In this document: piece after piece, positions 1 through 64,000 of the stretch
How the letters are laid out: each line of letters starts with the position of its first letter
How positions within the stretch are numbered: position 1 is the first letter of the stretch
Assembly: GCF_028368995.1 (NCBI RefSeq)
Contig: NZ_JAQNDL010000003.1
Span: 2,912,001-2,976,000 of the forward strand
DNA: 64,000 bases
Direction: 5' to 3'
Source of the DNA: Nannocystis bainbridge
GTDB lineage: Bacteria > Myxococcota_A > Polyangia > Nannocystales > Nannocystaceae
Position numbers and translations under genes: made by a program
The notes under the pieces: generated by a model
What the model was told of the DNA's origin: nothing
Database searches by the model: none
What the model saw: only the letters and a program-made list of their open reading frames with translations

Positions 1-228
1 CGCGGTGATCGACAGCAGCGCGTCGCGCAGCAGCGCCTGCTTGGTCGGCCAGCGGCGGTACACCGTCGTCTTGTTGACCCCGGCCCGGGCCGCGACCTCG
101 TCGATGCGCAGCCCGTGGTAGCCCGCGCGTCCGACCTCGCCCAGCGCGGCCGCGAGCACCTTGCGCACCACCGCCTCACCGCGCGCCCGCGGCTGCGCCC
201 GTCGCCTCGCCTGGACCTTCGCGCTCAT
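1..228 (-). CDS. TetR/AcrR family regulator (N-terminal part; runs off the window start)
   Basis: Manual translation MSAKVQARR...LRIDEVAARAGVNKTTVYRRWPTKQALL is a TetR HTH; divergent from the P450. Confidence 0.9.
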   Translation of the reverse strand, partial: MSAKVQARRRAQPRARGEAVVRKVLAAALGEVGRAGYHGLRIDEVAARAGVNKTTVYRRWPTKQALLRDALLSITA

Positions 229-267
229 CGGGGCTCGCCTGCGAGCGTAGCTCGAGGCCCGGCAATT

Positions 268-328
268 TCGCAACGACTCGTTGCGATCGCCAGGACGATG
301 TGCCACCTTCCGGGCAACGGACGGTTGC
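268..328. promoter_or_regulatory. Two candidate TetR operators
   Basis: Perfect IR TCGCAACG-ACT-CGTTGCGA at 268-286 and related GCAAC-GGACG-GTTGC at 314-328, between divergent tetR and P450. Confidence 0.65.
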
Positions 329-464
329 GATCTGCCGCTGTCCGCAGGCAGCCCCGCGCTGCGAGGAGCCCCGAGCCGATGCATCGTCGCCCATTCAACG
401 CCAGCCCTGCTGCCGCGGTACGCACTCTCACCGGGCCCGGCGCGGGCCACGAGCGGGGTCGACC

Positions 465-1802
465 ATGAAGGCGCCCGGCCCCGGTCTGTTTCAGTTCATC
501 CGCGGCGTCAAGCAGCGCGGCTTCCTCGAGTTCGCCGGCAAGCAGTGGCGCGAGCACGGCGACGTGTTCAAGGTCGACATCGGCCGGCGCACGCTGATGT
601 TCGTCATGCACCCCGACGCGGTCGAGCGGGTCAACCTGTCGCACCGGCAGAACTACGACAAGCGCGCCAGCTACGACTCCGTGCGCAAGTACCTGATCGG
701 CGACGGCCTCGTCACCAGCTCCGGCGAGCTGTGGCGGCGGCAACGCAAGCTGATGGCGCCGTTCTTCACGCCGAAGGGCATCCAGACCTACGCCGACCTG
801 ATGATCCGCGACACCGCTCGCCTGGTCGAGCGCTGGCAGGGCCTGGCCGCCGCCGGCACCGAGGTCGAGATCGCCGAGGAGATGACCTTCATCACCGCCT
901 CGATCATCCTCAAGGCGATGTTCAGCACCGAGACGATGGAGTCGATCCATCAGATGAAGGACGCCGTCGGGACGATGATCTCGTTCACCGACACCAAGAT
1001 GACCGGCGTGCACCTGCCCCTGTGGGTGCCGACCAGCAGGAACCGCAAGTACCTCGCCGCGCGCGAGCTGGTCAATCGATCGATCACCAGCCTCATCGCC
1101 CAGCGCCGCGCCACCGACGAGGCCAATTGGCCCGACGACCTGCTGTCGCGCCTGATGAAGGCCCGCGACGAAGAGACCGGTCAGCCGATGTCCGAGTCGC
1201 TGCTGCGCGACGAGTCGATCACCGCCTTCTTCGCCGGCCACGAGACCACCGCGCGCACCATGACCTTCACCTGGTACGCGCTGGCGGCCAACCCGAAGGT
1301 GACCGAGCGGCTTCACGAGGAGATCGATCGCGTGCTCGGCGATCGCCCGCTCGCGGCCGAGGACCTGCGCCAGCTCCCGTACGCGCTGCAGGTCGTCAAA
1401 GAGGTGCTGCGGCTGTATCCGGCGGCGCCGTTCTACGTGCGCGACGCGGTCGCCGGCGACAAGATCGGCGGCTTCGACGTGCCCGCGGGCGCGGCGGTGA
1501 TGCTTTCGCCGTACTACACGCACCGGCACCCGCAGTTCTGGGACGACCCCGAGGCGTTCGACCCCGACCGCTGGACCCGCGAGCGCGAGAAGGCCCGCCA
1601 CGACCACGCTTACCACCCGTTCGCCGCCGGCCCGCGGGTCTGCATCGGCAACAACTTCTCGCTGCTCGAGAGCCACGTGCTGCTGGTGATGCTGGCCCAG
1701 CGCTTCACCCCCAGGCTGCGCCCCGGCTACGTGCCGCAGTGGATCATGGAGGGCACGCTCGGCCTCGGCAACGGCTTGCCGATGACGATCGCCGCCCGCT
1801 GA
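465..1802 (+). CDS. Cytochrome P450
   Basis: I-helix FAGHETT, ExxR (EVLR), heme motif FAAGPRVCIG; start ATG 465 (MKAPGP). Confidence 0.95.
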   Translation: MKAPGPGLFQFIRGVKQRGFLEFAGKQWREHGDVFKVDIGRRTLMFVMHPDAVERVNLSHRQNYDKRASYDSVRKYLIGDGLVTSSGELWRRQRKLMAPFFTPKGIQTYADLMIRDTARLVERWQGLAAAGTEVEIAEEMTFITASIILKAMFSTETMESIHQMKDAVGTMISFTDTKMTGVHLPLWVPTSRNRKYLAARELVNRSITSLIAQRRATDEANWPDDLLSRLMKARDEETGQPMSESLLRDESITAFFAGHETTARTMTFTWYALAANPKVTERLHEEIDRVLGDRPLAAEDLRQLPYALQVVKEVLRLYPAAPFYVRDAVAGDKIGGFDVPAGAAVMLSPYYTHRHPQFWDDPEAFDPDRWTREREKARHDHAYHPFAAGPRVCIGNNFSLLESHVLLVMLAQRFTPRLRPGYVPQWIMEGTLGLGNGLPMTIAAR

Positions 1803-1852
1803 GCCGCGTCAGATCGGGCGCATCCTCGGTTAACTTCCCGGGTGGAGCTGCC

Positions 1853-2761
1853 ATGAGCCAATTCCACCCCGACCTGGCCTTCGTCGCGCGCCTGCTGCCC
1901 CGCTTCGCCTTCGGCCCGCGCATTATTAAACTGTCGCGCCTGTTCGCGCGCGAGGCCGGCCCGCCGCGCAGCACCCCGGGCATCGACGCCTCCCTGCGGG
2001 CGATCCCCGGCGGCGGCACGGCCCGCGTGTTCACGCCCACCGGCATCACCGCGCCCACACCGGCCATGCTGTGGGTCCACGGCGGCGGCTTCATCGTCGG
2101 CTCGCCGGCGCAGGACGACGCGGTGGCGACGATGTTCGCGCGCGAGCTCGGGATCACCGTCGTCGCGCCCTCGTATCGCCTCGCGCCCGAGCACCCGTTC
2201 CCGGCCGCGATCGACGATCTGTTCGCCGCGCTCACCTGGCTGCACGCCAGCGCCGACGCGCTGCGCGTGCGGCCGGACCGGATCGTCGTCGCGGGCGCCA
2301 GCGCCGGCGGCGGGCTCGCGGCCGGCCTCACCCTGCTGGCGCGCGACCGCCAGGTCCCGGTCGCCTTCCAGCACCTCGTCTATCCGATGCTCGACGATCG
2401 CACCGTCGGCAGGACGATCGACGGCGCCAACCATCGCATCTGGACGGCCAGGAGCAACCGCTTCGGCTGGACGTCCTACCTCGGCCGCGAGCCGGACACC
2501 GACGACTTGCCGATCTACGCCGCACCCGCGCGCGCCGAATCCCTCGCCGGCCTGCCGCCGACGTGGATCGGCGTCGGCACCTTCGACCTGTTCCACGACG
2601 AGGACGTCGCCTACGCCCGCCGCCTCGCCGCCGCCGGCGTGCCCGTCGAGCTCGAGGTCGTGCCCGGGGTGTTCCACGCCTTTGACCGCTTCGCCCGCGC
2701 GGGCGTGGCCAAATCGTTCGCCGCCAAGCAGGTCGCCGCGCTCCGCCGCGCCCTCGCGTGA
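1853..2761 (+). CDS. Alpha/beta hydrolase, HSL-type esterase/lipase
   Basis: HGGG oxyanion motif, GASAGG nucleophile elbow, YPMLDDR, GVFHAF. Confidence 0.92.
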   Translation: MSQFHPDLAFVARLLPRFAFGPRIIKLSRLFAREAGPPRSTPGIDASLRAIPGGGTARVFTPTGITAPTPAMLWVHGGGFIVGSPAQDDAVATMFARELGITVVAPSYRLAPEHPFPAAIDDLFAALTWLHASADALRVRPDRIVVAGASAGGGLAAGLTLLARDRQVPVAFQHLVYPMLDDRTVGRTIDGANHRIWTARSNRFGWTSYLGREPDTDDLPIYAAPARAESLAGLPPTWIGVGTFDLFHDEDVAYARRLAAAGVPVELEVVPGVFHAFDRFARAGVAKSFAAKQVAALRRALA

Positions 2762-2766
2762 GTTCA

Positions 2767-2808
2767 TGTCCTGACGGACATGTTTATAATGACATGTCCT
2801 GATGAACA
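2767..2808. repeat. Array of 3 tiled 14-bp TGTCC-N4-GGACA-type palindromes at a convergent junction
   Basis: TGTCCTGACGGACA, TGTTTATAATGACA, TGTCCTGATGAACA abut at 14-bp period. Confidence 0.85.
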
Positions 2809-2820
2809 CATCATTCGCGC

Positions 2821-3927
2821 TCACCACTTCGGCGAAGTCAGCGCGATCGGCAGCACCGCGACGCGCCGCAGGGTCGCCCCGACCTCCCACACGCGCCCCA
2901 CGATCTTCGCGTTCACGTCCTCGACCGTCACCCAGTGCAGCCGATCCGCGTGCATGAACGCGAGGGCCGGCAGCGGCAGCGAGAACGGCAGCCCGCACTG
3001 ATGATCGCGCAGCAAGAACGAGTCCGGCCACGCGCGATCGGCCCTGGCCACCAGCGCCTGCCCCGAGCCGTCGGCCAGCTCGCGCACCACCGACAGCTGC
3101 GCGCTCTTCACACTGCGCCCGTGCTCCACCGCATGCAGCACGTGCAGCGGCTCGCTCCCGTCGGCGAGCGTCACCCGCACCGCCCGCCACCGCCGCTTGC
3201 GCAGCGCCGCGATCTGCTTGTCGAACAAGGAGCGATCGATCGGCGCCGCCGCGTCCGTCACCGGGATCATCGCCCCCGGCTCGTCGAAGTCCTTGTCCGG
3301 GTCCTGACACACCGCGTCGACGCGGACCTCGAACTGCATCGCCACGGGCGTCGGCGGGCGATGCCGGCGATGAAACGCGAACACGAAGTCGAGCGGCGGT
3401 CCGCCATCCACCATGTACTTCGCGGCCGCCCCGGCGCCGAGTGCCTCGTCGCACCGCAGCGGCGCCTCGGTGACGATCGCCACCGCCTTCACGCACGTCT
3501 CCTCGCTCTCGTCGGAGGTCACCGCCTCCGGCGCTGACAGCCCCGCGCCGCAGTATTCGAACGATTTGCCGGCCGCCGCGCGCACCGCCCCGCCGGCGTT
3601 CGTCATCACCCACAGCGGCTCGCCCTCGCGCCAGCCTTCGACCTCGGGCCCGACGACGAACGGCCCCTCGTCAGGCTGGTCCTGTCGACAGCGGCCGAAC
3701 GCGAGCTTCGACAGATCGAACTCGACCAGCTCCGCCGGATCGGCCGGCACCCGCGCAGGCACGACGGCGACCTCCGGCTCGCTCGCAACCGCAGTCGGCG
3801 GCGGCGGGGACTCGCGCGGCGCCGGCACCTTCGGCGCCGCTCGCGGCGTGCACGCCAACATCACGCACACGAGCGCATGCCGCGGACCGAACTCGAACAC
3901 CCTGCCTTCGCGTCGCCGCCTCATCAT
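2821..3927 (-). CDS. Hypothetical lipoprotein
   Basis: C-terminal part of ORF 2821..4839 has a lipobox-like VMLAC, a Pro-rich linker and a globular region; start uncertain. Confidence 0.65.
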   Translation of the reverse strand: MMRRRREGRVFEFGPRHALVCVMLACTPRAAPKVPAPRESPPPPTAVASEPEVAVVPARVPADPAELVEFDLSKLAFGRCRQDQPDEGPFVVGPEVEGWREGEPLWVMTNAGGAVRAAAGKSFEYCGAGLSAPEAVTSDESEETCVKAVAIVTEAPLRCDEALGAGAAAKYMVDGGPPLDFVFAFHRRHRPPTPVAMQFEVRVDAVCQDPDKDFDEPGAMIPVTDAAAPIDRSLFDKQIAALRKRRWRAVRVTLADGSEPLHVLHAVEHGRSVKSAQLSVVRELADGSGQALVARADRAWPDSFLLRDHQCGLPFSLPLPALAFMHADRLHWVTVEDVNAKIVGRVWEVGATLRRVAVLPIALTSPKW

Positions 3928-3944
3928 GCGCCCTGTCCTCGGCG

Positions 3945-4874
3945 TCAGCGCGAGGCCGTGATCGGGAAGTTCTGATCGACGCAAGGCGCCCCCAGCATGC
4001 CGTTGAAGCACGAGCACTGAGCGCCCGTGAACGTCAGTCGATACGTCCCCGACCACGTGTCCTTGTCGACGAACTCGCCCTCGACCGCGTACGTCTCGGT
4101 GCACCCGCCCGCGATCGACGCCTCGTTGGCGAAATCGCCGTCGGGGCACATCGTCGGCTCGCCCGCCATGGCGATCGGGTTCGAAGGGCTCGACACGATC
4201 GTCGCCCCGTCGCCAGAGAACGTGAACGCCGAGATGTTGACCGACACCAGCCCGGCGCAGCACGTGTAGCTGACCGGCGCGCCCTCGATCGTGTAGAGCC
4301 CGTCTGGGTCGCACGCCTCCACCGCGCACGCTCCGTCGCAGCCGTCGCCCGCGTCGAGGTTGCCGTCGTCGCACGCCTCGCCCGCGTCGAGGTTGCCGTC
4401 GCCGCACGCGCTGCAGCCCTGAGTGTCGAACTCGCACGCCTCGGTGCACCCGAGCTCGCCGCCGTCGAAGCCCTGCGATTGACACGAAGCGCCGCCGAGT
4501 TGGTCGCCGTCGCACGACTCGTCGGCGTCGAGGACCCCGTCCCCACACGCGAGCGGCGGCCGCCCGGTCGTCGTGCTGTCGACGCCCGTCGTCGTCGTCG
4601 TGCTCGTCGTGCTCGTCGTCGAGGTCACCGGCTCGCCCGTCGTCGGCTCCGCCGTCGTGCTGGTCGAGGTCGAGGTCGTGCCCGGCTCCGTCGTCGTGCT
4701 CGTCGTCGGCGTGCCCGTCGTCGGCGTGCCCGTCGTGCCCGTGCTCGTGCTCGTGCTCGTCTCCGTCGCATTGCCGCTGTCGGTCGTCGCGCCCGGGTCG
4801 TCCCCGCCGCAACCGATCACCAGCAACCCCGCCAACCACCCCGCCCGACCCAGACCTCGCGCAAGCTCGTTCAT
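3945..4874 (-). CDS. Thr-rich lipoprotein with myxobacterial Cys-rich repeats
   Basis: LLVIGC lipobox, Thr-rich stalk, CGDGVLDADESCDG and CGDGNLDAGEACDDGN...GDGC repeats. Confidence 0.85.
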   Translation of the reverse strand: MNELARGLGRAGWLAGLLVIGCGGDDPGATTDSGNATETSTSTSTGTTGTPTTGTPTTSTTTEPGTTSTSTSTTAEPTTGEPVTSTTSTTSTTTTTGVDSTTTGRPPLACGDGVLDADESCDGDQLGGASCQSQGFDGGELGCTEACEFDTQGCSACGDGNLDAGEACDDGNLDAGDGCDGACAVEACDPDGLYTIEGAPVSYTCCAGLVSVNISAFTFSGDGATIVSSPSNPIAMAGEPTMCPDGDFANEASIAGGCTETYAVEGEFVDKDTWSGTYRLTFTGAQCSCFNGMLGAPCVDQNFPITASR

Positions 4875-4972
4875 CCCGTGATGAGACGCCGGAACGCCGC
4901 TCGTGGCAAGCGCGCGCTGGACCGATCCGTCGCTCGCGGGCGCGCGCGACCGCCTCCGCGCCCGGGACCTCG

Positions 4973-5641
4973 CTATTTGCGACGGCCCCGGCTCGCCCGC
5001 GCCGGCTCGGCCTTCGCGCTCGAATGACCGGCCACGCGCAGCCCCAGGTGCATCGCCAGCAGCACCGCCGACTCGACCGGCACGAGCGCCTCGCGGGCCT
5101 CGTTCGCGGTCGGGTCGATGAACACCCCGGTCGCCGCCGAGAAGTCGGCCTTGCGCAGCTTGCACCCGCGGAACACGCTGCCGGCCAGCGAGCTGCCGCG
5201 AAAGTCGGCCTCGCCGAGGTCGACCTCGAAGAAGTTGGCCTCGCTGATCGTGCAATCGACGAACTGCGTCCGACACAGGCTCAGGCGCAGGAACGACGCG
5301 AACTGCAGCGTGCACTCGTGGAACGCCAGGCTGGCGAACCGCCCGAGCTCCGTCCATTCGACGCCCATCAGCTTGCACTCGCGGAACTGCAGCTTGCCCG
5401 CGACCATCCCGGCCGGTCGCGCCTGCGTCAGGTCGCAGCGCTCGAACACGCAGTCCTCGAGCCGACAGCCGCGCCAGCGGGTCTCCTGCGCCTTGCAGCC
5501 GACGAAGGTGCAGCCCGCGAACTCCTTGCCCGCGAGCTCGGCCTCTTGCATCTCGAGCCCGGTGAACGTCCGGTCCTCGAACGAGCTCCCGCGGAGCAGG
5601 CTCTCGAGGTCGGACCCTTCGTCGTCGTCCGCGCGCGCCAT
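4973..5641 (-). CDS. Pentapeptide repeat protein
   Basis: Tandem A(D/N)L/F-type pentapeptides (EANFF, EVDLG, EADFR, GSSLA, KADFS). Confidence 0.9.
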   Translation of the reverse strand: MARADDDEGSDLESLLRGSSFEDRTFTGLEMQEAELAGKEFAGCTFVGCKAQETRWRGCRLEDCVFERCDLTQARPAGMVAGKLQFRECKLMGVEWTELGRFASLAFHECTLQFASFLRLSLCRTQFVDCTISEANFFEVDLGEADFRGSSLAGSVFRGCKLRKADFSAATGVFIDPTANEAREALVPVESAVLLAMHLGLRVAGHSSAKAEPARASRGRRK

Positions 5642-5862
5642 GAGCCGGCACGCTCGCACCGACCTGCCGCCGCGGTCAAACGCGGCCCCTCACTCCGCGC
5701 CGTCCCCGTGACGACTTGCGAAACTCCGTCGCCTCGTGACCACGCCGCGATCATGAACATCAAACGTCCTCGAATCATACAAGGCATCGAACACCCCATG
5801 AGCCCATCCCCCCGCGTCCCGCCCCACTGGCGCCGCGCGCGGGCCTGCGTTAGCCTCCGATC

Positions 5863-6342
5863 GTGCCGCACCCACCCGCGCTGTTCGCCTTCGAGGGCGA
5901 CTTCCAGACCGACCTCCGCTGCATCCCGATGGCCGTGCGGCACCACCTCGACCTGTGCGGGATCAAGCTGTCGCTCAAGGAGTGGGTCAAGCTCGGCCCC
6001 GAGCAACGCAGCGCCGTCGTCGCCCTGCTCGACGGCTCCGACCCCGACAGCGCCGAGGCCGTGCGCCGGTTCGACGCCGCCGTCGTCGCCATGGTCGAGG
6101 CGCGCATGGGCGAGCCGCCGGCGCGCCTGCCCGTCGACCCCGCGCCGGCGTGGGCCGATGTCGCCCGCGTCCCCGACGAGGTCGCTGCCAAGGCGGCCGC
6201 CGAGGGCGTGGCCGTGACGCCGCCGCAGTGGGCGGCGCTGGCCCCGCTGCAGCGCTTCGCGCTCTACAAGCTCAGCCGCTCGAGCCACAAGAACGAGAAC
6301 TTCGTGCCCGCGTGCCGCGAGTTCGGCATCCCCGCCCCGTGA
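5863..6342 (+). CDS. Nitrate reductase-associated protein (NarM-like)
   Basis: FAFEGDF..DLRCIPMAVR..LDLCGIKLSL..W and LQRFALYKLSRSSH.N.NF match this family. Confidence 0.8.
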   Translation: MPHPPALFAFEGDFQTDLRCIPMAVRHHLDLCGIKLSLKEWVKLGPEQRSAVVALLDGSDPDSAEAVRRFDAAVVAMVEARMGEPPARLPVDPAPAWADVARVPDEVAAKAAAEGVAVTPPQWAALAPLQRFALYKLSRSSHKNENFVPACREFGIPAP

Positions 6343-7160
6343 CCACGCCCGACCCGCGCACGCGCCCGGCGGCCGCGGTGCTCTACCGCGGCGACGAGGT
6401 CAGCGCGCGCCGCGACCTACTCGCCGTCGAGGACCCGCTGGAGATCCGCGTCGTCACCGCCGACGACCCCGAGCCGCGCCGCCTGGCGATGACGATGCGC
6501 ACGCCGGGCGACGACGCCGACCTCGCCGCCGGCTTCCTCTTCACCGAGGGCATCGTCCGCGCGCGCGAGCAGATCGCCGACATCACCTGCTCCGAAGACC
6601 ATGTGCGCGTCGACCTCGCCGCCGGCGTGCGCCTGCCCACGTCTGTCCCAAAGCGCAGCTTCGTCATGACCTCGGCCTGCGGGGTGTGCGGCCGCGAGTC
6701 GCTCGACGACCTGCGCGCGCGGCCGCCGGCGCCGCTGACCCCGGGCTCGCCCCAACTGGCCGCGAAGGTCGTGCCCGGCCTGCCGGCGGCGCTGCTGCGG
6801 GCCCAGGCGACCTTCGCCGCGACCGGAGGGATCCACGCAGCCGGGCTGTTCGACCTGCGCGGTGAGCTTCGTCTCCTGCGTGAGGATGTCGGCCGTCACA
6901 ACGCGGTCGACAAGCTCGTCGGCGCCCTCCTGCGCGCCGGCCAATTGCCCGCGGTCGACGCCGTCCTGCTGGTCAGCGCGCGCGCCAGCTTCGAGCTGGT
7001 CCAGAAGGCCCTCATGGCTCAGATCGCCATCTTCGCGGCCGTCGGCGCGCCCTCGAGCCTGGCCGTCGACCTCGCCGTCGAGGCCGACATGACCTTGCTG
7101 GGCTTCGTGCGCGAAGGTCGCTTCACGGTGTACAGCGGCGGCCTGCGGATCTCGCACTGA
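6339..7160 (+). CDS. fdhD: Formate dehydrogenase accessory sulfurtransferase FdhD
   Basis: MRTPG, SACGVCG, TGGIHAA, EDVGRHNAVDK; GTG start overlaps the upstream stop. Confidence 0.95.
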   Translation: MTTPDPRTRPAAAVLYRGDEVSARRDLLAVEDPLEIRVVTADDPEPRRLAMTMRTPGDDADLAAGFLFTEGIVRAREQIADITCSEDHVRVDLAAGVRLPTSVPKRSFVMTSACGVCGRESLDDLRARPPAPLTPGSPQLAAKVVPGLPAALLRAQATFAATGGIHAAGLFDLRGELRLLREDVGRHNAVDKLVGALLRAGQLPAVDAVLLVSARASFELVQKALMAQIAIFAAVGAPSSLAVDLAVEADMTLLGFVREGRFTVYSGGLRISH

Positions 7161-7222
7161 ACCGCCGCCGCCGATCACTTCCGCGTTTGGGACCGGGCCC
7201 GGAACTCGGTAGATTCGCTGGT

Positions 7223-7696
7223 ATGAGCTCCGACGCGATCGACCAGGCGCTGGCCCAGAGCGGGCACCTGCCTGGCGGTTTGTTGCAGGTCCTGCACGGC
7301 ATCGCCGACCGCCTCGGCCACGTCCCGCCCGAGGCGATCGGCCGCGTCGCCGCCGCGCTCAACCTCTCGCGCGCCGAGGTCCATGGGGTCGTCAGCTTCT
7401 ATCACGACTTCCGCAGCGAGCCGCCCGGCCGCCACGTGCTCAAGCTGTGCCGCGCCGAGGCGTGCCAGGCGATGGGCAGCGAGGCCCTCGCGGGCGCGCT
7501 CGAGCGCCGCCTCGGCTGCAAGTTCGGCGACACCTCGGCGGACGGCGCGGTGACCCTCGAGCCCGTATACTGCCTCGGCAACTGTGCCGCGGCGCCGTCG
7601 CTCCTGCTCGACGGGCAGCTGCGCGGCCGCCTCACCGGCGAGCGCCTCGACCGCCTGGTCGATTCGCTCGTCACCCCCGCGGAGGAGCGCGCATGA
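7223..7696 (+). CDS. fdsG: NAD-dependent formate dehydrogenase gamma subunit (NuoE-like 2Fe-2S)
   Basis: LSRAEVHGVVSFYHDF, CRAEAC, YCLGNC. Confidence 0.92.
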   Translation: MSSDAIDQALAQSGHLPGGLLQVLHGIADRLGHVPPEAIGRVAAALNLSRAEVHGVVSFYHDFRSEPPGRHVLKLCRAEACQAMGSEALAGALERRLGCKFGDTSADGAVTLEPVYCLGNCAAAPSLLLDGQLRGRLTGERLDRLVDSLVTPAEERA

Positions 7697-9228
7697 CCCA
7701 CATCGTCTACGTCCCGATCGACGCCACCGCGCGATCCGTCGGCGCCGATGAAGTCGCGGCGGCGATCGCCCGCGAGGCCGCGGCCCGCGGCGAGCCGGTC
7801 AAGATCGTCCGCAACGGCACGCGCGGAATGTGCTGGCTCGAGCCGCTGGTCGAGGTCGTCACCCCCGCCGGCCGCGTCGCCTACGGCCCGGTCGAGGTCA
7901 CCGACGTCGCCTCGCTGTTCGCCGCCGACTTCCTGCGCGGCGGCGATCACCCGCTGGCCCACGGCCGCACCGACGACATCACCTGGCTCAAGAGCCAGGA
8001 GCGACTCACCTTCGCCCGCGTCGGCCTCACCGACCCGCTCGACCTCGCCGACTACCAGGCCCACGGCGGCCTGCGCGGCCTGCGAGCCGCCCTGTCCCTG
8101 GGGACAGGTGGCGACATCATCGAGGAGGTCGTGAAGAGCGGCCTGCGCGGTCGCGGCGGCGCCGCCTTCCCGGCCGGCATCAAGTGGCGCACCGTCGCCG
8201 GCGCCGTCGCCGATCGCAAGTACATCTGCTGCAACGCCGACGAGGGCGACAGCGGCACCTTCAGCGACCGCATGGTGATGGAGGGCGACCCGTACGTCCT
8301 GCTCGAGGGCATGGCGATCGCCGGCCTCGCCGTCGGCGCCGAGTACGGCTACATCTACCTCCGCTCCGAGTACCCCGACGCCGAGCGCGCCTTGCAGGCC
8401 GCGATCGCCTGCGCGCGCGCGGCCGGCTGGCTCGGGCGCGACATCCTCGGCAGCGGCCGCAGCTTCGACATCGAGCTGCGCCGCGGCGCCGGCGCGTACA
8501 TCTGCGGCGAAGAGACCGCCATGCTCGAGAGCCTCGAGGGCAAGCGCGGCATGGTCCGGCCCAAGCCGCCGCTGCCGGCGATCTCCGGCCTGTTCGGCAG
8601 GCCCACCGTCATCAACAACGTCATCACCCTCGCCAGCGTCCCGATCATCCTCGACCGCGGCGCGCAGTACTACGCCGACTACGGCATGGGTCGCTCGCGC
8701 GGCACCTTGCCGTTTCAGCTCGCCGGCAACATCAAGCGCGGCGGCCTGGTCGAGAAGGCCTTCGGCCTCACCCTGCGCGAGCTCGTGCACGACTACGGCG
8801 GCGGCACGGCCAGCGGTCGGCCCGTGCGCGCCGTCCAGGTCGGCGGCCCGCTCGGCCCTTACTTGCCCGAGTCCAAGTTCGACATCCCGCTCGACTACGA
8901 GGTCTTCGCCGCTGCCGGCGGCATGATCGGCCACGGCGGCCTCGTCGTCTTCGACGACACCGTCGACATGGCCCTCATGGCTCGTTATGCCATGGAGTTC
9001 TGCGCCATCGAGTCGTGCGGCAAGTGCACCCCGTGCCGGATCGGCAGCACCCGCGGCGTCGAGGTCATCGACCGCATCCGCAACAACGAGCGGCGCGGCC
9101 CCAACCTCGTCCTCTTGCGCGATCTCTGCGACACCATGACCCACGGCTCCCTGTGTGCCATGGGCGGCCTCACCCCCGCTCCCGTGCTCAGCGCGCTCGA
9201 GCACTTCCCCGAGGACTTCCAGCGCTGA
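7693..9228 (+). CDS. fdsB: NAD-dependent formate dehydrogenase beta subunit (NuoF-like)
   Basis: SGLRGRGGAAFP, NADEGDSGT, GAYICGEET, ESCGKCTPCR. Confidence 0.95.
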   Translation: MTHIVYVPIDATARSVGADEVAAAIAREAAARGEPVKIVRNGTRGMCWLEPLVEVVTPAGRVAYGPVEVTDVASLFAADFLRGGDHPLAHGRTDDITWLKSQERLTFARVGLTDPLDLADYQAHGGLRGLRAALSLGTGGDIIEEVVKSGLRGRGGAAFPAGIKWRTVAGAVADRKYICCNADEGDSGTFSDRMVMEGDPYVLLEGMAIAGLAVGAEYGYIYLRSEYPDAERALQAAIACARAAGWLGRDILGSGRSFDIELRRGAGAYICGEETAMLESLEGKRGMVRPKPPLPAISGLFGRPTVINNVITLASVPIILDRGAQYYADYGMGRSRGTLPFQLAGNIKRGGLVEKAFGLTLRELVHDYGGGTASGRPVRAVQVGGPLGPYLPESKFDIPLDYEVFAAAGGMIGHGGLVVFDDTVDMALMARYAMEFCAIESCGKCTPCRIGSTRGVEVIDRIRNNERRGPNLVLLRDLCDTMTHGSLCAMGGLTPAPVLSALEHFPEDFQR

Positions 9229-9249
9229 CGCGCGCAGGAGGAATCAGCC

Positions 9250-12102
9250 ATGTACTCCGTCAAAGAGCCCGATCCCGGCACCCCCGAGCGGAAGAGCAGC
9301 GAGCAGGTCACCCTCGAGATCGACGGCCGCGCCGTCACCGTGCCCGCCGGCACCTCGGTGATGCGGGCCGCCTCCGACGCTGGCGTGCGCGTGCCCAAGC
9401 TGTGCGCCACCGACTCGCTCGAGGCGTTCGGCTCGTGTCGCCTGTGCCTGGTCCAGATCGAGGGTCGTCGCGGCTACCCGGCCTCGTGCACCACGATCGT
9501 CGAGCCCGGCATGAAGGTGCGCACCCAGTCCGACCCGCTGGCCAAGCTGCGGCGCGGCGTCATGGAGATGTACATCTCCGATCACCCGCTCGATTGCCTC
9601 ACCTGTCCCACCAACGGCAATTGTGAATTGCAGGAGCAGGCCGGCGTCGTCGGTCTGCGCGAGGTCCGGTACGGCTTCGACGGCGCCAACCACTTCAAGC
9701 AGGCCGAGAAGGACACCTCCAACCCTTACTTCGACTTCGACCCTGCCAAGTGCATCGCCTGCTCGCGCTGCGTCCGCGCCTGCGAAGAGGTCCAGGGCAC
9801 CTTCGCGCTGACCCTCCACGGTCGCGGCTTCGAGTCGAAGATCGCCAGCGGCAACACCGACTTCCGCAGCAGCGAGTGCGTCTCCTGCGGCGCCTGCGTC
9901 CAGGCCTGCCCGACCGCCACCCTCGTCGAAAAATCGATCGTCGAGCGCGGCCAGCCCGATCACAGCGTCGTCACCACCTGCGCCTATTGTGGCGTCGGTT
10001 GCTCCTTCCGCGCCGAGGTCAAGGGCAGCGAGGTCGTGCGCATGGTCCCCGACAAGGACGGCCGCGCCAACCACGGCCACTCTTGCGTCAAGGGTCGATT
10101 CGCCTGGGGCTACGCCACCCACAAGGATCGAATCACCAAGCCCATGATCCGCGCCTCGATCCGCGACCCGTGGCGCGAGGTCTCCTGGGACGAGGCGATC
10201 GCCCACGCTGCCAGCGAGTTCAAGCGCATTCAGGCCAAATACGGCCGCGGCGCCGTCGGCGGCATCACCTCCTCGCGCTGCACCAACGAGGAGACCTACC
10301 TCGTACAAAAGCTCGTGCGCGCCGCCTTCGGCAACAACAACGTCGACACCTGCGCCCGCGTCTGCCACTCGCCCACCGGTTACGGCCTCAAGACCACCCT
10401 CGGCGAGTCGGCCGGCACCCAGGACTTCGACTCTGTCGAATACGCCGACGTCATCGTCGTCATCGGCGCCAACCCGACCGACGCTCACCCCGTGTTCGGC
10501 TCGCAGATGAAGCGACGTCTGCGCGCCGGCGCCCGGCTCATCGTCATCGACCCGCGCGGCATCGACCTCGTGCGCTCCGCCCACGTCGAGGCCGCGCATC
10601 ACCTGCAGCTGCGCCCTGGCACCAACGTCGCCGTCGTCAACGCCCTCGCCCACGTCATCGTCACCGAGGGCCTGCACGCCGAATCGTTCGTGAAAGACCG
10701 CTGCGAGCAGCCCGCCTTCGACAAGTGGAAGGCCTTCATCAGCGACCCGCGGCACGCCCCCGAGGTCACCGAGGAGGTCACCGGCGTGCCCGCGGCCGAG
10801 CTCCGCGCCGCTGCGCGGCTCTACGCCACTGGCGGCAACGCGGCCATCTATTACGGCCTCGGCGTCACCGAGCACAGCCAGGGCTCGACCATGGTCATGG
10901 GCATCGCCAACCTCGCCATGCTCACCGGCAACATCGGCCGGCCCGGCGTCGGCGTCAACCCGCTGCGCGGCCAGAACAACGTGCAAGGCAGCTGCGACAT
11001 GGGCAGCTTCCCCCACGAGCTGCCCGGCTACCGCCACGTCAGCGACCCCGCGGTGCGTGCATTGTTCGCCACCGCCTGGGGCGTCGCCATCGACGCCGAG
11101 CCTGGCCTGCGGATCCCCAACATGTTCGACGCCGCCATCGACGGCTCGTTCCGGGGCCTCTACGTCCAGGGCGAGGACATCGCCCAGTCCGACCCCAACA
11201 CCCAGCACGTCACCGCCGCCCTCGAAGCGCTCGAGTGCCTCGTCGTCCAGGACCTCTTCATCAACGAGACCGCCAAGTTCGCCCACGTGTTCTTGCCCGG
11301 CTCCTCGTTCCTCGAGAAGGACGGCACCTTCACCAACGCCGAGCGACGGATCTCCCGCGTCCGCAAGGTCACCCCCCCGCTGGCCGGCAAGGCCGACTGG
11401 GAGACCACCCTCGCGCTCGCCGAGGCGCTCGGCTACCCCATGCATTACGACCACCCGTCGCAGATCATGGACGAGATCGCCCGGCTCACGCCCACCTTCA
11501 CCGGCGTCAGCTACGCCCGGCTCGACCAGCTCGGCAGCATTCAGTGGCCGTGCAACGAAACGGCCCCGACCGGCACCCCCGTCATGCACATCGACGGCTT
11601 CGTGCGCGGCAAGGGCAAGTTCGTCATCACCGAGTACGTCGCCACCCAGGAGCGCGTCACCCGGAGGTTCCCGCTGATCCTCACCACCGGGCGGATCCTC
11701 AGCCAATACAACGTCGGTGCCCAGACCCGGCGCACTGCCAACAATACCTGGCACCACGAGGACCGCCTCGAGATCCACCCCCACGACGCCGAGCATCGCG
11801 GCGTCAAGGATGGCGATTGGTGCAAGATCGTCAGCCGCGCCGGTGAGACCGTCCTGCGCGCCAGCATCAGCGAGCGCATGCAGCCCGGCGTCGTCTACAC
11901 CACCTTCCACTTCCCCGGCTCCGGCGCCAACGTCATCACCACCGAGAACTCCGACTGGGCCACCAACTGCCCCGAGTACAAGGTCACAGCCGTCCAGGTC
12001 AGCCCGACCGGCGAGCCCACCTCGACCTGGCAGCGCCGCTTCGGCGAGTTCAGCGAGCAGCAGGACGCCCTCCTGCCGCAGACCGACCCCCCACCGCGCT
12101 GA
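9250..12102 (+). CDS. fdsA: NAD-dependent formate dehydrogenase alpha subunit (Mo-bis-MGD)
   Basis: N-terminal Fe-S motifs, CAYCGVGC, active-site CARVCH, RGQNNVQG, CPEYK. Confidence 0.96.
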   Translation: MYSVKEPDPGTPERKSSEQVTLEIDGRAVTVPAGTSVMRAASDAGVRVPKLCATDSLEAFGSCRLCLVQIEGRRGYPASCTTIVEPGMKVRTQSDPLAKLRRGVMEMYISDHPLDCLTCPTNGNCELQEQAGVVGLREVRYGFDGANHFKQAEKDTSNPYFDFDPAKCIACSRCVRACEEVQGTFALTLHGRGFESKIASGNTDFRSSECVSCGACVQACPTATLVEKSIVERGQPDHSVVTTCAYCGVGCSFRAEVKGSEVVRMVPDKDGRANHGHSCVKGRFAWGYATHKDRITKPMIRASIRDPWREVSWDEAIAHAASEFKRIQAKYGRGAVGGITSSRCTNEETYLVQKLVRAAFGNNNVDTCARVCHSPTGYGLKTTLGESAGTQDFDSVEYADVIVVIGANPTDAHPVFGSQMKRRLRAGARLIVIDPRGIDLVRSAHVEAAHHLQLRPGTNVAVVNALAHVIVTEGLHAESFVKDRCEQPAFDKWKAFISDPRHAPEVTEEVTGVPAAELRAAARLYATGGNAAIYYGLGVTEHSQGSTMVMGIANLAMLTGNIGRPGVGVNPLRGQNNVQGSCDMGSFPHELPGYRHVSDPAVRALFATAWGVAIDAEPGLRIPNMFDAAIDGSFRGLYVQGEDIAQSDPNTQHVTAALEALECLVVQDLFINETAKFAHVFLPGSSFLEKDGTFTNAERRISRVRKVTPPLAGKADWETTLALAEALGYPMHYDHPSQIMDEIARLTPTFTGVSYARLDQLGSIQWPCNETAPTGTPVMHIDGFVRGKGKFVITEYVATQERVTRRFPLILTTGRILSQYNVGAQTRRTANNTWHHEDRLEIHPHDAEHRGVKDGDWCKIVSRAGETVLRASISERMQPGVVYTTFHFPGSGANVITTENSDWATNCPEYKVTAVQVSPTGEPTSTWQRRFGEFSEQQDALLPQTDPPPR

Positions 12103-12113
12103 CGGAGGCGATC

Positions 12114-12344
12114 ATGGAAGCCCACAAGCTGGTCAAGATGGCCAACGAGATCGCCACGTTCTTCGAGTCCGACCCGGACCCCGCCGCCGTCCACGAAGGC
12201 ATCGCCGGCCACATCCGCCGCTTCTGGGACCCCCGCATGCGCCGCGCCCTGCTCTCGCACATCGACGAGCAGCAGGGCGACGGCTGCAAACCCTCGGTGC
12301 TCGCCGCGATCGCAGCCAACCGCGACAACCTCACGCCGGCGTAG
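12114..12344 (+). CDS. fdsD: Formate dehydrogenase delta subunit
   Basis: LVKMANEIATFF...IAGHIRRFWDPRMR. Confidence 0.92.
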   Translation: MEAHKLVKMANEIATFFESDPDPAAVHEGIAGHIRRFWDPRMRRALLSHIDEQQGDGCKPSVLAAIAANRDNLTPA

Positions 12345-12404
12345 CGCTGTCTGTCGATACGTTGAAAATGTGAGCGGGGGCTGAGGCAGCCTCCCGTATC
12401 TGCG

Positions 12405-12962
12405 TCAGCCTGCGCGCGGCGGCTCTTCGTGCTCTCCCGAGCGAATCTCGCCGCGCCCCGCGTTCGCCTCCGCGAGGCTCCGAACCCGTGACCTTCCGTG
12501 TCGAAGCGTGAGGGCGACAAGCGCGAGCCCGCAGACAGCCGTCGCTCCCAGAGCGACTGGGCTGGCCTGCAGGAGCACCAATAGGGTCAGCGCTGCGGAG
12601 ACGACCGCCGCCGTCAGCGCCAGGGCCGGGCCAGCATGGACCCGCCGAGCGACGATCGGCCGCACATCAGCCATCGCCTCAGGAGCGCGCAGCCGCACCT
12701 GCGCGCGCACGTAACGCTCCACCAGCCCCATCGTCAAATAGGGTACGACCAGGCTCATCGTGATCGGGATCCACGCGCCGAGTCGGAGCCACAGTTGAAG
12801 CCCATTGATCAGCAGAAAGAGCGGGACGCTCATCAGCACGAAGGGCATCAGCAGCCGCTGCGTCTCCCAATCGTTCCAGAACCACATCGTCGGCAGGAAC
12901 CCCAGTCTCTGGGGCCTCGCAAGCAGAGAGCGCCTGGCCGGTACCTCGAGTTCACGCGCCAT
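12405..12962 (-). CDS. Hypothetical membrane protein
   Basis: About four hydrophobic segments; more A/T than neighbours; start uncertain. Confidence 0.55.
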   Translation of the reverse strand: MARELEVPARRSLLARPQRLGFLPTMWFWNDWETQRLLMPFVLMSVPLFLLINGLQLWLRLGAWIPITMSLVVPYLTMGLVERYVRAQVRLRAPEAMADVRPIVARRVHAGPALALTAAVVSAALTLLVLLQASPVALGATAVCGLALVALTLRHGRSRVRSLAEANAGRGEIRSGEHEEPPRAG

Positions 12963-13012
12963 GCCGAGCTCTCCGCTCCGGGCAGTCACTGTACCGCAAG
13001 TCATGCCCCGCG

Positions 13013-14095
13013 CTACTTGTGCTCCCCGAGCGCCAGCAGCTCGCGCGCTCGCGGCCGCAGCCCCTGCCACACCGCCCACATCCCCGCCGGGAACAGCCCC
13101 TCCGCCCCCGCAAACACCTCCTGCGACCACTCCACCCAGAAATAACAGCACTCCCCATCCGGCAGCCGCCCCGCCCGACACACCGCCGCCAGCTCCGCGC
13201 AGCGGGCCGCGATATGCTGGCAGGCCAGCTCGGCAGTATCGTCCTCGCCTTCAAACTCGCCAGGCGCCCGCGCAGCGACCGCGTCGAGCTGCGCCAGCAA
13301 CACCTGCCGCTCCTTCGCCGAGCTCGCCCAGTACGCATAAAACGGCAGCCAGCACGGCGTGTTCCACCGCTCCTCGTCGAACACGGCTTCATACGTCGCC
13401 GCGAGCGGCGGCCGCGGCTCCCAGAAGCGATACGCCAGCGCCCCGACCAGCAGCTCCGCGATCGGCCCCGCGACCTCTGGCAAACCCGCCGCGATCCGCC
13501 GCTGCAGCCCCGCCGGCTCGTCCGTGATCGGCTGTCCCAGAGGACATGACCCCATGACCATGCTCCGCACCGCCAGCGCCGCCGGCAGCGGCGCCATCGG
13601 TCGCAGCGCCGGCAGTTCGATCCGCTCGACCAGCCCGCGCGCCCGGCTGTCGCAGAGCAGCACCTCGTTCAGCACCGTCCACCCGTGCCCGATCGCCCGC
13701 AGTTGCGGCGCCCCCTCCGGCCCGAGCCTGCAGGCGATCGTGCGGTGCTTCTCGCGATATACCAGCACCACCGCCCCGTCCCACCAGCGCAGGTGGCCGA
13801 CGTCGCAGCCGAAGTACGGGTTGTACGTATCGACCTTCCACTCGCGGAGTTGCCTCTCACCGCTCCGCATGTGCAAGAAGTAATCGACGTCGACCCAACC
13901 TCCGTCGTCCTCCTCGACCTTCTCGACCCACGCCACCCGCTCGCCCGCGACCGCCCCGCCGACGATCGCGTGCGTGTAGCCGTCCTCCGCCGCCCATTCA
14001 CGCGACCGCCCGAGCCGCGCGCAGACTGCCGCGATCTCCGCCTCCTGCTCTTCGCTCACCTCGTCCCACTCGGGAAACAGCGCGCGGACGTCCAT
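13013..14095 (-). CDS. Hypothetical protein
   Basis: 360-aa ORF with globular, Trp/Tyr-rich composition; no motif recognised. Confidence 0.75.
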   Translation of the reverse strand: MDVRALFPEWDEVSEEQEAEIAAVCARLGRSREWAAEDGYTHAIVGGAVAGERVAWVEKVEEDDGGWVDVDYFLHMRSGERQLREWKVDTYNPYFGCDVGHLRWWDGAVVLVYREKHRTIACRLGPEGAPQLRAIGHGWTVLNEVLLCDSRARGLVERIELPALRPMAPLPAALAVRSMVMGSCPLGQPITDEPAGLQRRIAAGLPEVAGPIAELLVGALAYRFWEPRPPLAATYEAVFDEERWNTPCWLPFYAYWASSAKERQVLLAQLDAVAARAPGEFEGEDDTAELACQHIAARCAELAAVCRAGRLPDGECCYFWVEWSQEVFAGAEGLFPAGMWAVWQGLRPRARELLALGEHK

Positions 14096-14340
14096 CGCGC
14101 GTCGATGTTACGCGAGCGACGCAGCCTGCGTCTCGCGTGCGCACGCCCCGGAGAGCCGCGCCGAGCCCCACGACGCCGCGCCCCGTCGACACCGCATCCA
14201 TGGCTGCGCGCCTCACTCGGCGGGGTTCCCCTCATCGTGGCCACCAGGGTGCGTCGGACCGCCGCGGCGCCTCCTGGAGACGGCCCGCCCGCTGAACTCT
14301 GTCTCGCCCCGGCCCCGCGAACTTCGCTACCCTTCCGCCC

Positions 14341-14931
14341 ATGCGCCCCGACCCCGACCTCGAGCGCCGGCTCGCGCTCGCCGAGCACATCCAGCAGCAG
14401 ATGTACCCCTCATGGGCTAGCGCGTGGCTCAAGGCGGTCCCTGCGAGCGCCGTGCTCGAGCCGATCCACCGCGAGGCCCTGCTCGAGGCCGGCGCCGATC
14501 TGCAGGCCCGCGTCGCCGCCCGGCACAAGATCGCCCAGACCTTCCTCGAGGATCACTTCAGCCTCTGCACCCCCGAGGACGCCCCGTACTGCACCTTCGT
14601 CGACGGCTCCTGGCGCGCCGTCGACCGCGACGAGGCGATCGCCTGCGCCGATGCCCTGCTCGCCACCGCCCGCAAGCGACTCGCCGAGCTCCAGGCCGAG
14701 GAGGCCGCCGAGCGCGCCGAAGCCGAGGCGGGCGGCTGGCTCGACGACGTCGGCCCGTCCCGCCTGGCCGACCTGATGATCGACCTCGAAGCCCTCCGCC
14801 GGTGGTTCACCGCCGAGCTGTGGGCCGCCGCCGAGCCGACCTGGTTCACCAACACCGGCCCCGGTTTCCGCGGCGAACCAGCCGTCATCGCCCTCGACGA
14901 CGACATCGTCACGATCCTCTGGCTGCCCTGA
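14341..14931 (+). CDS. Hypothetical protein
   Basis: 196-aa ORF with typical GC3 bias. Confidence 0.75.
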   Translation: MRPDPDLERRLALAEHIQQQMYPSWASAWLKAVPASAVLEPIHREALLEAGADLQARVAARHKIAQTFLEDHFSLCTPEDAPYCTFVDGSWRAVDRDEAIACADALLATARKRLAELQAEEAAERAEAEAGGWLDDVGPSRLADLMIDLEALRRWFTAELWAAAEPTWFTNTGPGFRGEPAVIALDDDIVTILWLP

Positions 14932-14935
14932 ATCG

Positions 14936-15160
14936 CCCTGTCCTTGCGAGCATGTCCTCTCAGACATCTCGCGAGTGACAGCGACACTGCCTCGTCCTGT
15001 CCCTGTGAGCATGTCCTCTCGGACATCGCGCGAGTGACAGCGACACTGCATCGTCCTGTCCCTGACAGCATGTCCCCTCGGACATCTCGACGACATCGCC
15101 GAGATCCTCTGGCTGCTCCGAAGCTACCTGTCCCTGCGAGCATGTCCTCTCGGACACCTC
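14936..15160. repeat. 59-bp tandem repeat built from tiled 14-bp palindromes (4 copies, last two partial)
   Basis: Units start at 14937, 14996, 15055 and 15127; perfect TGTCC-N4-GGACA at 15012, 15071, 15143. Confidence 0.9.
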
Positions 15161-15179
15161 GCCGACCTTCCCCCCGTAC

Positions 15180-16082
15180 TCACCCCGCCGGCAGCGGCCC
15201 CACGTACGCGACCACGTCGGCGCGCCCGCGATCTTCCGCGCGCAACGCCGCCGCGTCCTCCGCCACCACCGACAGCCGCCACACCTTCGCCGAGGGTTGC
15301 GCCGCGCGGACCCGCTGATACAGCCCGCCCTCGCCATCGACGTGGAAGCTCCCGACCACCTGCACCACCGGCCGTGAACCGCCTGCCAGCGCCCGCACGA
15401 TCGACCCTGCCATCGTCGCGTCCCACACGTTCTGCGCCCGGTAGAACCCCTCGAGCGTGGCCGGATCGACCCCCGCGTGCTGGCCCATCAGCGCCGTGAA
15501 CTGCTGGCGATACGTCCCTTCGGTCAGCTGCTCCGGCACCTCCACCAGCACCTGCTCCTCGGGCGGCAATGTGCGCAGTGGCTCGAGCCCCTCCAGCCGC
15601 GCCCGCTTCACCAGCGCCCGCGCCGCGTTGGCCGCGATCACCGGCCGACCCTTCGCCTTCGCGGCCGCGACCATCCGCCGATGCCCCGCCGGGAACTTGC
15701 GCTCGCCCTCGAGCTCCGCCGCCGCGCGGAACGCCGCCTCGTCGATCTCCCCGCGCAGGTACGCGTCGAGCTTCGCCTGGCGATCGCGCTCGACGCTCTC
15801 GAGGGCCAGCGCCGCGCTCGCCCCGGTCGCCAGCAGCGCCTCGAACAGCGCCGCCGCCAGCTCGAGCCCGAGCGGATGCGCGTGCTGCTCGCCGATGAGC
15901 ACCACGTCGCTCGCGCCCATCGCCTCCACGATCTCCGCCTCGGTCACCGGCCTGCCGTCGGCCCCCGAGAAGAGCCGCGCCTCCTGCAGCCCCGGCGCGC
16001 GCGTCTCCTGCTTGCGGCACGCCGACACACTGACCGCGCCGAGCGCAAACCGCATCCACTGCCGCCGGGACTGCCCTGTCAC
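15180..16082 (-). CDS. ChaN family lipoprotein
   Basis: SVSAC lipobox; DVVLIGEQH, LALE, PVIAAN, AQNVWDATMA, GSFH. Confidence 0.85.
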   Translation of the reverse strand: MTGQSRRQWMRFALGAVSVSACRKQETRAPGLQEARLFSGADGRPVTEAEIVEAMGASDVVLIGEQHAHPLGLELAAALFEALLATGASAALALESVERDRQAKLDAYLRGEIDEAAFRAAAELEGERKFPAGHRRMVAAAKAKGRPVIAANAARALVKRARLEGLEPLRTLPPEEQVLVEVPEQLTEGTYRQQFTALMGQHAGVDPATLEGFYRAQNVWDATMAGSIVRALAGGSRPVVQVVGSFHVDGEGGLYQRVRAAQPSAKVWRLSVVAEDAAALRAEDRGRADVVAYVGPLPAG

Positions 16083-16211
16083 GCCGCGAGGCTCGCACAG
16101 CCCTCCCGGCGCGACAACCAGGGAGATCCGCGCAGGGACCTCACCCGCGCCGACGCCGAAGCTCCCGCATCAGAGATCCGGCGTCAGCCATCGGCCCACC
16201 ATTCGCCTGCC

Positions 16212-18272
16212 TCAGTGGATCCGCCCCGCCGAGCCCAGCTTCCAGCGGACCCGCGCCAGCGTCAGCGGCACGATCGCCGCCTTCAGCTTCGCCTCCTTCC
16301 GCAGCACCCGGCCGGCCTCCTTCAGCGTCGCCCCCGAACCGACAAAATCATCGAGCAACAGCAGCTCTCCGCGCACCGTGTCGCTGCCGATCTTCATCGT
16401 GTTCTCCACGTTCTCGCGCCGCTGATCGTTGTTGCGCAGCTCGCTCTGCCGCGCCCGCGGCTCCTCGCGCCACACCAGCAGCTCCGGCAGCGCCGGCACC
16501 CCCAGCGTCTCCGCCGCGATCTGCAGCGCCTCCGCGCGCTGCCCCCAGTCGCGGCTCGGCACCGCCGCCACCGCCGCGAACGCGAACTGCTCGCCGAGCG
16601 CCCGCACCCGCGCGCGCAGCAGCTCCACCACCGCCGGCGCCAGCCCCTCCCCCGTCTCGCGCCCCTTGAAGAATCCGCGGAACAGCGGCCCGGCGATCTC
16701 GCCGTCGAGCAGCGCCAACCCCTCCGCCATCTCCGGCCGCGCGCTCGCGGCGATCGGCGACGGCCGCGACTCGAGCCAGCGCTGCGCCTCCGCGGCGGCC
16801 GCCTCGATGTCCACGCTCGACTGTTGCCCCCGGCACAGCGAGCAGCGCCCGCACGCCGTCGCCTCGCGGTCACCGAGCGCACGCCGCAGCGTCGCCATCA
16901 GGCAATCGGCCTCGCCGCGCCCGTACGCCAGCATCGCCCCCAGCTCGCGCGTCCGCACCGCGTGTTGCGTGCGGTAGCGGTCGAGCTCCGGCGTACCTGT
17001 CTTTTGAGTCAGACCATACACCTGCTTGCCGCCAGCGCTGAGCTTGCGGACGAAGCCCTGCTCGACCAGCTCCGCGATCACCACCGTCACCCGCGTCGGG
17101 TGCAGTCCCGTCCGCACCTTGATCGCCGTCAGCCCCAGCGGATCGTGCTCGACCGCCTCGACGATCGCCGTGAAGTCCTCCGGCTGCGGCTGCGCCGAAT
17201 CGATGAAGTGCTCCTGGATCCGCCGGTCCTCCGGGTCGTACAGCAAGATCCCCCGCGCCGGCCGGCCGTCGCGTCCGGCGCGGCCCACCTCTTGATAATA
17301 GGCCGTCACCGAGCCTGGCACGTCGACGTGGATCACGTAGCGCAGGTCCGACTTGTCGATCCCCATCCCCAACGCATTGGTCGCCGCGATCACCGGGCAA
17401 TCGCCGTGCAGGAACGTCGCCTGCAGCTCGCGCTTGCGCTCCGGCTCGAGCCCCGCGTGATACGCCTCGGCTCGCAGCCCGCGCGCCTGCAGGAAGCCCG
17501 CGACCAGCTCCGTGCGCTCTCGCGTCGCGCAGTACACGATCCCCGGCGACGGCAGCCGCGGCACGATCTGCGCCAGATAGGCCAGCTTCTCCGCCATCCC
17601 CGCCAGCCCCACCGTCGCCAGCGACAGGTTGGGCCGGTCCATGCTGTTGCGGTGCACCGTCAGCGGCGCGTCGCCCGGGCGCTGCAGCTGCGCGCGGATG
17701 TCCTCCTCCACCCGCTCGTCCGCCGTCGCCGTCAGCCCCAGCACCCGCAGCGACGGGTGACGCGCTTGCAGGGCTCGCAGCAGGTGCACGATCTGCCGGT
17801 ACGCCGGGCGGAAGTCGTGGCCCCACGTCGAGATGCAGTGCGCCTCGTCGACCACCAGCAGCCGGATCGGCAGCGCCGCCAGGGCCTCGAAGCGGTCGAC
17901 GTGGTCGAGGTGCTCCGGTGACACGAACAGCAGCCGCGCTCGCCCCTGGGCCGCCGCAGCCTTGGCCGCGTCGTTCTCTTCCTCGCTCTGGTCGCTGTTG
18001 ATGCTCGCCGCCGCCAGCCCGAAGCGGTCGTTGAGGTGCTGCAATTGGTCGCGCATCAGCGCCAGCAGCGGCGACACCACCAGGGTGATCCCGTCGAGCA
18101 GCGCCGCCGGCAATTGATACAACAGGCTCTTGCCGTACCCGGTCGGCTGGATGCACAAGAGCGCCCCGCTGCCGAGCAGCAATTCCTCGACGCTACGCCG
18201 CTGCCCCGGGCGGAACTCCGAGAACCCGAACCGTTCGGCGAGCACGCGGTCGAGGTCGGCCTGTTCGATCAT
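16212..18272 (-). CDS. RecQ family helicase with C-terminal phosphoribosyltransferase domain (RqlH-like)
   Basis: PTGYGKS, DEAHC, LTATA, QEVGRAGR, CGRCSLC; C-terminal LLLDDFVGSGATL PRPP motif. Confidence 0.92.
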   Translation of the reverse strand: MIEQADLDRVLAERFGFSEFRPGQRRSVEELLLGSGALLCIQPTGYGKSLLYQLPAALLDGITLVVSPLLALMRDQLQHLNDRFGLAAASINSDQSEEENDAAKAAAAQGRARLLFVSPEHLDHVDRFEALAALPIRLLVVDEAHCISTWGHDFRPAYRQIVHLLRALQARHPSLRVLGLTATADERVEEDIRAQLQRPGDAPLTVHRNSMDRPNLSLATVGLAGMAEKLAYLAQIVPRLPSPGIVYCATRERTELVAGFLQARGLRAEAYHAGLEPERKRELQATFLHGDCPVIAATNALGMGIDKSDLRYVIHVDVPGSVTAYYQEVGRAGRDGRPARGILLYDPEDRRIQEHFIDSAQPQPEDFTAIVEAVEHDPLGLTAIKVRTGLHPTRVTVVIAELVEQGFVRKLSAGGKQVYGLTQKTGTPELDRYRTQHAVRTRELGAMLAYGRGEADCLMATLRRALGDREATACGRCSLCRGQQSSVDIEAAAAEAQRWLESRPSPIAASARPEMAEGLALLDGEIAGPLFRGFFKGRETGEGLAPAVVELLRARVRALGEQFAFAAVAAVPSRDWGQRAEALQIAAETLGVPALPELLVWREEPRARQSELRNNDQRRENVENTMKIGSDTVRGELLLLDDFVGSGATLKEAGRVLRKEAKLKAAIVPLTLARVRWKLGSAGRIH

Positions 18273-18411
18273 CGCGCTTCTCTAGCATCAAACTCGCCCC
18301 GCGGCCGCAGCCTCGTGCATTTTCGCACCCATGGCCCCGCGCGCCGGGCAAATCCCCCGCTCGGCGCTGTCCCCCTCGCTCCTCCCCACGCGCCGCCCTA
18401 TCCTGCGAACG

Positions 18412-19284
18412 ATGCCCGCGCCCCGCCTGATCGTCGATCACGTGGTCGCCACCGACGCCGCGCTCGTCGACCTCCGGATCGAGATGCTCGAGCACGGCGC
18501 CTTCTCGGTCCGCGGCGTCACGGCCGTCGAGCTGGTGCAGGAGACCTTCCAGTGCTTCATGCGCTGCCTGGAAGGCGCTGTCCCACCGGACATGTCCGAT
18601 CGGGCATGCGCCGAGCTGAACGGCGACGGGCCGTTCGACCTGGCCCCCGACCTCCTGGCGGCGACCGGCGCTCCGCTGCCCGCTGGCGTCTACGACCTCG
18701 TGCACGCCATCGTCCCCCTTACCGCGATTCATCACACCGGCCTGTGCGTCAACTTCCCGGGTGATTACGGGGTCAGCTACCGCGAGCCGGACGCCTGGGG
18801 CGTCGAAGTCCGCGAGGCAGGCTCGGATCGCCGCCTCGGCTACGGCCGCGACAATCCCCAACCCACGCCCACGGTGATGTACCGCGGCACGATCGGCGAC
18901 CTGGCGATCTTGCTGCTACCGCTCACCACCGCCGCCGACGCCGCGCGCATCGACCACTACGCTCAGCGCCTCACTGCCGGCGCCCGCCCAACCGCGCTCG
19001 CCTTCGGCTGCTACGCCAACGAGCGCTGCGCCGTCGCCGTCGTGCTCGACGGCCACCACAAGCTCGCCGCCGCCGCCGCCACCAGCGCGCCCGTCGGCGT
19101 GCTGATGTTCCTCTCGCCGCGTCTGTTCCGCAGCTACGCCGACTGCCCGCGGTACCATCCCCGCCCCGAGATCAGCCTCGAGGCCGCCCGCCGCAACATC
19201 GTCGGGCCCACGCACGCTCGGCTCGCCTGGGCCGACGAGCTCGAGCTCCAGCGCTCGTTTCGCCCGCCGTGGTCGCGCGAGTAG
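18412..19284 (+). CDS. Hypothetical protein with VLDGHHK (ParB/Srx-like) motif
   Basis: ORF with typical codon bias; RPTALA...VVLDGHHKLAAA. Confidence 0.7.
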   Translation: MPAPRLIVDHVVATDAALVDLRIEMLEHGAFSVRGVTAVELVQETFQCFMRCLEGAVPPDMSDRACAELNGDGPFDLAPDLLAATGAPLPAGVYDLVHAIVPLTAIHHTGLCVNFPGDYGVSYREPDAWGVEVREAGSDRRLGYGRDNPQPTPTVMYRGTIGDLAILLLPLTTAADAARIDHYAQRLTAGARPTALAFGCYANERCAVAVVLDGHHKLAAAAATSAPVGVLMFLSPRLFRSYADCPRYHPRPEISLEAARRNIVGPTHARLAWADELELQRSFRPPWSRE

Positions 19285-19326
19285 TCCAGCGTCTTCGCAC
19301 ATGTCCTACCGGACATGTCCCTACAT

Positions 19327-20015
19327 TCACCCCGCCCGCGCCGCCAGCTCGCGCTGACCGATCGCGTTGAGGTCGCGCGTCTCGAGCACGTATTTCGCCG
19401 TCCCGTCGCGGGCCACCGCGATCATCGCTCGCCCCATCTGCTCCGTGCTCGTCACCAGCCCCGGCAGCAGTAACTTCCACAGCGGATACAGGGGCGCCAG
19501 CACCGCGTAGAACAGGTTGTACATCCGAGTGCGCGAGCGGATCCCGTGCAGCGGCTGGACGAACGCCGGGCGGACCACATAGCTCGCGTGCAGCGGCAGC
19601 TCGCGCAACGCGTTCTCCGTCTTCCCTTCACCCGCGCCCACATCACCCGCCCGCGTTCGCTGCTGTCGGCGCCCATGCCCGACACGAACACGAACGTCAG
19701 CTGCGGGCTCGACGCTGCCAGCGAGCGCGCCGCGGACAGCGTCAGGTCGTACGTCACCCGCGTGTACTCGGCCTCGGACATCCCCGCCGACGACACCCCG
19801 ACGCACCAGAAGCACGCGTCGTGCCCCGCCAGCCCCTCCGCGATCGGCGAAAGATCGCCCAGGTCCGCGTGGATCAGCTCGCGCAGCTTCGGGTGGTGCT
19901 GACCCGTCGGATTGCGGCCGACCACCGTCACGCGATCGATCTGCGGGTCCAGCAGCGACTCGCGCAGCACCGCCTGACCGATCATCCCTGTCGCCCCGAA
20001 GATCAGCACCTTCAT
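19327..20015 (-). pseudogene. NAD(P)H-binding epimerase-like protein, frameshifted (pseudogene or sequencing error)
   Basis: MKVLIFGATGMIG...WARVKG in one frame continues as KTENAL...RPAFVQP in another; one base missing near 19625. Confidence 0.8.
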
Positions 20016-20245
20016 CGCGTCACCCCTTCGGACCTGTCCCCGGGGGCAGGTTCATCCCTGTCGCCCCGAAGATCCTTCATCGCGTCAGCCCCTCGGACCT
20101 GTCCCCGGGGCCAGGTTCATCCCTGTCGCCCCGAAGATCCTTCATCGCGTCAGCCCCTCGGACCTGTCCCCGGGGGCAGGTTCATCCCTGTCGCCCCGAA
20201 GATCCTTCATCGCGTCAGCCCCTCGGACCTGTCCCTGGGGGCAGG
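19983..20245. repeat. 65-bp tandem repeat of the SDR stop/epimerase start junction
   Basis: Near-identical units start at 20051, 20116, 20181; a longer ancestral copy overlaps the epimerase 5' end. Confidence 0.92.
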
Positions 20246-21120
20246 TCGAAGCGCACCCCCGTCAGCTCCTCGGAGCGCTGCCACAGCCGCGCCGCGAGCT
20301 GCTCGTTGCGGGCTTGCGGCGGCACCCAGGCCCGGATCGGCGCCCCGCGCATCAGCAAGATCCGCGGCCCGTAGTACTCGCCGCCGCGCACGTCCGCGGC
20401 CGTCGCCGCGCGCAGCGACGGCAGCGCCCCGTCTTGCGCCGACTGCCCGAGCAGCTTGATGCTGCGCGTGAACGCGTGCTTCTGCAGCCCCGTCGAAGCC
20501 CCGCCCGGGTGGGCCGCCATGCTGCGCAGCCCGGTGTCGCCGGCGCGCCGCTGCAGCTCGAGCATGAACATCAGGTTGGCCAGCTTCGACCGCCCGTAGG
20601 TGCCCATCGGCGTGTAGCGCCGCTCGCTCTGCAGGTCGTCGATGTCGAGCCGCGCGCCCCAGGCCACGCCGCTGCTGACCGTCACCACTCGCGGTGCCGC
20701 GCTGGCCCGCAGCGCCGGCAGCAGCAGCCCCGTCAGCGCGAAGTGCCCGAGGTGATTGGTGCCGAACTGCTTCTCGAACCCGTCGACCGTGGTCTCGCGC
20801 CGCGGCAGCGCCATGATGCCGGCGTTGTTGACCAGCAGGTCGAGCCGCGGGTGGGCCCGCCGCACCTGCTCGGCGAACGACCGCACCGACGCCAGCGACG
20901 ACAGGTCGAGCGGGACGAGCTCGACCTTGCCCCCCGACTGCTGCCGCAGGCCGCTCAGCGCCTCCTCGCCGCGGGCGGCGTCGCGGCAGCCGATGACCAC
21001 CTCCGCCCCCGCGCGCGCCAGCTCCAGCGCCGTGTAATAGCCGATACCGCTGTTCGCGCCCGTGACCACGGCGGTCGTGCCGTCCAGTCGTGGGATGTCC
21101 TTCGTGCCCCAGCCGCTCAT
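20215..21120 (-). CDS. Short-chain dehydrogenase/reductase
   Basis: TGANSGIG, LVNNAG, YGRSK, HPG. Confidence 0.95.
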   Translation of the reverse strand: MSGWGTKDIPRLDGTTAVVTGANSGIGYYTALELARAGAEVVIGCRDAARGEEALSGLRQQSGGKVELVPLDLSSLASVRSFAEQVRRAHPRLDLLVNNAGIMALPRRETTVDGFEKQFGTNHLGHFALTGLLLPALRASAAPRVVTVSSGVAWGARLDIDDLQSERRYTPMGTYGRSKLANLMFMLELQRRAGDTGLRSMAAHPGGASTGLQKHAFTRSIKLLGQSAQDGALPSLRAATAADVRGGEYYGPRILLMRGAPIRAWVPPQARNEQLAARLWQRSEELTGVRFDLPPGTGPRG

Positions 21121-21143
21121 CGCGTGTCTCTCCTGTGTGTTCG

Positions 21144-21206
21144 GTAAACGAACGTTTACTTGGCGACATCTTGGACCGCCCGTGCTAGAAGTCAACAGCC
21201 GTTTAC
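21144..21206. promoter_or_regulatory. Candidate TetR operators
   Basis: GTAAACG-AA-CGTTTAC (21144-21159) and degenerate GTCAACAGCCGTTTAC (21191-21206) between divergent SDR and tetR. Confidence 0.7.
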
Positions 21207-21217
21207 AAAAAACACCG

Positions 21218-21820
21218 ATGGCCCAGCGCAAGAGCCCCTCCCGCCCCCGTTCCGCCGCCGCGCCGCGCCCCCGCGACGCCGAGCAGACCCGGGCCGAGAT
21301 CCTCCACGCCGCCCGCGTGCTGTTCGCCACCCGCGGCTACGCCAACGCGGGCATGCGAGAGATCGCCGCCGCCGCCGGCATCACCCCCGCGCTGGTCGTC
21401 CGCTACTTCGGCTCGAAGCGCGACCTGTTCGTCGCCGCCATCGAGTCCGACATCGCCCTCGGCCCGTTCCTCGGCCCCGACCGCGCCACCGTCGGCCGCC
21501 ACATCGCCCGCCATTTCTTCAGCAAGCCGGTGCGCGAGGTCGACACCCTGTCGATCCTGCTGCACGCCGCCGGCCAGCCGGAGGTCTGCGACCTCGCCAC
21601 CGAGCTGCTGGCCACGCGGGTGATCCAGCCGCTCGCCCGCTGGCTCGGCCCCCCGCGCGCCGAGGCCCGCGCCTCCCTGGTGCTGGCCATCATCTCGGGC
21701 ACCTGGCTGTTCCGCCAGGCGCTGCCGATGCGCGCCTTCGCGGGCGGCCCGGACACGTCGCTGGCGTCGTGCCTGGCCGCGCAGATCCAGCACGTGGTCG
21801 ACGGCCTGCCAGAGCCCTGA
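21218..21820 (+). CDS. TetR family regulator
   Basis: ILHAARVLFATRGY...MREIAAAAGITPALVVRYFGSK. Confidence 0.93.
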   Translation: MAQRKSPSRPRSAAAPRPRDAEQTRAEILHAARVLFATRGYANAGMREIAAAAGITPALVVRYFGSKRDLFVAAIESDIALGPFLGPDRATVGRHIARHFFSKPVREVDTLSILLHAAGQPEVCDLATELLATRVIQPLARWLGPPRAEARASLVLAIISGTWLFRQALPMRAFAGGPDTSLASCLAAQIQHVVDGLPEP

Positions 21821-21983
21821 TCGCGCCTATCGAGGGCGGCGGGGAGCGCGAGCGTCGAGCCGCGCGCGCGAGCAAGAAGCATCGGTCTGCGGTCACTCGT
21901 CGGTGCTTCGATGATGGCGATGGATCGTCATGCGAGATTGACGACACCTGCGCATGCGCTCGGACATGATGCTCGCAAAGCCT

Positions 21984-22418
21984 TCACGACCGCGGGGTCG
22001 CGCAGGCGATCGCCACCGTCGCCGATGGATCTCCGACCATGCTGTGCGAGCAGCGCGTCACCCGACCTTCGCCGTCGAACGCGACCTCGAGCCCGTCGAC
22101 GTCGTGATACGGGAACCGCATCACTCCCGCCTCCCCTGCCGCCAACCACGCCGGCGCCTCGCCGCCGCTCCGCGTCAGCCTCGCCTGCCACGCCGCGCGA
22201 TCGATGCGGCGCTCGCATTGCCGCTGACACATGCACAGCGCGCGCGCGTGCGCTGAATCGCCATCGCACGGCGGCGTGACGCTCTCCGACTCCGGCATCG
22301 CCTCGATCGCGGCGCTCTGGGCCTCGATCACCCCGGATCGCGGCAGCACGATCGCCGCGCTCGCCGGCTCGCTCGCGGCGATCGGCGCCTTCGCGGCACA
22401 CCCACCCACCAGCAGCAT
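21984..22418 (-). CDS. Hypothetical lipoprotein
   Basis: LLVGGC lipobox-like segment, several Cys; true start probably slightly upstream. Confidence 0.45.
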   Translation of the reverse strand: MLLVGGCAAKAPIAASEPASAAIVLPRSGVIEAQSAAIEAMPESESVTPPCDGDSAHARALCMCQRQCERRIDRAAWQARLTRSGGEAPAWLAAGEAGVMRFPYHDVDGLEVAFDGEGRVTRCSHSMVGDPSATVAIACATPRS

Positions 22419-22494
22419 CGCCGCCGACGAAAACCCGCGCAAACAGCCCTGCAGACGCTTGACCGCCGCGATTCGGGCCCCACGCTGATCGCAT

Positions 22495-22728
22495 ATGAAG
22501 CACATGTCCGGCGCGATCATGACACTGATCTTCCTCGGCGTGCCCTTCTTGATGGTATTTGCGTTGTTGGTCCGCGGCGCCCTGCGTACCGTTCAGGAAT
22601 GGCGTTTCGCTCGCATGGCCCGGCTCGACGGGCCGGGCTCGTCCCCCAGCCTCGGCGAACCGCAGCCCCCCGAAGTCCGCGTCGACCTGCCCCCCGTGCG
22701 TCGCCCCGGCCCCCCGCGCCTCGGCTGA
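22495..22728 (+). CDS. Small membrane protein
   Basis: 77 aa; one TM helix followed by a Pro-rich tail. Confidence 0.5.
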   Translation: MKHMSGAIMTLIFLGVPFLMVFALLVRGALRTVQEWRFARMARLDGPGSSPSLGEPQPPEVRVDLPPVRRPGPPRLG

Positions 22729-22905
22729 AGCTCTCGCTCCTTCGCGCGGAGCGGATGCGCTACCTCCATGCACACGTGCGGCCATGCGAGCCTCGATCGC
22801 AGCCGCACATGAGTGAGCACGCGGAAGCGCCACCATGATCGCGCGGCCGCGCGCGCGTCTGCGGCCAGCTTTACCCCTCGCGACGATTGCGGTACCCACA
22901 CGAGA

Positions 22906-24075
22906 GTGCCGATCGCCTTCTCGCGCTCATTGCGGGCTCTGGGGGCCGAGAGCGCGCGCGGCACGGTCGTCGGCGTCGCCCTCGCCGTCGGCTTCCTCGC
23001 CGCCTGGGCCGCCTGGTCGATGCTCGCGCGGGTCAGCCTGATCGCCACCAGCGAGCAGGCTCGCCTCGAGGTCGCGCGGGCCGCCGTCCCGCTCGCCCCG
23101 GTCCTCGAGGGACGTGTCCTTTCGGCCAGCCTCGCGCTCGGCCGCCGCGTCGCCGCCGGTGAACCATTGCTCGAGCTCGACAGCCGCGGCCTCCAGCTCG
23201 CGCGAGCCGAGGTCGACGCCGAACGCCAGGGCCTGCTCACCGAGCTCGGCGCCCTCGCCGGTGAGCACGCCGCCCTCGCCGCCGCGATCGAGGCCTTCGA
23301 GGCCGGAGGTCGCACGCGCCAGAGCGAGGCCTCTGCCAGCGCCCAGGAGGCCCAGATCGCCGCCGCCTTCGCCCGCACCATGGCCGAGCGCAGCGAGAGC
23401 CTGCGCGGCCTCGGCGTCGAGTCGAGCGAGGCCGCCGAATTGCTGCAAGCGCGCGAGCGAGGCAGCGCCGCGGTGGCGACGATCCGCCGCCTGCAGATCG
23501 CGCGCACCCGGGCCGAGCTCGGCGAGCGGCTGGCGACGATGCGCATCGACCTCGCCCGCACCCTGCGCGAGGAGGCCGAGCTGCAGCGAGCGCTGGCCAC
23601 GAAGATCGCCGCGCTCGCGCGCCTCGACCACCAGATCGACCAACACTCGCTGCGCGCCCCGATCGCCGGCCGGCTCGGCGGCGTGGTCCCGCTGCAACCC
23701 GGCGCCGTGCTCGCGCGTGGGGCCGTGGTCGCGCTCGTGATCCCCGACGACCCGCTGCGCATCGTCGGCCGCTTCACCCCCGCCAGCGTCGGCCGGATCC
23801 GCCCCGGCCAGCCCGCCCGCATGCGCCTCGACGGCTTCCCCTGGACCGAGTTCGGCAGCCTCCGCGGCCGCGTCGCCGCCGTCGCCAGCGAGGCCGAGGA
23901 CGGCCTCGTCCGCGTTGAGTGCGACATGTCCACAGGGACAGATAATATGTCCGAAGGGACAGCTAGCAAGATCCCTGCCGAGCACGGCCTCACCGGCGTG
24001 CTCGAGATCGAGGTCGAGTCCGTCGCGCCCGCCGCCCTGCTGCTGCGCACCATCGGTCAGGCCCTCGCCCCATGA
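22906..24075 (+). CDS. HlyD family membrane fusion protein
   Basis: N-terminal TM, lipoyl-like halves (GRVLS...GEPLLEL, LRAPIAG), coiled coil, IRPGQPARMRLDGFPW. Confidence 0.9.
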   Translation: MPIAFSRSLRALGAESARGTVVGVALAVGFLAAWAAWSMLARVSLIATSEQARLEVARAAVPLAPVLEGRVLSASLALGRRVAAGEPLLELDSRGLQLARAEVDAERQGLLTELGALAGEHAALAAAIEAFEAGGRTRQSEASASAQEAQIAAAFARTMAERSESLRGLGVESSEAAELLQARERGSAAVATIRRLQIARTRAELGERLATMRIDLARTLREEAELQRALATKIAALARLDHQIDQHSLRAPIAGRLGGVVPLQPGAVLARGAVVALVIPDDPLRIVGRFTPASVGRIRPGQPARMRLDGFPWTEFGSLRGRVAAVASEAEDGLVRVECDMSTGTDNMSEGTASKIPAEHGLTGVLEIEVESVAPAALLLRTIGQALAP

Positions 24076-26762
24076 CCGCCGCCCGACCGCCGCGTCGGCG
24101 CCGGATCGTCGCCGAGGTCATCCAGAGCTCGGCCATGGACTGCGGCCCCGCCACCCTCAAGTGCCTGCTCGAGAGCCACGGCCTGCCCGTCAGCTACGGC
24201 CGCCTGCGCGAGGCCTGTCAGACCGACGTCGATGGCACCTCGATCGACACCATGGAGGAGGTCGCGGTCCAGCTCGGCCTCGACGCCGAGCAGATCATGT
24301 GCCCGCCCGACCACGTGTTCACCGCCGAGGCCGGGGCCTTGCCGGCGATCGCCGTCGTGCTCTCGCCTGGCGGTCTCACCCACTTCGTCGTCGTCTGGTC
24401 GTGCTTCGCCGGCCTGGTCCAGATCATGGATCCCGCCGTCGGCCGGCGCTTCGTCCCGCGCGAGCAGCTGCGGCGCGAGCTGTTCGTCCACCGCATGCCG
24501 GTCCCCGAAGACGATCTGCGCGAGTGGCTCGGCAGCGACGAGTTCACCGGCGCCCTGCGGGTCCGCGCCCGCGAGCTGAAGCTCGCCCGCATCCGCGTCG
24601 ACGCCTGGGTCGCCGCCGGCCTCGGCGACCCAGGCATCCTCGGCCTCGCCCGCCTCGACGCCGCTATCCGCCTCACCGAGTCGCTCGCCCGCGCCGGCGC
24701 CGTCGCTCGCGGCGGTGAGGCCGGGCGGTTCGTCGCCGGCCTGCTCGCCGCCAGCGAGGGCCTGGACGGCGACGCCCTGTATGCCGTCCTGCCCGAGCAG
24801 TGCTTCACCGCCGTGCCCGGGCCCGAGGAGGGCAGCGCCCTGCTGCGCGGCGCCGTGCTCGTGCGGGTCCGCGGCGTGCGGCCCGACGCCCCGGCGCTGC
24901 ACCCCGGCGACCTGTCCCAAAGTACACTCTCGCCCGACCTCCTCGCCGCCCTCACCGAGCCGCAGATCTCCCCGCTGCGCCAGCTGTTCGCCCTGGTCCG
25001 CGCCGACGGCCTCGCGCTCCCGGCCGTGCTCGGGCTCGGCCTCGTCACCGCCGCCGCCGTGGTCGTCGGCGAGGCGCTGGTGCTGCGCGCCCTGCTCGAC
25101 ATAGGCGATCGCATCGGCGTCGGCGAGCAGCGGCTCGGCGCCGCCGCGGCCGTGCTCGCCTTCTTCGTCGCCGTGCTCGCGCTCGAGCTGCCGCTCGCCG
25201 TCGGCGTGCGCCGGGTCGGCCGCCGCCTCGGCGCCCGCCTGCGGATCGCCTTCCTGACCCAGATCCCGCGCCTCGGCGATCGTTACCTCGCCAGCCGCCC
25301 GATCTCCGACATGGCCGAGAGATGTCACAGAGGACATGTCCTTCGGCACATGCCCGACGTCGCCGCTCGCCTGGTCCGCGGCGGCTGCGAGCTGCTGTTC
25401 ACCGCCCTCGCGCTGATCTGGCTCGACCCCGGCGGCGCCCCGTGGATCGTCCTCACCGCCGCCCTCGTGCTCGGCTTGCCGCTGGCCCTGCAGCCGCTCA
25501 TGACCGAGCGCGACCTCAAGGTCCGCAGCCACGGCGGCGCGCTCGGCCGGTTCTACCTCGACGCCCTGCTCGGCCTCACCGCGATCCGCACCCACGCCGC
25601 CGAGCGCTCGCTGCTGCGCGAGCACGAGGCCTTGCTGGTCGAGTGGGCGCGCGCCCAGCGGGGCCTGTTCCGCGTCCAGGTCATCGCGGTCGGCCTCAGC
25701 GCCGGGCTCGGCATGATCCTCGCCGCGGTCCTGTGGAGCACCTACGTCGCCCGTCACCCCGAGCCGGCCGGCGCGCTGCTGCTGCTCTACTGGGCCCTGT
25801 CGTTGCCGGCGATCGGCGATCAGATCGCGGCCGCGGCGTTCGAGATCCCCGCCCTGCGCGCCGCCGCCCTGCGCCTGCTCGAGCCGCTGCACACCGCCGC
25901 CGACGTCCCCGAGCCGGCGGCGCGCGCCGAGCCGTGGCCCGGCAGCGGCGGCGTCACCTGTTCTTTCGAGCGGGTCACCGCGGTCGCCGGCGGTCACCCG
26001 ATCTTGCACGCGCTCGACCTGCAGATCGCGGCCGGCGAGCACGTGGCGGTGGTCGGCGCCTCGGGGGCCGGCAAGTCGAGCCTGCTCGGCCTGCTGCTCG
26101 GCTGGCACAAGCCCGCGAGCGGCCGCCTCGCGATCGACGGCGTGTCCCTCGACGAGCCGGCCGTGGCCGCGCTGCGCCGCGTCACCGCGTGGGTCGACCC
26201 GGCCGTGCAGCTGTGGAACGACACCCTGCTGCACAACCTGCGCTACGGCGACGACGCCGGGCATCATCGCCTGCCGCAAGCGCTCGCGCTCGCCGACCTC
26301 GGCCCCGTGCTCGAGCGCTTGCCTGACGGCCTGCAGTCGATCCTGGGTGAGGGCGGCGGCCTCGTCTCCGGCGGCGAGGGCCAGCGCGTCCGCCTCGGCC
26401 GCGCGCTCCTGCGCGACGCGCCGCGCCTGGTCCTGCTCGACGAGCCGTTCCGCGGCCTCGACCGCCACGCCCGCGCCGCTCTGCTTACCGCCGCCCGCGC
26501 GCACTGGCGCGGCAGCACCCTGCTGTGCGTCACCCACGACATCGAAGCGGCGCTCGGCTTCGATCGGGTGCTGGTGATCGACGGCGGCCGCCTGGTCGAG
26601 GACGGCGCCCCGCGCGACCTGTCCTCCCGGACAGATTCGAAATTCGCCGCCCTGCTGCAAGCCGAGGCCGAGCTGCGCGCCGAGGGCTGGAGCGACCCCC
26701 GCTGGCGGCGGCTCCGCATGGACGCCGGCCAGCTGAACGCCGGCGCGGAGGCCCCGGTTTGA
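24072..26762 (+). CDS. C39 peptidase-containing ABC transporter
   Basis: QSSAMDCGPA (Cys), THFVVVW (His), MDPA (Asp); TMD; GASGAGKS, VSGGEGQR, LLDEP. Confidence 0.9.
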   Translation: MTAARPPRRRRIVAEVIQSSAMDCGPATLKCLLESHGLPVSYGRLREACQTDVDGTSIDTMEEVAVQLGLDAEQIMCPPDHVFTAEAGALPAIAVVLSPGGLTHFVVVWSCFAGLVQIMDPAVGRRFVPREQLRRELFVHRMPVPEDDLREWLGSDEFTGALRVRARELKLARIRVDAWVAAGLGDPGILGLARLDAAIRLTESLARAGAVARGGEAGRFVAGLLAASEGLDGDALYAVLPEQCFTAVPGPEEGSALLRGAVLVRVRGVRPDAPALHPGDLSQSTLSPDLLAALTEPQISPLRQLFALVRADGLALPAVLGLGLVTAAAVVVGEALVLRALLDIGDRIGVGEQRLGAAAAVLAFFVAVLALELPLAVGVRRVGRRLGARLRIAFLTQIPRLGDRYLASRPISDMAERCHRGHVLRHMPDVAARLVRGGCELLFTALALIWLDPGGAPWIVLTAALVLGLPLALQPLMTERDLKVRSHGGALGRFYLDALLGLTAIRTHAAERSLLREHEALLVEWARAQRGLFRVQVIAVGLSAGLGMILAAVLWSTYVARHPEPAGALLLLYWALSLPAIGDQIAAAAFEIPALRAAALRLLEPLHTAADVPEPAARAEPWPGSGGVTCSFERVTAVAGGHPILHALDLQIAAGEHVAVVGASGAGKSSLLGLLLGWHKPASGRLAIDGVSLDEPAVAALRRVTAWVDPAVQLWNDTLLHNLRYGDDAGHHRLPQALALADLGPVLERLPDGLQSILGEGGGLVSGGEGQRVRLGRALLRDAPRLVLLDEPFRGLDRHARAALLTAARAHWRGSTLLCVTHDIEAALGFDRVLVIDGGRLVEDGAPRDLSSRTDSKFAALLQAEAELRAEGWSDPRWRRLRMDAGQLNAGAEAPV

Positions 26763-28894
26763 CCCGCGTGCTAGACGTGCTCGCCTTCGCCTGGCCGCTG
26801 GGGCGCGCGGGCGAGGCCCTCACCGCTCTCGCCGCGCAGGCTGGCCTGCAGCCGGACCTGCGCGAGCTCGGCACACCGGCCACGGCCGTGCTCGCCGACC
26901 CTGACGACGCCGCCATCGAGCGCTGGCTCGCCGGCGCCGCCGCGGGCCTCGGGCTCGAGGCCGAGGCCGTCGACACCGACATCGCCGGCGTCGACGACCT
27001 GCTCGCCGCCTGCGCCCCCGCGCTCCTGCGGATCGGCCCTGAAGCTCGCCATCTCCTGCTCATCTTGCGCGGCAGTCGCCGCCACCTCCTCGTGATCGCC
27101 CCCGATCTCCGCCCGCGTCGTCTCGCCACCGCCGCCGTGCGCCGCCTCGTCTGCGAGCCCGTGCTCGCCCCCCTGCGCGGCCGCACCGAGGCCCTCGTCG
27201 ATCGCACCGGCCTCACCCGTGGCCCGCGTCGCGACCGCGCCGTCGATGCATTGCTGCGCGAGCGCCTCGGCGGCCTGCGGGTCGGTCGCGCCTTTGTCCT
27301 CCGCCCCTCGCCCGCCGCCCCGCTGCTCCGCTTGCTGCGCGCCGAGGGCCTCGTCCGCAGCGCCCTCGCCCTCGCCGGCCTGCACGCCGCCGAGCTCGCG
27401 GTGATGATCGCCGCCTGGGCGCTGATCGGCGGCCTCGTGTTCGCCGGCCGCACCGACACCGGCTGGTCGCAGGCGTGGCTGCTGTTGCTGCTGACCGTCG
27501 TGCCATGTCGCATGGGACAGGCGGCGATCGTCGGCGACATCTTGCAGCGGGCCGGCGCCCTCCTGAAGCGGCGCCTGCTCGTCGGCGCCCTCGCCCTGCC
27601 CGGCGACCTCACCCGGCGCGAGGGCGCGGGCCTGCTGCTCGGTCGCGTGCTCGAGACCGCCGCCGTCGAGTCACTCGGCCTGCGCGGCGGCCTGGTCTCG
27701 CTGGTCGCCGCGCTCGAGTTCGCGGCCGCCGTACCGATCCTCGCGCTCGGCCCCGCGCCCGCGCTGCACCTCGCGCTGCTGGCCGCCTGGACCCTCGTCA
27801 GCGTCATCCTCGTTCGCCGCACCGGCCAGCACCTCGCCGCCTGGACCGAAGCGCGCGGCGAGCTCACCCACCACCTCGTCGAGGCCATGGTCGGCCACCG
27901 CACCCGCCTCGCTCAAGAAGCGCCCGAGCGCTGGCACGACGCCGACGACGCTCGCCTCGTGCGCGTGCTCGCCCACGAGGCCCGGCTCAACCGCAGCGAG
28001 TCGCTGCTGGTCGCCCTGCTCCCGCGCGGCTGGCTGGTGCTCGGCCTGGCCGCGCTGCTGCCCGCGTTCGTCACCGGCTCGGCCCCGCCCGCCACCATCG
28101 CCGCCGCGATCGGCGGGGTGCTGCTGGCCCAGCGCGGGCTCGCCACCTTCGTCGTCGGCGCCACCGCCCTGCTCGGCTGCGGCGTCGCCGTGCGCCAGGC
28201 CCTGCCGATGCTGCGCGCCGCCGAGTCGGCCGACGACGGCGCGCACGGCCTCATGCTCGCCGCGCCGCCCGTGCCCGCGGGCCAGCCGATCCTCGTCGCT
28301 CGCGGCCTCGGCTTCCGCTACCCCGGGCGCGAGCGGCCGGTCCTGCGCGACGTCGACCTGACGATCGCCGCCGGTGATCGCCTCCTGCTCGAGGGCGGCT
28401 CCGGCGGCGGCAAGTCGACCCTCGGCGCGGTGGTGGCCGGCCTGCGCGAACCCACCGGCGGCCTCGTCCTGCTCGCCGGCCTCGATCGCCCCACCCTCGG
28501 CCTGGTCGGCTGGCGCCGCCGCGTCGCCGCCGCCCCGCAGTTCCACGAGAACCACGTCGTCACCGCCCCGCTCGCCTTCAACCTGCTGATGGGCCGCGGC
28601 TGGCCGCCGACCCAACCTCAGCTCGCCGAGGCCGAGGCCGTCTGCCGCGAGCTCGGCCTCGGCGACCTGCTCGAGCGCATGCCCAGCGGCCTGCAGCAGA
28701 TGGTCGGAGAGACAGGCTGGCAGCTGTCGCACGGCGAGCGCAGCCGCCTCTTCATCGCCCGCGCGCTGCTGCAGGACGTCGACCTCCTGGTCCTCGACGA
28801 GAGCTTCGCCGCCCTCGACCCCGCGACCCTGCAGCAGGCCCTCCGCTGCGTGCTCACCCGCGCCCGCGCGGTCCTGGTGATCGCCCACCCGTGA
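26759..28894 (+). CDS. ABC transporter (TMD + NBD), partner subunit
   Basis: TTG start overlaps the upstream stop; GGSGGGKST, LSHGERSR, LDES. Confidence 0.88.
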   Translation: MTRVLDVLAFAWPLGRAGEALTALAAQAGLQPDLRELGTPATAVLADPDDAAIERWLAGAAAGLGLEAEAVDTDIAGVDDLLAACAPALLRIGPEARHLLLILRGSRRHLLVIAPDLRPRRLATAAVRRLVCEPVLAPLRGRTEALVDRTGLTRGPRRDRAVDALLRERLGGLRVGRAFVLRPSPAAPLLRLLRAEGLVRSALALAGLHAAELAVMIAAWALIGGLVFAGRTDTGWSQAWLLLLLTVVPCRMGQAAIVGDILQRAGALLKRRLLVGALALPGDLTRREGAGLLLGRVLETAAVESLGLRGGLVSLVAALEFAAAVPILALGPAPALHLALLAAWTLVSVILVRRTGQHLAAWTEARGELTHHLVEAMVGHRTRLAQEAPERWHDADDARLVRVLAHEARLNRSESLLVALLPRGWLVLGLAALLPAFVTGSAPPATIAAAIGGVLLAQRGLATFVVGATALLGCGVAVRQALPMLRAAESADDGAHGLMLAAPPVPAGQPILVARGLGFRYPGRERPVLRDVDLTIAAGDRLLLEGGSGGGKSTLGAVVAGLREPTGGLVLLAGLDRPTLGLVGWRRRVAAAPQFHENHVVTAPLAFNLLMGRGWPPTQPQLAEAEAVCRELGLGDLLERMPSGLQQMVGETGWQLSHGERSRLFIARALLQDVDLLVLDESFAALDPATLQQALRCVLTRARAVLVIAHP

Positions 28895-28897
28895 GGC

Positions 28898-28977
28898 TGT
28901 CCCTCAGGACATCCCGTCGCAACTTCACCCGGCTCGCTCCTCGAGCTCTATCTAAAAATAAAATGTCCGAAAGGACA
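28898..28977. repeat. Two perfect TGTCC-N4-GGACA palindromes at a convergent junction
   Basis: TGTCCCTCAGGACA at 28898, TGTCCGAAAGGACA at 28964. Confidence 0.8.
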
Positions 28978-29075
28978 GCCGGCACGTCCGGCGTGATCGC
29001 CCCGGCGTCACCGCGTGCGCAGCTCGCCGCAGCGCGACCTTGCCTGCGACCACCGGCTTTGTCGCAGCCGGCCGC

Positions 29076-30560
29076 TCAGGCCTGCTCTTCGTCGCGGTGC
29101 GGCAGCCACGACGGCCGGACCTGGGCCCACATCACCTGCGCCACCAGCCCCAGCTTGTTGCTCGCCAGCATCGCCGCCCCGGTCACCTGGCGCAGGCGGT
29201 CGCGGGCCGGCAGCGCCCGCGCGTGGCGGGGCACCAGGCTCGTCTCGAGCGCGTGGCGGGCCGTCTTGAGGTACTCCGTCAGGAACACCGAAGGCCGGCC
29301 CTCCGCGCACGAGAGCAGCGCCATCGACCGCACCCGCGACTCGTGGCTCGCCTCCCAGTAGTCGAACAGCGCCCGCTGGATCGCCCGCGCCCCGTCGTTG
29401 CCGCCGCGGAACACCTCGTAAATCGCGTCGGCCAGCGCCTGCCGCGTCGGCACGTAGCGGTCGTGGATCGCCCGGTAGCGGCGCACCGCCGCGTCGTCCA
29501 GCCACGCCTCGTGCAGCGACGCCCCGGCCCGCAGGCTCGCCTGCTCGCCGAGCACCTCCGCGTCGCGCAGGCCCATCGTCATCCCGCTGGCCGTGATCGG
29601 GTGCGAACAACCGGCCGCGTCGCCGACCAGCACCAGCCCTGGCGAGCTCGCGCGCGGGGCCGGCAGGTTGACCGTCGGCGCCATCTCGAACGGCCCCTTG
29701 TGCGTGCTGATCGCGTGGGCCAGCTGCTCGCCGAGCGCCGTCGGCAGATAGGGGATGAACGTCTCGAGCAGGAACTCCGCCAGCTTGGCGCCCTTGGCCG
29801 GCAGCTGCGCCGGCAGGTCGAGCGTCACCCGGTACGTCAGACCCTCCGCGTCGCGGTGGATCGGGTAGACCAGCACCGGCCCCCACGCGCCGAGCACGAT
29901 GTTGCCCCACGTCGCCGCCGACACCGCCGCGTCGCGCAGCTCGAGCCCCGCCGTGAAGCCGATCGTCTGCCGGTCGTCGGGCACGCCGGCGAGGCGCCGG
30001 ACCTGGCTCGCCTTGCCGTCGGCGCCGACCACCAGGTCGGCGCGCACCTCGACCTCTTCGCCGTCGGGCCCGCTGAGCACCGCCCCGAGCACGCGCTCGC
30101 CGAACCCGCGGACCAGCGACTTGATCGTCCAGCCCTCGTGCAGGTCGACCTGCGGCCGGCGCGTGATCACCTGCCGCATCACCTTGACCAGCGTCTTGTG
30201 GTGGACCGCGAGCCCCTGCGGCCGCTGCCCGGCCACGTCGGCGTACGGCAGCTCGACGTAGCGGCCCTCGGCCCGCTCGCGCACCGTGAAGCCATCGACG
30301 TCGACCGCGCCGGCCGCCTTGAGCGGGCCGTAGAAGCCGAGGTCCTCGAGCACCTGGGCCCCGCGCGGGTGGATGAACTCGCCGGCGAACCGCGGCGCCG
30401 AGCCCTTGTGGCGGTCGATCACCAGGATCTTGCGCCGCCGGCCCTTGTCGGCCAGCGCCAGCGCCTGGGCCACCGCGCAGCCGGCCATGCCCGCGCCGAT
30501 GATCACGACGTCGTAGCGCGCCCCCGGCCTCGCTCCCGCTTCGCTCTTGTCTGGCTGCAT
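29076..30560 (-). CDS. Squalene monooxygenase (epoxidase)-like FAD-dependent oxidoreductase
   Basis: DVVIIGAGMAG, RFAGEFIHPRG, VVGADG, GDAAGCSHPITASGMT parallel the squalene epoxidase motifs; adjacent to a triterpene cyclase-like gene; alternative start 30566. Confidence 0.8.
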   Translation of the reverse strand: MQPDKSEAGARPGARYDVVIIGAGMAGCAVAQALALADKGRRRKILVIDRHKGSAPRFAGEFIHPRGAQVLEDLGFYGPLKAAGAVDVDGFTVRERAEGRYVELPYADVAGQRPQGLAVHHKTLVKVMRQVITRRPQVDLHEGWTIKSLVRGFGERVLGAVLSGPDGEEVEVRADLVVGADGKASQVRRLAGVPDDRQTIGFTAGLELRDAAVSAATWGNIVLGAWGPVLVYPIHRDAEGLTYRVTLDLPAQLPAKGAKLAEFLLETFIPYLPTALGEQLAHAISTHKGPFEMAPTVNLPAPRASSPGLVLVGDAAGCSHPITASGMTMGLRDAEVLGEQASLRAGASLHEAWLDDAAVRRYRAIHDRYVPTRQALADAIYEVFRGGNDGARAIQRALFDYWEASHESRVRSMALLSCAEGRPSVFLTEYLKTARHALETSLVPRHARALPARDRLRQVTGAAMLASNKLGLVAQVMWAQVRPSWLPHRDEEQA

Positions 30561-30598
30561 GGTCATGTCCTTTTGCGCATGTCCTAAGGGTCAGATGA

Positions 30599-32518
30599 TC
30601 AGAGGTTGCCGCCGAGGGCCACGAACTGGTCGAGGGCCAGCGCCGCCTCGCGCACGCCGGCGGTCGGGTCGTGGCACACCGGCGACAGCCCGAAGCCCTC
30701 CGCCCACGCCCCGCCGAGGTCCTCCTTGTCGGCCTCGATCGCCTGCACCAGCTCGCGCACCGCCCGCTGCGTCTGCACGCACGCCGCCCCCTCGAGCGCC
30801 ATCAGGGCCTGGGCCGCCAGCGCCGTCAGCACCGGCGCGCCGAAGCTGCCGTCCTCGCGCTGGCGCCCGCGGAGCTGGCGCTCGACCGTCTGCCGCAGCG
30901 GGTGCGTCGGCGGGCACAGGGCCGCCGCGCACAGGCCGACCTCGGCCAGCGTCGCCACGTCGATGTAGTCGGAGGCCCGCGAGGACACGTCGGCTGTCCG
31001 CGAGGACAGGTCCATCGTCACCCGCCGCCACAGGAACTCGAGCCCGCGGGCGACCCGGTCGTCGTCGGCCTGGAACCCGAGCCGGGCCAGCTGGCGCAGC
31101 GCCGCCGCCGTCACGCGCACGCGCGTCGGCCCGTGCGGATCACCGGCCGACAGCAGCGCCACGTCGCGGATCGGGAACCGGGCCATGAACACGTCGGACT
31201 CGCCGCGCTCGAACCGGCAGAACCCGCCGTCGAGCTCCTGCATCGCCATCAGCACCTCGACCGCGCGCCGGGCCGCCGCGCGGATCCGCGTCTGCAGCGG
31301 CGACGACTTCGGCACCGCCGCCAGCGCCTCGAGCACCGCGCAGGTCGACAGCGTGTCGACGTAGCGGTCGGCCCCGGGCTCGTACGGCCAGCCGCCGGCC
31401 GGCGCGTTGACCCGCAGCTGCCACTCGCCGGGCGCCGTGATCTCCTGGTCCAAGAGCCAGGTCAGCATCGCCTCCGCGTCGGCGTCGCCGGCGGCCAGCG
31501 CCACCCGCACCAGCCGCGCCGTCGTCACCAGCGGCTCGCTCACCTGCCCCTGGGTCAGGTGGACCGTCTCCCCGCTGGCCCCGCCGGCGAAACGGGTGCG
31601 CCCCCGCGCGCGCCGGAGGTAGTCGAGGCCCTCGCGGATCCGCGGATCGTCGAAGCTGGCCCCGAGCACTCGCAGCGCCATCAGGCTCATGAGCGTCGGC
31701 TGGGCCGAGAACCACCCGCCGTGGCGCTGCTGCGCGTCGACCAGCCAGCGCTGCACCCGGGCCAGCGCCGTCGTCAGCACCGGCCCGCGCGGCAGCTTGC
31801 GGATCACCTTGACCGCCTGGTCGAAGGTCTGCAGCAGATCTCCCGCCAGCCCCGGCTGCGTCAGTCGCGGCAGGATCGGCTCGCCGTCGGGCCGCGTGAG
31901 CAGCAGCGCCCGCGGGTCCGGCAGGTGCACCCGCGCCGGCGCGCGCGAAAGCAGCAGGTACGGCGTCATCACCCCGCGGCCCCACGGGGACACCCGGCTC
32001 GGCGACAGGATCGTCCACGCCGGCAGCAGCCACAATTCGGCCGGGAACGTCGGCACCCAGCTCCACGGGATCGCGTCGGCCATCGCCAGCCACATGCGCA
32101 CCGCCGCGTTGGCGCGCTGGGCCCCGCCGAGCTCGTGGACCACCCGGCGCGCCCGCACCAGGTGCTCGGCCGAGGGGTCGTCGCCCGCCTCGACCAGCGC
32201 CCACCAGCCGAACACGGTCAGCGACAGGTCGGGCCCCCCGCCCGGCAGGTGCCAGGCGCCCGAGGGCTGCTGGTCGGCGCGGATCCACCGGGCCAGGCCG
32301 GCGGCTTCCTCGGGCGAGAGGTCGTGGAACAGGCGATCGGCCAGCAACACCTCGCACGCGAGGCTGATGTCGGGCACACCCAGGGACCAGTGCAGCTCGC
32401 TCCCGGCGCGCCCGCTCACCGCCGCCCGCTGCCGCCAAACGGCTGCGCGTGCGAAGACTCGGGCTTGCGCCACTGCCAGCCGCTCGTGGAGCGTCGATTT
32501 CGCCGCCGGAGCCGTCAT
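30599..32518 (-). CDS. Squalene-hopene cyclase-like protein lacking DxDD
   Basis: QW repeats (QQPSGAW, QQRHGGW, QELDGGF, QREDGSF), RMWLA...W..VP.P.E; DxDDTA position reads DTLSTC. Confidence 0.82.
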   Translation of the reverse strand: MTAPAAKSTLHERLAVAQARVFARAAVWRQRAAVSGRAGSELHWSLGVPDISLACEVLLADRLFHDLSPEEAAGLARWIRADQQPSGAWHLPGGGPDLSLTVFGWWALVEAGDDPSAEHLVRARRVVHELGGAQRANAAVRMWLAMADAIPWSWVPTFPAELWLLPAWTILSPSRVSPWGRGVMTPYLLLSRAPARVHLPDPRALLLTRPDGEPILPRLTQPGLAGDLLQTFDQAVKVIRKLPRGPVLTTALARVQRWLVDAQQRHGGWFSAQPTLMSLMALRVLGASFDDPRIREGLDYLRRARGRTRFAGGASGETVHLTQGQVSEPLVTTARLVRVALAAGDADAEAMLTWLLDQEITAPGEWQLRVNAPAGGWPYEPGADRYVDTLSTCAVLEALAAVPKSSPLQTRIRAAARRAVEVLMAMQELDGGFCRFERGESDVFMARFPIRDVALLSAGDPHGPTRVRVTAAALRQLARLGFQADDDRVARGLEFLWRRVTMDLSSRTADVSSRASDYIDVATLAEVGLCAAALCPPTHPLRQTVERQLRGRQREDGSFGAPVLTALAAQALMALEGAACVQTQRAVRELVQAIEADKEDLGGAWAEGFGLSPVCHDPTAGVREAALALDQFVALGGNL

Positions 32519-32701
32519 GAGGCGGCGCCGACGCTAGCACGCGGGCCCCAGCCACCTGGTGATGCCCGTCACAGGCAAACCGCCGCGCCGACGCCATCCA
32601 CGCGCCTGCGCAGCCGGCGCCAAGCTCGTTTGCAGCCCGTCCGCGCGGCCCGCGGCGAACCTGCTTGCGACCCGGCGCTCGGGTTTGCAACACTGGCGGC
32701 G

Positions 32702-33334
32702 ATGTCCCGCCTCTCGCTCACCGCCGTTCTCGGCCTCTGCACCACCAGCGCTCTCTTCCTGTCCGCCTGCAAGGAGGAAGCAGCGGAGGAGTTCGGCTTC
32801 ACCTGCGTGGAGCTGATCCAGGCCCAGAACCAGGAGGAGAACCCCTTCCTCGGCACCGCCCAGATCAAGGTCACCCTCAAGTACGAGCAGTGCCTGATCG
32901 ACTACTACACCAAGACCAACACCGACCAGGCGATGAACGGCAAGGACGGCGAGGCCGTGTTCGGCGAGTGGGCCGATCGCCTGTGCAGCGAGAGCGTGTC
33001 CGACTCGCTGGTCGCCTGCGAGGTCGAGAGCTTCGCGCAGACGCTGCAGCCGTCCGAGAACAACCCGATCTTCCAGATGACGGTGACCTACCGCGTCACC
33101 GACCCGAGCAAGGTCAACAGCCGCACGCTGCTGTGGGGCCCCGGCCCGGTCCAGGCCTACGCCGACTGCTCCGGCGCCCTCAAGCCGTTCGTCAAGCTGA
33201 CCTTGCCCTCCGACGTCATCGGCATCGACAAGGACGGCAAGACCATCTGGAACGCCCAGTCGTGGAGCAACCCCCGCGGCATCATGCAGCGCAACACCGC
33301 CGGCTGCATCCAGGCCTCGATCGCCCGCCAGTGA
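32702..33334 (+). CDS. Hypothetical lipoprotein
   Basis: FLSAC lipobox; strong codon bias. Confidence 0.85.
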   Translation: MSRLSLTAVLGLCTTSALFLSACKEEAAEEFGFTCVELIQAQNQEENPFLGTAQIKVTLKYEQCLIDYYTKTNTDQAMNGKDGEAVFGEWADRLCSESVSDSLVACEVESFAQTLQPSENNPIFQMTVTYRVTDPSKVNSRTLLWGPGPVQAYADCSGALKPFVKLTLPSDVIGIDKDGKTIWNAQSWSNPRGIMQRNTAGCIQASIARQ

Positions 33335-33344
33335 GCCGCCGGCC

Positions 33345-34337
33345 ATGACGCTCCGGCGCGTGGCCCTCACGGCCGCCCTGGCGTGCAACCCTCCGGCGAG
33401 CAGCGACCCGGCCCCCGTGGCCCCGGTCGAAGCCGCCCCGCCGGAGCCCACCTGCGAGGAACCCCCGCCCGGCACTCTCGCCTGGCTCGCCGAGCTCGCG
33501 GCCCCGGCCGCCGAAGCCCGGCGAGCCGTCGCGCCGCCTCGCGCCCCGACGCCCGACGATCCGCGCCCCGACGTCCCGCCGGGAAGCAGCGAGTCGACTG
33601 CGCGAAGCAGCGAGTCGACAACGCGAAGCGCCGAGTCCACTGCGCGCAGCGCCGAGTCCACTGCGCGAAGCAGCGAGCCCCGCAACGATTCCCCGACCCG
33701 CAATGATTCGCCGGCCCGCGGATCATCCCCCGGCCGCAACCCCGGTGAGCCCACGGTCGGCGAGCCGCCTGCCCGATCGGTCATGCCCGATCGGACATGT
33801 CCCTGGGTACTTTTTAAAACCGACGAGGGCCCGCTCGCCGTGCGCCCGCTCGGCCGCGGCGAGGCTGCCCCGCCGCACGTGCGCGCCCCCGTGCCCGTCG
33901 TCCCGCCGGCAGCTTGCCGCCCGTGTCGCTGGTCCGGCGTCGTCACCCCGGTCGGCCCGATCCTCCTCGCCGTGCGCCCCTCCGCCGACAGCGAGCTCGC
34001 CGCCGAGGCGTGGATCGGCGCCGGCATGCCGCCCTCGCCGCGCGTCGATGTCGAGCCCGCCCCTCTCGTGTTCGCCCCGCTGTGGTTCGGCCAACCTGGC
34101 TTTGGGGACAGCACCCTCCAGGGTCCCGCGTGGGCCCTCGCCCCGCGCCTGTGCGGCCGCGAGCTGGTCCTGCTGCCCACCCCGCGCCTCCCCGGCGCCG
34201 GCGCCGAGGAGCCCCCGCCCGCCCTCGTCCGCGCCGCTGGCGTCTACGCCGCCGCCGGCAGCGAGCTCCTGCGCCAGGACGTACCTATCCCTTCGGACAT
34301 GTCCAATTGCACAGCCATCCCGCTCGAGCTGCCCTGA
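33345..34337 (+). CDS. Hypothetical lipoprotein with heptapeptide repeat linker
   Basis: ALAC lipobox; (S/A)ESTARS repeats. Confidence 0.7.
   Translation: MTLRRVALTAALACNPPASSDPAPVAPVEAAPPEPTCEEPPPGTLAWLAELAAPAAEARRAVAPPRAPTPDDPRPDVPPGSSESTARSSESTTRSAESTARSAESTARSSEPRNDSPTRNDSPARGSSPGRNPGEPTVGEPPARSVMPDRTCPWVLFKTDEGPLAVRPLGRGEAAPPHVRAPVPVVPPAACRPCRWSGVVTPVGPILLAVRPSADSELAAEAWIGAGMPPSPRVDVEPAPLVFAPLWFGQPGFGDSTLQGPAWALAPRLCGRELVLLPTPRLPGAGAEEPPPALVRAAGVYAAAGSELLRQDVPIPSDMSNCTAIPLELP
33583..33720 (+). repeat. In-frame 21-bp and 18-bp VNTR
   Basis: SSESTAR-type unit about 4.5 times, then RNDSP twice. Confidence 0.8.
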
Positions 34338-34448
34338 GCCGCGTCTGACCGGGCGAACCAGCACCCTGCGACCGCGATCTCGTTCGTGGCGCCGGACCCG
34401 ACGACATCGCCGAGTCGGCCGATGAGCGAGGCCGTTCCCGCGCGGAGT

Positions 34449-34466
34449 TGTTTCCGCGCGGAAACA
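34449..34466. promoter_or_regulatory. Perfect 18-bp palindrome, candidate operator
   Basis: TGTTTCCGCGCGGAAACA with an imperfect copy just upstream; about 300 bp before the toxin-like gene. Confidence 0.4.
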
Positions 34467-34764
34467 GTGCCCTCGGCGCCAATAAACACTCGGGTACGCG
34501 TTCATTCGATCGCCGCAATCGATTCGTCGCTCGCGCGAGAATCGAGCCCCGATCGGCACAGGCTGGGCTCGAATCCAGATCGCTCGTCCGATGACTCCTG
34601 GGCGGGTTTCGTTCGGGAGGCCCGCACGAGGTCCTCGACGTGCTCGACGCCGCAGTCGACACCTCCGCCCGGGTATGTCCATACGCTGCTACCCCTGCGT
34701 CCGAATTTTGACAGATGTCGGCGCCTCTCCGTAAGTTGTCATCCAATACCCTCGAGGCTCAGCC

Positions 34765-36471
34765 ATGCTCGAAATCGTATCTTTCGATCCGCCGATGAGG
34801 GTTCAATTCACGGCGGTATCGGGCCCTCTCCAGGCGTTCGCCGCCCAGTACCTGAGCCCGCAGCACCGGCTCGCGCTTCGACGCATTGTCGAATCCAGCG
34901 AGGTCATCACCGTCACCTCCGATGACTTCTTGCGCCTGATCGAGCTCGTCACCTACCCGTCCATCCCACGCAGGATGGACTTTCCTCTCGACGAGCGCGG
35001 AAACAATCGCGCGCTGACGATCATCGAGACGAACCTGTCGCTCAACCCCTTCTTCACCGAGGCGTACGCGCTCGACGAATTGGACAAGGTCGTCGCCTAC
35101 GCGCTCAAGGCCGGGATCTTGGAGCCGAGTTTTCTGTCTCTGAAGCTCACTTTCCACGACGTCCCGGGGAGATCCACGAGTGGCTGGACCAACGCGCGGA
35201 GCTTCATCGGGGACGAGCTTTATCCGCGGCTCGCCAAGAAATACTACAAGAGCGACCGATTGCTCGCCAAGGTCTATACACGCTCTGTCGAGGCCCCCCA
35301 GCACTACCTCCATTACCGCAGGAGGTTCCTCGAGCCCAGCGGTTCGAACGAGCCGACCCGCCGCGGGCGGCGGGAGATCACCCCGCTCGTCGTGCCGTCC
35401 ATGAACCAGTTCGGGATCCTGTCGCCGAGCACGGAGCTGGCGCGCGGCTCTCCCGACTTCACCGTCCCCACGGGCCTCGTACGGCGCATGCCTGGCAAGC
35501 TGATGTTCCTCCCGCCGTCCGAGGACGACGAGGGGCTGCAGAACTGGGCCGAGCGGAAGCGCCGCAAGTTCGGCTTCCCCTTCGTCGCCGGGCCGTCGGG
35601 CAGCATGGCTTACGACCTTGCGGTCTATCACTACTACCTCGAGCACGCCCGGGGCCTGCGCGTGAGCGACAGCGAATTCAGCGACAAGATGCTGAGGTTC
35701 GGGGTCTCCCGCGCGATCGCGTACGTCAAATACGGGCACCATAGCTTCTACGAGTCGCTCGTCCCGCTCATGGATCTGATCGGAGGCGCCGCGTTCACGG
35801 ACCCCGATGCGCTCTATCGATTCATCGTTCCCTACGTCGAGATGGGCCAGCGAAGCGGCAGGACCTACAGCCGCAGCCTCGTGCGATTGAAGGTCGCGCC
35901 GCACGTGGTGCACTGGGACTCCTATCTCTACGACTGGTACGACTGGCGCAGCTACAAGCCGGGCAACTACAAGCCGTGGACGATCACGAAGGGGCCGCTC
36001 GGGCTGAATGGAGGGGCGATCGCGCCGGGACGGTACATCTACGTCGTCCTCGCCACGGACCGCACCGTCCGCTACCTGCCGACAGAAGCCCATACCCACG
36101 AGCAGTACCGGTCGCACTCGCAGCTCGCCGGCGGGCTCAGTGTGTACGCCGCGGGCTATTTCGAGGTGGGCCTGGGCGACAAGCTCGTCGAGATCGACAA
36201 CAGCTCCGGACACTACAAGCCCGATGCGGCCACGATCCCTTATGCGGTCATGCTCATGGAGAAGCTGGGCTTCGACATCGAGGGCGTCAACGTGAGGGCT
36301 CACGTGATGAACGCCGCCGATATCAAGCTCTTCGCCTGGGCGCTCCAGCAGGCGAAGACGACCTTTCGCATCTCGATCGGCTGGGTCAAGTACGTCACGA
36401 GATTGAACAAGGGCCGCACGAGAAGCTTTCCGACACCGCCGTCGAATCTCCTCCAGTACATGCCGTACTGA
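34765..36471 (+). CDS. Putative two-domain toxin/effector (S-HxxxE domain + SGHY ART-like domain)
   Basis: PFVAGPSG...GHHSFYE and YIYVV...HSQLAGG..VYAAG...IDNSSGHYKP; more A/T than neighbours; ORF is solid, function is inferred. Confidence 0.6.
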   Translation: MLEIVSFDPPMRVQFTAVSGPLQAFAAQYLSPQHRLALRRIVESSEVITVTSDDFLRLIELVTYPSIPRRMDFPLDERGNNRALTIIETNLSLNPFFTEAYALDELDKVVAYALKAGILEPSFLSLKLTFHDVPGRSTSGWTNARSFIGDELYPRLAKKYYKSDRLLAKVYTRSVEAPQHYLHYRRRFLEPSGSNEPTRRGRREITPLVVPSMNQFGILSPSTELARGSPDFTVPTGLVRRMPGKLMFLPPSEDDEGLQNWAERKRRKFGFPFVAGPSGSMAYDLAVYHYYLEHARGLRVSDSEFSDKMLRFGVSRAIAYVKYGHHSFYESLVPLMDLIGGAAFTDPDALYRFIVPYVEMGQRSGRTYSRSLVRLKVAPHVVHWDSYLYDWYDWRSYKPGNYKPWTITKGPLGLNGGAIAPGRYIYVVLATDRTVRYLPTEAHTHEQYRSHSQLAGGLSVYAAGYFEVGLGDKLVEIDNSSGHYKPDAATIPYAVMLMEKLGFDIEGVNVRAHVMNAADIKLFAWALQQAKTTFRISIGWVKYVTRLNKGRTRSFPTPPSNLLQYMPY

Positions 36472-36665
36472 CGCGAAAGCCGTGGCGACCGCCTGGCAAA
36501 GCGCCCGAGTTCTGGCGTCTACAGGCGACGCTCCGCGAAGCGCCCCCCCTCGAACTTCGGACCTCAAGACCCCCACGCCCCACAAACGCCGTAAACCCGA
36601 TCGCACATGCCCCTGAGGACAGATCGCGCCCCGCCACTCTCGAGGAGCCCGCGTATACTCCGAGC

Positions 36666-37634
36666 ATGAAGTATCGCTTGCACTTGTGTTTCGCGCTCTC
36701 GCTCGCCTGCAGCCCCAAGTCCGCCGAAGAATCCACCGACACCCAGAGCACCACCGGCGGCACCATCGGCACCAGCGGCGACGGCCCCGTCACCATGGGT
36801 CACAGCCAGACCTCTGCCAACCCCAGCGAGCCCGTCACCACCAGCCTCGGTCAGACCGTCACCACCTTCCCGACCACCGAGGCCACCACCGTCTCCCCGA
36901 CCACCGAGGGCAGCGCCACCGACGGCGATCCCAGCGACACCTTCCCGACCTCTGCCACCACTGACGTCATCTCGACCTCCTCCACCCCCGACTTCACCAC
37001 CACCGGCTCCCCCTGCATCGACCCGCTCGACCAGCCACAGAGCGCACCCTGCAACGACGCCAGCGGCTGCGGCTGTCAGACCGGCCGGTGCTTCGTCGTC
37101 CCCGCTCTCGGCGGCTTCTGCGGCGAGTGCCTCGTCGACGCCGACTGCCCCGAGGGCGGCTGCACCGTGCCCAACCCTGTCGTCGGCGTCGGCGCCCTTT
37201 GCAACACGGGCAAGGCCGGCGACGGCTGCCAGAGCGACACCGTCTGCTTCGACGCCCCCGCCAACGACTGCGGCGTCGTCCTCGAGGTCCCCGGCATCAT
37301 CAAGGTCGCCACCTGCGGCGAGTGCGAGGCCGACGTCGACTGCCCGGCCCAGGCCCCTCACTGCACCCCGGACTACGACATCGCCGGCTTCACCGGCCAG
37401 AAGAAATGCAAGGCCCCCGACTCGGTCCCCCTCGACAGCGGCTGCGACCACGACGGCTCGGGCGACCTCGCCTGCGCCTCCGGCTTCTGCGGCGAGGCCA
37501 CGATCATGAACCTCCTCTTCCTCGGCATCTGCGGCCAGTGCAACAGCGACGCCGACTGCCCCATCGGCCAGCAGTGCAGCGAGCCCGCCGTCGACCTCGA
37601 CATGGGCCTGCTGTTCGGCTCGGTGTGCCTGTGA
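36666..37634 (+). CDS. Thr-rich, Cys-rich myxobacterial lipoprotein
   Basis: LSLAC lipobox, Thr-rich stalk, CGEC..DADC repeats. Confidence 0.85.
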   Translation: MKYRLHLCFALSLACSPKSAEESTDTQSTTGGTIGTSGDGPVTMGHSQTSANPSEPVTTSLGQTVTTFPTTEATTVSPTTEGSATDGDPSDTFPTSATTDVISTSSTPDFTTTGSPCIDPLDQPQSAPCNDASGCGCQTGRCFVVPALGGFCGECLVDADCPEGGCTVPNPVVGVGALCNTGKAGDGCQSDTVCFDAPANDCGVVLEVPGIIKVATCGECEADVDCPAQAPHCTPDYDIAGFTGQKKCKAPDSVPLDSGCDHDGSGDLACASGFCGEATIMNLLFLGICGQCNSDADCPIGQQCSEPAVDLDMGLLFGSVCL

Positions 37635-37680
37635 GCCTCGCGCGAGCGCGCCCCTCGCCGACCCGCGCTATCCTGCAGGC

Positions 37681-38625
37681 ATGACCCGCGACGACCCCGA
37701 AACGCCGTCCTCGACCGGACCCAGCGCTCGGCGCCCGCTCGAGCCCTCGCCCGCCGGCGACGACCTCGGCGCCCTGTCCCAGCAGCGGCCGCTCGCGGCC
37801 CCGCCAGCCCGTGGCGGCCCCGCCGCCACGCTCGACGAGCAGCGGCTCGCCCCTTCGCCTCCCGGTGACGTCGGCCCCCTCGCCACCCCGCCCATCACCG
37901 ACGACATCCGCGTCGCCCTCGAAGAGCAGCGCCCGCCCGACAAACAGGACCTCCTCGCCACCCCTCCCATCACCGACAACATCGCCGCCACCCTCGCCGA
38001 GCAGCGCCCTCCCGAGGAGAAGGACCTCCTCGCCACCCCGCCCATCCGCGACGACATCGCCGCCGTGCTCGAAGAGCAGCGCCCGCTCGACGCCTCGCCC
38101 GGCGGCGACCTCGGCGCCCCGCCCGTCGCCGAGACATGGCGTCCGCTCACCACCCCGCCTCCCAGCGAGCGGGACAACGAGCTCATGCGCGACCCGCCGC
38201 CTGGCGAGCACCACCTCGGCCGCTTCGCCGGCTACGGCGCCGCCAACCGCGTCCGCCGCATCCTGATCGCCTGCCTCTCCGTCCTCGTCGTCGCCACCGT
38301 GTTCGTCTGGTACGGCTGGGCTCGCCAGCGCCCCGAGCCCACGACGACCCTGCGCCAGTTCGAGCTCCCGGCCGGCACCGACACCTCCGACCGCCCGCGC
38401 GTGCTCGCCTGGTCGCAGGGCAAGGCGCGCCTCGGCCTCACCCGCGCGCCCCCCGGCGTCGACACCATCGAGCTGCCCGACCGCACCCTCAAGCTCAAGG
38501 ACGGCTCCGACATGGCCCAGTTCAAGGTCGTCGTCGAGGACGGCAAGACCACCGCGCTGGATCTGGTCTCCGGCGAGATCGTGGAGATCCTTCACCCCGG
38601 CGCGACCCCGCTGCTGCAGCCATGA
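37681..38625 (+). CDS. Hypothetical single-pass membrane protein with internal repeats
   Basis: Three to four ~23-aa LATPPI.DDI...LEEQRP repeats, then a TM helix and a small domain. Confidence 0.75.
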   Translation: MTRDDPETPSSTGPSARRPLEPSPAGDDLGALSQQRPLAAPPARGGPAATLDEQRLAPSPPGDVGPLATPPITDDIRVALEEQRPPDKQDLLATPPITDNIAATLAEQRPPEEKDLLATPPIRDDIAAVLEEQRPLDASPGGDLGAPPVAETWRPLTTPPPSERDNELMRDPPPGEHHLGRFAGYGAANRVRRILIACLSVLVVATVFVWYGWARQRPEPTTTLRQFELPAGTDTSDRPRVLAWSQGKARLGLTRAPPGVDTIELPDRTLKLKDGSDMAQFKVVVEDGKTTALDLVSGEIVEILHPGATPLLQP

Positions 38626-38664
38626 CCTCGAGGACATGTCCCTCGAGGCGTGTCCCTGAGAACA
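38623..38664. repeat. Array of 3 tiled 14-bp palindromes at a convergent junction
   Basis: TGACCTCGAGGACA, TGTCCCTCGAGGCG, TGTCCCTGAGAACA. Confidence 0.8.
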
Positions 38665-38667
38665 TCC

Positions 38668-39654
38668 TCAAGGCGCCAGGATCGCCGCCAGCTCCGCCGG
38701 CCAGGGCGCCGTGAACTGCACCATCTCGCGGGACTGCGGGTGCGGCAGCGTCAGCCCGGCGGCGTGCAGCGCGTGGCGTTGCAGCCCGAGCTCCGCCCCC
38801 AGCTCCGCCAGCTTCTTCCCGCCCTCGACCACCTTTAAAAACTCTTCCTCCGGCAGCCCGTACAGCTTGTCGCCGACCACCGCGTGCCCGATCTCCGCCA
38901 GGTGCACCCGGATCTGGTGCTGCCGCCCCGTCTCCGGCAGCGCCTCCACCAGCGTCACCGGCTTCTCTCTAAAGACTCCGTGGCGCAGCGGGCGGACCGT
39001 CGTCGCTGCTGGCAGCCCCCCGTCCGCCACCGGCACCGGCCCGATCTTGATCCGGATCTTCGACCCGATCGCGAACCCCAGTGACATGTCGATACGGACA
39101 TGTTCTTCGAGACAGCCGTGAACCAGCGCCAGGTACGACTTGCGGACCTCGCGGCCGAGGAACGCCTTCTTGAGCGCCGTCGCCGAGCCGCCGCGGCGGC
39201 CGAACACCATCACCCCTGACGTCTCGCGGTCGAGGCGGTGGGCCATGTCCCAGCCGTGGCCCGGGCCCAGGCGGTCGCGCAGCACCTGCGTCAGCGTGTG
39301 GCGGTGATAGCTCGCCGACGGGTGCACTGGCAGACCGGCCGGCTTGTCGATCACCAGCAGCGCCTCGTCGCGGTAGATCTCCCGGAAGTCGAGCACCACC
39401 TCCGGCTCACGCGGCGCCGGCCGTCGGATCACCAGCGCCTCGCCCGCGCGCACTCGCTGCGACGCGCGCAGCAGCACCTCGCCGGTGTCGGCGCGGCGGA
39501 CCTGGCCGTTGTCGACGATCGTCTGCACCCGCGTGCGCGACAGTCGGGCGATCCGGCTCGACAGGAAGCGATCGAGGCGAAAGCCGTCGCGGCCCGGGTC
39601 GACGACCAGCGGGATCTCGATGAACTCCTCCGGCGGCTCGCTCACCGCGGACAT
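38668..39654 (-). CDS. RluA/RluD family pseudouridine synthase with S4 domain
   Basis: RLDRFL S4 domain, DKPAGLPVHP, HRLDRETSG, TGRQHQIRVH. Confidence 0.95.
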   Translation of the reverse strand: MSAVSEPPEEFIEIPLVVDPGRDGFRLDRFLSSRIARLSRTRVQTIVDNGQVRRADTGEVLLRASQRVRAGEALVIRRPAPREPEVVLDFREIYRDEALLVIDKPAGLPVHPSASYHRHTLTQVLRDRLGPGHGWDMAHRLDRETSGVMVFGRRGGSATALKKAFLGREVRKSYLALVHGCLEEHVRIDMSLGFAIGSKIRIKIGPVPVADGGLPAATTVRPLRHGVFREKPVTLVEALPETGRQHQIRVHLAEIGHAVVGDKLYGLPEEEFLKVVEGGKKLAELGAELGLQRHALHAAGLTLPHPQSREMVQFTAPWPAELAAILAP

Positions 39655-39671
39655 GCTATTCTCGCCCGCAT

Positions 39672-40301
39672 ATGACCGAACCTGGTCCCAAGCCGACGAC
39701 CGCGAGTTCGCCCGAGTCCGCCCAGGGTGGCGCGCTGTGGGCGCTGATCGTGGGCGGTGCGATCCTCGTGGTCGCGGCGCTCCTCATCTTCTGGCCCGGC
39801 GGTGATACGACGGGCGGCGCGGCCGGGTCCGGCGGCAAGGGTCGGGGTGGCGGCGCCGGCCAGCAGGCCAGCCTCGCCCAGAGCGGCGGCGGCCCCGAGG
39901 CGCACGCGCTGGGCGTCGGCGCCCGCGAGTTCGACCCGCACCGCGGCAACGGCAAGGCCCGCGTCAACCCGGCCTTGCTCCCGGTCGGGCCCAAGTCCGA
40001 CTCGCTCGCCCCGCCGAAGAAGCCCAAGCCCGAGCCGACCAGCTTCCCCAGCGCCGCCGCCGAGATCGGCTACTGGGAGAAGAAACTCGACATCGCCCGC
40101 AAGGACCTGACCCAGCGCGGGGTCTTCCTCGAGCGGCTGAAGAAGGTCAAGGAGAACGCCCGCACCTCCGACCAGATCGAGCTCGCCGAGAAGCGCGGCG
40201 TGGTCGTCGAGAAGAACTACGCCGACCAGCAGAAGCTCGTCGAGGACCTCGAGAAGAAGGTCACCGGCCTCAAAGAGAAGCAGCGCCAGTCCGGCCTGTG
40301 A
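39672..40301 (+). CDS. Hypothetical membrane-anchored protein
   Basis: N-terminal TM, Gly-rich linker, C-terminal coiled coil. Confidence 0.8.
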   Translation: MTEPGPKPTTASSPESAQGGALWALIVGGAILVVAALLIFWPGGDTTGGAAGSGGKGRGGGAGQQASLAQSGGGPEAHALGVGAREFDPHRGNGKARVNPALLPVGPKSDSLAPPKKPKPEPTSFPSAAAEIGYWEKKLDIARKDLTQRGVFLERLKKVKENARTSDQIELAEKRGVVVEKNYADQQKLVEDLEKKVTGLKEKQRQSGL

Positions 40302-40316
40302 CCCGCCGCGGTCGCC

Positions 40317-40386
40317 TGTCCTTCGTGACAGGTCCCAAGGGGCATGCTCCTCCGAGCATGCCCCTTCGCGCATGTCCGAACAGCCA
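40317..40386. repeat. Array of 5 tiled 14-bp palindromes at a convergent junction
   Basis: TGTCCTTCGTGACA, GGTCCCAAGGGGCA, TGCTCCTCCGAGCA, TGCCCCTTCGCGCA, TGTCCGAACAGCCA. Confidence 0.85.
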
Positions 40387-40395
40387 GTCATCGCG

Positions 40396-41052
40396 CTACT
40401 CGGGCAGCAGCAGCCCCAGCGCGGCCGCCCGCTCGATCCGCAGGTCGGCGTAGGGTCGGTCCCAGCGCGGCGACGCGGCCGGGTCCCACGCCTCGACCGG
40501 CAGCAGCCCGCCGGCGGCCAGGTCGGCCAGCAGCAGCGCCTCGGCCTCGGGCTCGCGCGAGAACGGGAACGGGTTGCGCACCTGTCCTTCGGGCAAGCTG
40601 GGGTACACCGCGTCGTCGTCGGCGATCAGCTGCTCGAGCTCGCGGGCGCGGCGCTCCTGATGATCGATGAAGGCCGGCGCGAACGGCCCGACCCCGGCCC
40701 GCTCCTCCGGCTCGCGCCCGATCCACTTGGCCCAGTCGTAACCGTAGAGGAAATCGTGCACGTAGCGGAACCGGATCACCGTCGCCTGGCCGTAGAGCGC
40801 CTGCAGCCCGGCGATCTGGCGCCCCAGGGCCGCCCGCTCGCCCGGCCCCGCGCGCAGCAGCTCGGCCGCCAGCAGCTCCGTGTCCCAGAAGATATTGGCG
40901 GGGAACGCCGCCGCCGACGCCGCCTCGATCTCGCGCAGCGTCGCCAGCAGCTCGGGGGCCGCCGGCGCGCCCGCGGCCACCAGGGCGACGACCTCCTCCG
41001 GGCTGCGGCTGCGCGCGCGCGACGGGTCGAGCGAGCGCCCCGGCCAGCTCAC
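40396..41052 (-). CDS. Hypothetical protein
   Basis: GTG start overlaps the ubiA-family stop; FPANIFWD, IRFRYVHDFLYGYDWAKW, RNPFPFSREP look like conserved blocks. Confidence 0.7.
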   Translation of the reverse strand: MSWPGRSLDPSRARSRSPEEVVALVAAGAPAAPELLATLREIEAASAAAFPANIFWDTELLAAELLRAGPGERAALGRQIAGLQALYGQATVIRFRYVHDFLYGYDWAKWIGREPEERAGVGPFAPAFIDHQERRARELEQLIADDDAVYPSLPEGQVRNPFPFSREPEAEALLLADLAAGGLLPVEAWDPAASPRWDRPYADLRIERAAALGLLLPE

Positions 41053-42002
41053 GCCCACCCCGCCAGGCGCAGCAGCACCAGCGCCAGCGCCAGCGCCAGC
41101 GACGCGCCCCAGATCAGCCGGTGCAGCGCGGTCTTGTAGCGGCCCTGGGCCTTGAAGCAGCCGGTCAGCGCGTGCGGGCTCTCGCGGGTCAGCGCCCGCC
41201 ACGGCAGCGCCGCCGCCAGCACCGCGATCTGCACCGGGATCAGCGGGAACTCGCCGCCGCTGGCTCGCACCGCGAACATCCAGGCGATAAGGCCGGCGAA
41301 CGCCGCCGACTCGGCCGCCCGGCGCGCGACCCGGTTGCCGTACATCGTCGTCAGCGTCGCTTTGCCACCGCGGCGGTCGCTCTCCTCGTCGGACAGCCCG
41401 CTCGCCGCCGCCGACGCGAACGCCAGCAGCGCCAGCCCCGGCAGCGCCCAGCCGTACCACGGCGACACCAGCTCGCCGCTCTGGGCGTACGCGCTCCACC
41501 ACGGCACCAGCACCCCGACCCCGAGCGCCTCGACGAACTCGCCGGCCCCGCGGTCGTTGAGCCGCAGCGGCGGCGCCGAGTAGGCCAGCAGCAGCCCGAG
41601 CCCGGTCACCGCCCCGAGCATCAGCCCTGGCCGCCCCGGCAGGAACAGCTCGCCGCCCAGCGCCACCGCCAGCGCCATGACCCCGAAGCCCGCGCCCGCC
41701 AGCAGCACGCTCTCGGCCGGCAGGATCGCGTCGGGGATCGTCTTCGGCGAGCCCGCCTCGGGGAACATGCGCCGCTTCAGCGCGTCGACGTCGGCGTCGA
41801 ACCAGTCGTTGAGCAGCACCACGTAGATCGTGGCGAACACCGCGAACGTCAGGCCGACGACCGCGGCGGCGAAATCAAATGTCCCCGAGGACATGGCCCC
41901 GAGGACCTGTCCCAAGATCGCAGGAGCCAGCACCTTGGGCCAGCTCGCCGGTTTGACCGCGTGGAGCCACCGGCGCAGCGGCGAGGCGAAGGCCGGGTGC
42001 AT
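41049..42002 (-). CDS. UbiA/MenA family prenyltransferase
   Basis: Multi-TM; NDWFDADVD, YSAPPLRL, DEESDRRGGK.TL. Confidence 0.9.
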   Translation of the reverse strand: MHPAFASPLRRWLHAVKPASWPKVLAPAILGQVLGAMSSGTFDFAAAVVGLTFAVFATIYVVLLNDWFDADVDALKRRMFPEAGSPKTIPDAILPAESVLLAGAGFGVMALAVALGGELFLPGRPGLMLGAVTGLGLLLAYSAPPLRLNDRGAGEFVEALGVGVLVPWWSAYAQSGELVSPWYGWALPGLALLAFASAAASGLSDEESDRRGGKATLTTMYGNRVARRAAESAAFAGLIAWMFAVRASGGEFPLIPVQIAVLAAALPWRALTRESPHALTGCFKAQGRYKTALHRLIWGASLALALALVLLRLAGWA

Positions 42003-42005
42003 GCG

Positions 42006-43166
42006 TCAGCCCTGGGCGCGGGCCAGCTCGGCGTCGATCGCCTCCGACAGGCCGGCGACCGAGGGGTTGCCGTCGAAGTTCTGGCCGTTGATGTAGAAGC
42101 TCGGCGTGCCGCCGACCCCTGCCTCGCTGGCGATCTTCATGTCGGCCTCGACCAGCGGACCGACGCGGGTCAGGCACTCGTCGAGCTTGGCCTGGTCGAG
42201 CCCGACCTTGCCGGCCAGCTCCTTGAGCTTCTCGGTCGACAGCTCGCGCTGGGCCGCGAAGATCTCGTCGTGCAGCGGCCAGAACTTCTCCTGCTCGTGC
42301 GCGCACTGGGCGTACTCGGCGGCCGGGCGGGCGTTCGCGTGGAAGCTCAGCGGGAAGTGGCGGAACACGAACTGGACCGGCTTGCCCTCGTACTTGGTCT
42401 TCAGCTCCTTGAGCGTGTCGGCCGCGCGCGAGCAGTACGGGCACTCGAAGTCGGAGAACTCGACCACCTGGACCTTGGCCTCGGCGCTGCCGAGCCACGG
42501 CGAGTGGGTCGCGGCCAGCTCGAGCGCCGGCGGGCGCACGTCGGGCAGCCGCTTGTCGATCGAGGCCGTCGCGCGCAGCTCGCCGAGCATCGTGGTGAAC
42601 ACCTGCTCCGACTTCTCGGCGTTGATCGCCTGGATCACCTGGTCGCGGACCTGGTCGAGCGGCGGCGCGTCGGGCGACTTGCGGGCGCTGTAGAACGCCT
42701 CGATCTCGGCGTCGCTCGGGGTCGGCACCGCCGACTCCATGCGCCCTTGCACGTACTCGTTGATCGGCTTGCCCGCCTTTTCGGCCGCGGCGGTCAGCAC
42801 CTTCTGCTGCACGAAGTTCTCGAGCGCGGCGTCGCGCACCCGCGAGACCTCGCTGCAGTACTGCCGCAGCGCCTTGTTCTCGGCCTGGGCCAGCTGATCG
42901 CCGAGGTCTTCGAGCTTGACGTCGACGCCGTCGATGTGCGCGACCACCGAGCCGGGCGCCAGCTTGAGCGAGGCCTGCTCGCACAGCGACGAGCCCGGGG
43001 CGGTCGCGGCGCGCATCGCCGGCGGGCCCGAAGGCGCCTTCGTCGTGGAGGCCGTGGCGCCCGCCGCGGCGACCTGCGGCTTGTTGGCGGGCGGCTTGCC
43101 GCGCTCGGACAGACAACCAGCCGCGAACACGAGCGCCGCGGCACCGATCAGGGTGCGAACATGCAT
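42006..43166 (-). CDS. DsbA-like thioredoxin lipoprotein
   Basis: FAAGC lipobox; EFSDFECPYC, FRHFPL, GTPSFYING. Confidence 0.92.
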   Translation of the reverse strand: MHVRTLIGAAALVFAAGCLSERGKPPANKPQVAAAGATASTTKAPSGPPAMRAATAPGSSLCEQASLKLAPGSVVAHIDGVDVKLEDLGDQLAQAENKALRQYCSEVSRVRDAALENFVQQKVLTAAAEKAGKPINEYVQGRMESAVPTPSDAEIEAFYSARKSPDAPPLDQVRDQVIQAINAEKSEQVFTTMLGELRATASIDKRLPDVRPPALELAATHSPWLGSAEAKVQVVEFSDFECPYCSRAADTLKELKTKYEGKPVQFVFRHFPLSFHANARPAAEYAQCAHEQEKFWPLHDEIFAAQRELSTEKLKELAGKVGLDQAKLDECLTRVGPLVEADMKIASEAGVGGTPSFYINGQNFDGNPSVAGLSEAIDAELARAQG

Positions 43167-43289
43167 GAGCGGCGCGAAGGATATCCGCGGCCGTCGTCCG
43201 CCGCCACCGCCGCGGACCGGGGTCAAACACACGTCCCGGCCGCCGCGCGGCGATTGCCGGGTCCGCTGCCTCCGGCGTAGGTTCGGCGC

Positions 43290-44804
<1,515 letters not shown>

Positions 44805-44821
44805 CCGAGAGGACCTGTCCC

Positions 44822-46165
44822 ATGAGCCATATCCTCTTCGTCGCGGTCCTCGCCCTCAAGTCGCCGGCCGCCCCGGCCGCGGTCACGCTCGTCAAGGGCG
44901 GCGACCTCCACGTCGGCGACGGCACCGTCGTCGAGGACGCCACCATCATCATCCGCGACGGTAAGTTCGCCGCCGTCGGCGGCCCCGAGCTCACGGCCCC
45001 GAGCAACTCTGGGGTCACGCTCGTCGACGCCCGTGGCAAGATCATCACCCCCGGCCTGGTCGCCAGCGACAACCAGCTCGGCCTCGTCGAGATCGACCTC
45101 GAGGGCAGCACCCACGACGACGCCCGCGGCGGCGACCACCCGGTGCGCGCCGCTTACGACGCCAGCCGGGCCTTCAACGCCGAGTCGAGCCTGATCCAGG
45201 TCCAGGCGATCGGCGGCGTCACCACGGCCGCGGTCGCGCCCGCGGGCGGCTTGCTCTCGGGACAGGTCGCGTGGGTCGACCTCGTGCACGGCGACCACCG
45301 CGGCGCGCTGAGCAAGGCCGGCGTGGCGATCGACGGCAACCTCGGCCACAGCTACGGGGGCTCGCGCGCGGCCGCGCTGGCCAAGCTGCACGAGGTCCTC
45401 ACCGACGCGCAGGTGTTCCGCGGCCGCAAGGACGCCTACGAGCGGGCCCAGACCCGGCCGTTCGCCGCCCACGCGCTCGACCTGCAGGCGCTGCAGCCGG
45501 CGCTCGCCGGACAGATCCCGCTGACGCTGTCCGCCGACCGCGCCAGCGACATCCTCGCCGCGCTCGACCTCGCCAAGGAGTACAAGCTGCGGCTCGTGAT
45601 CGTCGGCGGCTCCGAGGCGTGGAAGGTCGCGCCCGAGCTGGCCGCCGCCAAGGTGCCCGTGGTGCTGCAGCCGACGCGCAACCTCCCGGGCAGCTTCGAC
45701 ACCCTCGGCGCCCGCCTCGACACCGCCGCCCTGCTCGCCGCCGCCGGCGTGCCCGTCGTCATCGCCTGGCTCGACGACTCGCACAACCTCCGCAACATCA
45801 CCCAGGAGGCCGGCATCGCCGTCGCCAACGGCCTGCCCTGGGCCGCCGCCCTGCGCGCGATCACCCTCGAGCCGGCCCTCGCCTACGGCCAGGGCACCAC
45901 GCACGGCAGCGTCGCCGTCGGCAAGGTCGCCAACCTCGTCGTCTGGAGCGGCGACCCACTCGAGCTCAGCAGTCGGCCCACCGACGTGCTCGTCCGCGGC
46001 CGCGCGATCCCGATGGTCTCGCGCCAGACCCTCTTGCGCGACCGCTACCGCAGCCTCGACAAGTTCGGCGCCGCCGCGCCATCGACGAACTCGAACGCGC
46101 GCCCTCGCCCCGACACCGGCGCCGCCGCGACCACCGCGACCACCGCGGCACCACCGCAAAAGTGA
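44822..46165 (+). CDS. Amidohydrolase family protein, metal ligands degenerate
   Basis: Same fold signatures (ITPGL, GGVTT, GKVANLVVWSGDP), but HxH is replaced by SDNQ. Confidence 0.85.
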   Translation: MSHILFVAVLALKSPAAPAAVTLVKGGDLHVGDGTVVEDATIIIRDGKFAAVGGPELTAPSNSGVTLVDARGKIITPGLVASDNQLGLVEIDLEGSTHDDARGGDHPVRAAYDASRAFNAESSLIQVQAIGGVTTAAVAPAGGLLSGQVAWVDLVHGDHRGALSKAGVAIDGNLGHSYGGSRAAALAKLHEVLTDAQVFRGRKDAYERAQTRPFAAHALDLQALQPALAGQIPLTLSADRASDILAALDLAKEYKLRLVIVGGSEAWKVAPELAAAKVPVVLQPTRNLPGSFDTLGARLDTAALLAAAGVPVVIAWLDDSHNLRNITQEAGIAVANGLPWAAALRAITLEPALAYGQGTTHGSVAVGKVANLVVWSGDPLELSSRPTDVLVRGRAIPMVSRQTLLRDRYRSLDKFGAAAPSTNSNARPRPDTGAAATTATTAAPPQK

Positions 46166-46203
46166 CGCCCCCGCCCGCCTCGCGGTATAGATCGAGGGTC
46201 CCC

Positions 46204-46584
46204 ATGACGAGTCATCATAGAAGCCCCCACCAGCTCGAGCACGGCCCGATCTTCTCGTGGCACCGCGACCACAACGGCTTCATCTTCACCTCGGGGCACG
46301 CCGCCGTCGACGTCGAGTCCCTCGGCATCACCCCCGGGGACCTCGTCGCCGAGACCCACGCGACCCTCAACAACCTCCGCCGCACCCTCGAGAAGGCCGG
46401 CTCGAGCCTCGAGAAGGTGCTGAAGATCACCGCCTACATCACCGACATGGGCCAGTTCGCCGCCTTTAATAAGGCCTACGCCCATTTCTTCCCCGGCCCG
46501 AAGATCCCCGCCCGCACCTGCATCGAGGTGTCGCGCCTGCCCTTCAACTTCAAGGTCGAGATCGAAGCCGTCGCGCACCTGTGA
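46204..46584 (+). CDS. RidA/YjgF family protein
   Basis: IFTSG, FNKAYAHFF, PARTCIEV, KVEIEAVA. Confidence 0.92.
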   Translation: MTSHHRSPHQLEHGPIFSWHRDHNGFIFTSGHAAVDVESLGITPGDLVAETHATLNNLRRTLEKAGSSLEKVLKITAYITDMGQFAAFNKAYAHFFPGPKIPARTCIEVSRLPFNFKVEIEAVAHL

Positions 46585-46587
46585 GCC

Positions 46588-47082
46588 CTAATCCGACGCC
46601 TCGTCCTCGAAAGCAAATCGACCTTGTTTGTCGAGGAAATCCTTCGGGTGCCGAACGGCGACCGCGAGATCACGTAGTAAGGCTACGTGATCGCCATCGA
46701 TCGCCACCATCGTGCTCGCGTTGCAGCGGAGCGCGCAGGCGGCGATCATCGCGTCATACTTGAGGTAAGTATGACTGAGGCCCGTGCTCGTCTTGACGGC
46801 GTGCAATTTTGCCATCGGCATGCGTAAGCCGAGAATCGTCGCTGCCCGCTCGTCGAACGCAACGACGGTGATCCCCTTCACATGAGGAATCGGTTGCCCC
46901 CTCTGGCGCATCAACTCGGCGATCGTCGGTGCAGCCACAAAGAGCTCACGACCCGTACTGCACATCGCCTGACAAAACTTGACACATTCGCGAGAGACGG
47001 GTTCCTCGGGTCGTTCACCGAGGAATCGCATAAAGACTCCGGTATCGACCATGGCAGTCGAAGGCAGTGCCAAATCACCCAT
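46588..47082 (-). CDS. PIN domain ribonuclease
   Basis: VDTGVF, TIAEL, YDAMIAACA, IDGD acidic PIN motifs; low GC. Confidence 0.85.
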   Translation of the reverse strand: MGDLALPSTAMVDTGVFMRFLGERPEEPVSRECVKFCQAMCSTGRELFVAAPTIAELMRQRGQPIPHVKGITVVAFDERAATILGLRMPMAKLHAVKTSTGLSHTYLKYDAMIAACALRCNASTMVAIDGDHVALLRDLAVAVRHPKDFLDKQGRFAFEDEASD

Positions 47083-47821
47083 CGAGCCGTCCCTTCTCGG
47101 GGTCGTTCACAGCGCGGTACCAGTCGCGCCATACGCGTTGCGGATCCACGTCTTCGTCGAGCGGTTCAAAGTTCATGAGTCTACCCGTTGCGATCGTACC
47201 GTCGAGGTCACGTGAGACCTTCGCTTCGATTTCGATCTCGCGGTACAGGTAAGGCCCTAATTTGCGGGCGGTCGTCTGATCCGTCTGCAGAGAAAAGTCT
47301 TCCTCTAACCGACTTTCAAACCGGATAATAGGTTGCTTGCCACCTATCCGTATCGGCCGCGCGCGGATGGAGAGCAAGGAATCGAGGGGAGGAGCTACAT
47401 CTTGTTCGATCGCCTTGAGGGGTCTGCTCCATGTCGCGATCTGGACTCGCGCAACTTCCCCTGGAGCGAGACGTCGCATGGCGTTCCGCGCCCGGTCCAC
47501 GCGCTCCTTTGTCCCGCGCGGTAGCTCTTCTGAACCACCGATCTGCCGACGCGAAAGCTCAGCCATCTCGCGCGCGAACCGGAGGTCGCTCGGTTTGGCT
47601 GCAATCGCCACGCACTTGTTGAACACTTCAAGCCCGACGAGATCGAGAGACTTCTCCTGCATCTCCGCATTGGCTTCGACGAGTGCGAAGAACGCAGCCG
47701 CGAGTTCGAGAAGCGTCGCGGTCTTCACGGTACTGGGCTCGAGACCAGGCCCATCCAGCTCAAGCAGCAACCGGTCGGGTGGGACGACGCTCGGCGCGTC
47801 CTCTCGGCTGCGGCGCGACAT
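47075..47821 (-). CDS. Hypothetical protein upstream of and overlapping the PIN gene
   Basis: 248-aa low-GC ORF; 8-bp overlap with the PIN ORF. Confidence 0.75.
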   Translation of the reverse strand: MSRRSREDAPSVVPPDRLLLELDGPGLEPSTVKTATLLELAAAFFALVEANAEMQEKSLDLVGLEVFNKCVAIAAKPSDLRFAREMAELSRRQIGGSEELPRGTKERVDRARNAMRRLAPGEVARVQIATWSRPLKAIEQDVAPPLDSLLSIRARPIRIGGKQPIIRFESRLEEDFSLQTDQTTARKLGPYLYREIEIEAKVSRDLDGTIATGRLMNFEPLDEDVDPQRVWRDWYRAVNDPEKGRLDG

Positions 47822-48393
47822 AAATCCATCCTATCACTTGCGATCCATCACGCCAAGTCGCCGTCCGTGATCCTGCGCATGGATCTTGTTCGGTCTGGAA
47901 TCTTCCTTCGCATTCGAAGGCGCGCCTGCCCTCAAGGTCGAGCTCGAAGCTGTGGTTCATCTCTGAACAGCTTCGAGGCGAAGGCTGCCGTCTCGAAGCT
48001 ACGGCTTGTCGCGCGCCCGACATCGTCACCCCATCCTGTCGACTGCCTCACTTTCGGTGACCTCGTCCCGCGCGTCCTCGACAGCGAGCTCGAAAACATC
48101 AAGGGCCAGTTCTCTGATGACACGGAGGCCGACCGACTCGGCCTCGAGGACCGCCACGAACTCTATTTCAAGACCGTCTCGGGCAGGAGACGCGCTCCTG
48201 GTCCTTGTGGACCTATGAGCCCGAGCCGGAACGATTGTCACTCGATTCGAGTTCAGCTCTCTCGACGACCCCTCGAAGCCGTCGGGCTCACGATAGCGTC
48301 GAGCCTGCCGGCATCCGGCTTTGGGCGCTCCAACCCGGATTTGCGACATCAGCGTCATTGCCTCGATTTTCGGTCGTGATAGCTTGCCTCCGC

Positions 48394-49272
48394 ATGCGGA
48401 CATTTTGCGCGTATTCGTTCTCAGTCTTCGCTTTTTTGTCGGTCGCCTGTAGCGACTCCGAGAGCCCGCTGACCGCCGGACCGATGGCGGGTCAAAACAC
48501 AGGCCCCTGTATTCAGGGCCAGTGCCTCCCGGGGCTCATGTGCTTCGCCGGCGCCTGCGAGCCCGCCGGCGGCAACAGCCAGGGCCACAGCAGTCAGCCG
48601 CCCGGCGACGACACCTCGAGCAGCGGCGGCACCGACCCCACCGAGGGCGCCACCGGCAGCGCCACGAAAGCGACCGCGGACAGCATCGACCCCGGCACCA
48701 CCGGCGACGAGCCCTCGAGCACGACCAGCGTCACCACCACCGGCGTCGACGAGACCACCGACCGGCCCTCCACCTCCGACTGGCCGAGCAGCGACTCCGA
48801 CACCGAGAGCGACTCGGGCAGCTTCATCACCTCGGACACCAGCGACGACAGCGGCAGCTTCATCGAGCCGCCCGAGGACGCCTGCGACGGATGCGGCGCC
48901 AACCAGGTGTGCATCGTCGTCGACGACATCCCGCAATGCACCGCCAAGTGCGACCCGCTGATCAAGGCCTTCTGCGGCGCCGACAACGTGTGCGTGCCGG
49001 TGGAGGACCAGTTCGCCTGCGCCCCGGACGCCTCCGGCAACACCGGCAAGGTCGGCGACGGCTGCATCTACGGCAACGGCTGCGACCCGGGCAACATCTG
49101 CCTCTCCGGCCCGTACGTGGCCGGCTGCAACGGTCAGGCCTGCTGCTCGCCCTTCTGCGACACCGACCTCGCCGACCCGTGCGTGCAGTACCAGATGCAG
49201 TGCGTCGCCTGGTACGAGATGGGCCTGGCCCCGGCGGGCCTCGAGGACGTCGGGGTCTGCATCATCCCGTAG
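48394..49272 (+). CDS. Ser/Thr-rich, Cys-rich myxobacterial lipoprotein
   Basis: LSVAC lipobox; C-terminal CDP...FACAPDASG...CCSPFCD...VGVC domain. Confidence 0.85.
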   Translation: MRTFCAYSFSVFAFLSVACSDSESPLTAGPMAGQNTGPCIQGQCLPGLMCFAGACEPAGGNSQGHSSQPPGDDTSSSGGTDPTEGATGSATKATADSIDPGTTGDEPSSTTSVTTTGVDETTDRPSTSDWPSSDSDTESDSGSFITSDTSDDSGSFIEPPEDACDGCGANQVCIVVDDIPQCTAKCDPLIKAFCGADNVCVPVEDQFACAPDASGNTGKVGDGCIYGNGCDPGNICLSGPYVAGCNGQACCSPFCDTDLADPCVQYQMQCVAWYEMGLAPAGLEDVGVCIIP

Positions 49273-49421
49273 CGACGCGCTTCGCGGCAGGCCGTCCGAT
49301 GGACGCCCGCCGCCCTTGAAAGCATCGACGCGCACTTCGAGAACAAGGGCAGCCTGCCAGCGCAGCCGCGATCGCCGGATCGCAGCTGCACTTCGCCCTC
49401 TTCGCCCTGCACTTATGCGAA

Positions 49422-49477
49422 TGTCCCGAGGGACATGTTACGAGGGACATGCCCTTTCAGGCATGTCCCTCGGGACT
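49422..49477. repeat. Array of 4 tiled 14-bp palindromes at a convergent junction
   Basis: TGTCCCGAGGGACA, TGTTACGAGGGACA, TGCCCTTTCAGGCA, TGTCCCTCGGGACT. Confidence 0.88.
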
Positions 49478-50385
49478 CATGCGTGCGCGAACTTCGGCTC
49501 GTCGACCAGCGGGATGAACTCGAGCTCGTCGCCGGGCACCCGGGCGAAGCGCTGCTCCTTCCATTCCTGGGCCGCCTGCTTGATGCGGTCCTGCGAGCTC
49601 GACACGAAGTTCCACCAGATGTAGCGCGGCTCCTCGAGCGGCTCGCCGCCGATCAGCGCCACCCGCGTCGGCACCGTCGCTGTCAGCGGCTCCACCGCCC
49701 CGCGCCTCAGCACCGCCATCGTCCGCGGCGGCACGATCCTGTCGCCGCTGCGCAGCTCGCCCTCGACCACGTACACCGCCCGCTCGGTCGCCGGCGGCAG
49801 CTCGAACTTCGCCCCCGGCTCGAGCAGCGCCTCGACGTAGACCAGCGGCGACGCGATCGGCGTCGGCGCGGTGACTCCGTAGGCCGAGCCAGCCAGCACG
49901 CGCAGGCGCACGCCGGGGCTCGAGAGCTCGGGGATCGTCTCGGCCGGGTGGTGCGAGAACGCCGGCTCCGACTCCTCGGCCGCGCGCGGCAGCGCGACCC
50001 ACAGCTGCAGCCCGTGCAGCCTCGGCCCCTGCGCGCGCGACTCCGCGGGCGTGCGCTCCGAATGCACGATCCCCCGACCGGCTGTCATCCAGTTGACCGC
50101 GCCAGGCCGGATCGCCTGCAGCGAGCCCACGCTGTCGCGGTGGAGGATCTCGCCGTCGAACAGGTAGGTCACCGTCGCCAGGCCGATGTGCGGGTGCGGC
50201 CGCACGTCCATCCCCAGGCCCGCCTCGAGGTGCGCCGGTCCCATGTGATCGAAGAACGCGAACGGGCCGACCATGCGCCGCGCCGGCGCCGGCAGCACGC
50301 GACCGACCTCGAACGCGTCGAGCTGCCGGGTGCGCGCCGCGATCTCGAGCTCGATCGCCGTGTCCGTGGATTCGTCTGCTTGCAT
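49477..50385 (-). CDS. Pirin family protein
   Basis: GPFAFFDH, RPHPHIG, WMTAGRGIVHSE, QLWVALP, WWNFVSS. Confidence 0.95.
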   Translation of the reverse strand: MQADESTDTAIELEIAARTRQLDAFEVGRVLPAPARRMVGPFAFFDHMGPAHLEAGLGMDVRPHPHIGLATVTYLFDGEILHRDSVGSLQAIRPGAVNWMTAGRGIVHSERTPAESRAQGPRLHGLQLWVALPRAAEESEPAFSHHPAETIPELSSPGVRLRVLAGSAYGVTAPTPIASPLVYVEALLEPGAKFELPPATERAVYVVEGELRSGDRIVPPRTMAVLRRGAVEPLTATVPTRVALIGGEPLEEPRYIWWNFVSSSQDRIKQAAQEWKEQRFARVPGDELEFIPLVDEPKFAHA

Positions 50386-50409
50386 GGTCACACTCCCGTG
50401 GCCCGAAGG

Positions 50410-50808
50410 TCAGGCCAGCGATTGACGGATCTCCACCGTCGCCGTCGTCATCAACTTGTGGATCGGGCACCGCAGCACGGTCTCGTGCAGCTTGTGCTTG
50501 TCGGCGTCGCTGAGCGCGCCCTCGAAGCCGAGCTTGACGTTCAGCACGTAGGTGCCCTGGCGCTCCTGCGAGTCGTCACGCTCGACCTCGACCGTGACGC
50601 GCTCGAGCGCGATGCCCCGCGACTTGGCGTAGACGCAGGCGGTCAGGGCCTTGCAAGTCGCCAGCGAGGCGTCGAAAAGGTCGTGCGGGCCAGGGGCCGA
50701 GGCCGCGCCGCCGAGCGCGCCGCTCACGTCGGCGTGCAGCGTGTGCGCGTCGATCGACACGACCTGGCGGAATTGCGGGGGGCTCTCGTTCGTCGAGCGG
50801 ATCGTCAT
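50410..50808 (-). CDS. OsmC family protein
   Basis: PGPHDLFDASLATC, RCPIHK. Confidence 0.9.
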   Translation of the reverse strand: MTIRSTNESPPQFRQVVSIDAHTLHADVSGALGGAASAPGPHDLFDASLATCKALTACVYAKSRGIALERVTVEVERDDSQERQGTYVLNVKLGFEGALSDADKHKLHETVLRCPIHKLMTTATVEIRQSLA

Positions 50809-50813
50809 GGGTC

Positions 50814-51362
50814 TCACTTCTGTTTTACCAGAGAGACCTCGATGTTGATCGTGACCTCGTCGCCGACCATCGCCCCGCCGAGCTCGAGCAGGGCGTTCCA
50901 TGTGATGCCGAACTCGGAGCGGCGAATCTTGGTCTTGGCCGACGCGCCGATGCGGGTGTTGCCCCACGGGTCGGCGGTCTCGCCGGTGACGTCCTCGACC
51001 TTGAGCACGACCTCACGCGTCTGGTCGCGGATCGTCAGGTCGCCGACCAAATCGTAGCCGTCGTCCGTGCGGGTCACGCGCTTGGAGGCGAAGGTCATGG
51101 TGGGGAACTTGTCGGCGTCGAAGAAATCGGCGCTGCGCAGGTGGGCGTCGCGCTGCTCCTCGCGGGTGTGGATCGAGCCGATCTCGACGGTGGCGGTGAC
51201 GCGAGCAGCAGACGGATCCTGCGAGTCGAGCACCACTTCGCCGGCGAACTTCTTGAACTCACCGCGGACGTTGGTAATCATCATGTGGCGGACGCTGAAG
51301 CCGACGCTCGAGTGCGAGGGGTCGATGTTCCAGCGGGTGGCGGTGTTCGAGGCAGTCGTCAT
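50814..51362 (-). CDS. YceI family protein
   Basis: WNIDPSHSSVGF, RDAHLRSADFF, GDLTI, RSEFG. Confidence 0.95.
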   Translation of the reverse strand: MTTASNTATRWNIDPSHSSVGFSVRHMMITNVRGEFKKFAGEVVLDSQDPSAARVTATVEIGSIHTREEQRDAHLRSADFFDADKFPTMTFASKRVTRTDDGYDLVGDLTIRDQTREVVLKVEDVTGETADPWGNTRIGASAKTKIRRSEFGITWNALLELGGAMVGDEVTINIEVSLVKQK

Positions 51363-51415
51363 GGATCCCAGGGTGAGCCCCGCCCGCGCCGACCACTAGC
51401 CCTCGCGCGGCGAAC

Positions 51416-51442
51416 CGATTGTTGCTCTCGGGCGAACAATCG
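51416..51442. promoter_or_regulatory. Inverted repeat upstream of the yceI-osmC-pirin operon, candidate LysR-type site
   Basis: CGATTGTT-N11-AACAATCG, about 55 bp before the start codon. Confidence 0.55.
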
Positions 51443-51626
51443 CGCGGCGCTGTCCTGACGCGGCGGTCGCTTCGCTAGCGCCCGCGATCGTGCTTCGCGT
51501 CGTGGTGAGGCTGCCGGGCCATCGGCGCAGTGCTTACTTTCGTGCTCCGGGCGGTGAGCCTGCGGGGCGACCGGACCGCGACGGGCCTGCTGTCCTGCTT
51601 CGCGAATTGCCGACTGCGCCTCGCGG

Positions 51627-51728
51627 GGGGCCCGGGGAAGGGTCGGTCGCGAGTTCAGCGTCTGCATGCGCGCTCGTGCCTCGCGCTCATGCTGCCTCGT
51701 ATTCGCGACCGACCCTTCCCCGGACCCC
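51627..51728. repeat. ~100-bp element with a perfect 21-bp inverted repeat (MITE-like or hairpin)
   Basis: CCGGGGAAGGGTCGGTCGCGA (51632-51652) is the exact reverse complement of 51703-51723; GGGG/CCCC extension after one mismatch. Confidence 0.75.
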
Positions 51729-52051
51729 TGGCACGGCTGCAGCCGTGAGGGGCCGACCCGCCGTCGTGGGCTCCGCTGGCGGATGTCCTCCGGGACAGGT
51801 TCATGAGCGGGCGTCGGACGGCCAGGGCTGGCCGCCCGACACCCGCCGTCTCGCGTCATTCACGGCGTGTCCTTCTGGCGGCTCGTCGTCACGCTCGAGC
51901 GCCCCGTAACGCCGGCAGGATCCCGACACCTGCCGCCTCGCTTCCTCGGGCGACGTCTCACGACGAACGACAGCACGGCCGCGATGCGCATCATCGCGGG
52001 AGTCCAGGGACCGCAGGCTCGCACATCAGGTCGTGGCTTTTATTGGGATGT

Positions 52052-52495
52052 TCACGACGGGGGCGGCGGGCAAGTCGGTGCTGCATCGCCGCAACGCGCC
52101 TCGAGCATCCCCGCGTCGACGATGTCGAGGACCTCGCACGGCGGCGACGGCGGCCGGTCTTTCCTCTCACAATGCACCCACTGCCCCATCCGGACGCGTC
52201 CCGTCTCGGCGGGCGTGATGTACACGATGGTCTGCCCCTCCTCCTGCCGCGAGGCGATCGCCCGCACGCAATCGATCGGCAACGAGTCGCACGCGTCGCG
52301 CCCCATCGCCGTCACCACCGACGCCGCGGCTACAGGGACCACCGGCGCCGCGACCTCATGCACCGCCGGGACCGCGCTAGCGGGCTCTGCCTCGTGCCCC
52401 GCGGCAGCTCTCTCGACCGGAGCCCCTGTACACGCAGCCACCATGATGATGATCACCGCAGCCCACATCCCTCGCATCGACCGGTCGTGATTCAT
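52052..52495 (-). CDS. Hypothetical lipoprotein
   Basis: MVAAC lipobox; several Cys. Confidence 0.55.
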   Translation of the reverse strand: MNHDRSMRGMWAAVIIIMVAACTGAPVERAAAGHEAEPASAVPAVHEVAAPVVPVAAASVVTAMGRDACDSLPIDCVRAIASRQEEGQTIVYITPAETGRVRMGQWVHCERKDRPPSPPCEVLDIVDAGMLEARCGDAAPTCPPPPS

Positions 52496-52621
52496 CGCGG
52501 CTCCCCTCGCGAGCGGGACGGTAGCATCGGCATCGCTCCTGGGCAGACCCAACGCCGGTGCACCTGCGGCTTCATCCCGCGTCTTTCGAATTCAGTGCTC
52601 GCGCTCGCCATCCGCCAGCGC

Positions 52622-52850
52622 GTGCTTACAACCTTCGTCCGCTCACCATCGCCAGCGCGGGGCCTCGACCATCGTCTGCTCGGCGTCCAACCAGCGCAGG
52701 ACCACGACCTCCGTCCGCTCGTCGTCCCGCCCATGGGGATCACGACCTCCGTCCGCTCGTCGTCTCCCGCCCTTGGGGATCACGACCATCGCCCGCTCGT
52801 CATCCCGCCCGTGGCGACCACGACCATCGCCCGCGCGTCATCCCACCAGA
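52622..52850. repeat. Degenerate 38-40-bp intergenic tandem repeat (about 6 units)
   Basis: GGA(C/T)CACGACC..CG.CCGCTCGTC.TCCCGCCC.TGG recurring; clearest from 52699. Confidence 0.75.
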
Positions 52851-53152
52851 GCGGGGCCACCACGCTCTCCGCAGGCGGACGGGAGGCGGCGCAGTGGGAC
52901 GCAGCCGGGGGCCCCATGCCTCGCGCGGAGACGCCGCGCCGATCTTCGGACTCGCCGATGTTCCCCTCGGCGTCGAGCACGTGGCATGGCAGGTCCGGCG
53001 TCGCGACGGGACCCGCTGCGCCGCCTCCCGTCCGCCCCACGACGATCGCCGAGGCCCCGCCCCTCGAAGACAAGACGATCGCCTCGAAGAGCCCGAGACG
53101 ATCGCCAGAGAAAATCGCCTCGAGGAGCAGCCCCCTCGAGGCAATCGCCCGC

Positions 53153-55162
53153 TCAGCGCGACAGATACGGGTAGCTCTGCAGCACCCCGAGCAGCCACGA
53201 CTCGCCGAGCGTCGTCTCGACCGCCAGGTGGCGGTCGCGCAGCCAGCGGATCATCCGCTCCACATCGAAGTCCATCGACGACAGCACGTCTTCGCAGGTC
53301 GCGCCCATCTTGATCTCGAACGTGAGGTTCTCGCCGAGCTCCACGCGTTCGCTGCCTGGAAGGACCATGTCGTCGTCCGGGTTGCGGAGGATCACCTCGT
53401 GGCAGCGGGCGAACAGGTTGTGCACGTTGCCCAGGCTGTCCTGGTACGCCCCCGTCATGAAGAACCCCAGGTAGTACTTCTCGTCCGAACCGCGGCGCTG
53501 CTCGTGCAGCGGCAGGTACGGCATGTTCTCGTCGGGGTGGGCGAACGTCTCCACGCAGCCGTCGCTGTCGCACGTGATGTCGACGATCTGCGCGTTGATG
53601 GTCGGCTTCTCGCCGTGGCGGGACAGCGGCGCCGCGGGGAACACCTGGTCGATGCTCCACGCGTCGGGGATGCTCTGGAAGATCGAGAAGTTGACCAGGT
53701 ACTTCTGGTGGGCCTTGCCGAGGAAATCGACGATCTCCTCCGGCGGGTGCTGCATCGCCTCGACGATCTGCTTGACCTTGTTGCGGATCCGTCCGAACAG
53801 GCCCTCGGCGCTGGCGCGGTCCTGCAGGCTCAGGTAGCCGCGCGAGAACAGCTGCAGGCACTCGTCGCGGTAGTCGATCGCGTCGTGGAAGTACTCCTCG
53901 ACGTTCTTGATGTTGAGGCTCTCGAGCGTGTTGCGCAGCTCGTGGACCAGGCGGTGCTCGTCTTCGGCGGGCTCGGGCACCGGCATCAGCTCGCCCTGGA
54001 CCTCGCGCAGGTCGGCGATCGTCACCGCGTGGTTGGCCACCACCACGCGGCCTGACTCCGTCAGCAGCGTCGGCTGGCGGGCCCCCACCTCGCGGCAGGC
54101 CTCGATCACCTCGAACACCACCTGCGACGCGTACTCCTCGAGCGAGTAGTTGGCCGACGACGGGTACGACGTGCGCGAGCCGTCGTAGTCGACGCCGATG
54201 CCGCCGCCGAGGTCGAGGTAGCGCAGCCGCGGCGCCAGCTGCTGCATCTCGGCGTAGATGCGCGCGCCCTCGCGGACCGCCGTCTTGATGCGCTTGATCT
54301 GGGTGATCTGCGAGCCGATGTGGAAGTGCAGCAGCGACAGCTGCTCGACCATGCCGGCGGCCGTCAGCTCGCGCACCACGCCAAGCAGCTCATTGGTCGT
54401 CAGGCCGAACTTGCTGCTCTCGCCGCCCGAGCTCTGCCAGCGGCCGCTGCCGCGGCTGTACAGCTTGGCGCGCATGCCGACCTCGGGCTTCGCCGTCCAG
54501 TCCTGCTCCTGATAGACGTCGAGGTAGCGCCGGACCTCGCGCGTCGACTCGAGCACGATGATCACGTGGTGCCCGAGCTCGGCCGCGTGGAACGCCATGC
54601 GCATGAACTCGCGGTCCTTGTAGCCGTTGCAGACCAGCAGCGAGCCCTTGAGCGGCGGCTGGGCCATCGCCAGCAGCAGCTCCGGCTTCGAGCCGGCCTC
54701 GAGCCCGTAGTTGAACTTCTCGCGGGCCTTGACCACCGTGTCGACCACGCTGCGGCGCTGGTTGACCTTGAGCGGGTACACGCCGATGTGCTTGCCCTCG
54801 TAGCTGTTGTCGGCGATCGCCTTGGCGAACCCGTCCTTCAGCGTCCCCATCTGGTTCTCGATCATCGTCGGGAAGCGGACCACGTAGGGCGTGCGGATGC
54901 CGCGGCGCGCCAGCTCCTGCGACAGCGCGTACAGGTCGACCGCCGGCGAGTTCGGGGCCGCGAACACCAGGTGGCCCTCGCCGTTGGAGCGGATGAACGC
55001 GCTGCCCCAGCGGTTGATGCCGTAGCGTTTGAACGACGTCTCGACCGCGAGCGCGAGCGCCTGCGCCGAGCGCTTGCTCGCGTCGGGCTCGAGACCCGCC
55101 GGCACCTCGACCGCCACCGGCGCCGCCGGCTTGACCACATCTGCTTCCGTCGTCTGGCTCAT
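53153..55162 (-). CDS. speA: Biosynthetic arginine decarboxylase
   Basis: VYPLKVNQ (PLP Lys), GLEAGSKPEL, CNGYKD, HFHIGSQ, DITCDSDG, GAYQD. Confidence 0.95.
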   Translation of the reverse strand: MSQTTEADVVKPAAPVAVEVPAGLEPDASKRSAQALALAVETSFKRYGINRWGSAFIRSNGEGHLVFAAPNSPAVDLYALSQELARRGIRTPYVVRFPTMIENQMGTLKDGFAKAIADNSYEGKHIGVYPLKVNQRRSVVDTVVKAREKFNYGLEAGSKPELLLAMAQPPLKGSLLVCNGYKDREFMRMAFHAAELGHHVIIVLESTREVRRYLDVYQEQDWTAKPEVGMRAKLYSRGSGRWQSSGGESSKFGLTTNELLGVVRELTAAGMVEQLSLLHFHIGSQITQIKRIKTAVREGARIYAEMQQLAPRLRYLDLGGGIGVDYDGSRTSYPSSANYSLEEYASQVVFEVIEACREVGARQPTLLTESGRVVVANHAVTIADLREVQGELMPVPEPAEDEHRLVHELRNTLESLNIKNVEEYFHDAIDYRDECLQLFSRGYLSLQDRASAEGLFGRIRNKVKQIVEAMQHPPEEIVDFLGKAHQKYLVNFSIFQSIPDAWSIDQVFPAAPLSRHGEKPTINAQIVDITCDSDGCVETFAHPDENMPYLPLHEQRRGSDEKYYLGFFMTGAYQDSLGNVHNLFARCHEVILRNPDDDMVLPGSERVELGENLTFEIKMGATCEDVLSSMDFDVERMIRWLRDRHLAVETTLGESWLLGVLQSYPYLSR

Positions 55163-55434
55163 CTCGCCGGGGATGATGGGTGCGCATCGGCCCCGGCCGC
55201 AAGGCCCTCCCGGCGATCTCCCGCGGCCGGCGCCGGTGTCGGCCGTGCGGAGCCCGGAATTACGGGCGAGCGGGCCCCACGGACCCCGCCGGCCCGAGCC
55301 GCGAGGGCCACCGTTCGCGCCGGTCGCGGCGGGCGGGCCTCGCACCGCCCGCCGCTCGTCGCCCCGGTTGCTCGCCCGCGCCTCTGCTATCCTCCCGCCC
55401 CGCGCCCGCAGGGCGCCCCAGGAGTCGTCACGGC

Positions 55435-57114
<1,680 letters not shown>

Positions 57115-57117
57115 GCA

Positions 57118-57173
57118 TGCTCTGAAGACCATGCCCGCGAGGACATGTCTTCGCGGGCATGTCCTTTGGGTCA
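57118..57173. repeat. Array of 4 tiled 14-bp palindromes at a convergent junction
   Basis: TGCTCTGAAGACCA, TGCCCGCGAGGACA, TGTCTTCGCGGGCA, TGTCCTTTGGGTCA. Confidence 0.85.
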
Positions 57174-57187
57174 CACGGACCCCTCGC

Positions 57188-58807
57188 TCAGTAGTTCCAG
57201 GCCACGCAGTCGGTCGTCGTGCGCACGACGAACTCGGCCAGCGTGCGCAGGTTCCTGGTGAACGTCGCGGTGTCGAGGTAGTCGCCCGGGGTGGCGCCGC
57301 TGCGCGGGCCGCCCGGGCCGTAGCTGGTGATCCACCGCTCGTTGTTCACGGCGGCGTCGACGGCCTGCGCCGTGTCGGCGCGCAGCTTCTGGCACGAACG
57401 CTTCATCACGGTCGTGTCGCTCGCCAATCGGTCGTACTCGGCGCGCAGCGCCGCCAGCTGCGACGGGCCCTCCCACCCGTAGTTCTGGTAGGTCGGCGGC
57501 GCCTGCGAGAAGCGGACCGGATACCCGCCCGGGTTGACGGTGAAGAAGCCGACGTTCGCCGGCGAGGTGTCGTCGAGCTCGATGTAGCGGTGGATCGACG
57601 TGTCGTTCGCGTGGTCGACGGTCTCGAGGTACGCGAGCGCGGTCCCCACCGCGGCGCGGTTGGCCGGCACGCCCGGGTCGAGCTGGTAGAGGCGGAGCAG
57701 CGCCCACATGACGTCCTGGCTCTCCTGCCCGGCGATCGCCGGCACTTCCCAGCTGCGCGCCCACCGTGGCTGCATCTGGATGTCGTACTGCTGGGCCCAG
57801 GCCGGCTGCGGCTGAGGCATCTGCGCGCGGCGCAGGAAATCGCCGTAGGCGGTGAGCATGGCCTGGTAGGTCGTGGCCTGCGCCGGATAGACCTGCCTGG
57901 CCCAGTACAGCATCTCGACGAAGGCCGACGCCAGGTTGTCGTTCAACGTCGGGTCGTCCCAGTACTCGTTGCCGTAGGCGTTGGCGTAGCAGTTGGCGAG
58001 GCCGCACGCGGTCCCGATCGAGGGCGGATAGCTGGCCTGCAGCGCCGGCCGGGCGGCGACGGGACCGGCGAACCCCTGCGGAAAGCCGCCGTGGGTCGGG
58101 TACTGCGAGGTCTCCACGCGCGCGCGGGCGTAGGCCGAGGAGCCGGAGAGCGCCGTATCGGCGAAGCCGAACAGTTGGTCGGTGCGCATCATCGCAACCA
58201 GCGCCAGCTGGGTGACCTGGTCGTCGTAGACCGAGAACTTGCAGCCGCCGCAGCTACAGCTCGCCGTGGTGTTGAGGTAGCAGGCCTTGAGCGTCGGCGT
58301 CGGCTTGAAGTCCGCGTAGAGGCGCCAGCCGCCCGATTTGACCTGCCCGTGGCGCAACGCCATGGCCGCGTCCTTCGCGTAGGTCTTGAGCGCCGGCGTC
58401 GCCGGGTCGGCGAGGGCGGCCTCGACGAACGCGATCGTCACGTCCGCCGTGCCGGGTGACTGGATCATGATCTGATCGTCGTCGAGCTGGATGTCGCCCC
58501 AGCGCTCGCTCAGGTTGGTGGCGTTGTGGTGCCACGCGTAGCCGCCGTGCCGGGCGACGTTGTCGTGGAAGAACTTCGCCGCGTTCCGCATGCGCCCGAG
58601 CGCCTTGGCCCGCAGCGGCGTCGCGGCGGCCGGCTCCGCCTCACCGATCGCCAGGTTCGGTCGTGAGCCGTCGCGCGCCGGCTCGGCGCCGGTCGAGTCG
58701 CTCTCCACTTCGGTGTCCGTCGTTTCGCTCTCCGATTCGGTGCCTGGCGCGTCGCAGGCGAACTGCGAGAGGAGCGGGAAGAGAGCGAGCGTAAGCAGTC
58801 TTTTCAT
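57188..58807 (-). CDS. Pectate lyase PL10-like lipoprotein
   Basis: SQFAC lipobox; GGFPQ, TLNDN, AWAQQYD...PRWARSWEVPAI...ES. Confidence 0.75.
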   Translation of the reverse strand: MKRLLTLALFPLLSQFACDAPGTESESETTDTEVESDSTGAEPARDGSRPNLAIGEAEPAAATPLRAKALGRMRNAAKFFHDNVARHGGYAWHHNATNLSERWGDIQLDDDQIMIQSPGTADVTIAFVEAALADPATPALKTYAKDAAMALRHGQVKSGGWRLYADFKPTPTLKACYLNTTASCSCGGCKFSVYDDQVTQLALVAMMRTDQLFGFADTALSGSSAYARARVETSQYPTHGGFPQGFAGPVAARPALQASYPPSIGTACGLANCYANAYGNEYWDDPTLNDNLASAFVEMLYWARQVYPAQATTYQAMLTAYGDFLRRAQMPQPQPAWAQQYDIQMQPRWARSWEVPAIAGQESQDVMWALLRLYQLDPGVPANRAAVGTALAYLETVDHANDTSIHRYIELDDTSPANVGFFTVNPGGYPVRFSQAPPTYQNYGWEGPSQLAALRAEYDRLASDTTVMKRSCQKLRADTAQAVDAAVNNERWITSYGPGGPRSGATPGDYLDTATFTRNLRTLAEFVVRTTTDCVAWNY

Positions 58808-59150
58808 GAACGAGATTCTCCTGTTTCAGCGGTCGTGATCGATGGTCCACGCGTGCGGCCTCGCCGAGAACGTCCTGCCGCGCGCGGCCCGGCCCGCCCA
58901 TCGGAGCGCGCCGGAGCGCGCCGGAGTCGTAACGAAAGACCCACGCCGGGCACGGTCCCCGATCGGCCGGCAACGTTACAAACCACGGCACCGAAGTCGC
59001 GACCTCGGTCGACGACGAGCGCGAGCGCGCTCGAGTCCGTCTCTGCATGAGGACGACTCGAGGCTCGCGTCACCGGCTCATGTCACCCGCTTCGCGCGTC
59101 GCCGCTCCCTTGCGCGACGCGAATCATTGCTGTCCCTTGGGACATGACCT

Positions 59151-59408
59151 TCAGACCAGCCGCGGCATCCGCTCCAGCGCCGCCTGGCGCTCGAGCAGCA
59201 CCGCCGTCAGCACCGCCCGCACCGCCGGCGCGTCGAGCCCGCGCAGGTGGCCGAGCAGGTGGTCCATGTGGATCTGGAACCCGCAGCGCGTCACCTCGAC
59301 CGGCGTCAGCGGGCACTGCATCTCGCCGCGGTGGAGCAGCGCCAAAAACCGCTTGAGGTCCTCGGTGGGCACACGGACGAGCGCGTTCTGCAGCATCGCC
59401 GGGGGCAT
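59151..59408 (-). CDS. Small hypothetical protein
   Basis: About 85-aa helical ORF (LRGLDAPAVRAVLTAVLLER). Confidence 0.65.
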   Translation of the reverse strand: MPPAMLQNALVRVPTEDLKRFLALLHRGEMQCPLTPVEVTRCGFQIHMDHLLGHLRGLDAPAVRAVLTAVLLERQAALERMPRLV

Positions 59409-59571
59409 AGCCCCTCGCCCGCCTGCGGGCAAGCGCGGGCGCCTCGCGCGTCGCGCTCGCCCGGGCCCGCCGACGCCCTCGCGCGCCGCACGGGCCGCGC
59501 TCGCTCACGAAGCCGGCGACGTGCTCACCGGCATCCGACCTCGCCACGACGGTCCGTCGCGCCCGGCCGCC

Positions 59572-60063
59572 TCAGCCTTCCGGCGGCGGGTCCGGCAGGC
59601 GGAACGACCTTATGAAATCTTCGCCCGCGCTGTGACAGCCGACGCACACGTCGGGTCGGCCGGAGAAGCGCGGCTGGTCGCTCGAGCCGTCGTACTGCTC
59701 CCACGCCCACACGCCGGCCTGCTTCTGCATCACCGCGACCTGGACCAGCGACCCGCCCTCGGCCGCGTCGTAGCCGGCCAGGACCACCATCGCGTCCTCG
59801 GACCAGGCCAGCAGCCCCTCGGGCAGCACCATCGCCAGGTCGGCGACCACCACGTCGTTGATGTAGATGTCGACGAACCCGCCGTGCGGCGCGACCACCG
59901 GCTGGCGCTTCTCACGGTTCTTCGGCCGGGCCCACATCGTGTAATCGCCGGCCTCGGCCAGCAGCGTCGGCGCCTCGGACACCGGCTGCAGCGGCTCCTC
60001 GCAGCCCGCGGGCAGGGCCCCGAGGGCGACGGCGGCGATCGCGGCGCGGCGGCGCATCGACAT
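59572..60063 (-). CDS. Monoheme c-type lipoprotein, cytochrome P460-like
   Basis: LPAGC lipobox; VMQK...WAWEQY...C-terminal CVGCH. Confidence 0.6.
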   Translation of the reverse strand: MSMRRRAAIAAVALGALPAGCEEPLQPVSEAPTLLAEAGDYTMWARPKNREKRQPVVAPHGGFVDIYINDVVVADLAMVLPEGLLAWSEDAMVVLAGYDAAEGGSLVQVAVMQKQAGVWAWEQYDGSSDQPRFSGRPDVCVGCHSAGEDFIRSFRLPDPPPEG

Positions 60064-60106
60064 CGTCGACACCATAACACCCTTTGCGGCTACGATCCGC
60101 GCCCCC

Positions 60107-61435
60107 GTGCCGAGAAACCCCATCACCGCCCGCGCCCTGGCCGTTCAGACCCTCCGGCAGATCGATCAACGCCGCGGCTTCAGCAACCGGATCCTGGCCG
60201 AGCAGTTCGAGCGTCACCCGGACCTCGAGCGGCGCGAGCGCGGCCTCACCACCAACCTCGTGTACGGCGTGCTGCGCCACCGCGGCCGCCTCGACGCGCT
60301 GATCGACGCCGTCGCCGTGCGCCCGAAGAACCTCAGCGCCCGCGCGCGAGAGATCGCCCGCGTCGCCGTGTTCGAGCTGCGCGAGCTGCAGCACCCGCCG
60401 CACGCCGCGATCTCGCAGGCCCTCGGCCTCGCCACCGCGCTCGACCCGAGCGGCGGCCTGGCCCGCCCGCTGCACGCCATCCTCTCCGCCATCGACCGCG
60501 AAGGCGCCGCCGCCGACGCCCGCCTCGCCGCCGGCAAGCCGCTCGACGTGCTCGCCGATCGCTGGTCGATCCCCCGCTGGCTCGCGGGCCGCTGGATCGC
60601 CAACCTCGGCCCCGACCTCGCCCTCGCCCGCGCCCGCGCCCTCGCCGAGCCGCCCGCCGTCGAGCTGCGCGTCGACCTGTCCCGAACGACAGCCGACGAC
60701 GTCGCCGCGGCCCTGCGCGAGGCCGAGCCGAAGGCCCTCGTCGAGCCGATCGCCGACCAGCCGCAGGCCCTGCGGGTGCGCAGCGGCGGCGAGCTGGTCC
60801 GCCACCCGCTGCACGAGCGCGGCCTGTTCTCGGTCCAGGCCCTCGGGGCGCAGCGCGCCGCCCTGACTCTTGCGCCATGTCCTGAAGAACATGTCCTGGA
60901 CGCCTGCGCCGGCATGGGCACCAAGTCGCTGCAGCTGGCCGAGCTGATGGGCCGCCGCGGCCGTCTGGTCGCCGCCGACGCCAGCGAGCTCCGGCTCGGC
61001 GAGCACGCCGCCCTGCGCCGCCGCGGCGGGCTCGACGTCGAGGGCCTCGAATTCACCTCGGTGATCGCCGACCTCGCCGCCGATGAGCCGCAGCCCGGCG
61101 TCGACGACTCGACCTACGACGCCGTCCTGCTCGACGCCCCCTGCACCGGCCTCGGCAACCTGGCCCGCCACCCCGAGCTGCGCGGCACCGTGCAGTTCGC
61201 GGACATCGCCGTCTGCGCCGCCCTCCAGCGCCGCCTGCTCGACCGCAGCCGCGCCCGCGTGCGCCCCGGCGGCCGCCTGGTCTACGCCGTCTGCAGCCTC
61301 GAGCCCGAGGAGGGCCCGCGCCTGGTCCGCGCCGCGTGCGACGCCGGCAGCTTCACGCTCGAGCACGAGGAGACCTGGACGCCCGAGGCCCACCAGACCG
61401 ACGGCTTCTACCTGGCCCGCCTGCGCCCGAGCTGA
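60107..61435 (+). CDS. rsmB: 16S rRNA m5C methyltransferase RsmB/Sun (NusB + NOL1/NOP2 domains)
   Basis: LVYGVLRH, VLDACAG.G.K, LLDAPCTG.G, LVYAVCS, TDGFY. Confidence 0.88.
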   Translation: MPRNPITARALAVQTLRQIDQRRGFSNRILAEQFERHPDLERRERGLTTNLVYGVLRHRGRLDALIDAVAVRPKNLSARAREIARVAVFELRELQHPPHAAISQALGLATALDPSGGLARPLHAILSAIDREGAAADARLAAGKPLDVLADRWSIPRWLAGRWIANLGPDLALARARALAEPPAVELRVDLSRTTADDVAAALREAEPKALVEPIADQPQALRVRSGGELVRHPLHERGLFSVQALGAQRAALTLAPCPEEHVLDACAGMGTKSLQLAELMGRRGRLVAADASELRLGEHAALRRRGGLDVEGLEFTSVIADLAADEPQPGVDDSTYDAVLLDAPCTGLGNLARHPELRGTVQFADIAVCAALQRRLLDRSRARVRPGGRLVYAVCSLEPEEGPRLVRAACDAGSFTLEHEETWTPEAHQTDGFYLARLRPS

Positions 61436-61438
61436 GCC

Positions 61439-61480
61439 TTATCCTCAGGACATGTTCTAAAAGGCATGTCCTGAAGGTCA
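61439..61480. repeat. Array of 3 tiled 14-bp palindromes
   Basis: TTATCCTCAGGACA, TGTTCTAAAAGGCA, TGTCCTGAAGGTCA. Confidence 0.75.
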
Positions 61481-61510
61481 GACGGCGCGTACCCTCACGC
61501 CTCCAGCAGT

Positions 61511-61698
61511 GCATCGATCGGCGCCGCGGCTCGGAGGGCAACTCCGGGCCTCGCAGCCGTTGGAGCGCATCGATCTTTGCCGGGCTCCTGGAGGGCAACT
61601 CCGGGCCCCGCAGCCGTTCAGTGTATCGATTGGCGCCGCGCTCCTGGAGGCCCACTCCAGGCCCCGCAGCCGTTCCGTGCATCCATCTGTGCCGCGCG
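61511..61698. repeat. 56-bp tandem repeat (3.3 units) with internal hairpin
   Basis: Units at 61511, 61567, 61623, 61679; GGAG-N5-CTCC stem-loop in each full unit. Confidence 0.85.
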
Positions 61699-61764
61699 AC
61701 TCCGGGCCGGTGCGCCGGGGCCCGCTCGCACGTTCGCGCCAGTGGCGCGCTTCTGTGCCGGACA

Positions 61765-61820
61765 TGGCCCCGAGAGCATGCCCTTCGAGACATGCCCTTC
61801 GGAACATGTTCGAACGAACA
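61765..61820. repeat. Array of 4 tiled 14-bp palindromes
   Basis: TGGCCCCGAGAGCA, TGCCCTTCGAGACA, TGCCCTTCGGAACA, TGTTCGAACGAACA. Confidence 0.85.
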
Positions 61821-61924
61821 CTCAAGTTTCGCTCACGGCTGCGCTCCGGCTCGCTCCGCCGCGCCTGCGTCGAGGTCATCCTTCGCCTCGACGCGCATCG
61901 AGTTTTTTCAAGAGCGGCTCGCTG

Positions 61925-62530
61925 TCAGGGCTGCGCCCCGGGCGACGCCGGGGCGGGTGGGACCCCGCCCATCAGCTGCTGCAGCTTGGCCGCGTTCGGG
62001 TCGTCCGCGGGCACCGCGTCGATGAACTTGCGGGCGTGGTGCTGGGCCTCGTCCTTCACCCCCGCTTCCCACGTCAGCACCGCCAGGTTGAAGCGGGCCG
62101 GGTTGTAGCTCGGATCGGCCTTGAGCGCCGCCAGGTAGCGGCTGCGGGCGTCGTTGTACTTGCCGCGCTTTTGGGCCACGAGGCCCAGGTTGTAAAGCAC
62201 CAGCGCATCGCCGGCGTCGCTGGCGAGCGGCTCCAGCAGGCGGGTCGCCTCGTCGAGATCGTCGCGGAGGATCGCCAGCTTGGCCGCGAGCAGCTTGGCG
62301 TCGCGGCCGGCACCGGCGGCGATCGCCTGCTCGGCGGCGAGCCGCGCCTCCTCGTGGCGCCCGGCGGCCTCGAGCTCGAGCGCCTCGAGGTACTTCTTCT
62401 CGGCCTCCGGCGACGCGGCCGGGGCCTCGGCGCTCGGGCGGTCAGGCGGGGCAGCCGGCGAAGAGCCGTCGCAGGCCACGGGTAGCGCGAGCAGGAGCGG
62501 GAGCAAGGCACGGCGCAGGCACGAAATCAT
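61925..62530 (-). CDS. TPR lipoprotein
   Basis: LPVAC lipobox; TPR motifs (VLYNLGLVAQKRGKY, ARFNLAV). Confidence 0.85.
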   Translation of the reverse strand: MISCLRRALLPLLLALPVACDGSSPAAPPDRPSAEAPAASPEAEKKYLEALELEAAGRHEEARLAAEQAIAAGAGRDAKLLAAKLAILRDDLDEATRLLEPLASDAGDALVLYNLGLVAQKRGKYNDARSRYLAALKADPSYNPARFNLAVLTWEAGVKDEAQHHARKFIDAVPADDPNAAKLQQLMGGVPPAPASPGAQP

Positions 62531-62876
62531 CAAGGACCTCGGTCGACCTCGCAGTCGTAGCATAGTTCCGCCGCCGACGTCCTCTGCGCGTCGCGGCGCC
62601 CCCTCCGCCGCGCCACCGTATCCCGCCGGTCCGCCGCGCGCCGCCGCTCTCACATGTCCCGAAGGACATACGCCTGCACGCGCGCATGTCTCTCGGGACA
62701 TCCGCGCCGCAGGCCCGTGCAGCGGCCGACGCACCCGCCTCGCGCGAACCTGGCGCTTGTGGTCTCGCTGCCAATCGTGATAGCTTGGGCTCCGATCGAC
62801 GTGGGTCGATCACCGCGTCCCTCGCTGTGGACGTCGCTCTTCGGAACTGGGGGTGATCATGCGCCGAACCGCGCCT

Positions 62877-63398
62877 ATGCGCCGGTATGGGGCTGTCTTG
62901 GGGCTATTGTCGATCGTTGGATTCGCGGGCGGGTGTGCCGACGACACCACCGCCGGCACCCTCTCCATTAGTGGTACCGACGGCACCGCCACGACTGGCG
63001 ACCCGCCGACGTCCACCGATTCGCCGACGTCTCCGGCCACCACCGACACCCCCACGACCACCGTTTCGACGACCACCACCGATTCGACGACCACCGAAGG
63101 CCCCACCACCACCGAGGGGCCCACGACCACCGATTCGGCGACCACGACCACCACCGACACGACGACGAGCACGACGACCACGACGACCACGACGACCACC
63201 GATACCGACACGACCACAGGCGATCCCGTCGTCGGCCGCTCCATCACCCAGACCGTCAACAGCGGCACCGTCGCCTCCAGCCCCAACTTCCGCATGGTCT
63301 TCACGCTGGGTCAGCCGACCCAGAACCAGGGCATCTACTCTTCCGCCAACTTTCGCCTCCAGGGCGGCCTCATCGGCGCCAACGGGAACCCGCCATGA
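62877..63398 (+). CDS. Thr-rich lipoprotein
   Basis: FAGGC lipobox, long Thr stalk, C-terminal SSPNFRMVFTLGQP...SSANFRLQGG; stop overlaps the next start. Confidence 0.8.
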   Translation: MRRYGAVLGLLSIVGFAGGCADDTTAGTLSISGTDGTATTGDPPTSTDSPTSPATTDTPTTTVSTTTTDSTTTEGPTTTEGPTTTDSATTTTTDTTTSTTTTTTTTTTDTDTTTGDPVVGRSITQTVNSGTVASSPNFRMVFTLGQPTQNQGIYSSANFRLQGGLIGANGNPP

Positions 63399-64000
63399 TC
63401 TCGACACGACGCAACCGGAAGAAGCAGTGGTGGCTCGGCGCGGCGCTCGCCTCCGCGTGGCTGCTCCCCCTCGACGCCAGCGCCCTCGCCGTCCCCGCCC
63501 TCGTCACTCACCAGGGTCGCCTCTTCGACGCCAATGGTGGCCCCGTCGACGGCACCCAGGACATCACCTTCGCCATCTACGACGCCGAGCTCGCCGGCAA
63601 CGAGATCTGGGCCGAGACCATCAGCGTCACCTTCGAAGAGGGCTTCTTCTCCGTCCGCCTCGGCGAGCAGCTCGTACTCGACGAGCTCGTCTTCGACGGC
63701 AGCACTCGCTGGCTCGGCATCACCGTCGGCGCCGACCCGGAGATGACCCCTCGCGCCGCCGTCGTCAGCGTCCCCTATGCCATGTTCGCCGGGGACGTCC
63801 GCGGCGAGATCAACCCCCTCAGTGTCAACATTCAGGGCTTCGGTCAGGTCATCAACGAGAACGGCCAATGGGTCGGCGATCCTTCAGGATTGATCGGTCC
63901 CGCCGGCCCGCCCGGACCTGCCGGTCCCGCTGGCGCCGAGGGTCCCGCCGGACCTGCGGGCGCTGAAGGCCCTGCCGGCCCCGCCGGTGCGGCCGGTCCT
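63395..64000 (+). CDS. Secreted fibre/collagen-like protein (partial, runs off the window end)
   Basis: Manual translation: signal peptide, THQGRLFDANGGP...FAIYD...GFFSVRLG...WLGITVGADPEMTPR...SVPYA, then Gly-X-Y repeats GPAGPPGPAGPAGAE. Confidence 0.88.
   Translation, partial: MISTRRNRKKQWWLGAALASAWLLPLDASALAVPALVTHQGRLFDANGGPVDGTQDITFAIYDAELAGNEIWAETISVTFEEGFFSVRLGEQLVLDELVFDGSTRWLGITVGADPEMTPRAAVVSVPYAMFAGDVRGEINPLSVNIQGFGQVINENGQWVGDPSGLIGPAGPPGPAGPAGAEGPAGPAGAEGPAGPAGAAGP

Follow-up and report, generated by a model that had tools for sequence, protein, structure and literature searches.

An abundant 14-bp palindrome behind Nannocystis genes is a candidate recognition site for a DNA-binding protein

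We find that the palindrome TGTCC-N4-GGACA, whose perfect 14-bp copies consist of two 5-bp arms around a 4-bp centre, occurs either singly or in exact 14-base rows throughout an 11.05 Mb genome (71.5% G+C, five contigs). A word kept by selection at thousands of sites points to a putative DNA-binding protein marking gene ends. With moderate confidence, we read the palindrome as a selectively maintained, two-fold symmetric recognition site in double-stranded DNA, most likely read by a putative dimeric, sequence-specific DNA-binding protein. Along with such a protein reader we infer dimer binding, cooperation between neighbours and a benefit to the cell.

Abundance and 14-bp register of the palindrome

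The window, the whole stretch of 64,000 nt that was analysed, contains 19 perfect copies by exact-match count, starting at 2767, 8093, 13533, 15012, 15071, 15143, 18579, 19302, 23927, 23948, 26620, 28898, 28964, 30995, 41880, 49422, 51784, 59131 and 62655. Every one of these starts had been listed in a sequence-only reading of the same DNA, and its chance estimate of ~0.05 perfect copies per 64 kb agrees with dinucleotide-preserving shuffles of the window (n=100; mean 0.06, maximum 1). Its figure of about 30 loci including degenerate copies was somewhat low, as the window holds 47 matches at ≤1 arm mismatch. Across the genome, the spacer count that it had proposed singles out x=4, with 1987 perfect copies compared to 0-19 for each spacer of 0-3 and 5-14; a further 4258 copies carry one mismatch, and the pattern read backwards occurs only 3 times. 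All five contigs carry the motif with an even spread, which bears out the idea of a chromosome-wide signal.

The distances between successive ≤1-mismatch matches genome-wide are predominantly 14 bp (485), 28 (274), 42 (165), 56 (58) and 70 (28), other distances having single- or double-digit counts only, so that the suspected lag-14 periodicity appears as peaks at 14, 28, 42 and 56 bp. Head-to-tail abutment in the window was likewise recovered, with 4 units at 49422-49477 and 3 each at 57132-57173, 33770-33811 and 61779-61820. The abutting arms of neighbouring units form GGRCATGYCC junctions every 14 bp, and CATG-N10-CATG is found 3736 times in the genome versus 66-298 times for N6-N9 and N11-N15. 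Adjacent units share identical centres in 19 of 485 pairs (6.6 by chance); since neighbouring units lack common centres, the rows are read as maintained in register rather than as fresh slippage products.

The sites in the window are listed below, with their state in four same-genus relatives, which are kin and not independent samples.

2767..2808, three-unit row (perfect 2767-2780, degenerate AT-rich middle unit, 1-mismatch 2795-2808) filling the 59-bp convergent gap between an alpha/beta hydrolase gene (1853-2761, +) and an ORF (2821-3927, -)
8093..8106, perfect copy within the NuoF gene (7693-9228, +), read as L-S-L-G-T; arms kept and centre different in G001, the sole relative aligned there
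13533..13546, perfect copy; arms kept in 4/4 relatives (1 arm change in G001), centres across the five genomes CAGA, CCGA, CACA, CACA and CAGG
14939..15156, cluster between convergent genes (14341-14931, +; ChaN-like, 15180-16082, -), with three abutting pairs (14939/14953, 14998/15012, 15129/15143) and one isolated unit (15071), on a tandem repeat of 59 bp
18579..18606, a perfect and a 1-mismatch unit abutting within ORF 18331-19284; conserved in both G001 and G007
19302..19315, perfect copy beginning 18 bp past position 19284, where ORF 18331-19284 ends, and followed by a convergent ORF
19982..20246, four copies of a 65-bp tandem repeat, each with a 1-mismatch unit (20035, 20100, 20165, 20230)
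23927..23961, two perfect copies (starts 21 bp apart) shortly upstream of a C39-peptidase ABC exporter gene (24072-26762); the 23948 copy keeps its arms in 4/4 relatives, its centre differing in each of the five genomes
25323..25350, pair of abutting 1-mismatch units within the ABC exporter gene; conserved in relatives
26620..26633, perfect copy in the part of the ABC exporter gene that encodes the C-terminus
28898..28977, convergent gap with two perfect copies; 28898 starts 4 bp past the stop of an ABC gene (26759-28894)
28964-28977, the second of these copies, followed on the minus strand by a T-run and looking like a terminator of gene 29076-30566 (-)
30566..30593, two degenerate units abutting between a pair of minus-strand genes
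30995..31008, perfect copy within a squalene-hopene-cyclase-family gene (30599-32419, -)
33770..33811, intergenic three-unit row; middle unit conserved in 4 relatives, centres vary
34286..34313, two abutting 1-mismatch units; conserved in relatives
38623..38664, three-unit row between two convergent genes, 37681-38625 (+) and a pseudouridine synthase gene (38668-39654, -)
39087..39114, two abutting units within the pseudouridine synthase gene
40317..40344, two abutting units starting 16 bp past the end (40301) of ORF 39750-40301
41880..41907, perfect and 2-mismatch units within a UbiA-family gene (41049-42002, -); perfect unit identical in 4/4 relatives
44774..44829, degenerate row of four units where genes 43476-44804 and 44822-46165 meet
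49422..49477, four-unit row in a convergent gap, directly adjoining the stop of the Pirin gene (49477-50391, -); in five relatives the orthologous gap likewise holds 14-bp CATG rows, with different units
51784..51797, perfect lone copy in a region not alignable with relatives
57132..57173, three-unit row between the convergent genes 55435-57114 (+) and 57188-58807 (-)
59131..59144, perfect copy; arms kept in 3 relatives, centres CTTG, GAAG, GAAG and GATG
60678..60891, two 1-mismatch copies (60678, 60878) within the RsmB methyltransferase gene; identical in 4/4 relatives
61779..61820, degenerate three-unit row
62655..62700, intergenic perfect copy (62655) and 1-mismatch copy (62687); both in relatives with altered centres

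Placement behind genes and conservation between species

Placement was scored on crude GC3-based gene calls made for this analysis. Convergent gaps have the highest site density (1.47 per kb), tandem gaps are intermediate (0.61) and divergent gaps lowest (0.23), and 62% of copies lie outside gene calls (18% of the genome), a non-coding density several-fold that of coding DNA. A facing 3′ end is <20 bp away in 341 of 1557 distances, whereas a facing 5′ end is 0-20 bp away in 23 of 915 non-overlapping distances, with 12 further sites overlapping a called start. Annotation-free classes give the same direction (444 sites adjoin a gene end versus 198 at a gene start), and sites are avoided in the ~80 bp before start codons.

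Aligned blocks between the species have about 78-95% DNA identity. For in-gene sites (20 sites, 73 site-relative pairs) identity is 0.94 in the arms, 0.77 in the centre and 0.81 in the outer flanks; for sites outside called genes (11 sites, 35 pairs) the values are 0.85, 0.68 and 0.76. Such alignments indicate that the arms are under purifying selection while the centres drift, in genes too. Intergenic gaps that are otherwise unalignable still keep arrays, and among 82 orthologous gaps of G000 and G001 a site is present in both for 35, in G000 only for 11, in G001 only for 6 and in neither for 30 (odds ratio 16, Fisher p 1.3e-7).

Arm variation and a possible RNA hairpin

The consensus of the site is (R-C-A) T-G-n-C-Y N4 R-G-n-C-A (T-G-Y). 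Among the 4258 one-mismatch copies, the change falls on arm position 2 in 1889 and on position 4 in 1389, followed by 498 changes at position 3, 432 at position 0 and only 50 at position 1 (G/C), leaving the G at position 1 almost invariant and position 2 nearly free. This uneven constraint resembles a profile of base contacts, not a uniform stem. No flank position beyond ±3 carries information across the 1987 sites, in keeping with the earlier claim that flanks are unrelated between loci; the same claim for the centres holds in part, because the two middle bases prefer CG, TC/GA and AA/TT and avoid TA.

Alternatively, the element could work as a hairpin, in RNA or in single-stranded DNA: a 3′ stem-loop of REP type (UGUCC-loop-GGACA) that ends transcription or protects mRNA 3′ ends against exonucleases. 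We consider this possible but unlikely. It would account for the copies directly behind stops and between convergent genes, since palindromic arms give the same stem in transcripts from either strand, and kept arms with free centres are likewise expected of a hairpin whose loop is free. The stem can be extended to 8 bp with ACA/TGT flanks, and complementary flanks are slightly in excess (A-T 652 versus 560 expected, C-G 413 versus 334), the mutual information of the -1/+14 pair being 0.03 bit. UUCG/CGAA is the commonest centre pair (193/1987); however, its orientation relative to the upstream gene shows no bias (TTCG 32 versus CGAA 37). Similarly, the copy at 28964-28977 (minus strand) precedes a T-run as in an intrinsic terminator, but T-runs do not generally follow the sites.

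Co-variation in the arms also speaks on both sides. Some complementary double changes exist, such as TGGCC-N4-GGCCA at the 26620 site in two relatives; C-G doubles at positions 2/11 number 146 versus 86 expected, and pairs 3/10 and 4/9 show a small T-A excess. Nevertheless, at 2/11, the most variable pair, 1889 one-arm variants stand against 249 complementary doubles, upholding the earlier remark on frequent non-compensatory arm substitutions. There are 103 cases of position 11 A>G versus 58 of position 2 T>C, the direction of a sense-strand U-G wobble, but the asymmetry at pair 4/9 runs opposite and is absent overall (234 G-U-compatible changes versus 195 in the mirror class). With co-variation this weak and no sense-strand G-U asymmetry, the variation fits half-site recognition better than RNA pairing, as the sequence-only reading had preferred. 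Moreover, a 5-bp stem is weak in our judgement, a terminator would harm the conserved genes that hold copies, and a stem needs no fixed genome-wide sequence unless it is read by a protein.

Copies inside genes and a possible molecular drive

We find 315-378 copies within real genes, about a sixth of the total, including NuoF, a squalene-hopene-cyclase-family protein, UbiA and RsmB. When codon position 3 coincides with the first motif base, this base is T in 185 of 218 cases, and when it coincides with the last, the base is A (108 of 118), against a genomic G+C content of 71.5%. The in-gene copies override codon bias and are under constraint at the DNA level.

Copies could also pile up wherever they are tolerated by molecular drive, without local function, as a species-specific tag favoured in uptake and recombination (DUS/USS-like), or through a sequence-specific bias in repair or conversion or a process tied to a methyltransferase, as has been discussed for HIP1. 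The point changes that impose the motif on codons, the even chromosomal spread, the enrichment behind genes (as with DUS) and the range of the motif are all compatible with drive: thousands of copies are confined to one myxobacterial genus, Nannocystis by its named relatives, with a weaker signal in two sister genera at graded copy numbers of 87 and 161. Uptake bias, though, does not predict exact 14-bp rows with unrelated centres, and uptake sequences are not known to be bipartite palindromes or to tile in register. CATG has a genome-wide observed/expected ratio of 1.24 and, being neither avoided nor otherwise odd, leaves no restriction-type footprint. We judge drive to be less likely again than a hairpin.

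A selfish mobile repeat (a REP/REPIN mobilised by a RAYT transposase, or some miniature transposon) would suit a short, palindromic, intergenic, high-copy and clustered sequence of one lineage, but is very improbable and close to refuted, and the earlier reading too had spoken against a copied mobile element: the Y1_Tnp/RAYT domain is found in 0/11 same-genus genomes and in neither motif-carrying sister genus (6/14 control genomes are positive), flanks and terminal repeats are not conserved and the GTAG/CGTC head is absent, 1629/1987 sites have no non-local relative of at least 50 bp and the sole large similarity cluster is array matching array, copies in conserved domains come without insertions, and sites are kept at orthologous places across species.

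A proposed boundary element read by a protein

For the favoured reading, a recognition site for a dimeric protein, the basic unit would be the single 14-mer, and abutting units would allow dimers to bind in a common register, with a turn of about 120 degrees between one and the next. This 14-bp register would place successive dimers on different helix faces, with no obvious geometry for cooperativity. Sites would accumulate where gene expression suffers least, behind stops and above all between convergent genes, a pattern suggestive of a REP/BIME-like boundary or architectural element that lacks a RAYT-type mobilising enzyme. Such an element would act on topology, transcription read-through or nucleoid structure. 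The placement behind stops and off the pre-start region fits alike the three roles proposed in the sequence-only reading (nucleoid organisation, topology, transcription roadblock), and just as well any element with harmful effects in promoters.

Comparison with known systems

The extended site A-TGTCC-N4-GGACA-T fits the PadR-family operator consensus ATGT-N8-ACAT, as given in PMC4517056, in 652 of 1987 copies. A PadR domain (PF03551) is not detectable in the genome, whereas the same search is positive in 14/14 control genomes.

The uptake sequences DUS (Neisseria) and USS (Pasteurellaceae) resemble the motif in having genus-specific dialects and about one copy per few kb, in and behind genes, and DUS pairs often form terminators. 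Unlike the motif, they are asymmetric, palindromic only as inverted pairs, and have no free centre or phased rows. HIP1 (GCGATCGC) of cyanobacteria is over-represented in coding and non-coding DNA, imposed on codons and conserved between relatives. Like the motif it is a perfect palindrome far above expectation, conserved between relatives and, to our knowledge, with no mobile element behind it and no known function. HIP1 is an unbroken 8-mer with no 4-bp spacer and, as far as we know, neither tiles in register nor concentrates behind genes, unlike the motif with its denser non-coding copies.

REP/BIME elements of enterobacteria and pseudomonads share with the motif short palindromic units in hundreds to thousands of lineage-specific copies, mostly behind genes or between convergent genes, with frequent head-to-tail clustering. 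Gyrase, IHF and Pol I bind BIMEs, which have been tied to supercoiling, termination and mRNA stability, the very roles considered for the motif. The motif differs in lacking RAYT (11 genus genomes) and the GTAG/CGTC head, in its weak co-variation, in a unit of only 14-20 bp with a sequence-free 4-bp centre, in rows of exact 14-bp register without alternating orientation classes, and in its share of copies in genes.

In geometry, the motif matches the 5-N4-5 operators of the CRP/FNR class (TTGAT-N4-ATCAA), with the two-fold symmetry, 5-bp arms and 4-bp centre of FNR. Met-box rows of MetJ consist of AGACGTCT repeated 2-5 times, with one dimer per unit and cooperation between neighbours, and the motif rows follow the same principle of palindromic units abutting in exact register, with a unit of 14 bp instead of 8. 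MetJ and CRP/FNR operators serve a handful to about a hundred promoters, whereas the motif occupies thousands of sites and avoids promoters.

Abundance, spacing and tiling of the motif

All 19 perfect copies of TGTCC-N4-GGACA that the sequence-only reading had listed were recovered in the window at their 19 starts, compared with a mean of 0.06 and a maximum of 1 in 100 dinucleotide-preserving shuffles. At ≤1 arm mismatch the window, whose G+C content runs from 67 to 76%, holds 47 matches. The whole N. bainbridge assembly has 11.05 Mb at 71.5% G+C in 5 contigs, here C1 to C5, the window being C2:2912001-2976000. In it we counted TGTCC-Nx-GGACA for x from 0 to 14; spacer 4 gave 1987 copies and any other spacer 0-19, and a reversed-pattern control yielded 3 copies. 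One-mismatch copies number 4258 at spacer 4 and 137-267 at other spacers. Every contig is evenly populated with copies, at 10-79 per full 250-kb bin, which agrees with the chromosome-wide distribution that had been proposed from the window. A bias relative to ori or ter found no support in these bins, which include no empty domain on any contig. GC skew in the window is negative in 16 of 16 bins of 4 kb (-0.04 to -0.20), and the cumulative GC skew keeps one direction along almost the whole length of every contig, falling on C1, C2 and C5 and rising on C3 and C4. Since there is no skew turning point well inside the contigs, no ori or ter lies there, with the possible exception of C3 (maximum at 1.47 of 2.0 Mb).

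The copies tile with an exact 14-bp period. Successive matches are 14 bp apart in 485 cases, 28 bp in 274, 42 bp in 165 and 56 bp in 58, and CATG-N10-CATG occurs 3736 times in the genome, against 66-298 occurrences for N6-N9 and N11-N15. The head-to-tail arrangement that the sequence-only reading described is visible within the window as rows of four, three and two units, the two-unit rows being found at several places.

Rows of three or more abutting units in the window
33770-33811, three-unit row
38623-38664, three-unit row
49422-49477, four-unit row
57132-57173, three-unit row
61779-61820, three-unit row

Genome-wide, when rows are chained from matches with ≤2 mismatches of which at least one member has ≤1 mismatch, chains of 1, 2, 3, 4, 5, 6, 7 and 8 units number 4102, 1100, 289, 75, 49, 17, 3 and 2, so that singles and rows together occupy about 5600 places. 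A preference for multiples of three units (42 bp, or 4 turns) was unsupported, row sizes declining smoothly.

Anatomy of the unit

In a logo of the 1987 copies the palindrome continues for three weaker positions per side, R-C-A before and T-G-Y after the arms, and there is no information beyond ±3 of the arms. The 10-mer GGACATGTCC, found at the junction of abutting units, occurs 956 times, and 33 of these occurrences are without a partner arm (≤2 mismatches) at N4 distance; conversely, 493 of the 1987 14-mers have no arm-like sequence abutting either flank. Because the junction nearly always comes with a partner arm and these 493 14-mers stand without neighbors, the 14-mer is the unit, and tiling produces the junction palindrome. 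With CATG as the sole anchor, the row unit is CATG-YCC-N4-GGR and has an A+T-richer center. The row junction, GGRCATGYCC, is the p53 half-site consensus; a search for a p53-like reader (PF00870) gave 0 matches in N. bainbridge, but also 0 in the controls.

With the positions of the unit numbered 0-13, constraint is uneven along the arms. Most one-mismatch copies (4258 in total) vary at position 2 (1889) or position 4 (1389, chiefly C to T), fewer at position 3 (498) or position 0 (432), and 50 at position 1, a G paired with C. The center is partly constrained: genome-wide, positions 6 and 7 are strongly coupled (mutual information 0.32 bit), favoring CG, TC/GA and AA/TT and disfavoring TA, GC, AC/GT and AG/CT. 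DNA shape or flexibility is one possible source of this preference.

We also observed short A+T-rich boxes (TTTATAAT, GATAAT, AAAAATAAAA, TTTAATAA and TTAAA) that adjoin motif copies in this 71.5% G+C genome and may be -10-like elements, T-tracts or a component of the same signal.

A+T-rich boxes beside motif copies
Window 2781-2794
Window 23941-23946
Window 28945-28963
Several gaps of N. bainbridge and of a same-genus relative (G001)

Conservation and age of the sites

Synteny of the window extends to four same-genus genomes, whose DNA identity in aligned blocks is ~78-95%. At orthologous sites the arms are kept and the centers have changed.

Centers of orthologous sites in same-genus genomes
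Site 23948 (five genomes): GAAG, GTCG, GCGG, GGAG, CCCG
Site 13533: CAGA, CCGA, CACA, CACA, CAGG
Site 59131: CTTG, GAAG, GAAG, GATG

For in-gene sites (20 sites, 73 site-relative pairs) the arms have an identity of 0.94, the centers 0.77 and the outer flanks 0.81; outside gene calls (11 sites, 35 pairs) the corresponding values are 0.85, 0.68 and 0.76, the pairs in both sets coming from kin and being non-independent. Sites are also retained where the surrounding DNA has diverged. Comparing 480 kb of G001 with the whole N. bainbridge genome gave 82 collinear gaps with no BLAST alignment; both genomes have a site in 35 of them, N. bainbridge alone in 11 and G001 alone in 6, and 30 gaps have none (odds ratio 16, p 1.3e-7), where the genomes, as in all our comparative counts, are related. 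Rows in orthologous gaps differ in unit number and centers, and adjacent units have the same center in 19 of 485 pairs, with 6.6 expected at random. Given that sites are retained and adjacent centers unrelated, the rows are old and held in register with neutral centers, rather than products of recent slippage or insertion. Slippage as the source of rows was rejected on the 466 of 485 pairs with unrelated centers; a few true slippage arrays exist, for example at C3:1085844.

Motif copies also occur within longer tandem repeats.

Longer tandem repeats containing motif units
Window 14928-15156: 59-bp repeat, 2.7 copies and a further diverged copy, filling a convergent gap; each copy consists of two abutting units and 'GTGACAGCGACA'
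Window 19982-20246: 65-bp repeat, 4.0 copies, 95% matches, each with a single degenerate unit (TGTCCCCGGGGGCA or a near variant); the last copy alone aligned with relatives
C2:1217430-1217830: ~37-bp non-coding repeat, unit 'gacaTGTCCGCGGGGACAggtgatgaggtgacgggt', a second-order array of motif copies

Placement relative to genes

Placement was scored against our own gene calls, which are crude and derive from GC3 periodicity (7940 genes, 82% coverage). We found that 62% of copies fall outside these calls, in 18% of the genome. Density is highest in convergent gaps at 1.47 copies/kb (458 in 310 kb), followed by tandem gaps at 0.61 (641 in 1054 kb) and divergent gaps at 0.23 (137 in 589 kb). A facing 3′ end is <20 bp away in 341 of 1557 distances; a facing 5′ end is 0-20 bp away in 23 of 915, with 12 more copies overlapping the called start and most lying >80 bp away. 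An annotation-free classification by local codon periodicity placed 957 copies with both flanks non-coding, 444 as gene-end neighbors, 198 as gene-start neighbors and 315 in genes, a looser count giving 378 in-gene copies. A link to start codons through the (A)TGTCC reading that many copies show was rejected, the ATG frame being distributed 68:67:63 over the three phases among the 198 gene-start sites.

Copies inside genes

The in-gene copies are genuine and superimposed on the coding sequence. Pfam confirmed in-gene copies of the window in several conserved genes.

In-gene copies in the window with Pfam support
8093, NuoF gene
30995, squalene-hopene-cyclase-family gene
39087, pseudouridine synthase gene
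41880, UbiA gene
60678 and 60878, RsmB gene
Copies in two ABC exporter genes

In-gene copies whose first base occupies codon position 3 have T there in 185 of 218 cases, and those whose last base occupies it have A in 108 of 118. The genome is 71.5% G+C, and G+C-rich third positions were the criterion for recognizing its coding regions. Spacers that leave both arms in one codon phase (x = 1, 7, 10 and 13) have 0-11 copies genome-wide, and codon usage is therefore not the source of the motif.

Some low-complexity protein repeats are rich in copies, such as P-V-P-E-D-S encoded as CCTGTCCCCGAGGACAGC at C5:659415-660630. This repeat and that at C2:2066859-2068000 are long low-complexity coding repeats with 16-17 copies per 1.5 kb; the DNA motif may have shaped the peptide or ridden along in a disordered linker. 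As to the gene content of the window, it encodes a Pirin besides NuoF, the squalene-hopene-cyclase-family enzyme, UbiA and RsmB, and at 22906-28894 an HlyD-family gene precedes two ABC exporters, the first of them with a C39 peptidase, in an apparent module for the export of a bacteriocin or peptide.

Half-site recognition and base pairing

A palindrome can also be a hairpin element acting on RNA or single-stranded DNA, which we consider unlikely here. At pair 2/11, with the remaining eight arm positions perfect, there are 1889 one-arm variants and 249 complementary doubles, and the earlier remark that arm substitutions are often non-compensatory holds genome-wide, a pattern that fits half-site recognition better than pairing. 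Of the one-arm variants, 314 are T-G, which is wobble-capable in RNA; among the doubles, C-G is in excess (146 versus 86 expected) and G-C and A-T match expectation. Pairs 4/9 and 3/10 have small complementary excesses. The flank pair -1/+14 is enriched in A-T (652, 560 expected) and C-G (413, 334 expected), with A-G (319) and C-T (371) also common. The arms lack the pattern of compensatory change that marks a stem, the excesses over independence at 2/11 being small and the flank mutual information 0.03 bit. Relative to the upstream gene the centers have no strand preference (TTCG 32, CGAA 37), and G-U-preserving changes in the sense transcript number 234 versus 195 mirror images, with pairs 2/11 and 4/9 leaning in opposite directions. 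Taken with the flank and strand data, the weak co-variation best fits a two-fold symmetric site whose bases are recognized individually, rather than a stem maintained through pairing; pairing may make a minor contribution.

The logo of the 1987 copies has no general T-run after the sites; one copy has a T-run. On the minus strand of the window at 28954-28977, a perfect copy followed by TTTTATTTTT scores as intrinsic-terminator-like for the gene at 29076-30566. Motif-free terminators with a G+C-rich hairpin and a T-run are also present in the genome. A search of public sequencing runs for window positions 28000-37999 listed five metagenomes, sharing 8-9% of the words, and no RNA run.

We give an about even chance to the motif being a selected, double-stranded, two-fold symmetric recognition site for a candidate dimeric DNA-binding protein with a boundary, topological or architectural role. 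Like an operator, it combines symmetric half-sites, a fixed spacing and position-specific constraint, with only spacer 4 enriched and arm positions unequal. The lone 14-mer would be the unit, and rows would provide in-register platforms for several dimers. The role is suggested because copies lie behind genes and between convergent genes and away from promoter-proximal DNA, and it would resemble that of REP/BIME elements. As regards topology, the 4-bp center has the same length as the 4-bp stagger of type IIA enzymes such as gyrase and topo IV. We infer the reader protein, its binding, its cooperativity and its cellular role from these patterns.

Phylogenetic range

Perfect copies are present in 10 of 10 other same-genus genomes (114-2090 each). 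Within the family, copies number 87 and 161 in two other genera and 3-5 in six further ones; twelve other families of the class have 0-7, and controls 0-10. Phased rows (CATG-N10-CATG-N10-CATG) number 1670 in N. bainbridge, 1005-1162 in five large same-genus assemblies, 2-62 in five smaller same-genus assemblies and 0-4 elsewhere. Four of the smaller assemblies are highly fragmented (260-1440 contigs), a quality that influences row counts, and their few rows could reflect loss in short-read assembly. Across the Myxococcota, the 16-mer TGTCC-N4-GGACATG occurs 0-4 times per genome in 150 evenly drawn genomes of the phylum, compared with 689 forward and 779 reverse matches in N. bainbridge. The phylogenetic onset is sharp, comprising one genus and, more weakly, two sister genera. 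For one protein of the window, the nearest named public records belong to Nannocystis species, with 94-95% amino-acid identity.

In the sister-genus genome with 87 copies (G011), all 20 copies inspected (loci L053-L072) are lone. The 20 fetched 2-kb loci average 61% G+C, and some copies take the full ACATGTCC-N4-GGACATGT form in A+T-rich non-coding DNA. These lone copies may represent a pre-expansion state. An ancestral regulon found no support around 8 of these sites, where Pfam searches of the ORFs returned TetR, a desaturase, PhoU/ABC, a kinase and radical SAM, with nothing in common.

A drive-type signal, such as an uptake tag or a repair-linked tag, is in our view somewhat less likely still than a hairpin. 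The genus-specific distribution and the copies within and behind genes are compatible with an uptake sequence; phased rows are not predicted by it.

Mobile elements and other candidates

A mobile REP or MITE origin, which the sequence-only reading had already dismissed, is highly improbable: 1629 of the 1987 sites are without a non-local relative of ≥50 bp, so that copied flanks are lacking, the logo has only R-C-A and T-G-Y beside the arms and no GTAG or CGTC tetranucleotide head, and RAYT/Y1_Tnp (PF01797) had 0 matches in N. bainbridge, in each of the 11 genomes of the genus and in both motif-bearing sister genera, at a genome completeness of 64-91% in this search. Eight other relatives and 6 of the 14 control genomes were positive in the same search. 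The sole large similarity cluster (215 sites) consists of array matching array. The extragenic, 3′-end-enriched location is that of REP elements, yet 315-378 copies are in genes.

Two further candidates were rejected. The PadR box, ATGT-N8-ACAT in an excerpt of PMC4517056, fits one third of copies; PF03551 had 0 matches in N. bainbridge, though it was positive in 14 of 14 control genomes. A restriction or CATG-avoidance footprint disagrees with the normal frequency of CATG, whose observed/expected ratio is 1.24.

Interpretation and comparison with known systems

Beyond recognition by a dimeric protein, a bolder proposal, which we hold tentatively and regard as doubtful, is that Nannocystis has a new kind of bacterial chromatin mark, with candidate lineage-specific protein filaments on 14-bp rows. 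An abundant protein would read TGnCY-N4-RGnCA, with three dimers per four helical turns, and would form short filaments at ~5600 places, mainly gene ends and convergent gaps, where they might insulate transcription units or handle accumulating supercoils. If this is true, selection for the mark would be strong enough to rewrite synonymous sites in housekeeping genes.

Openly accessible main texts on Nannocystis, Sorangium, myxobacteria and palindromic or inverted repeats yielded no description of the motif; the excerpts of PMC3372372, PMC12306157 and PMC10434271 make no mention of it. Bacterial chromosomes have few features as poorly understood as their short dispersed repeats, of which REP/BIME, HIP1 and uptake sequences are examples. 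The present motif is an unusually clean case, with a single fixed geometry, thousands of copies, in-register rows, purifying selection on the arms and a neutral center. Since it is clean, has a sharp phylogenetic onset and comes with no mobile enzyme, its putative reader should be findable by pull-down or phyletic profiling. It thereby makes it possible to ask directly if bacteria have a dedicated DNA-binding system for marking gene ends and convergent gaps. In practice, work on the large biosynthetic genomes of the genus, from cloning and PCR to assembly and heterologous expression, will be affected by these palindromes.

MetJ met boxes are tandem palindromic operators, which the tiling of the motif resembles, and FNR-type sites have a similar geometry. 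Among dispersed repeats, REP/BIME elements are closest in working, sharing placement and clustering; the motif differs from them in lacking a RAYT, a GTAG/CGTC head and a compensatory stem. It is like HIP1 as a palindrome over-represented in coding and non-coding DNA and imposed on codons, and like DUS/USS in its genus-specific 'dialect'. What sets it apart from all three is the bipartite 5-N4-5 form and the exact 14-bp tiling.
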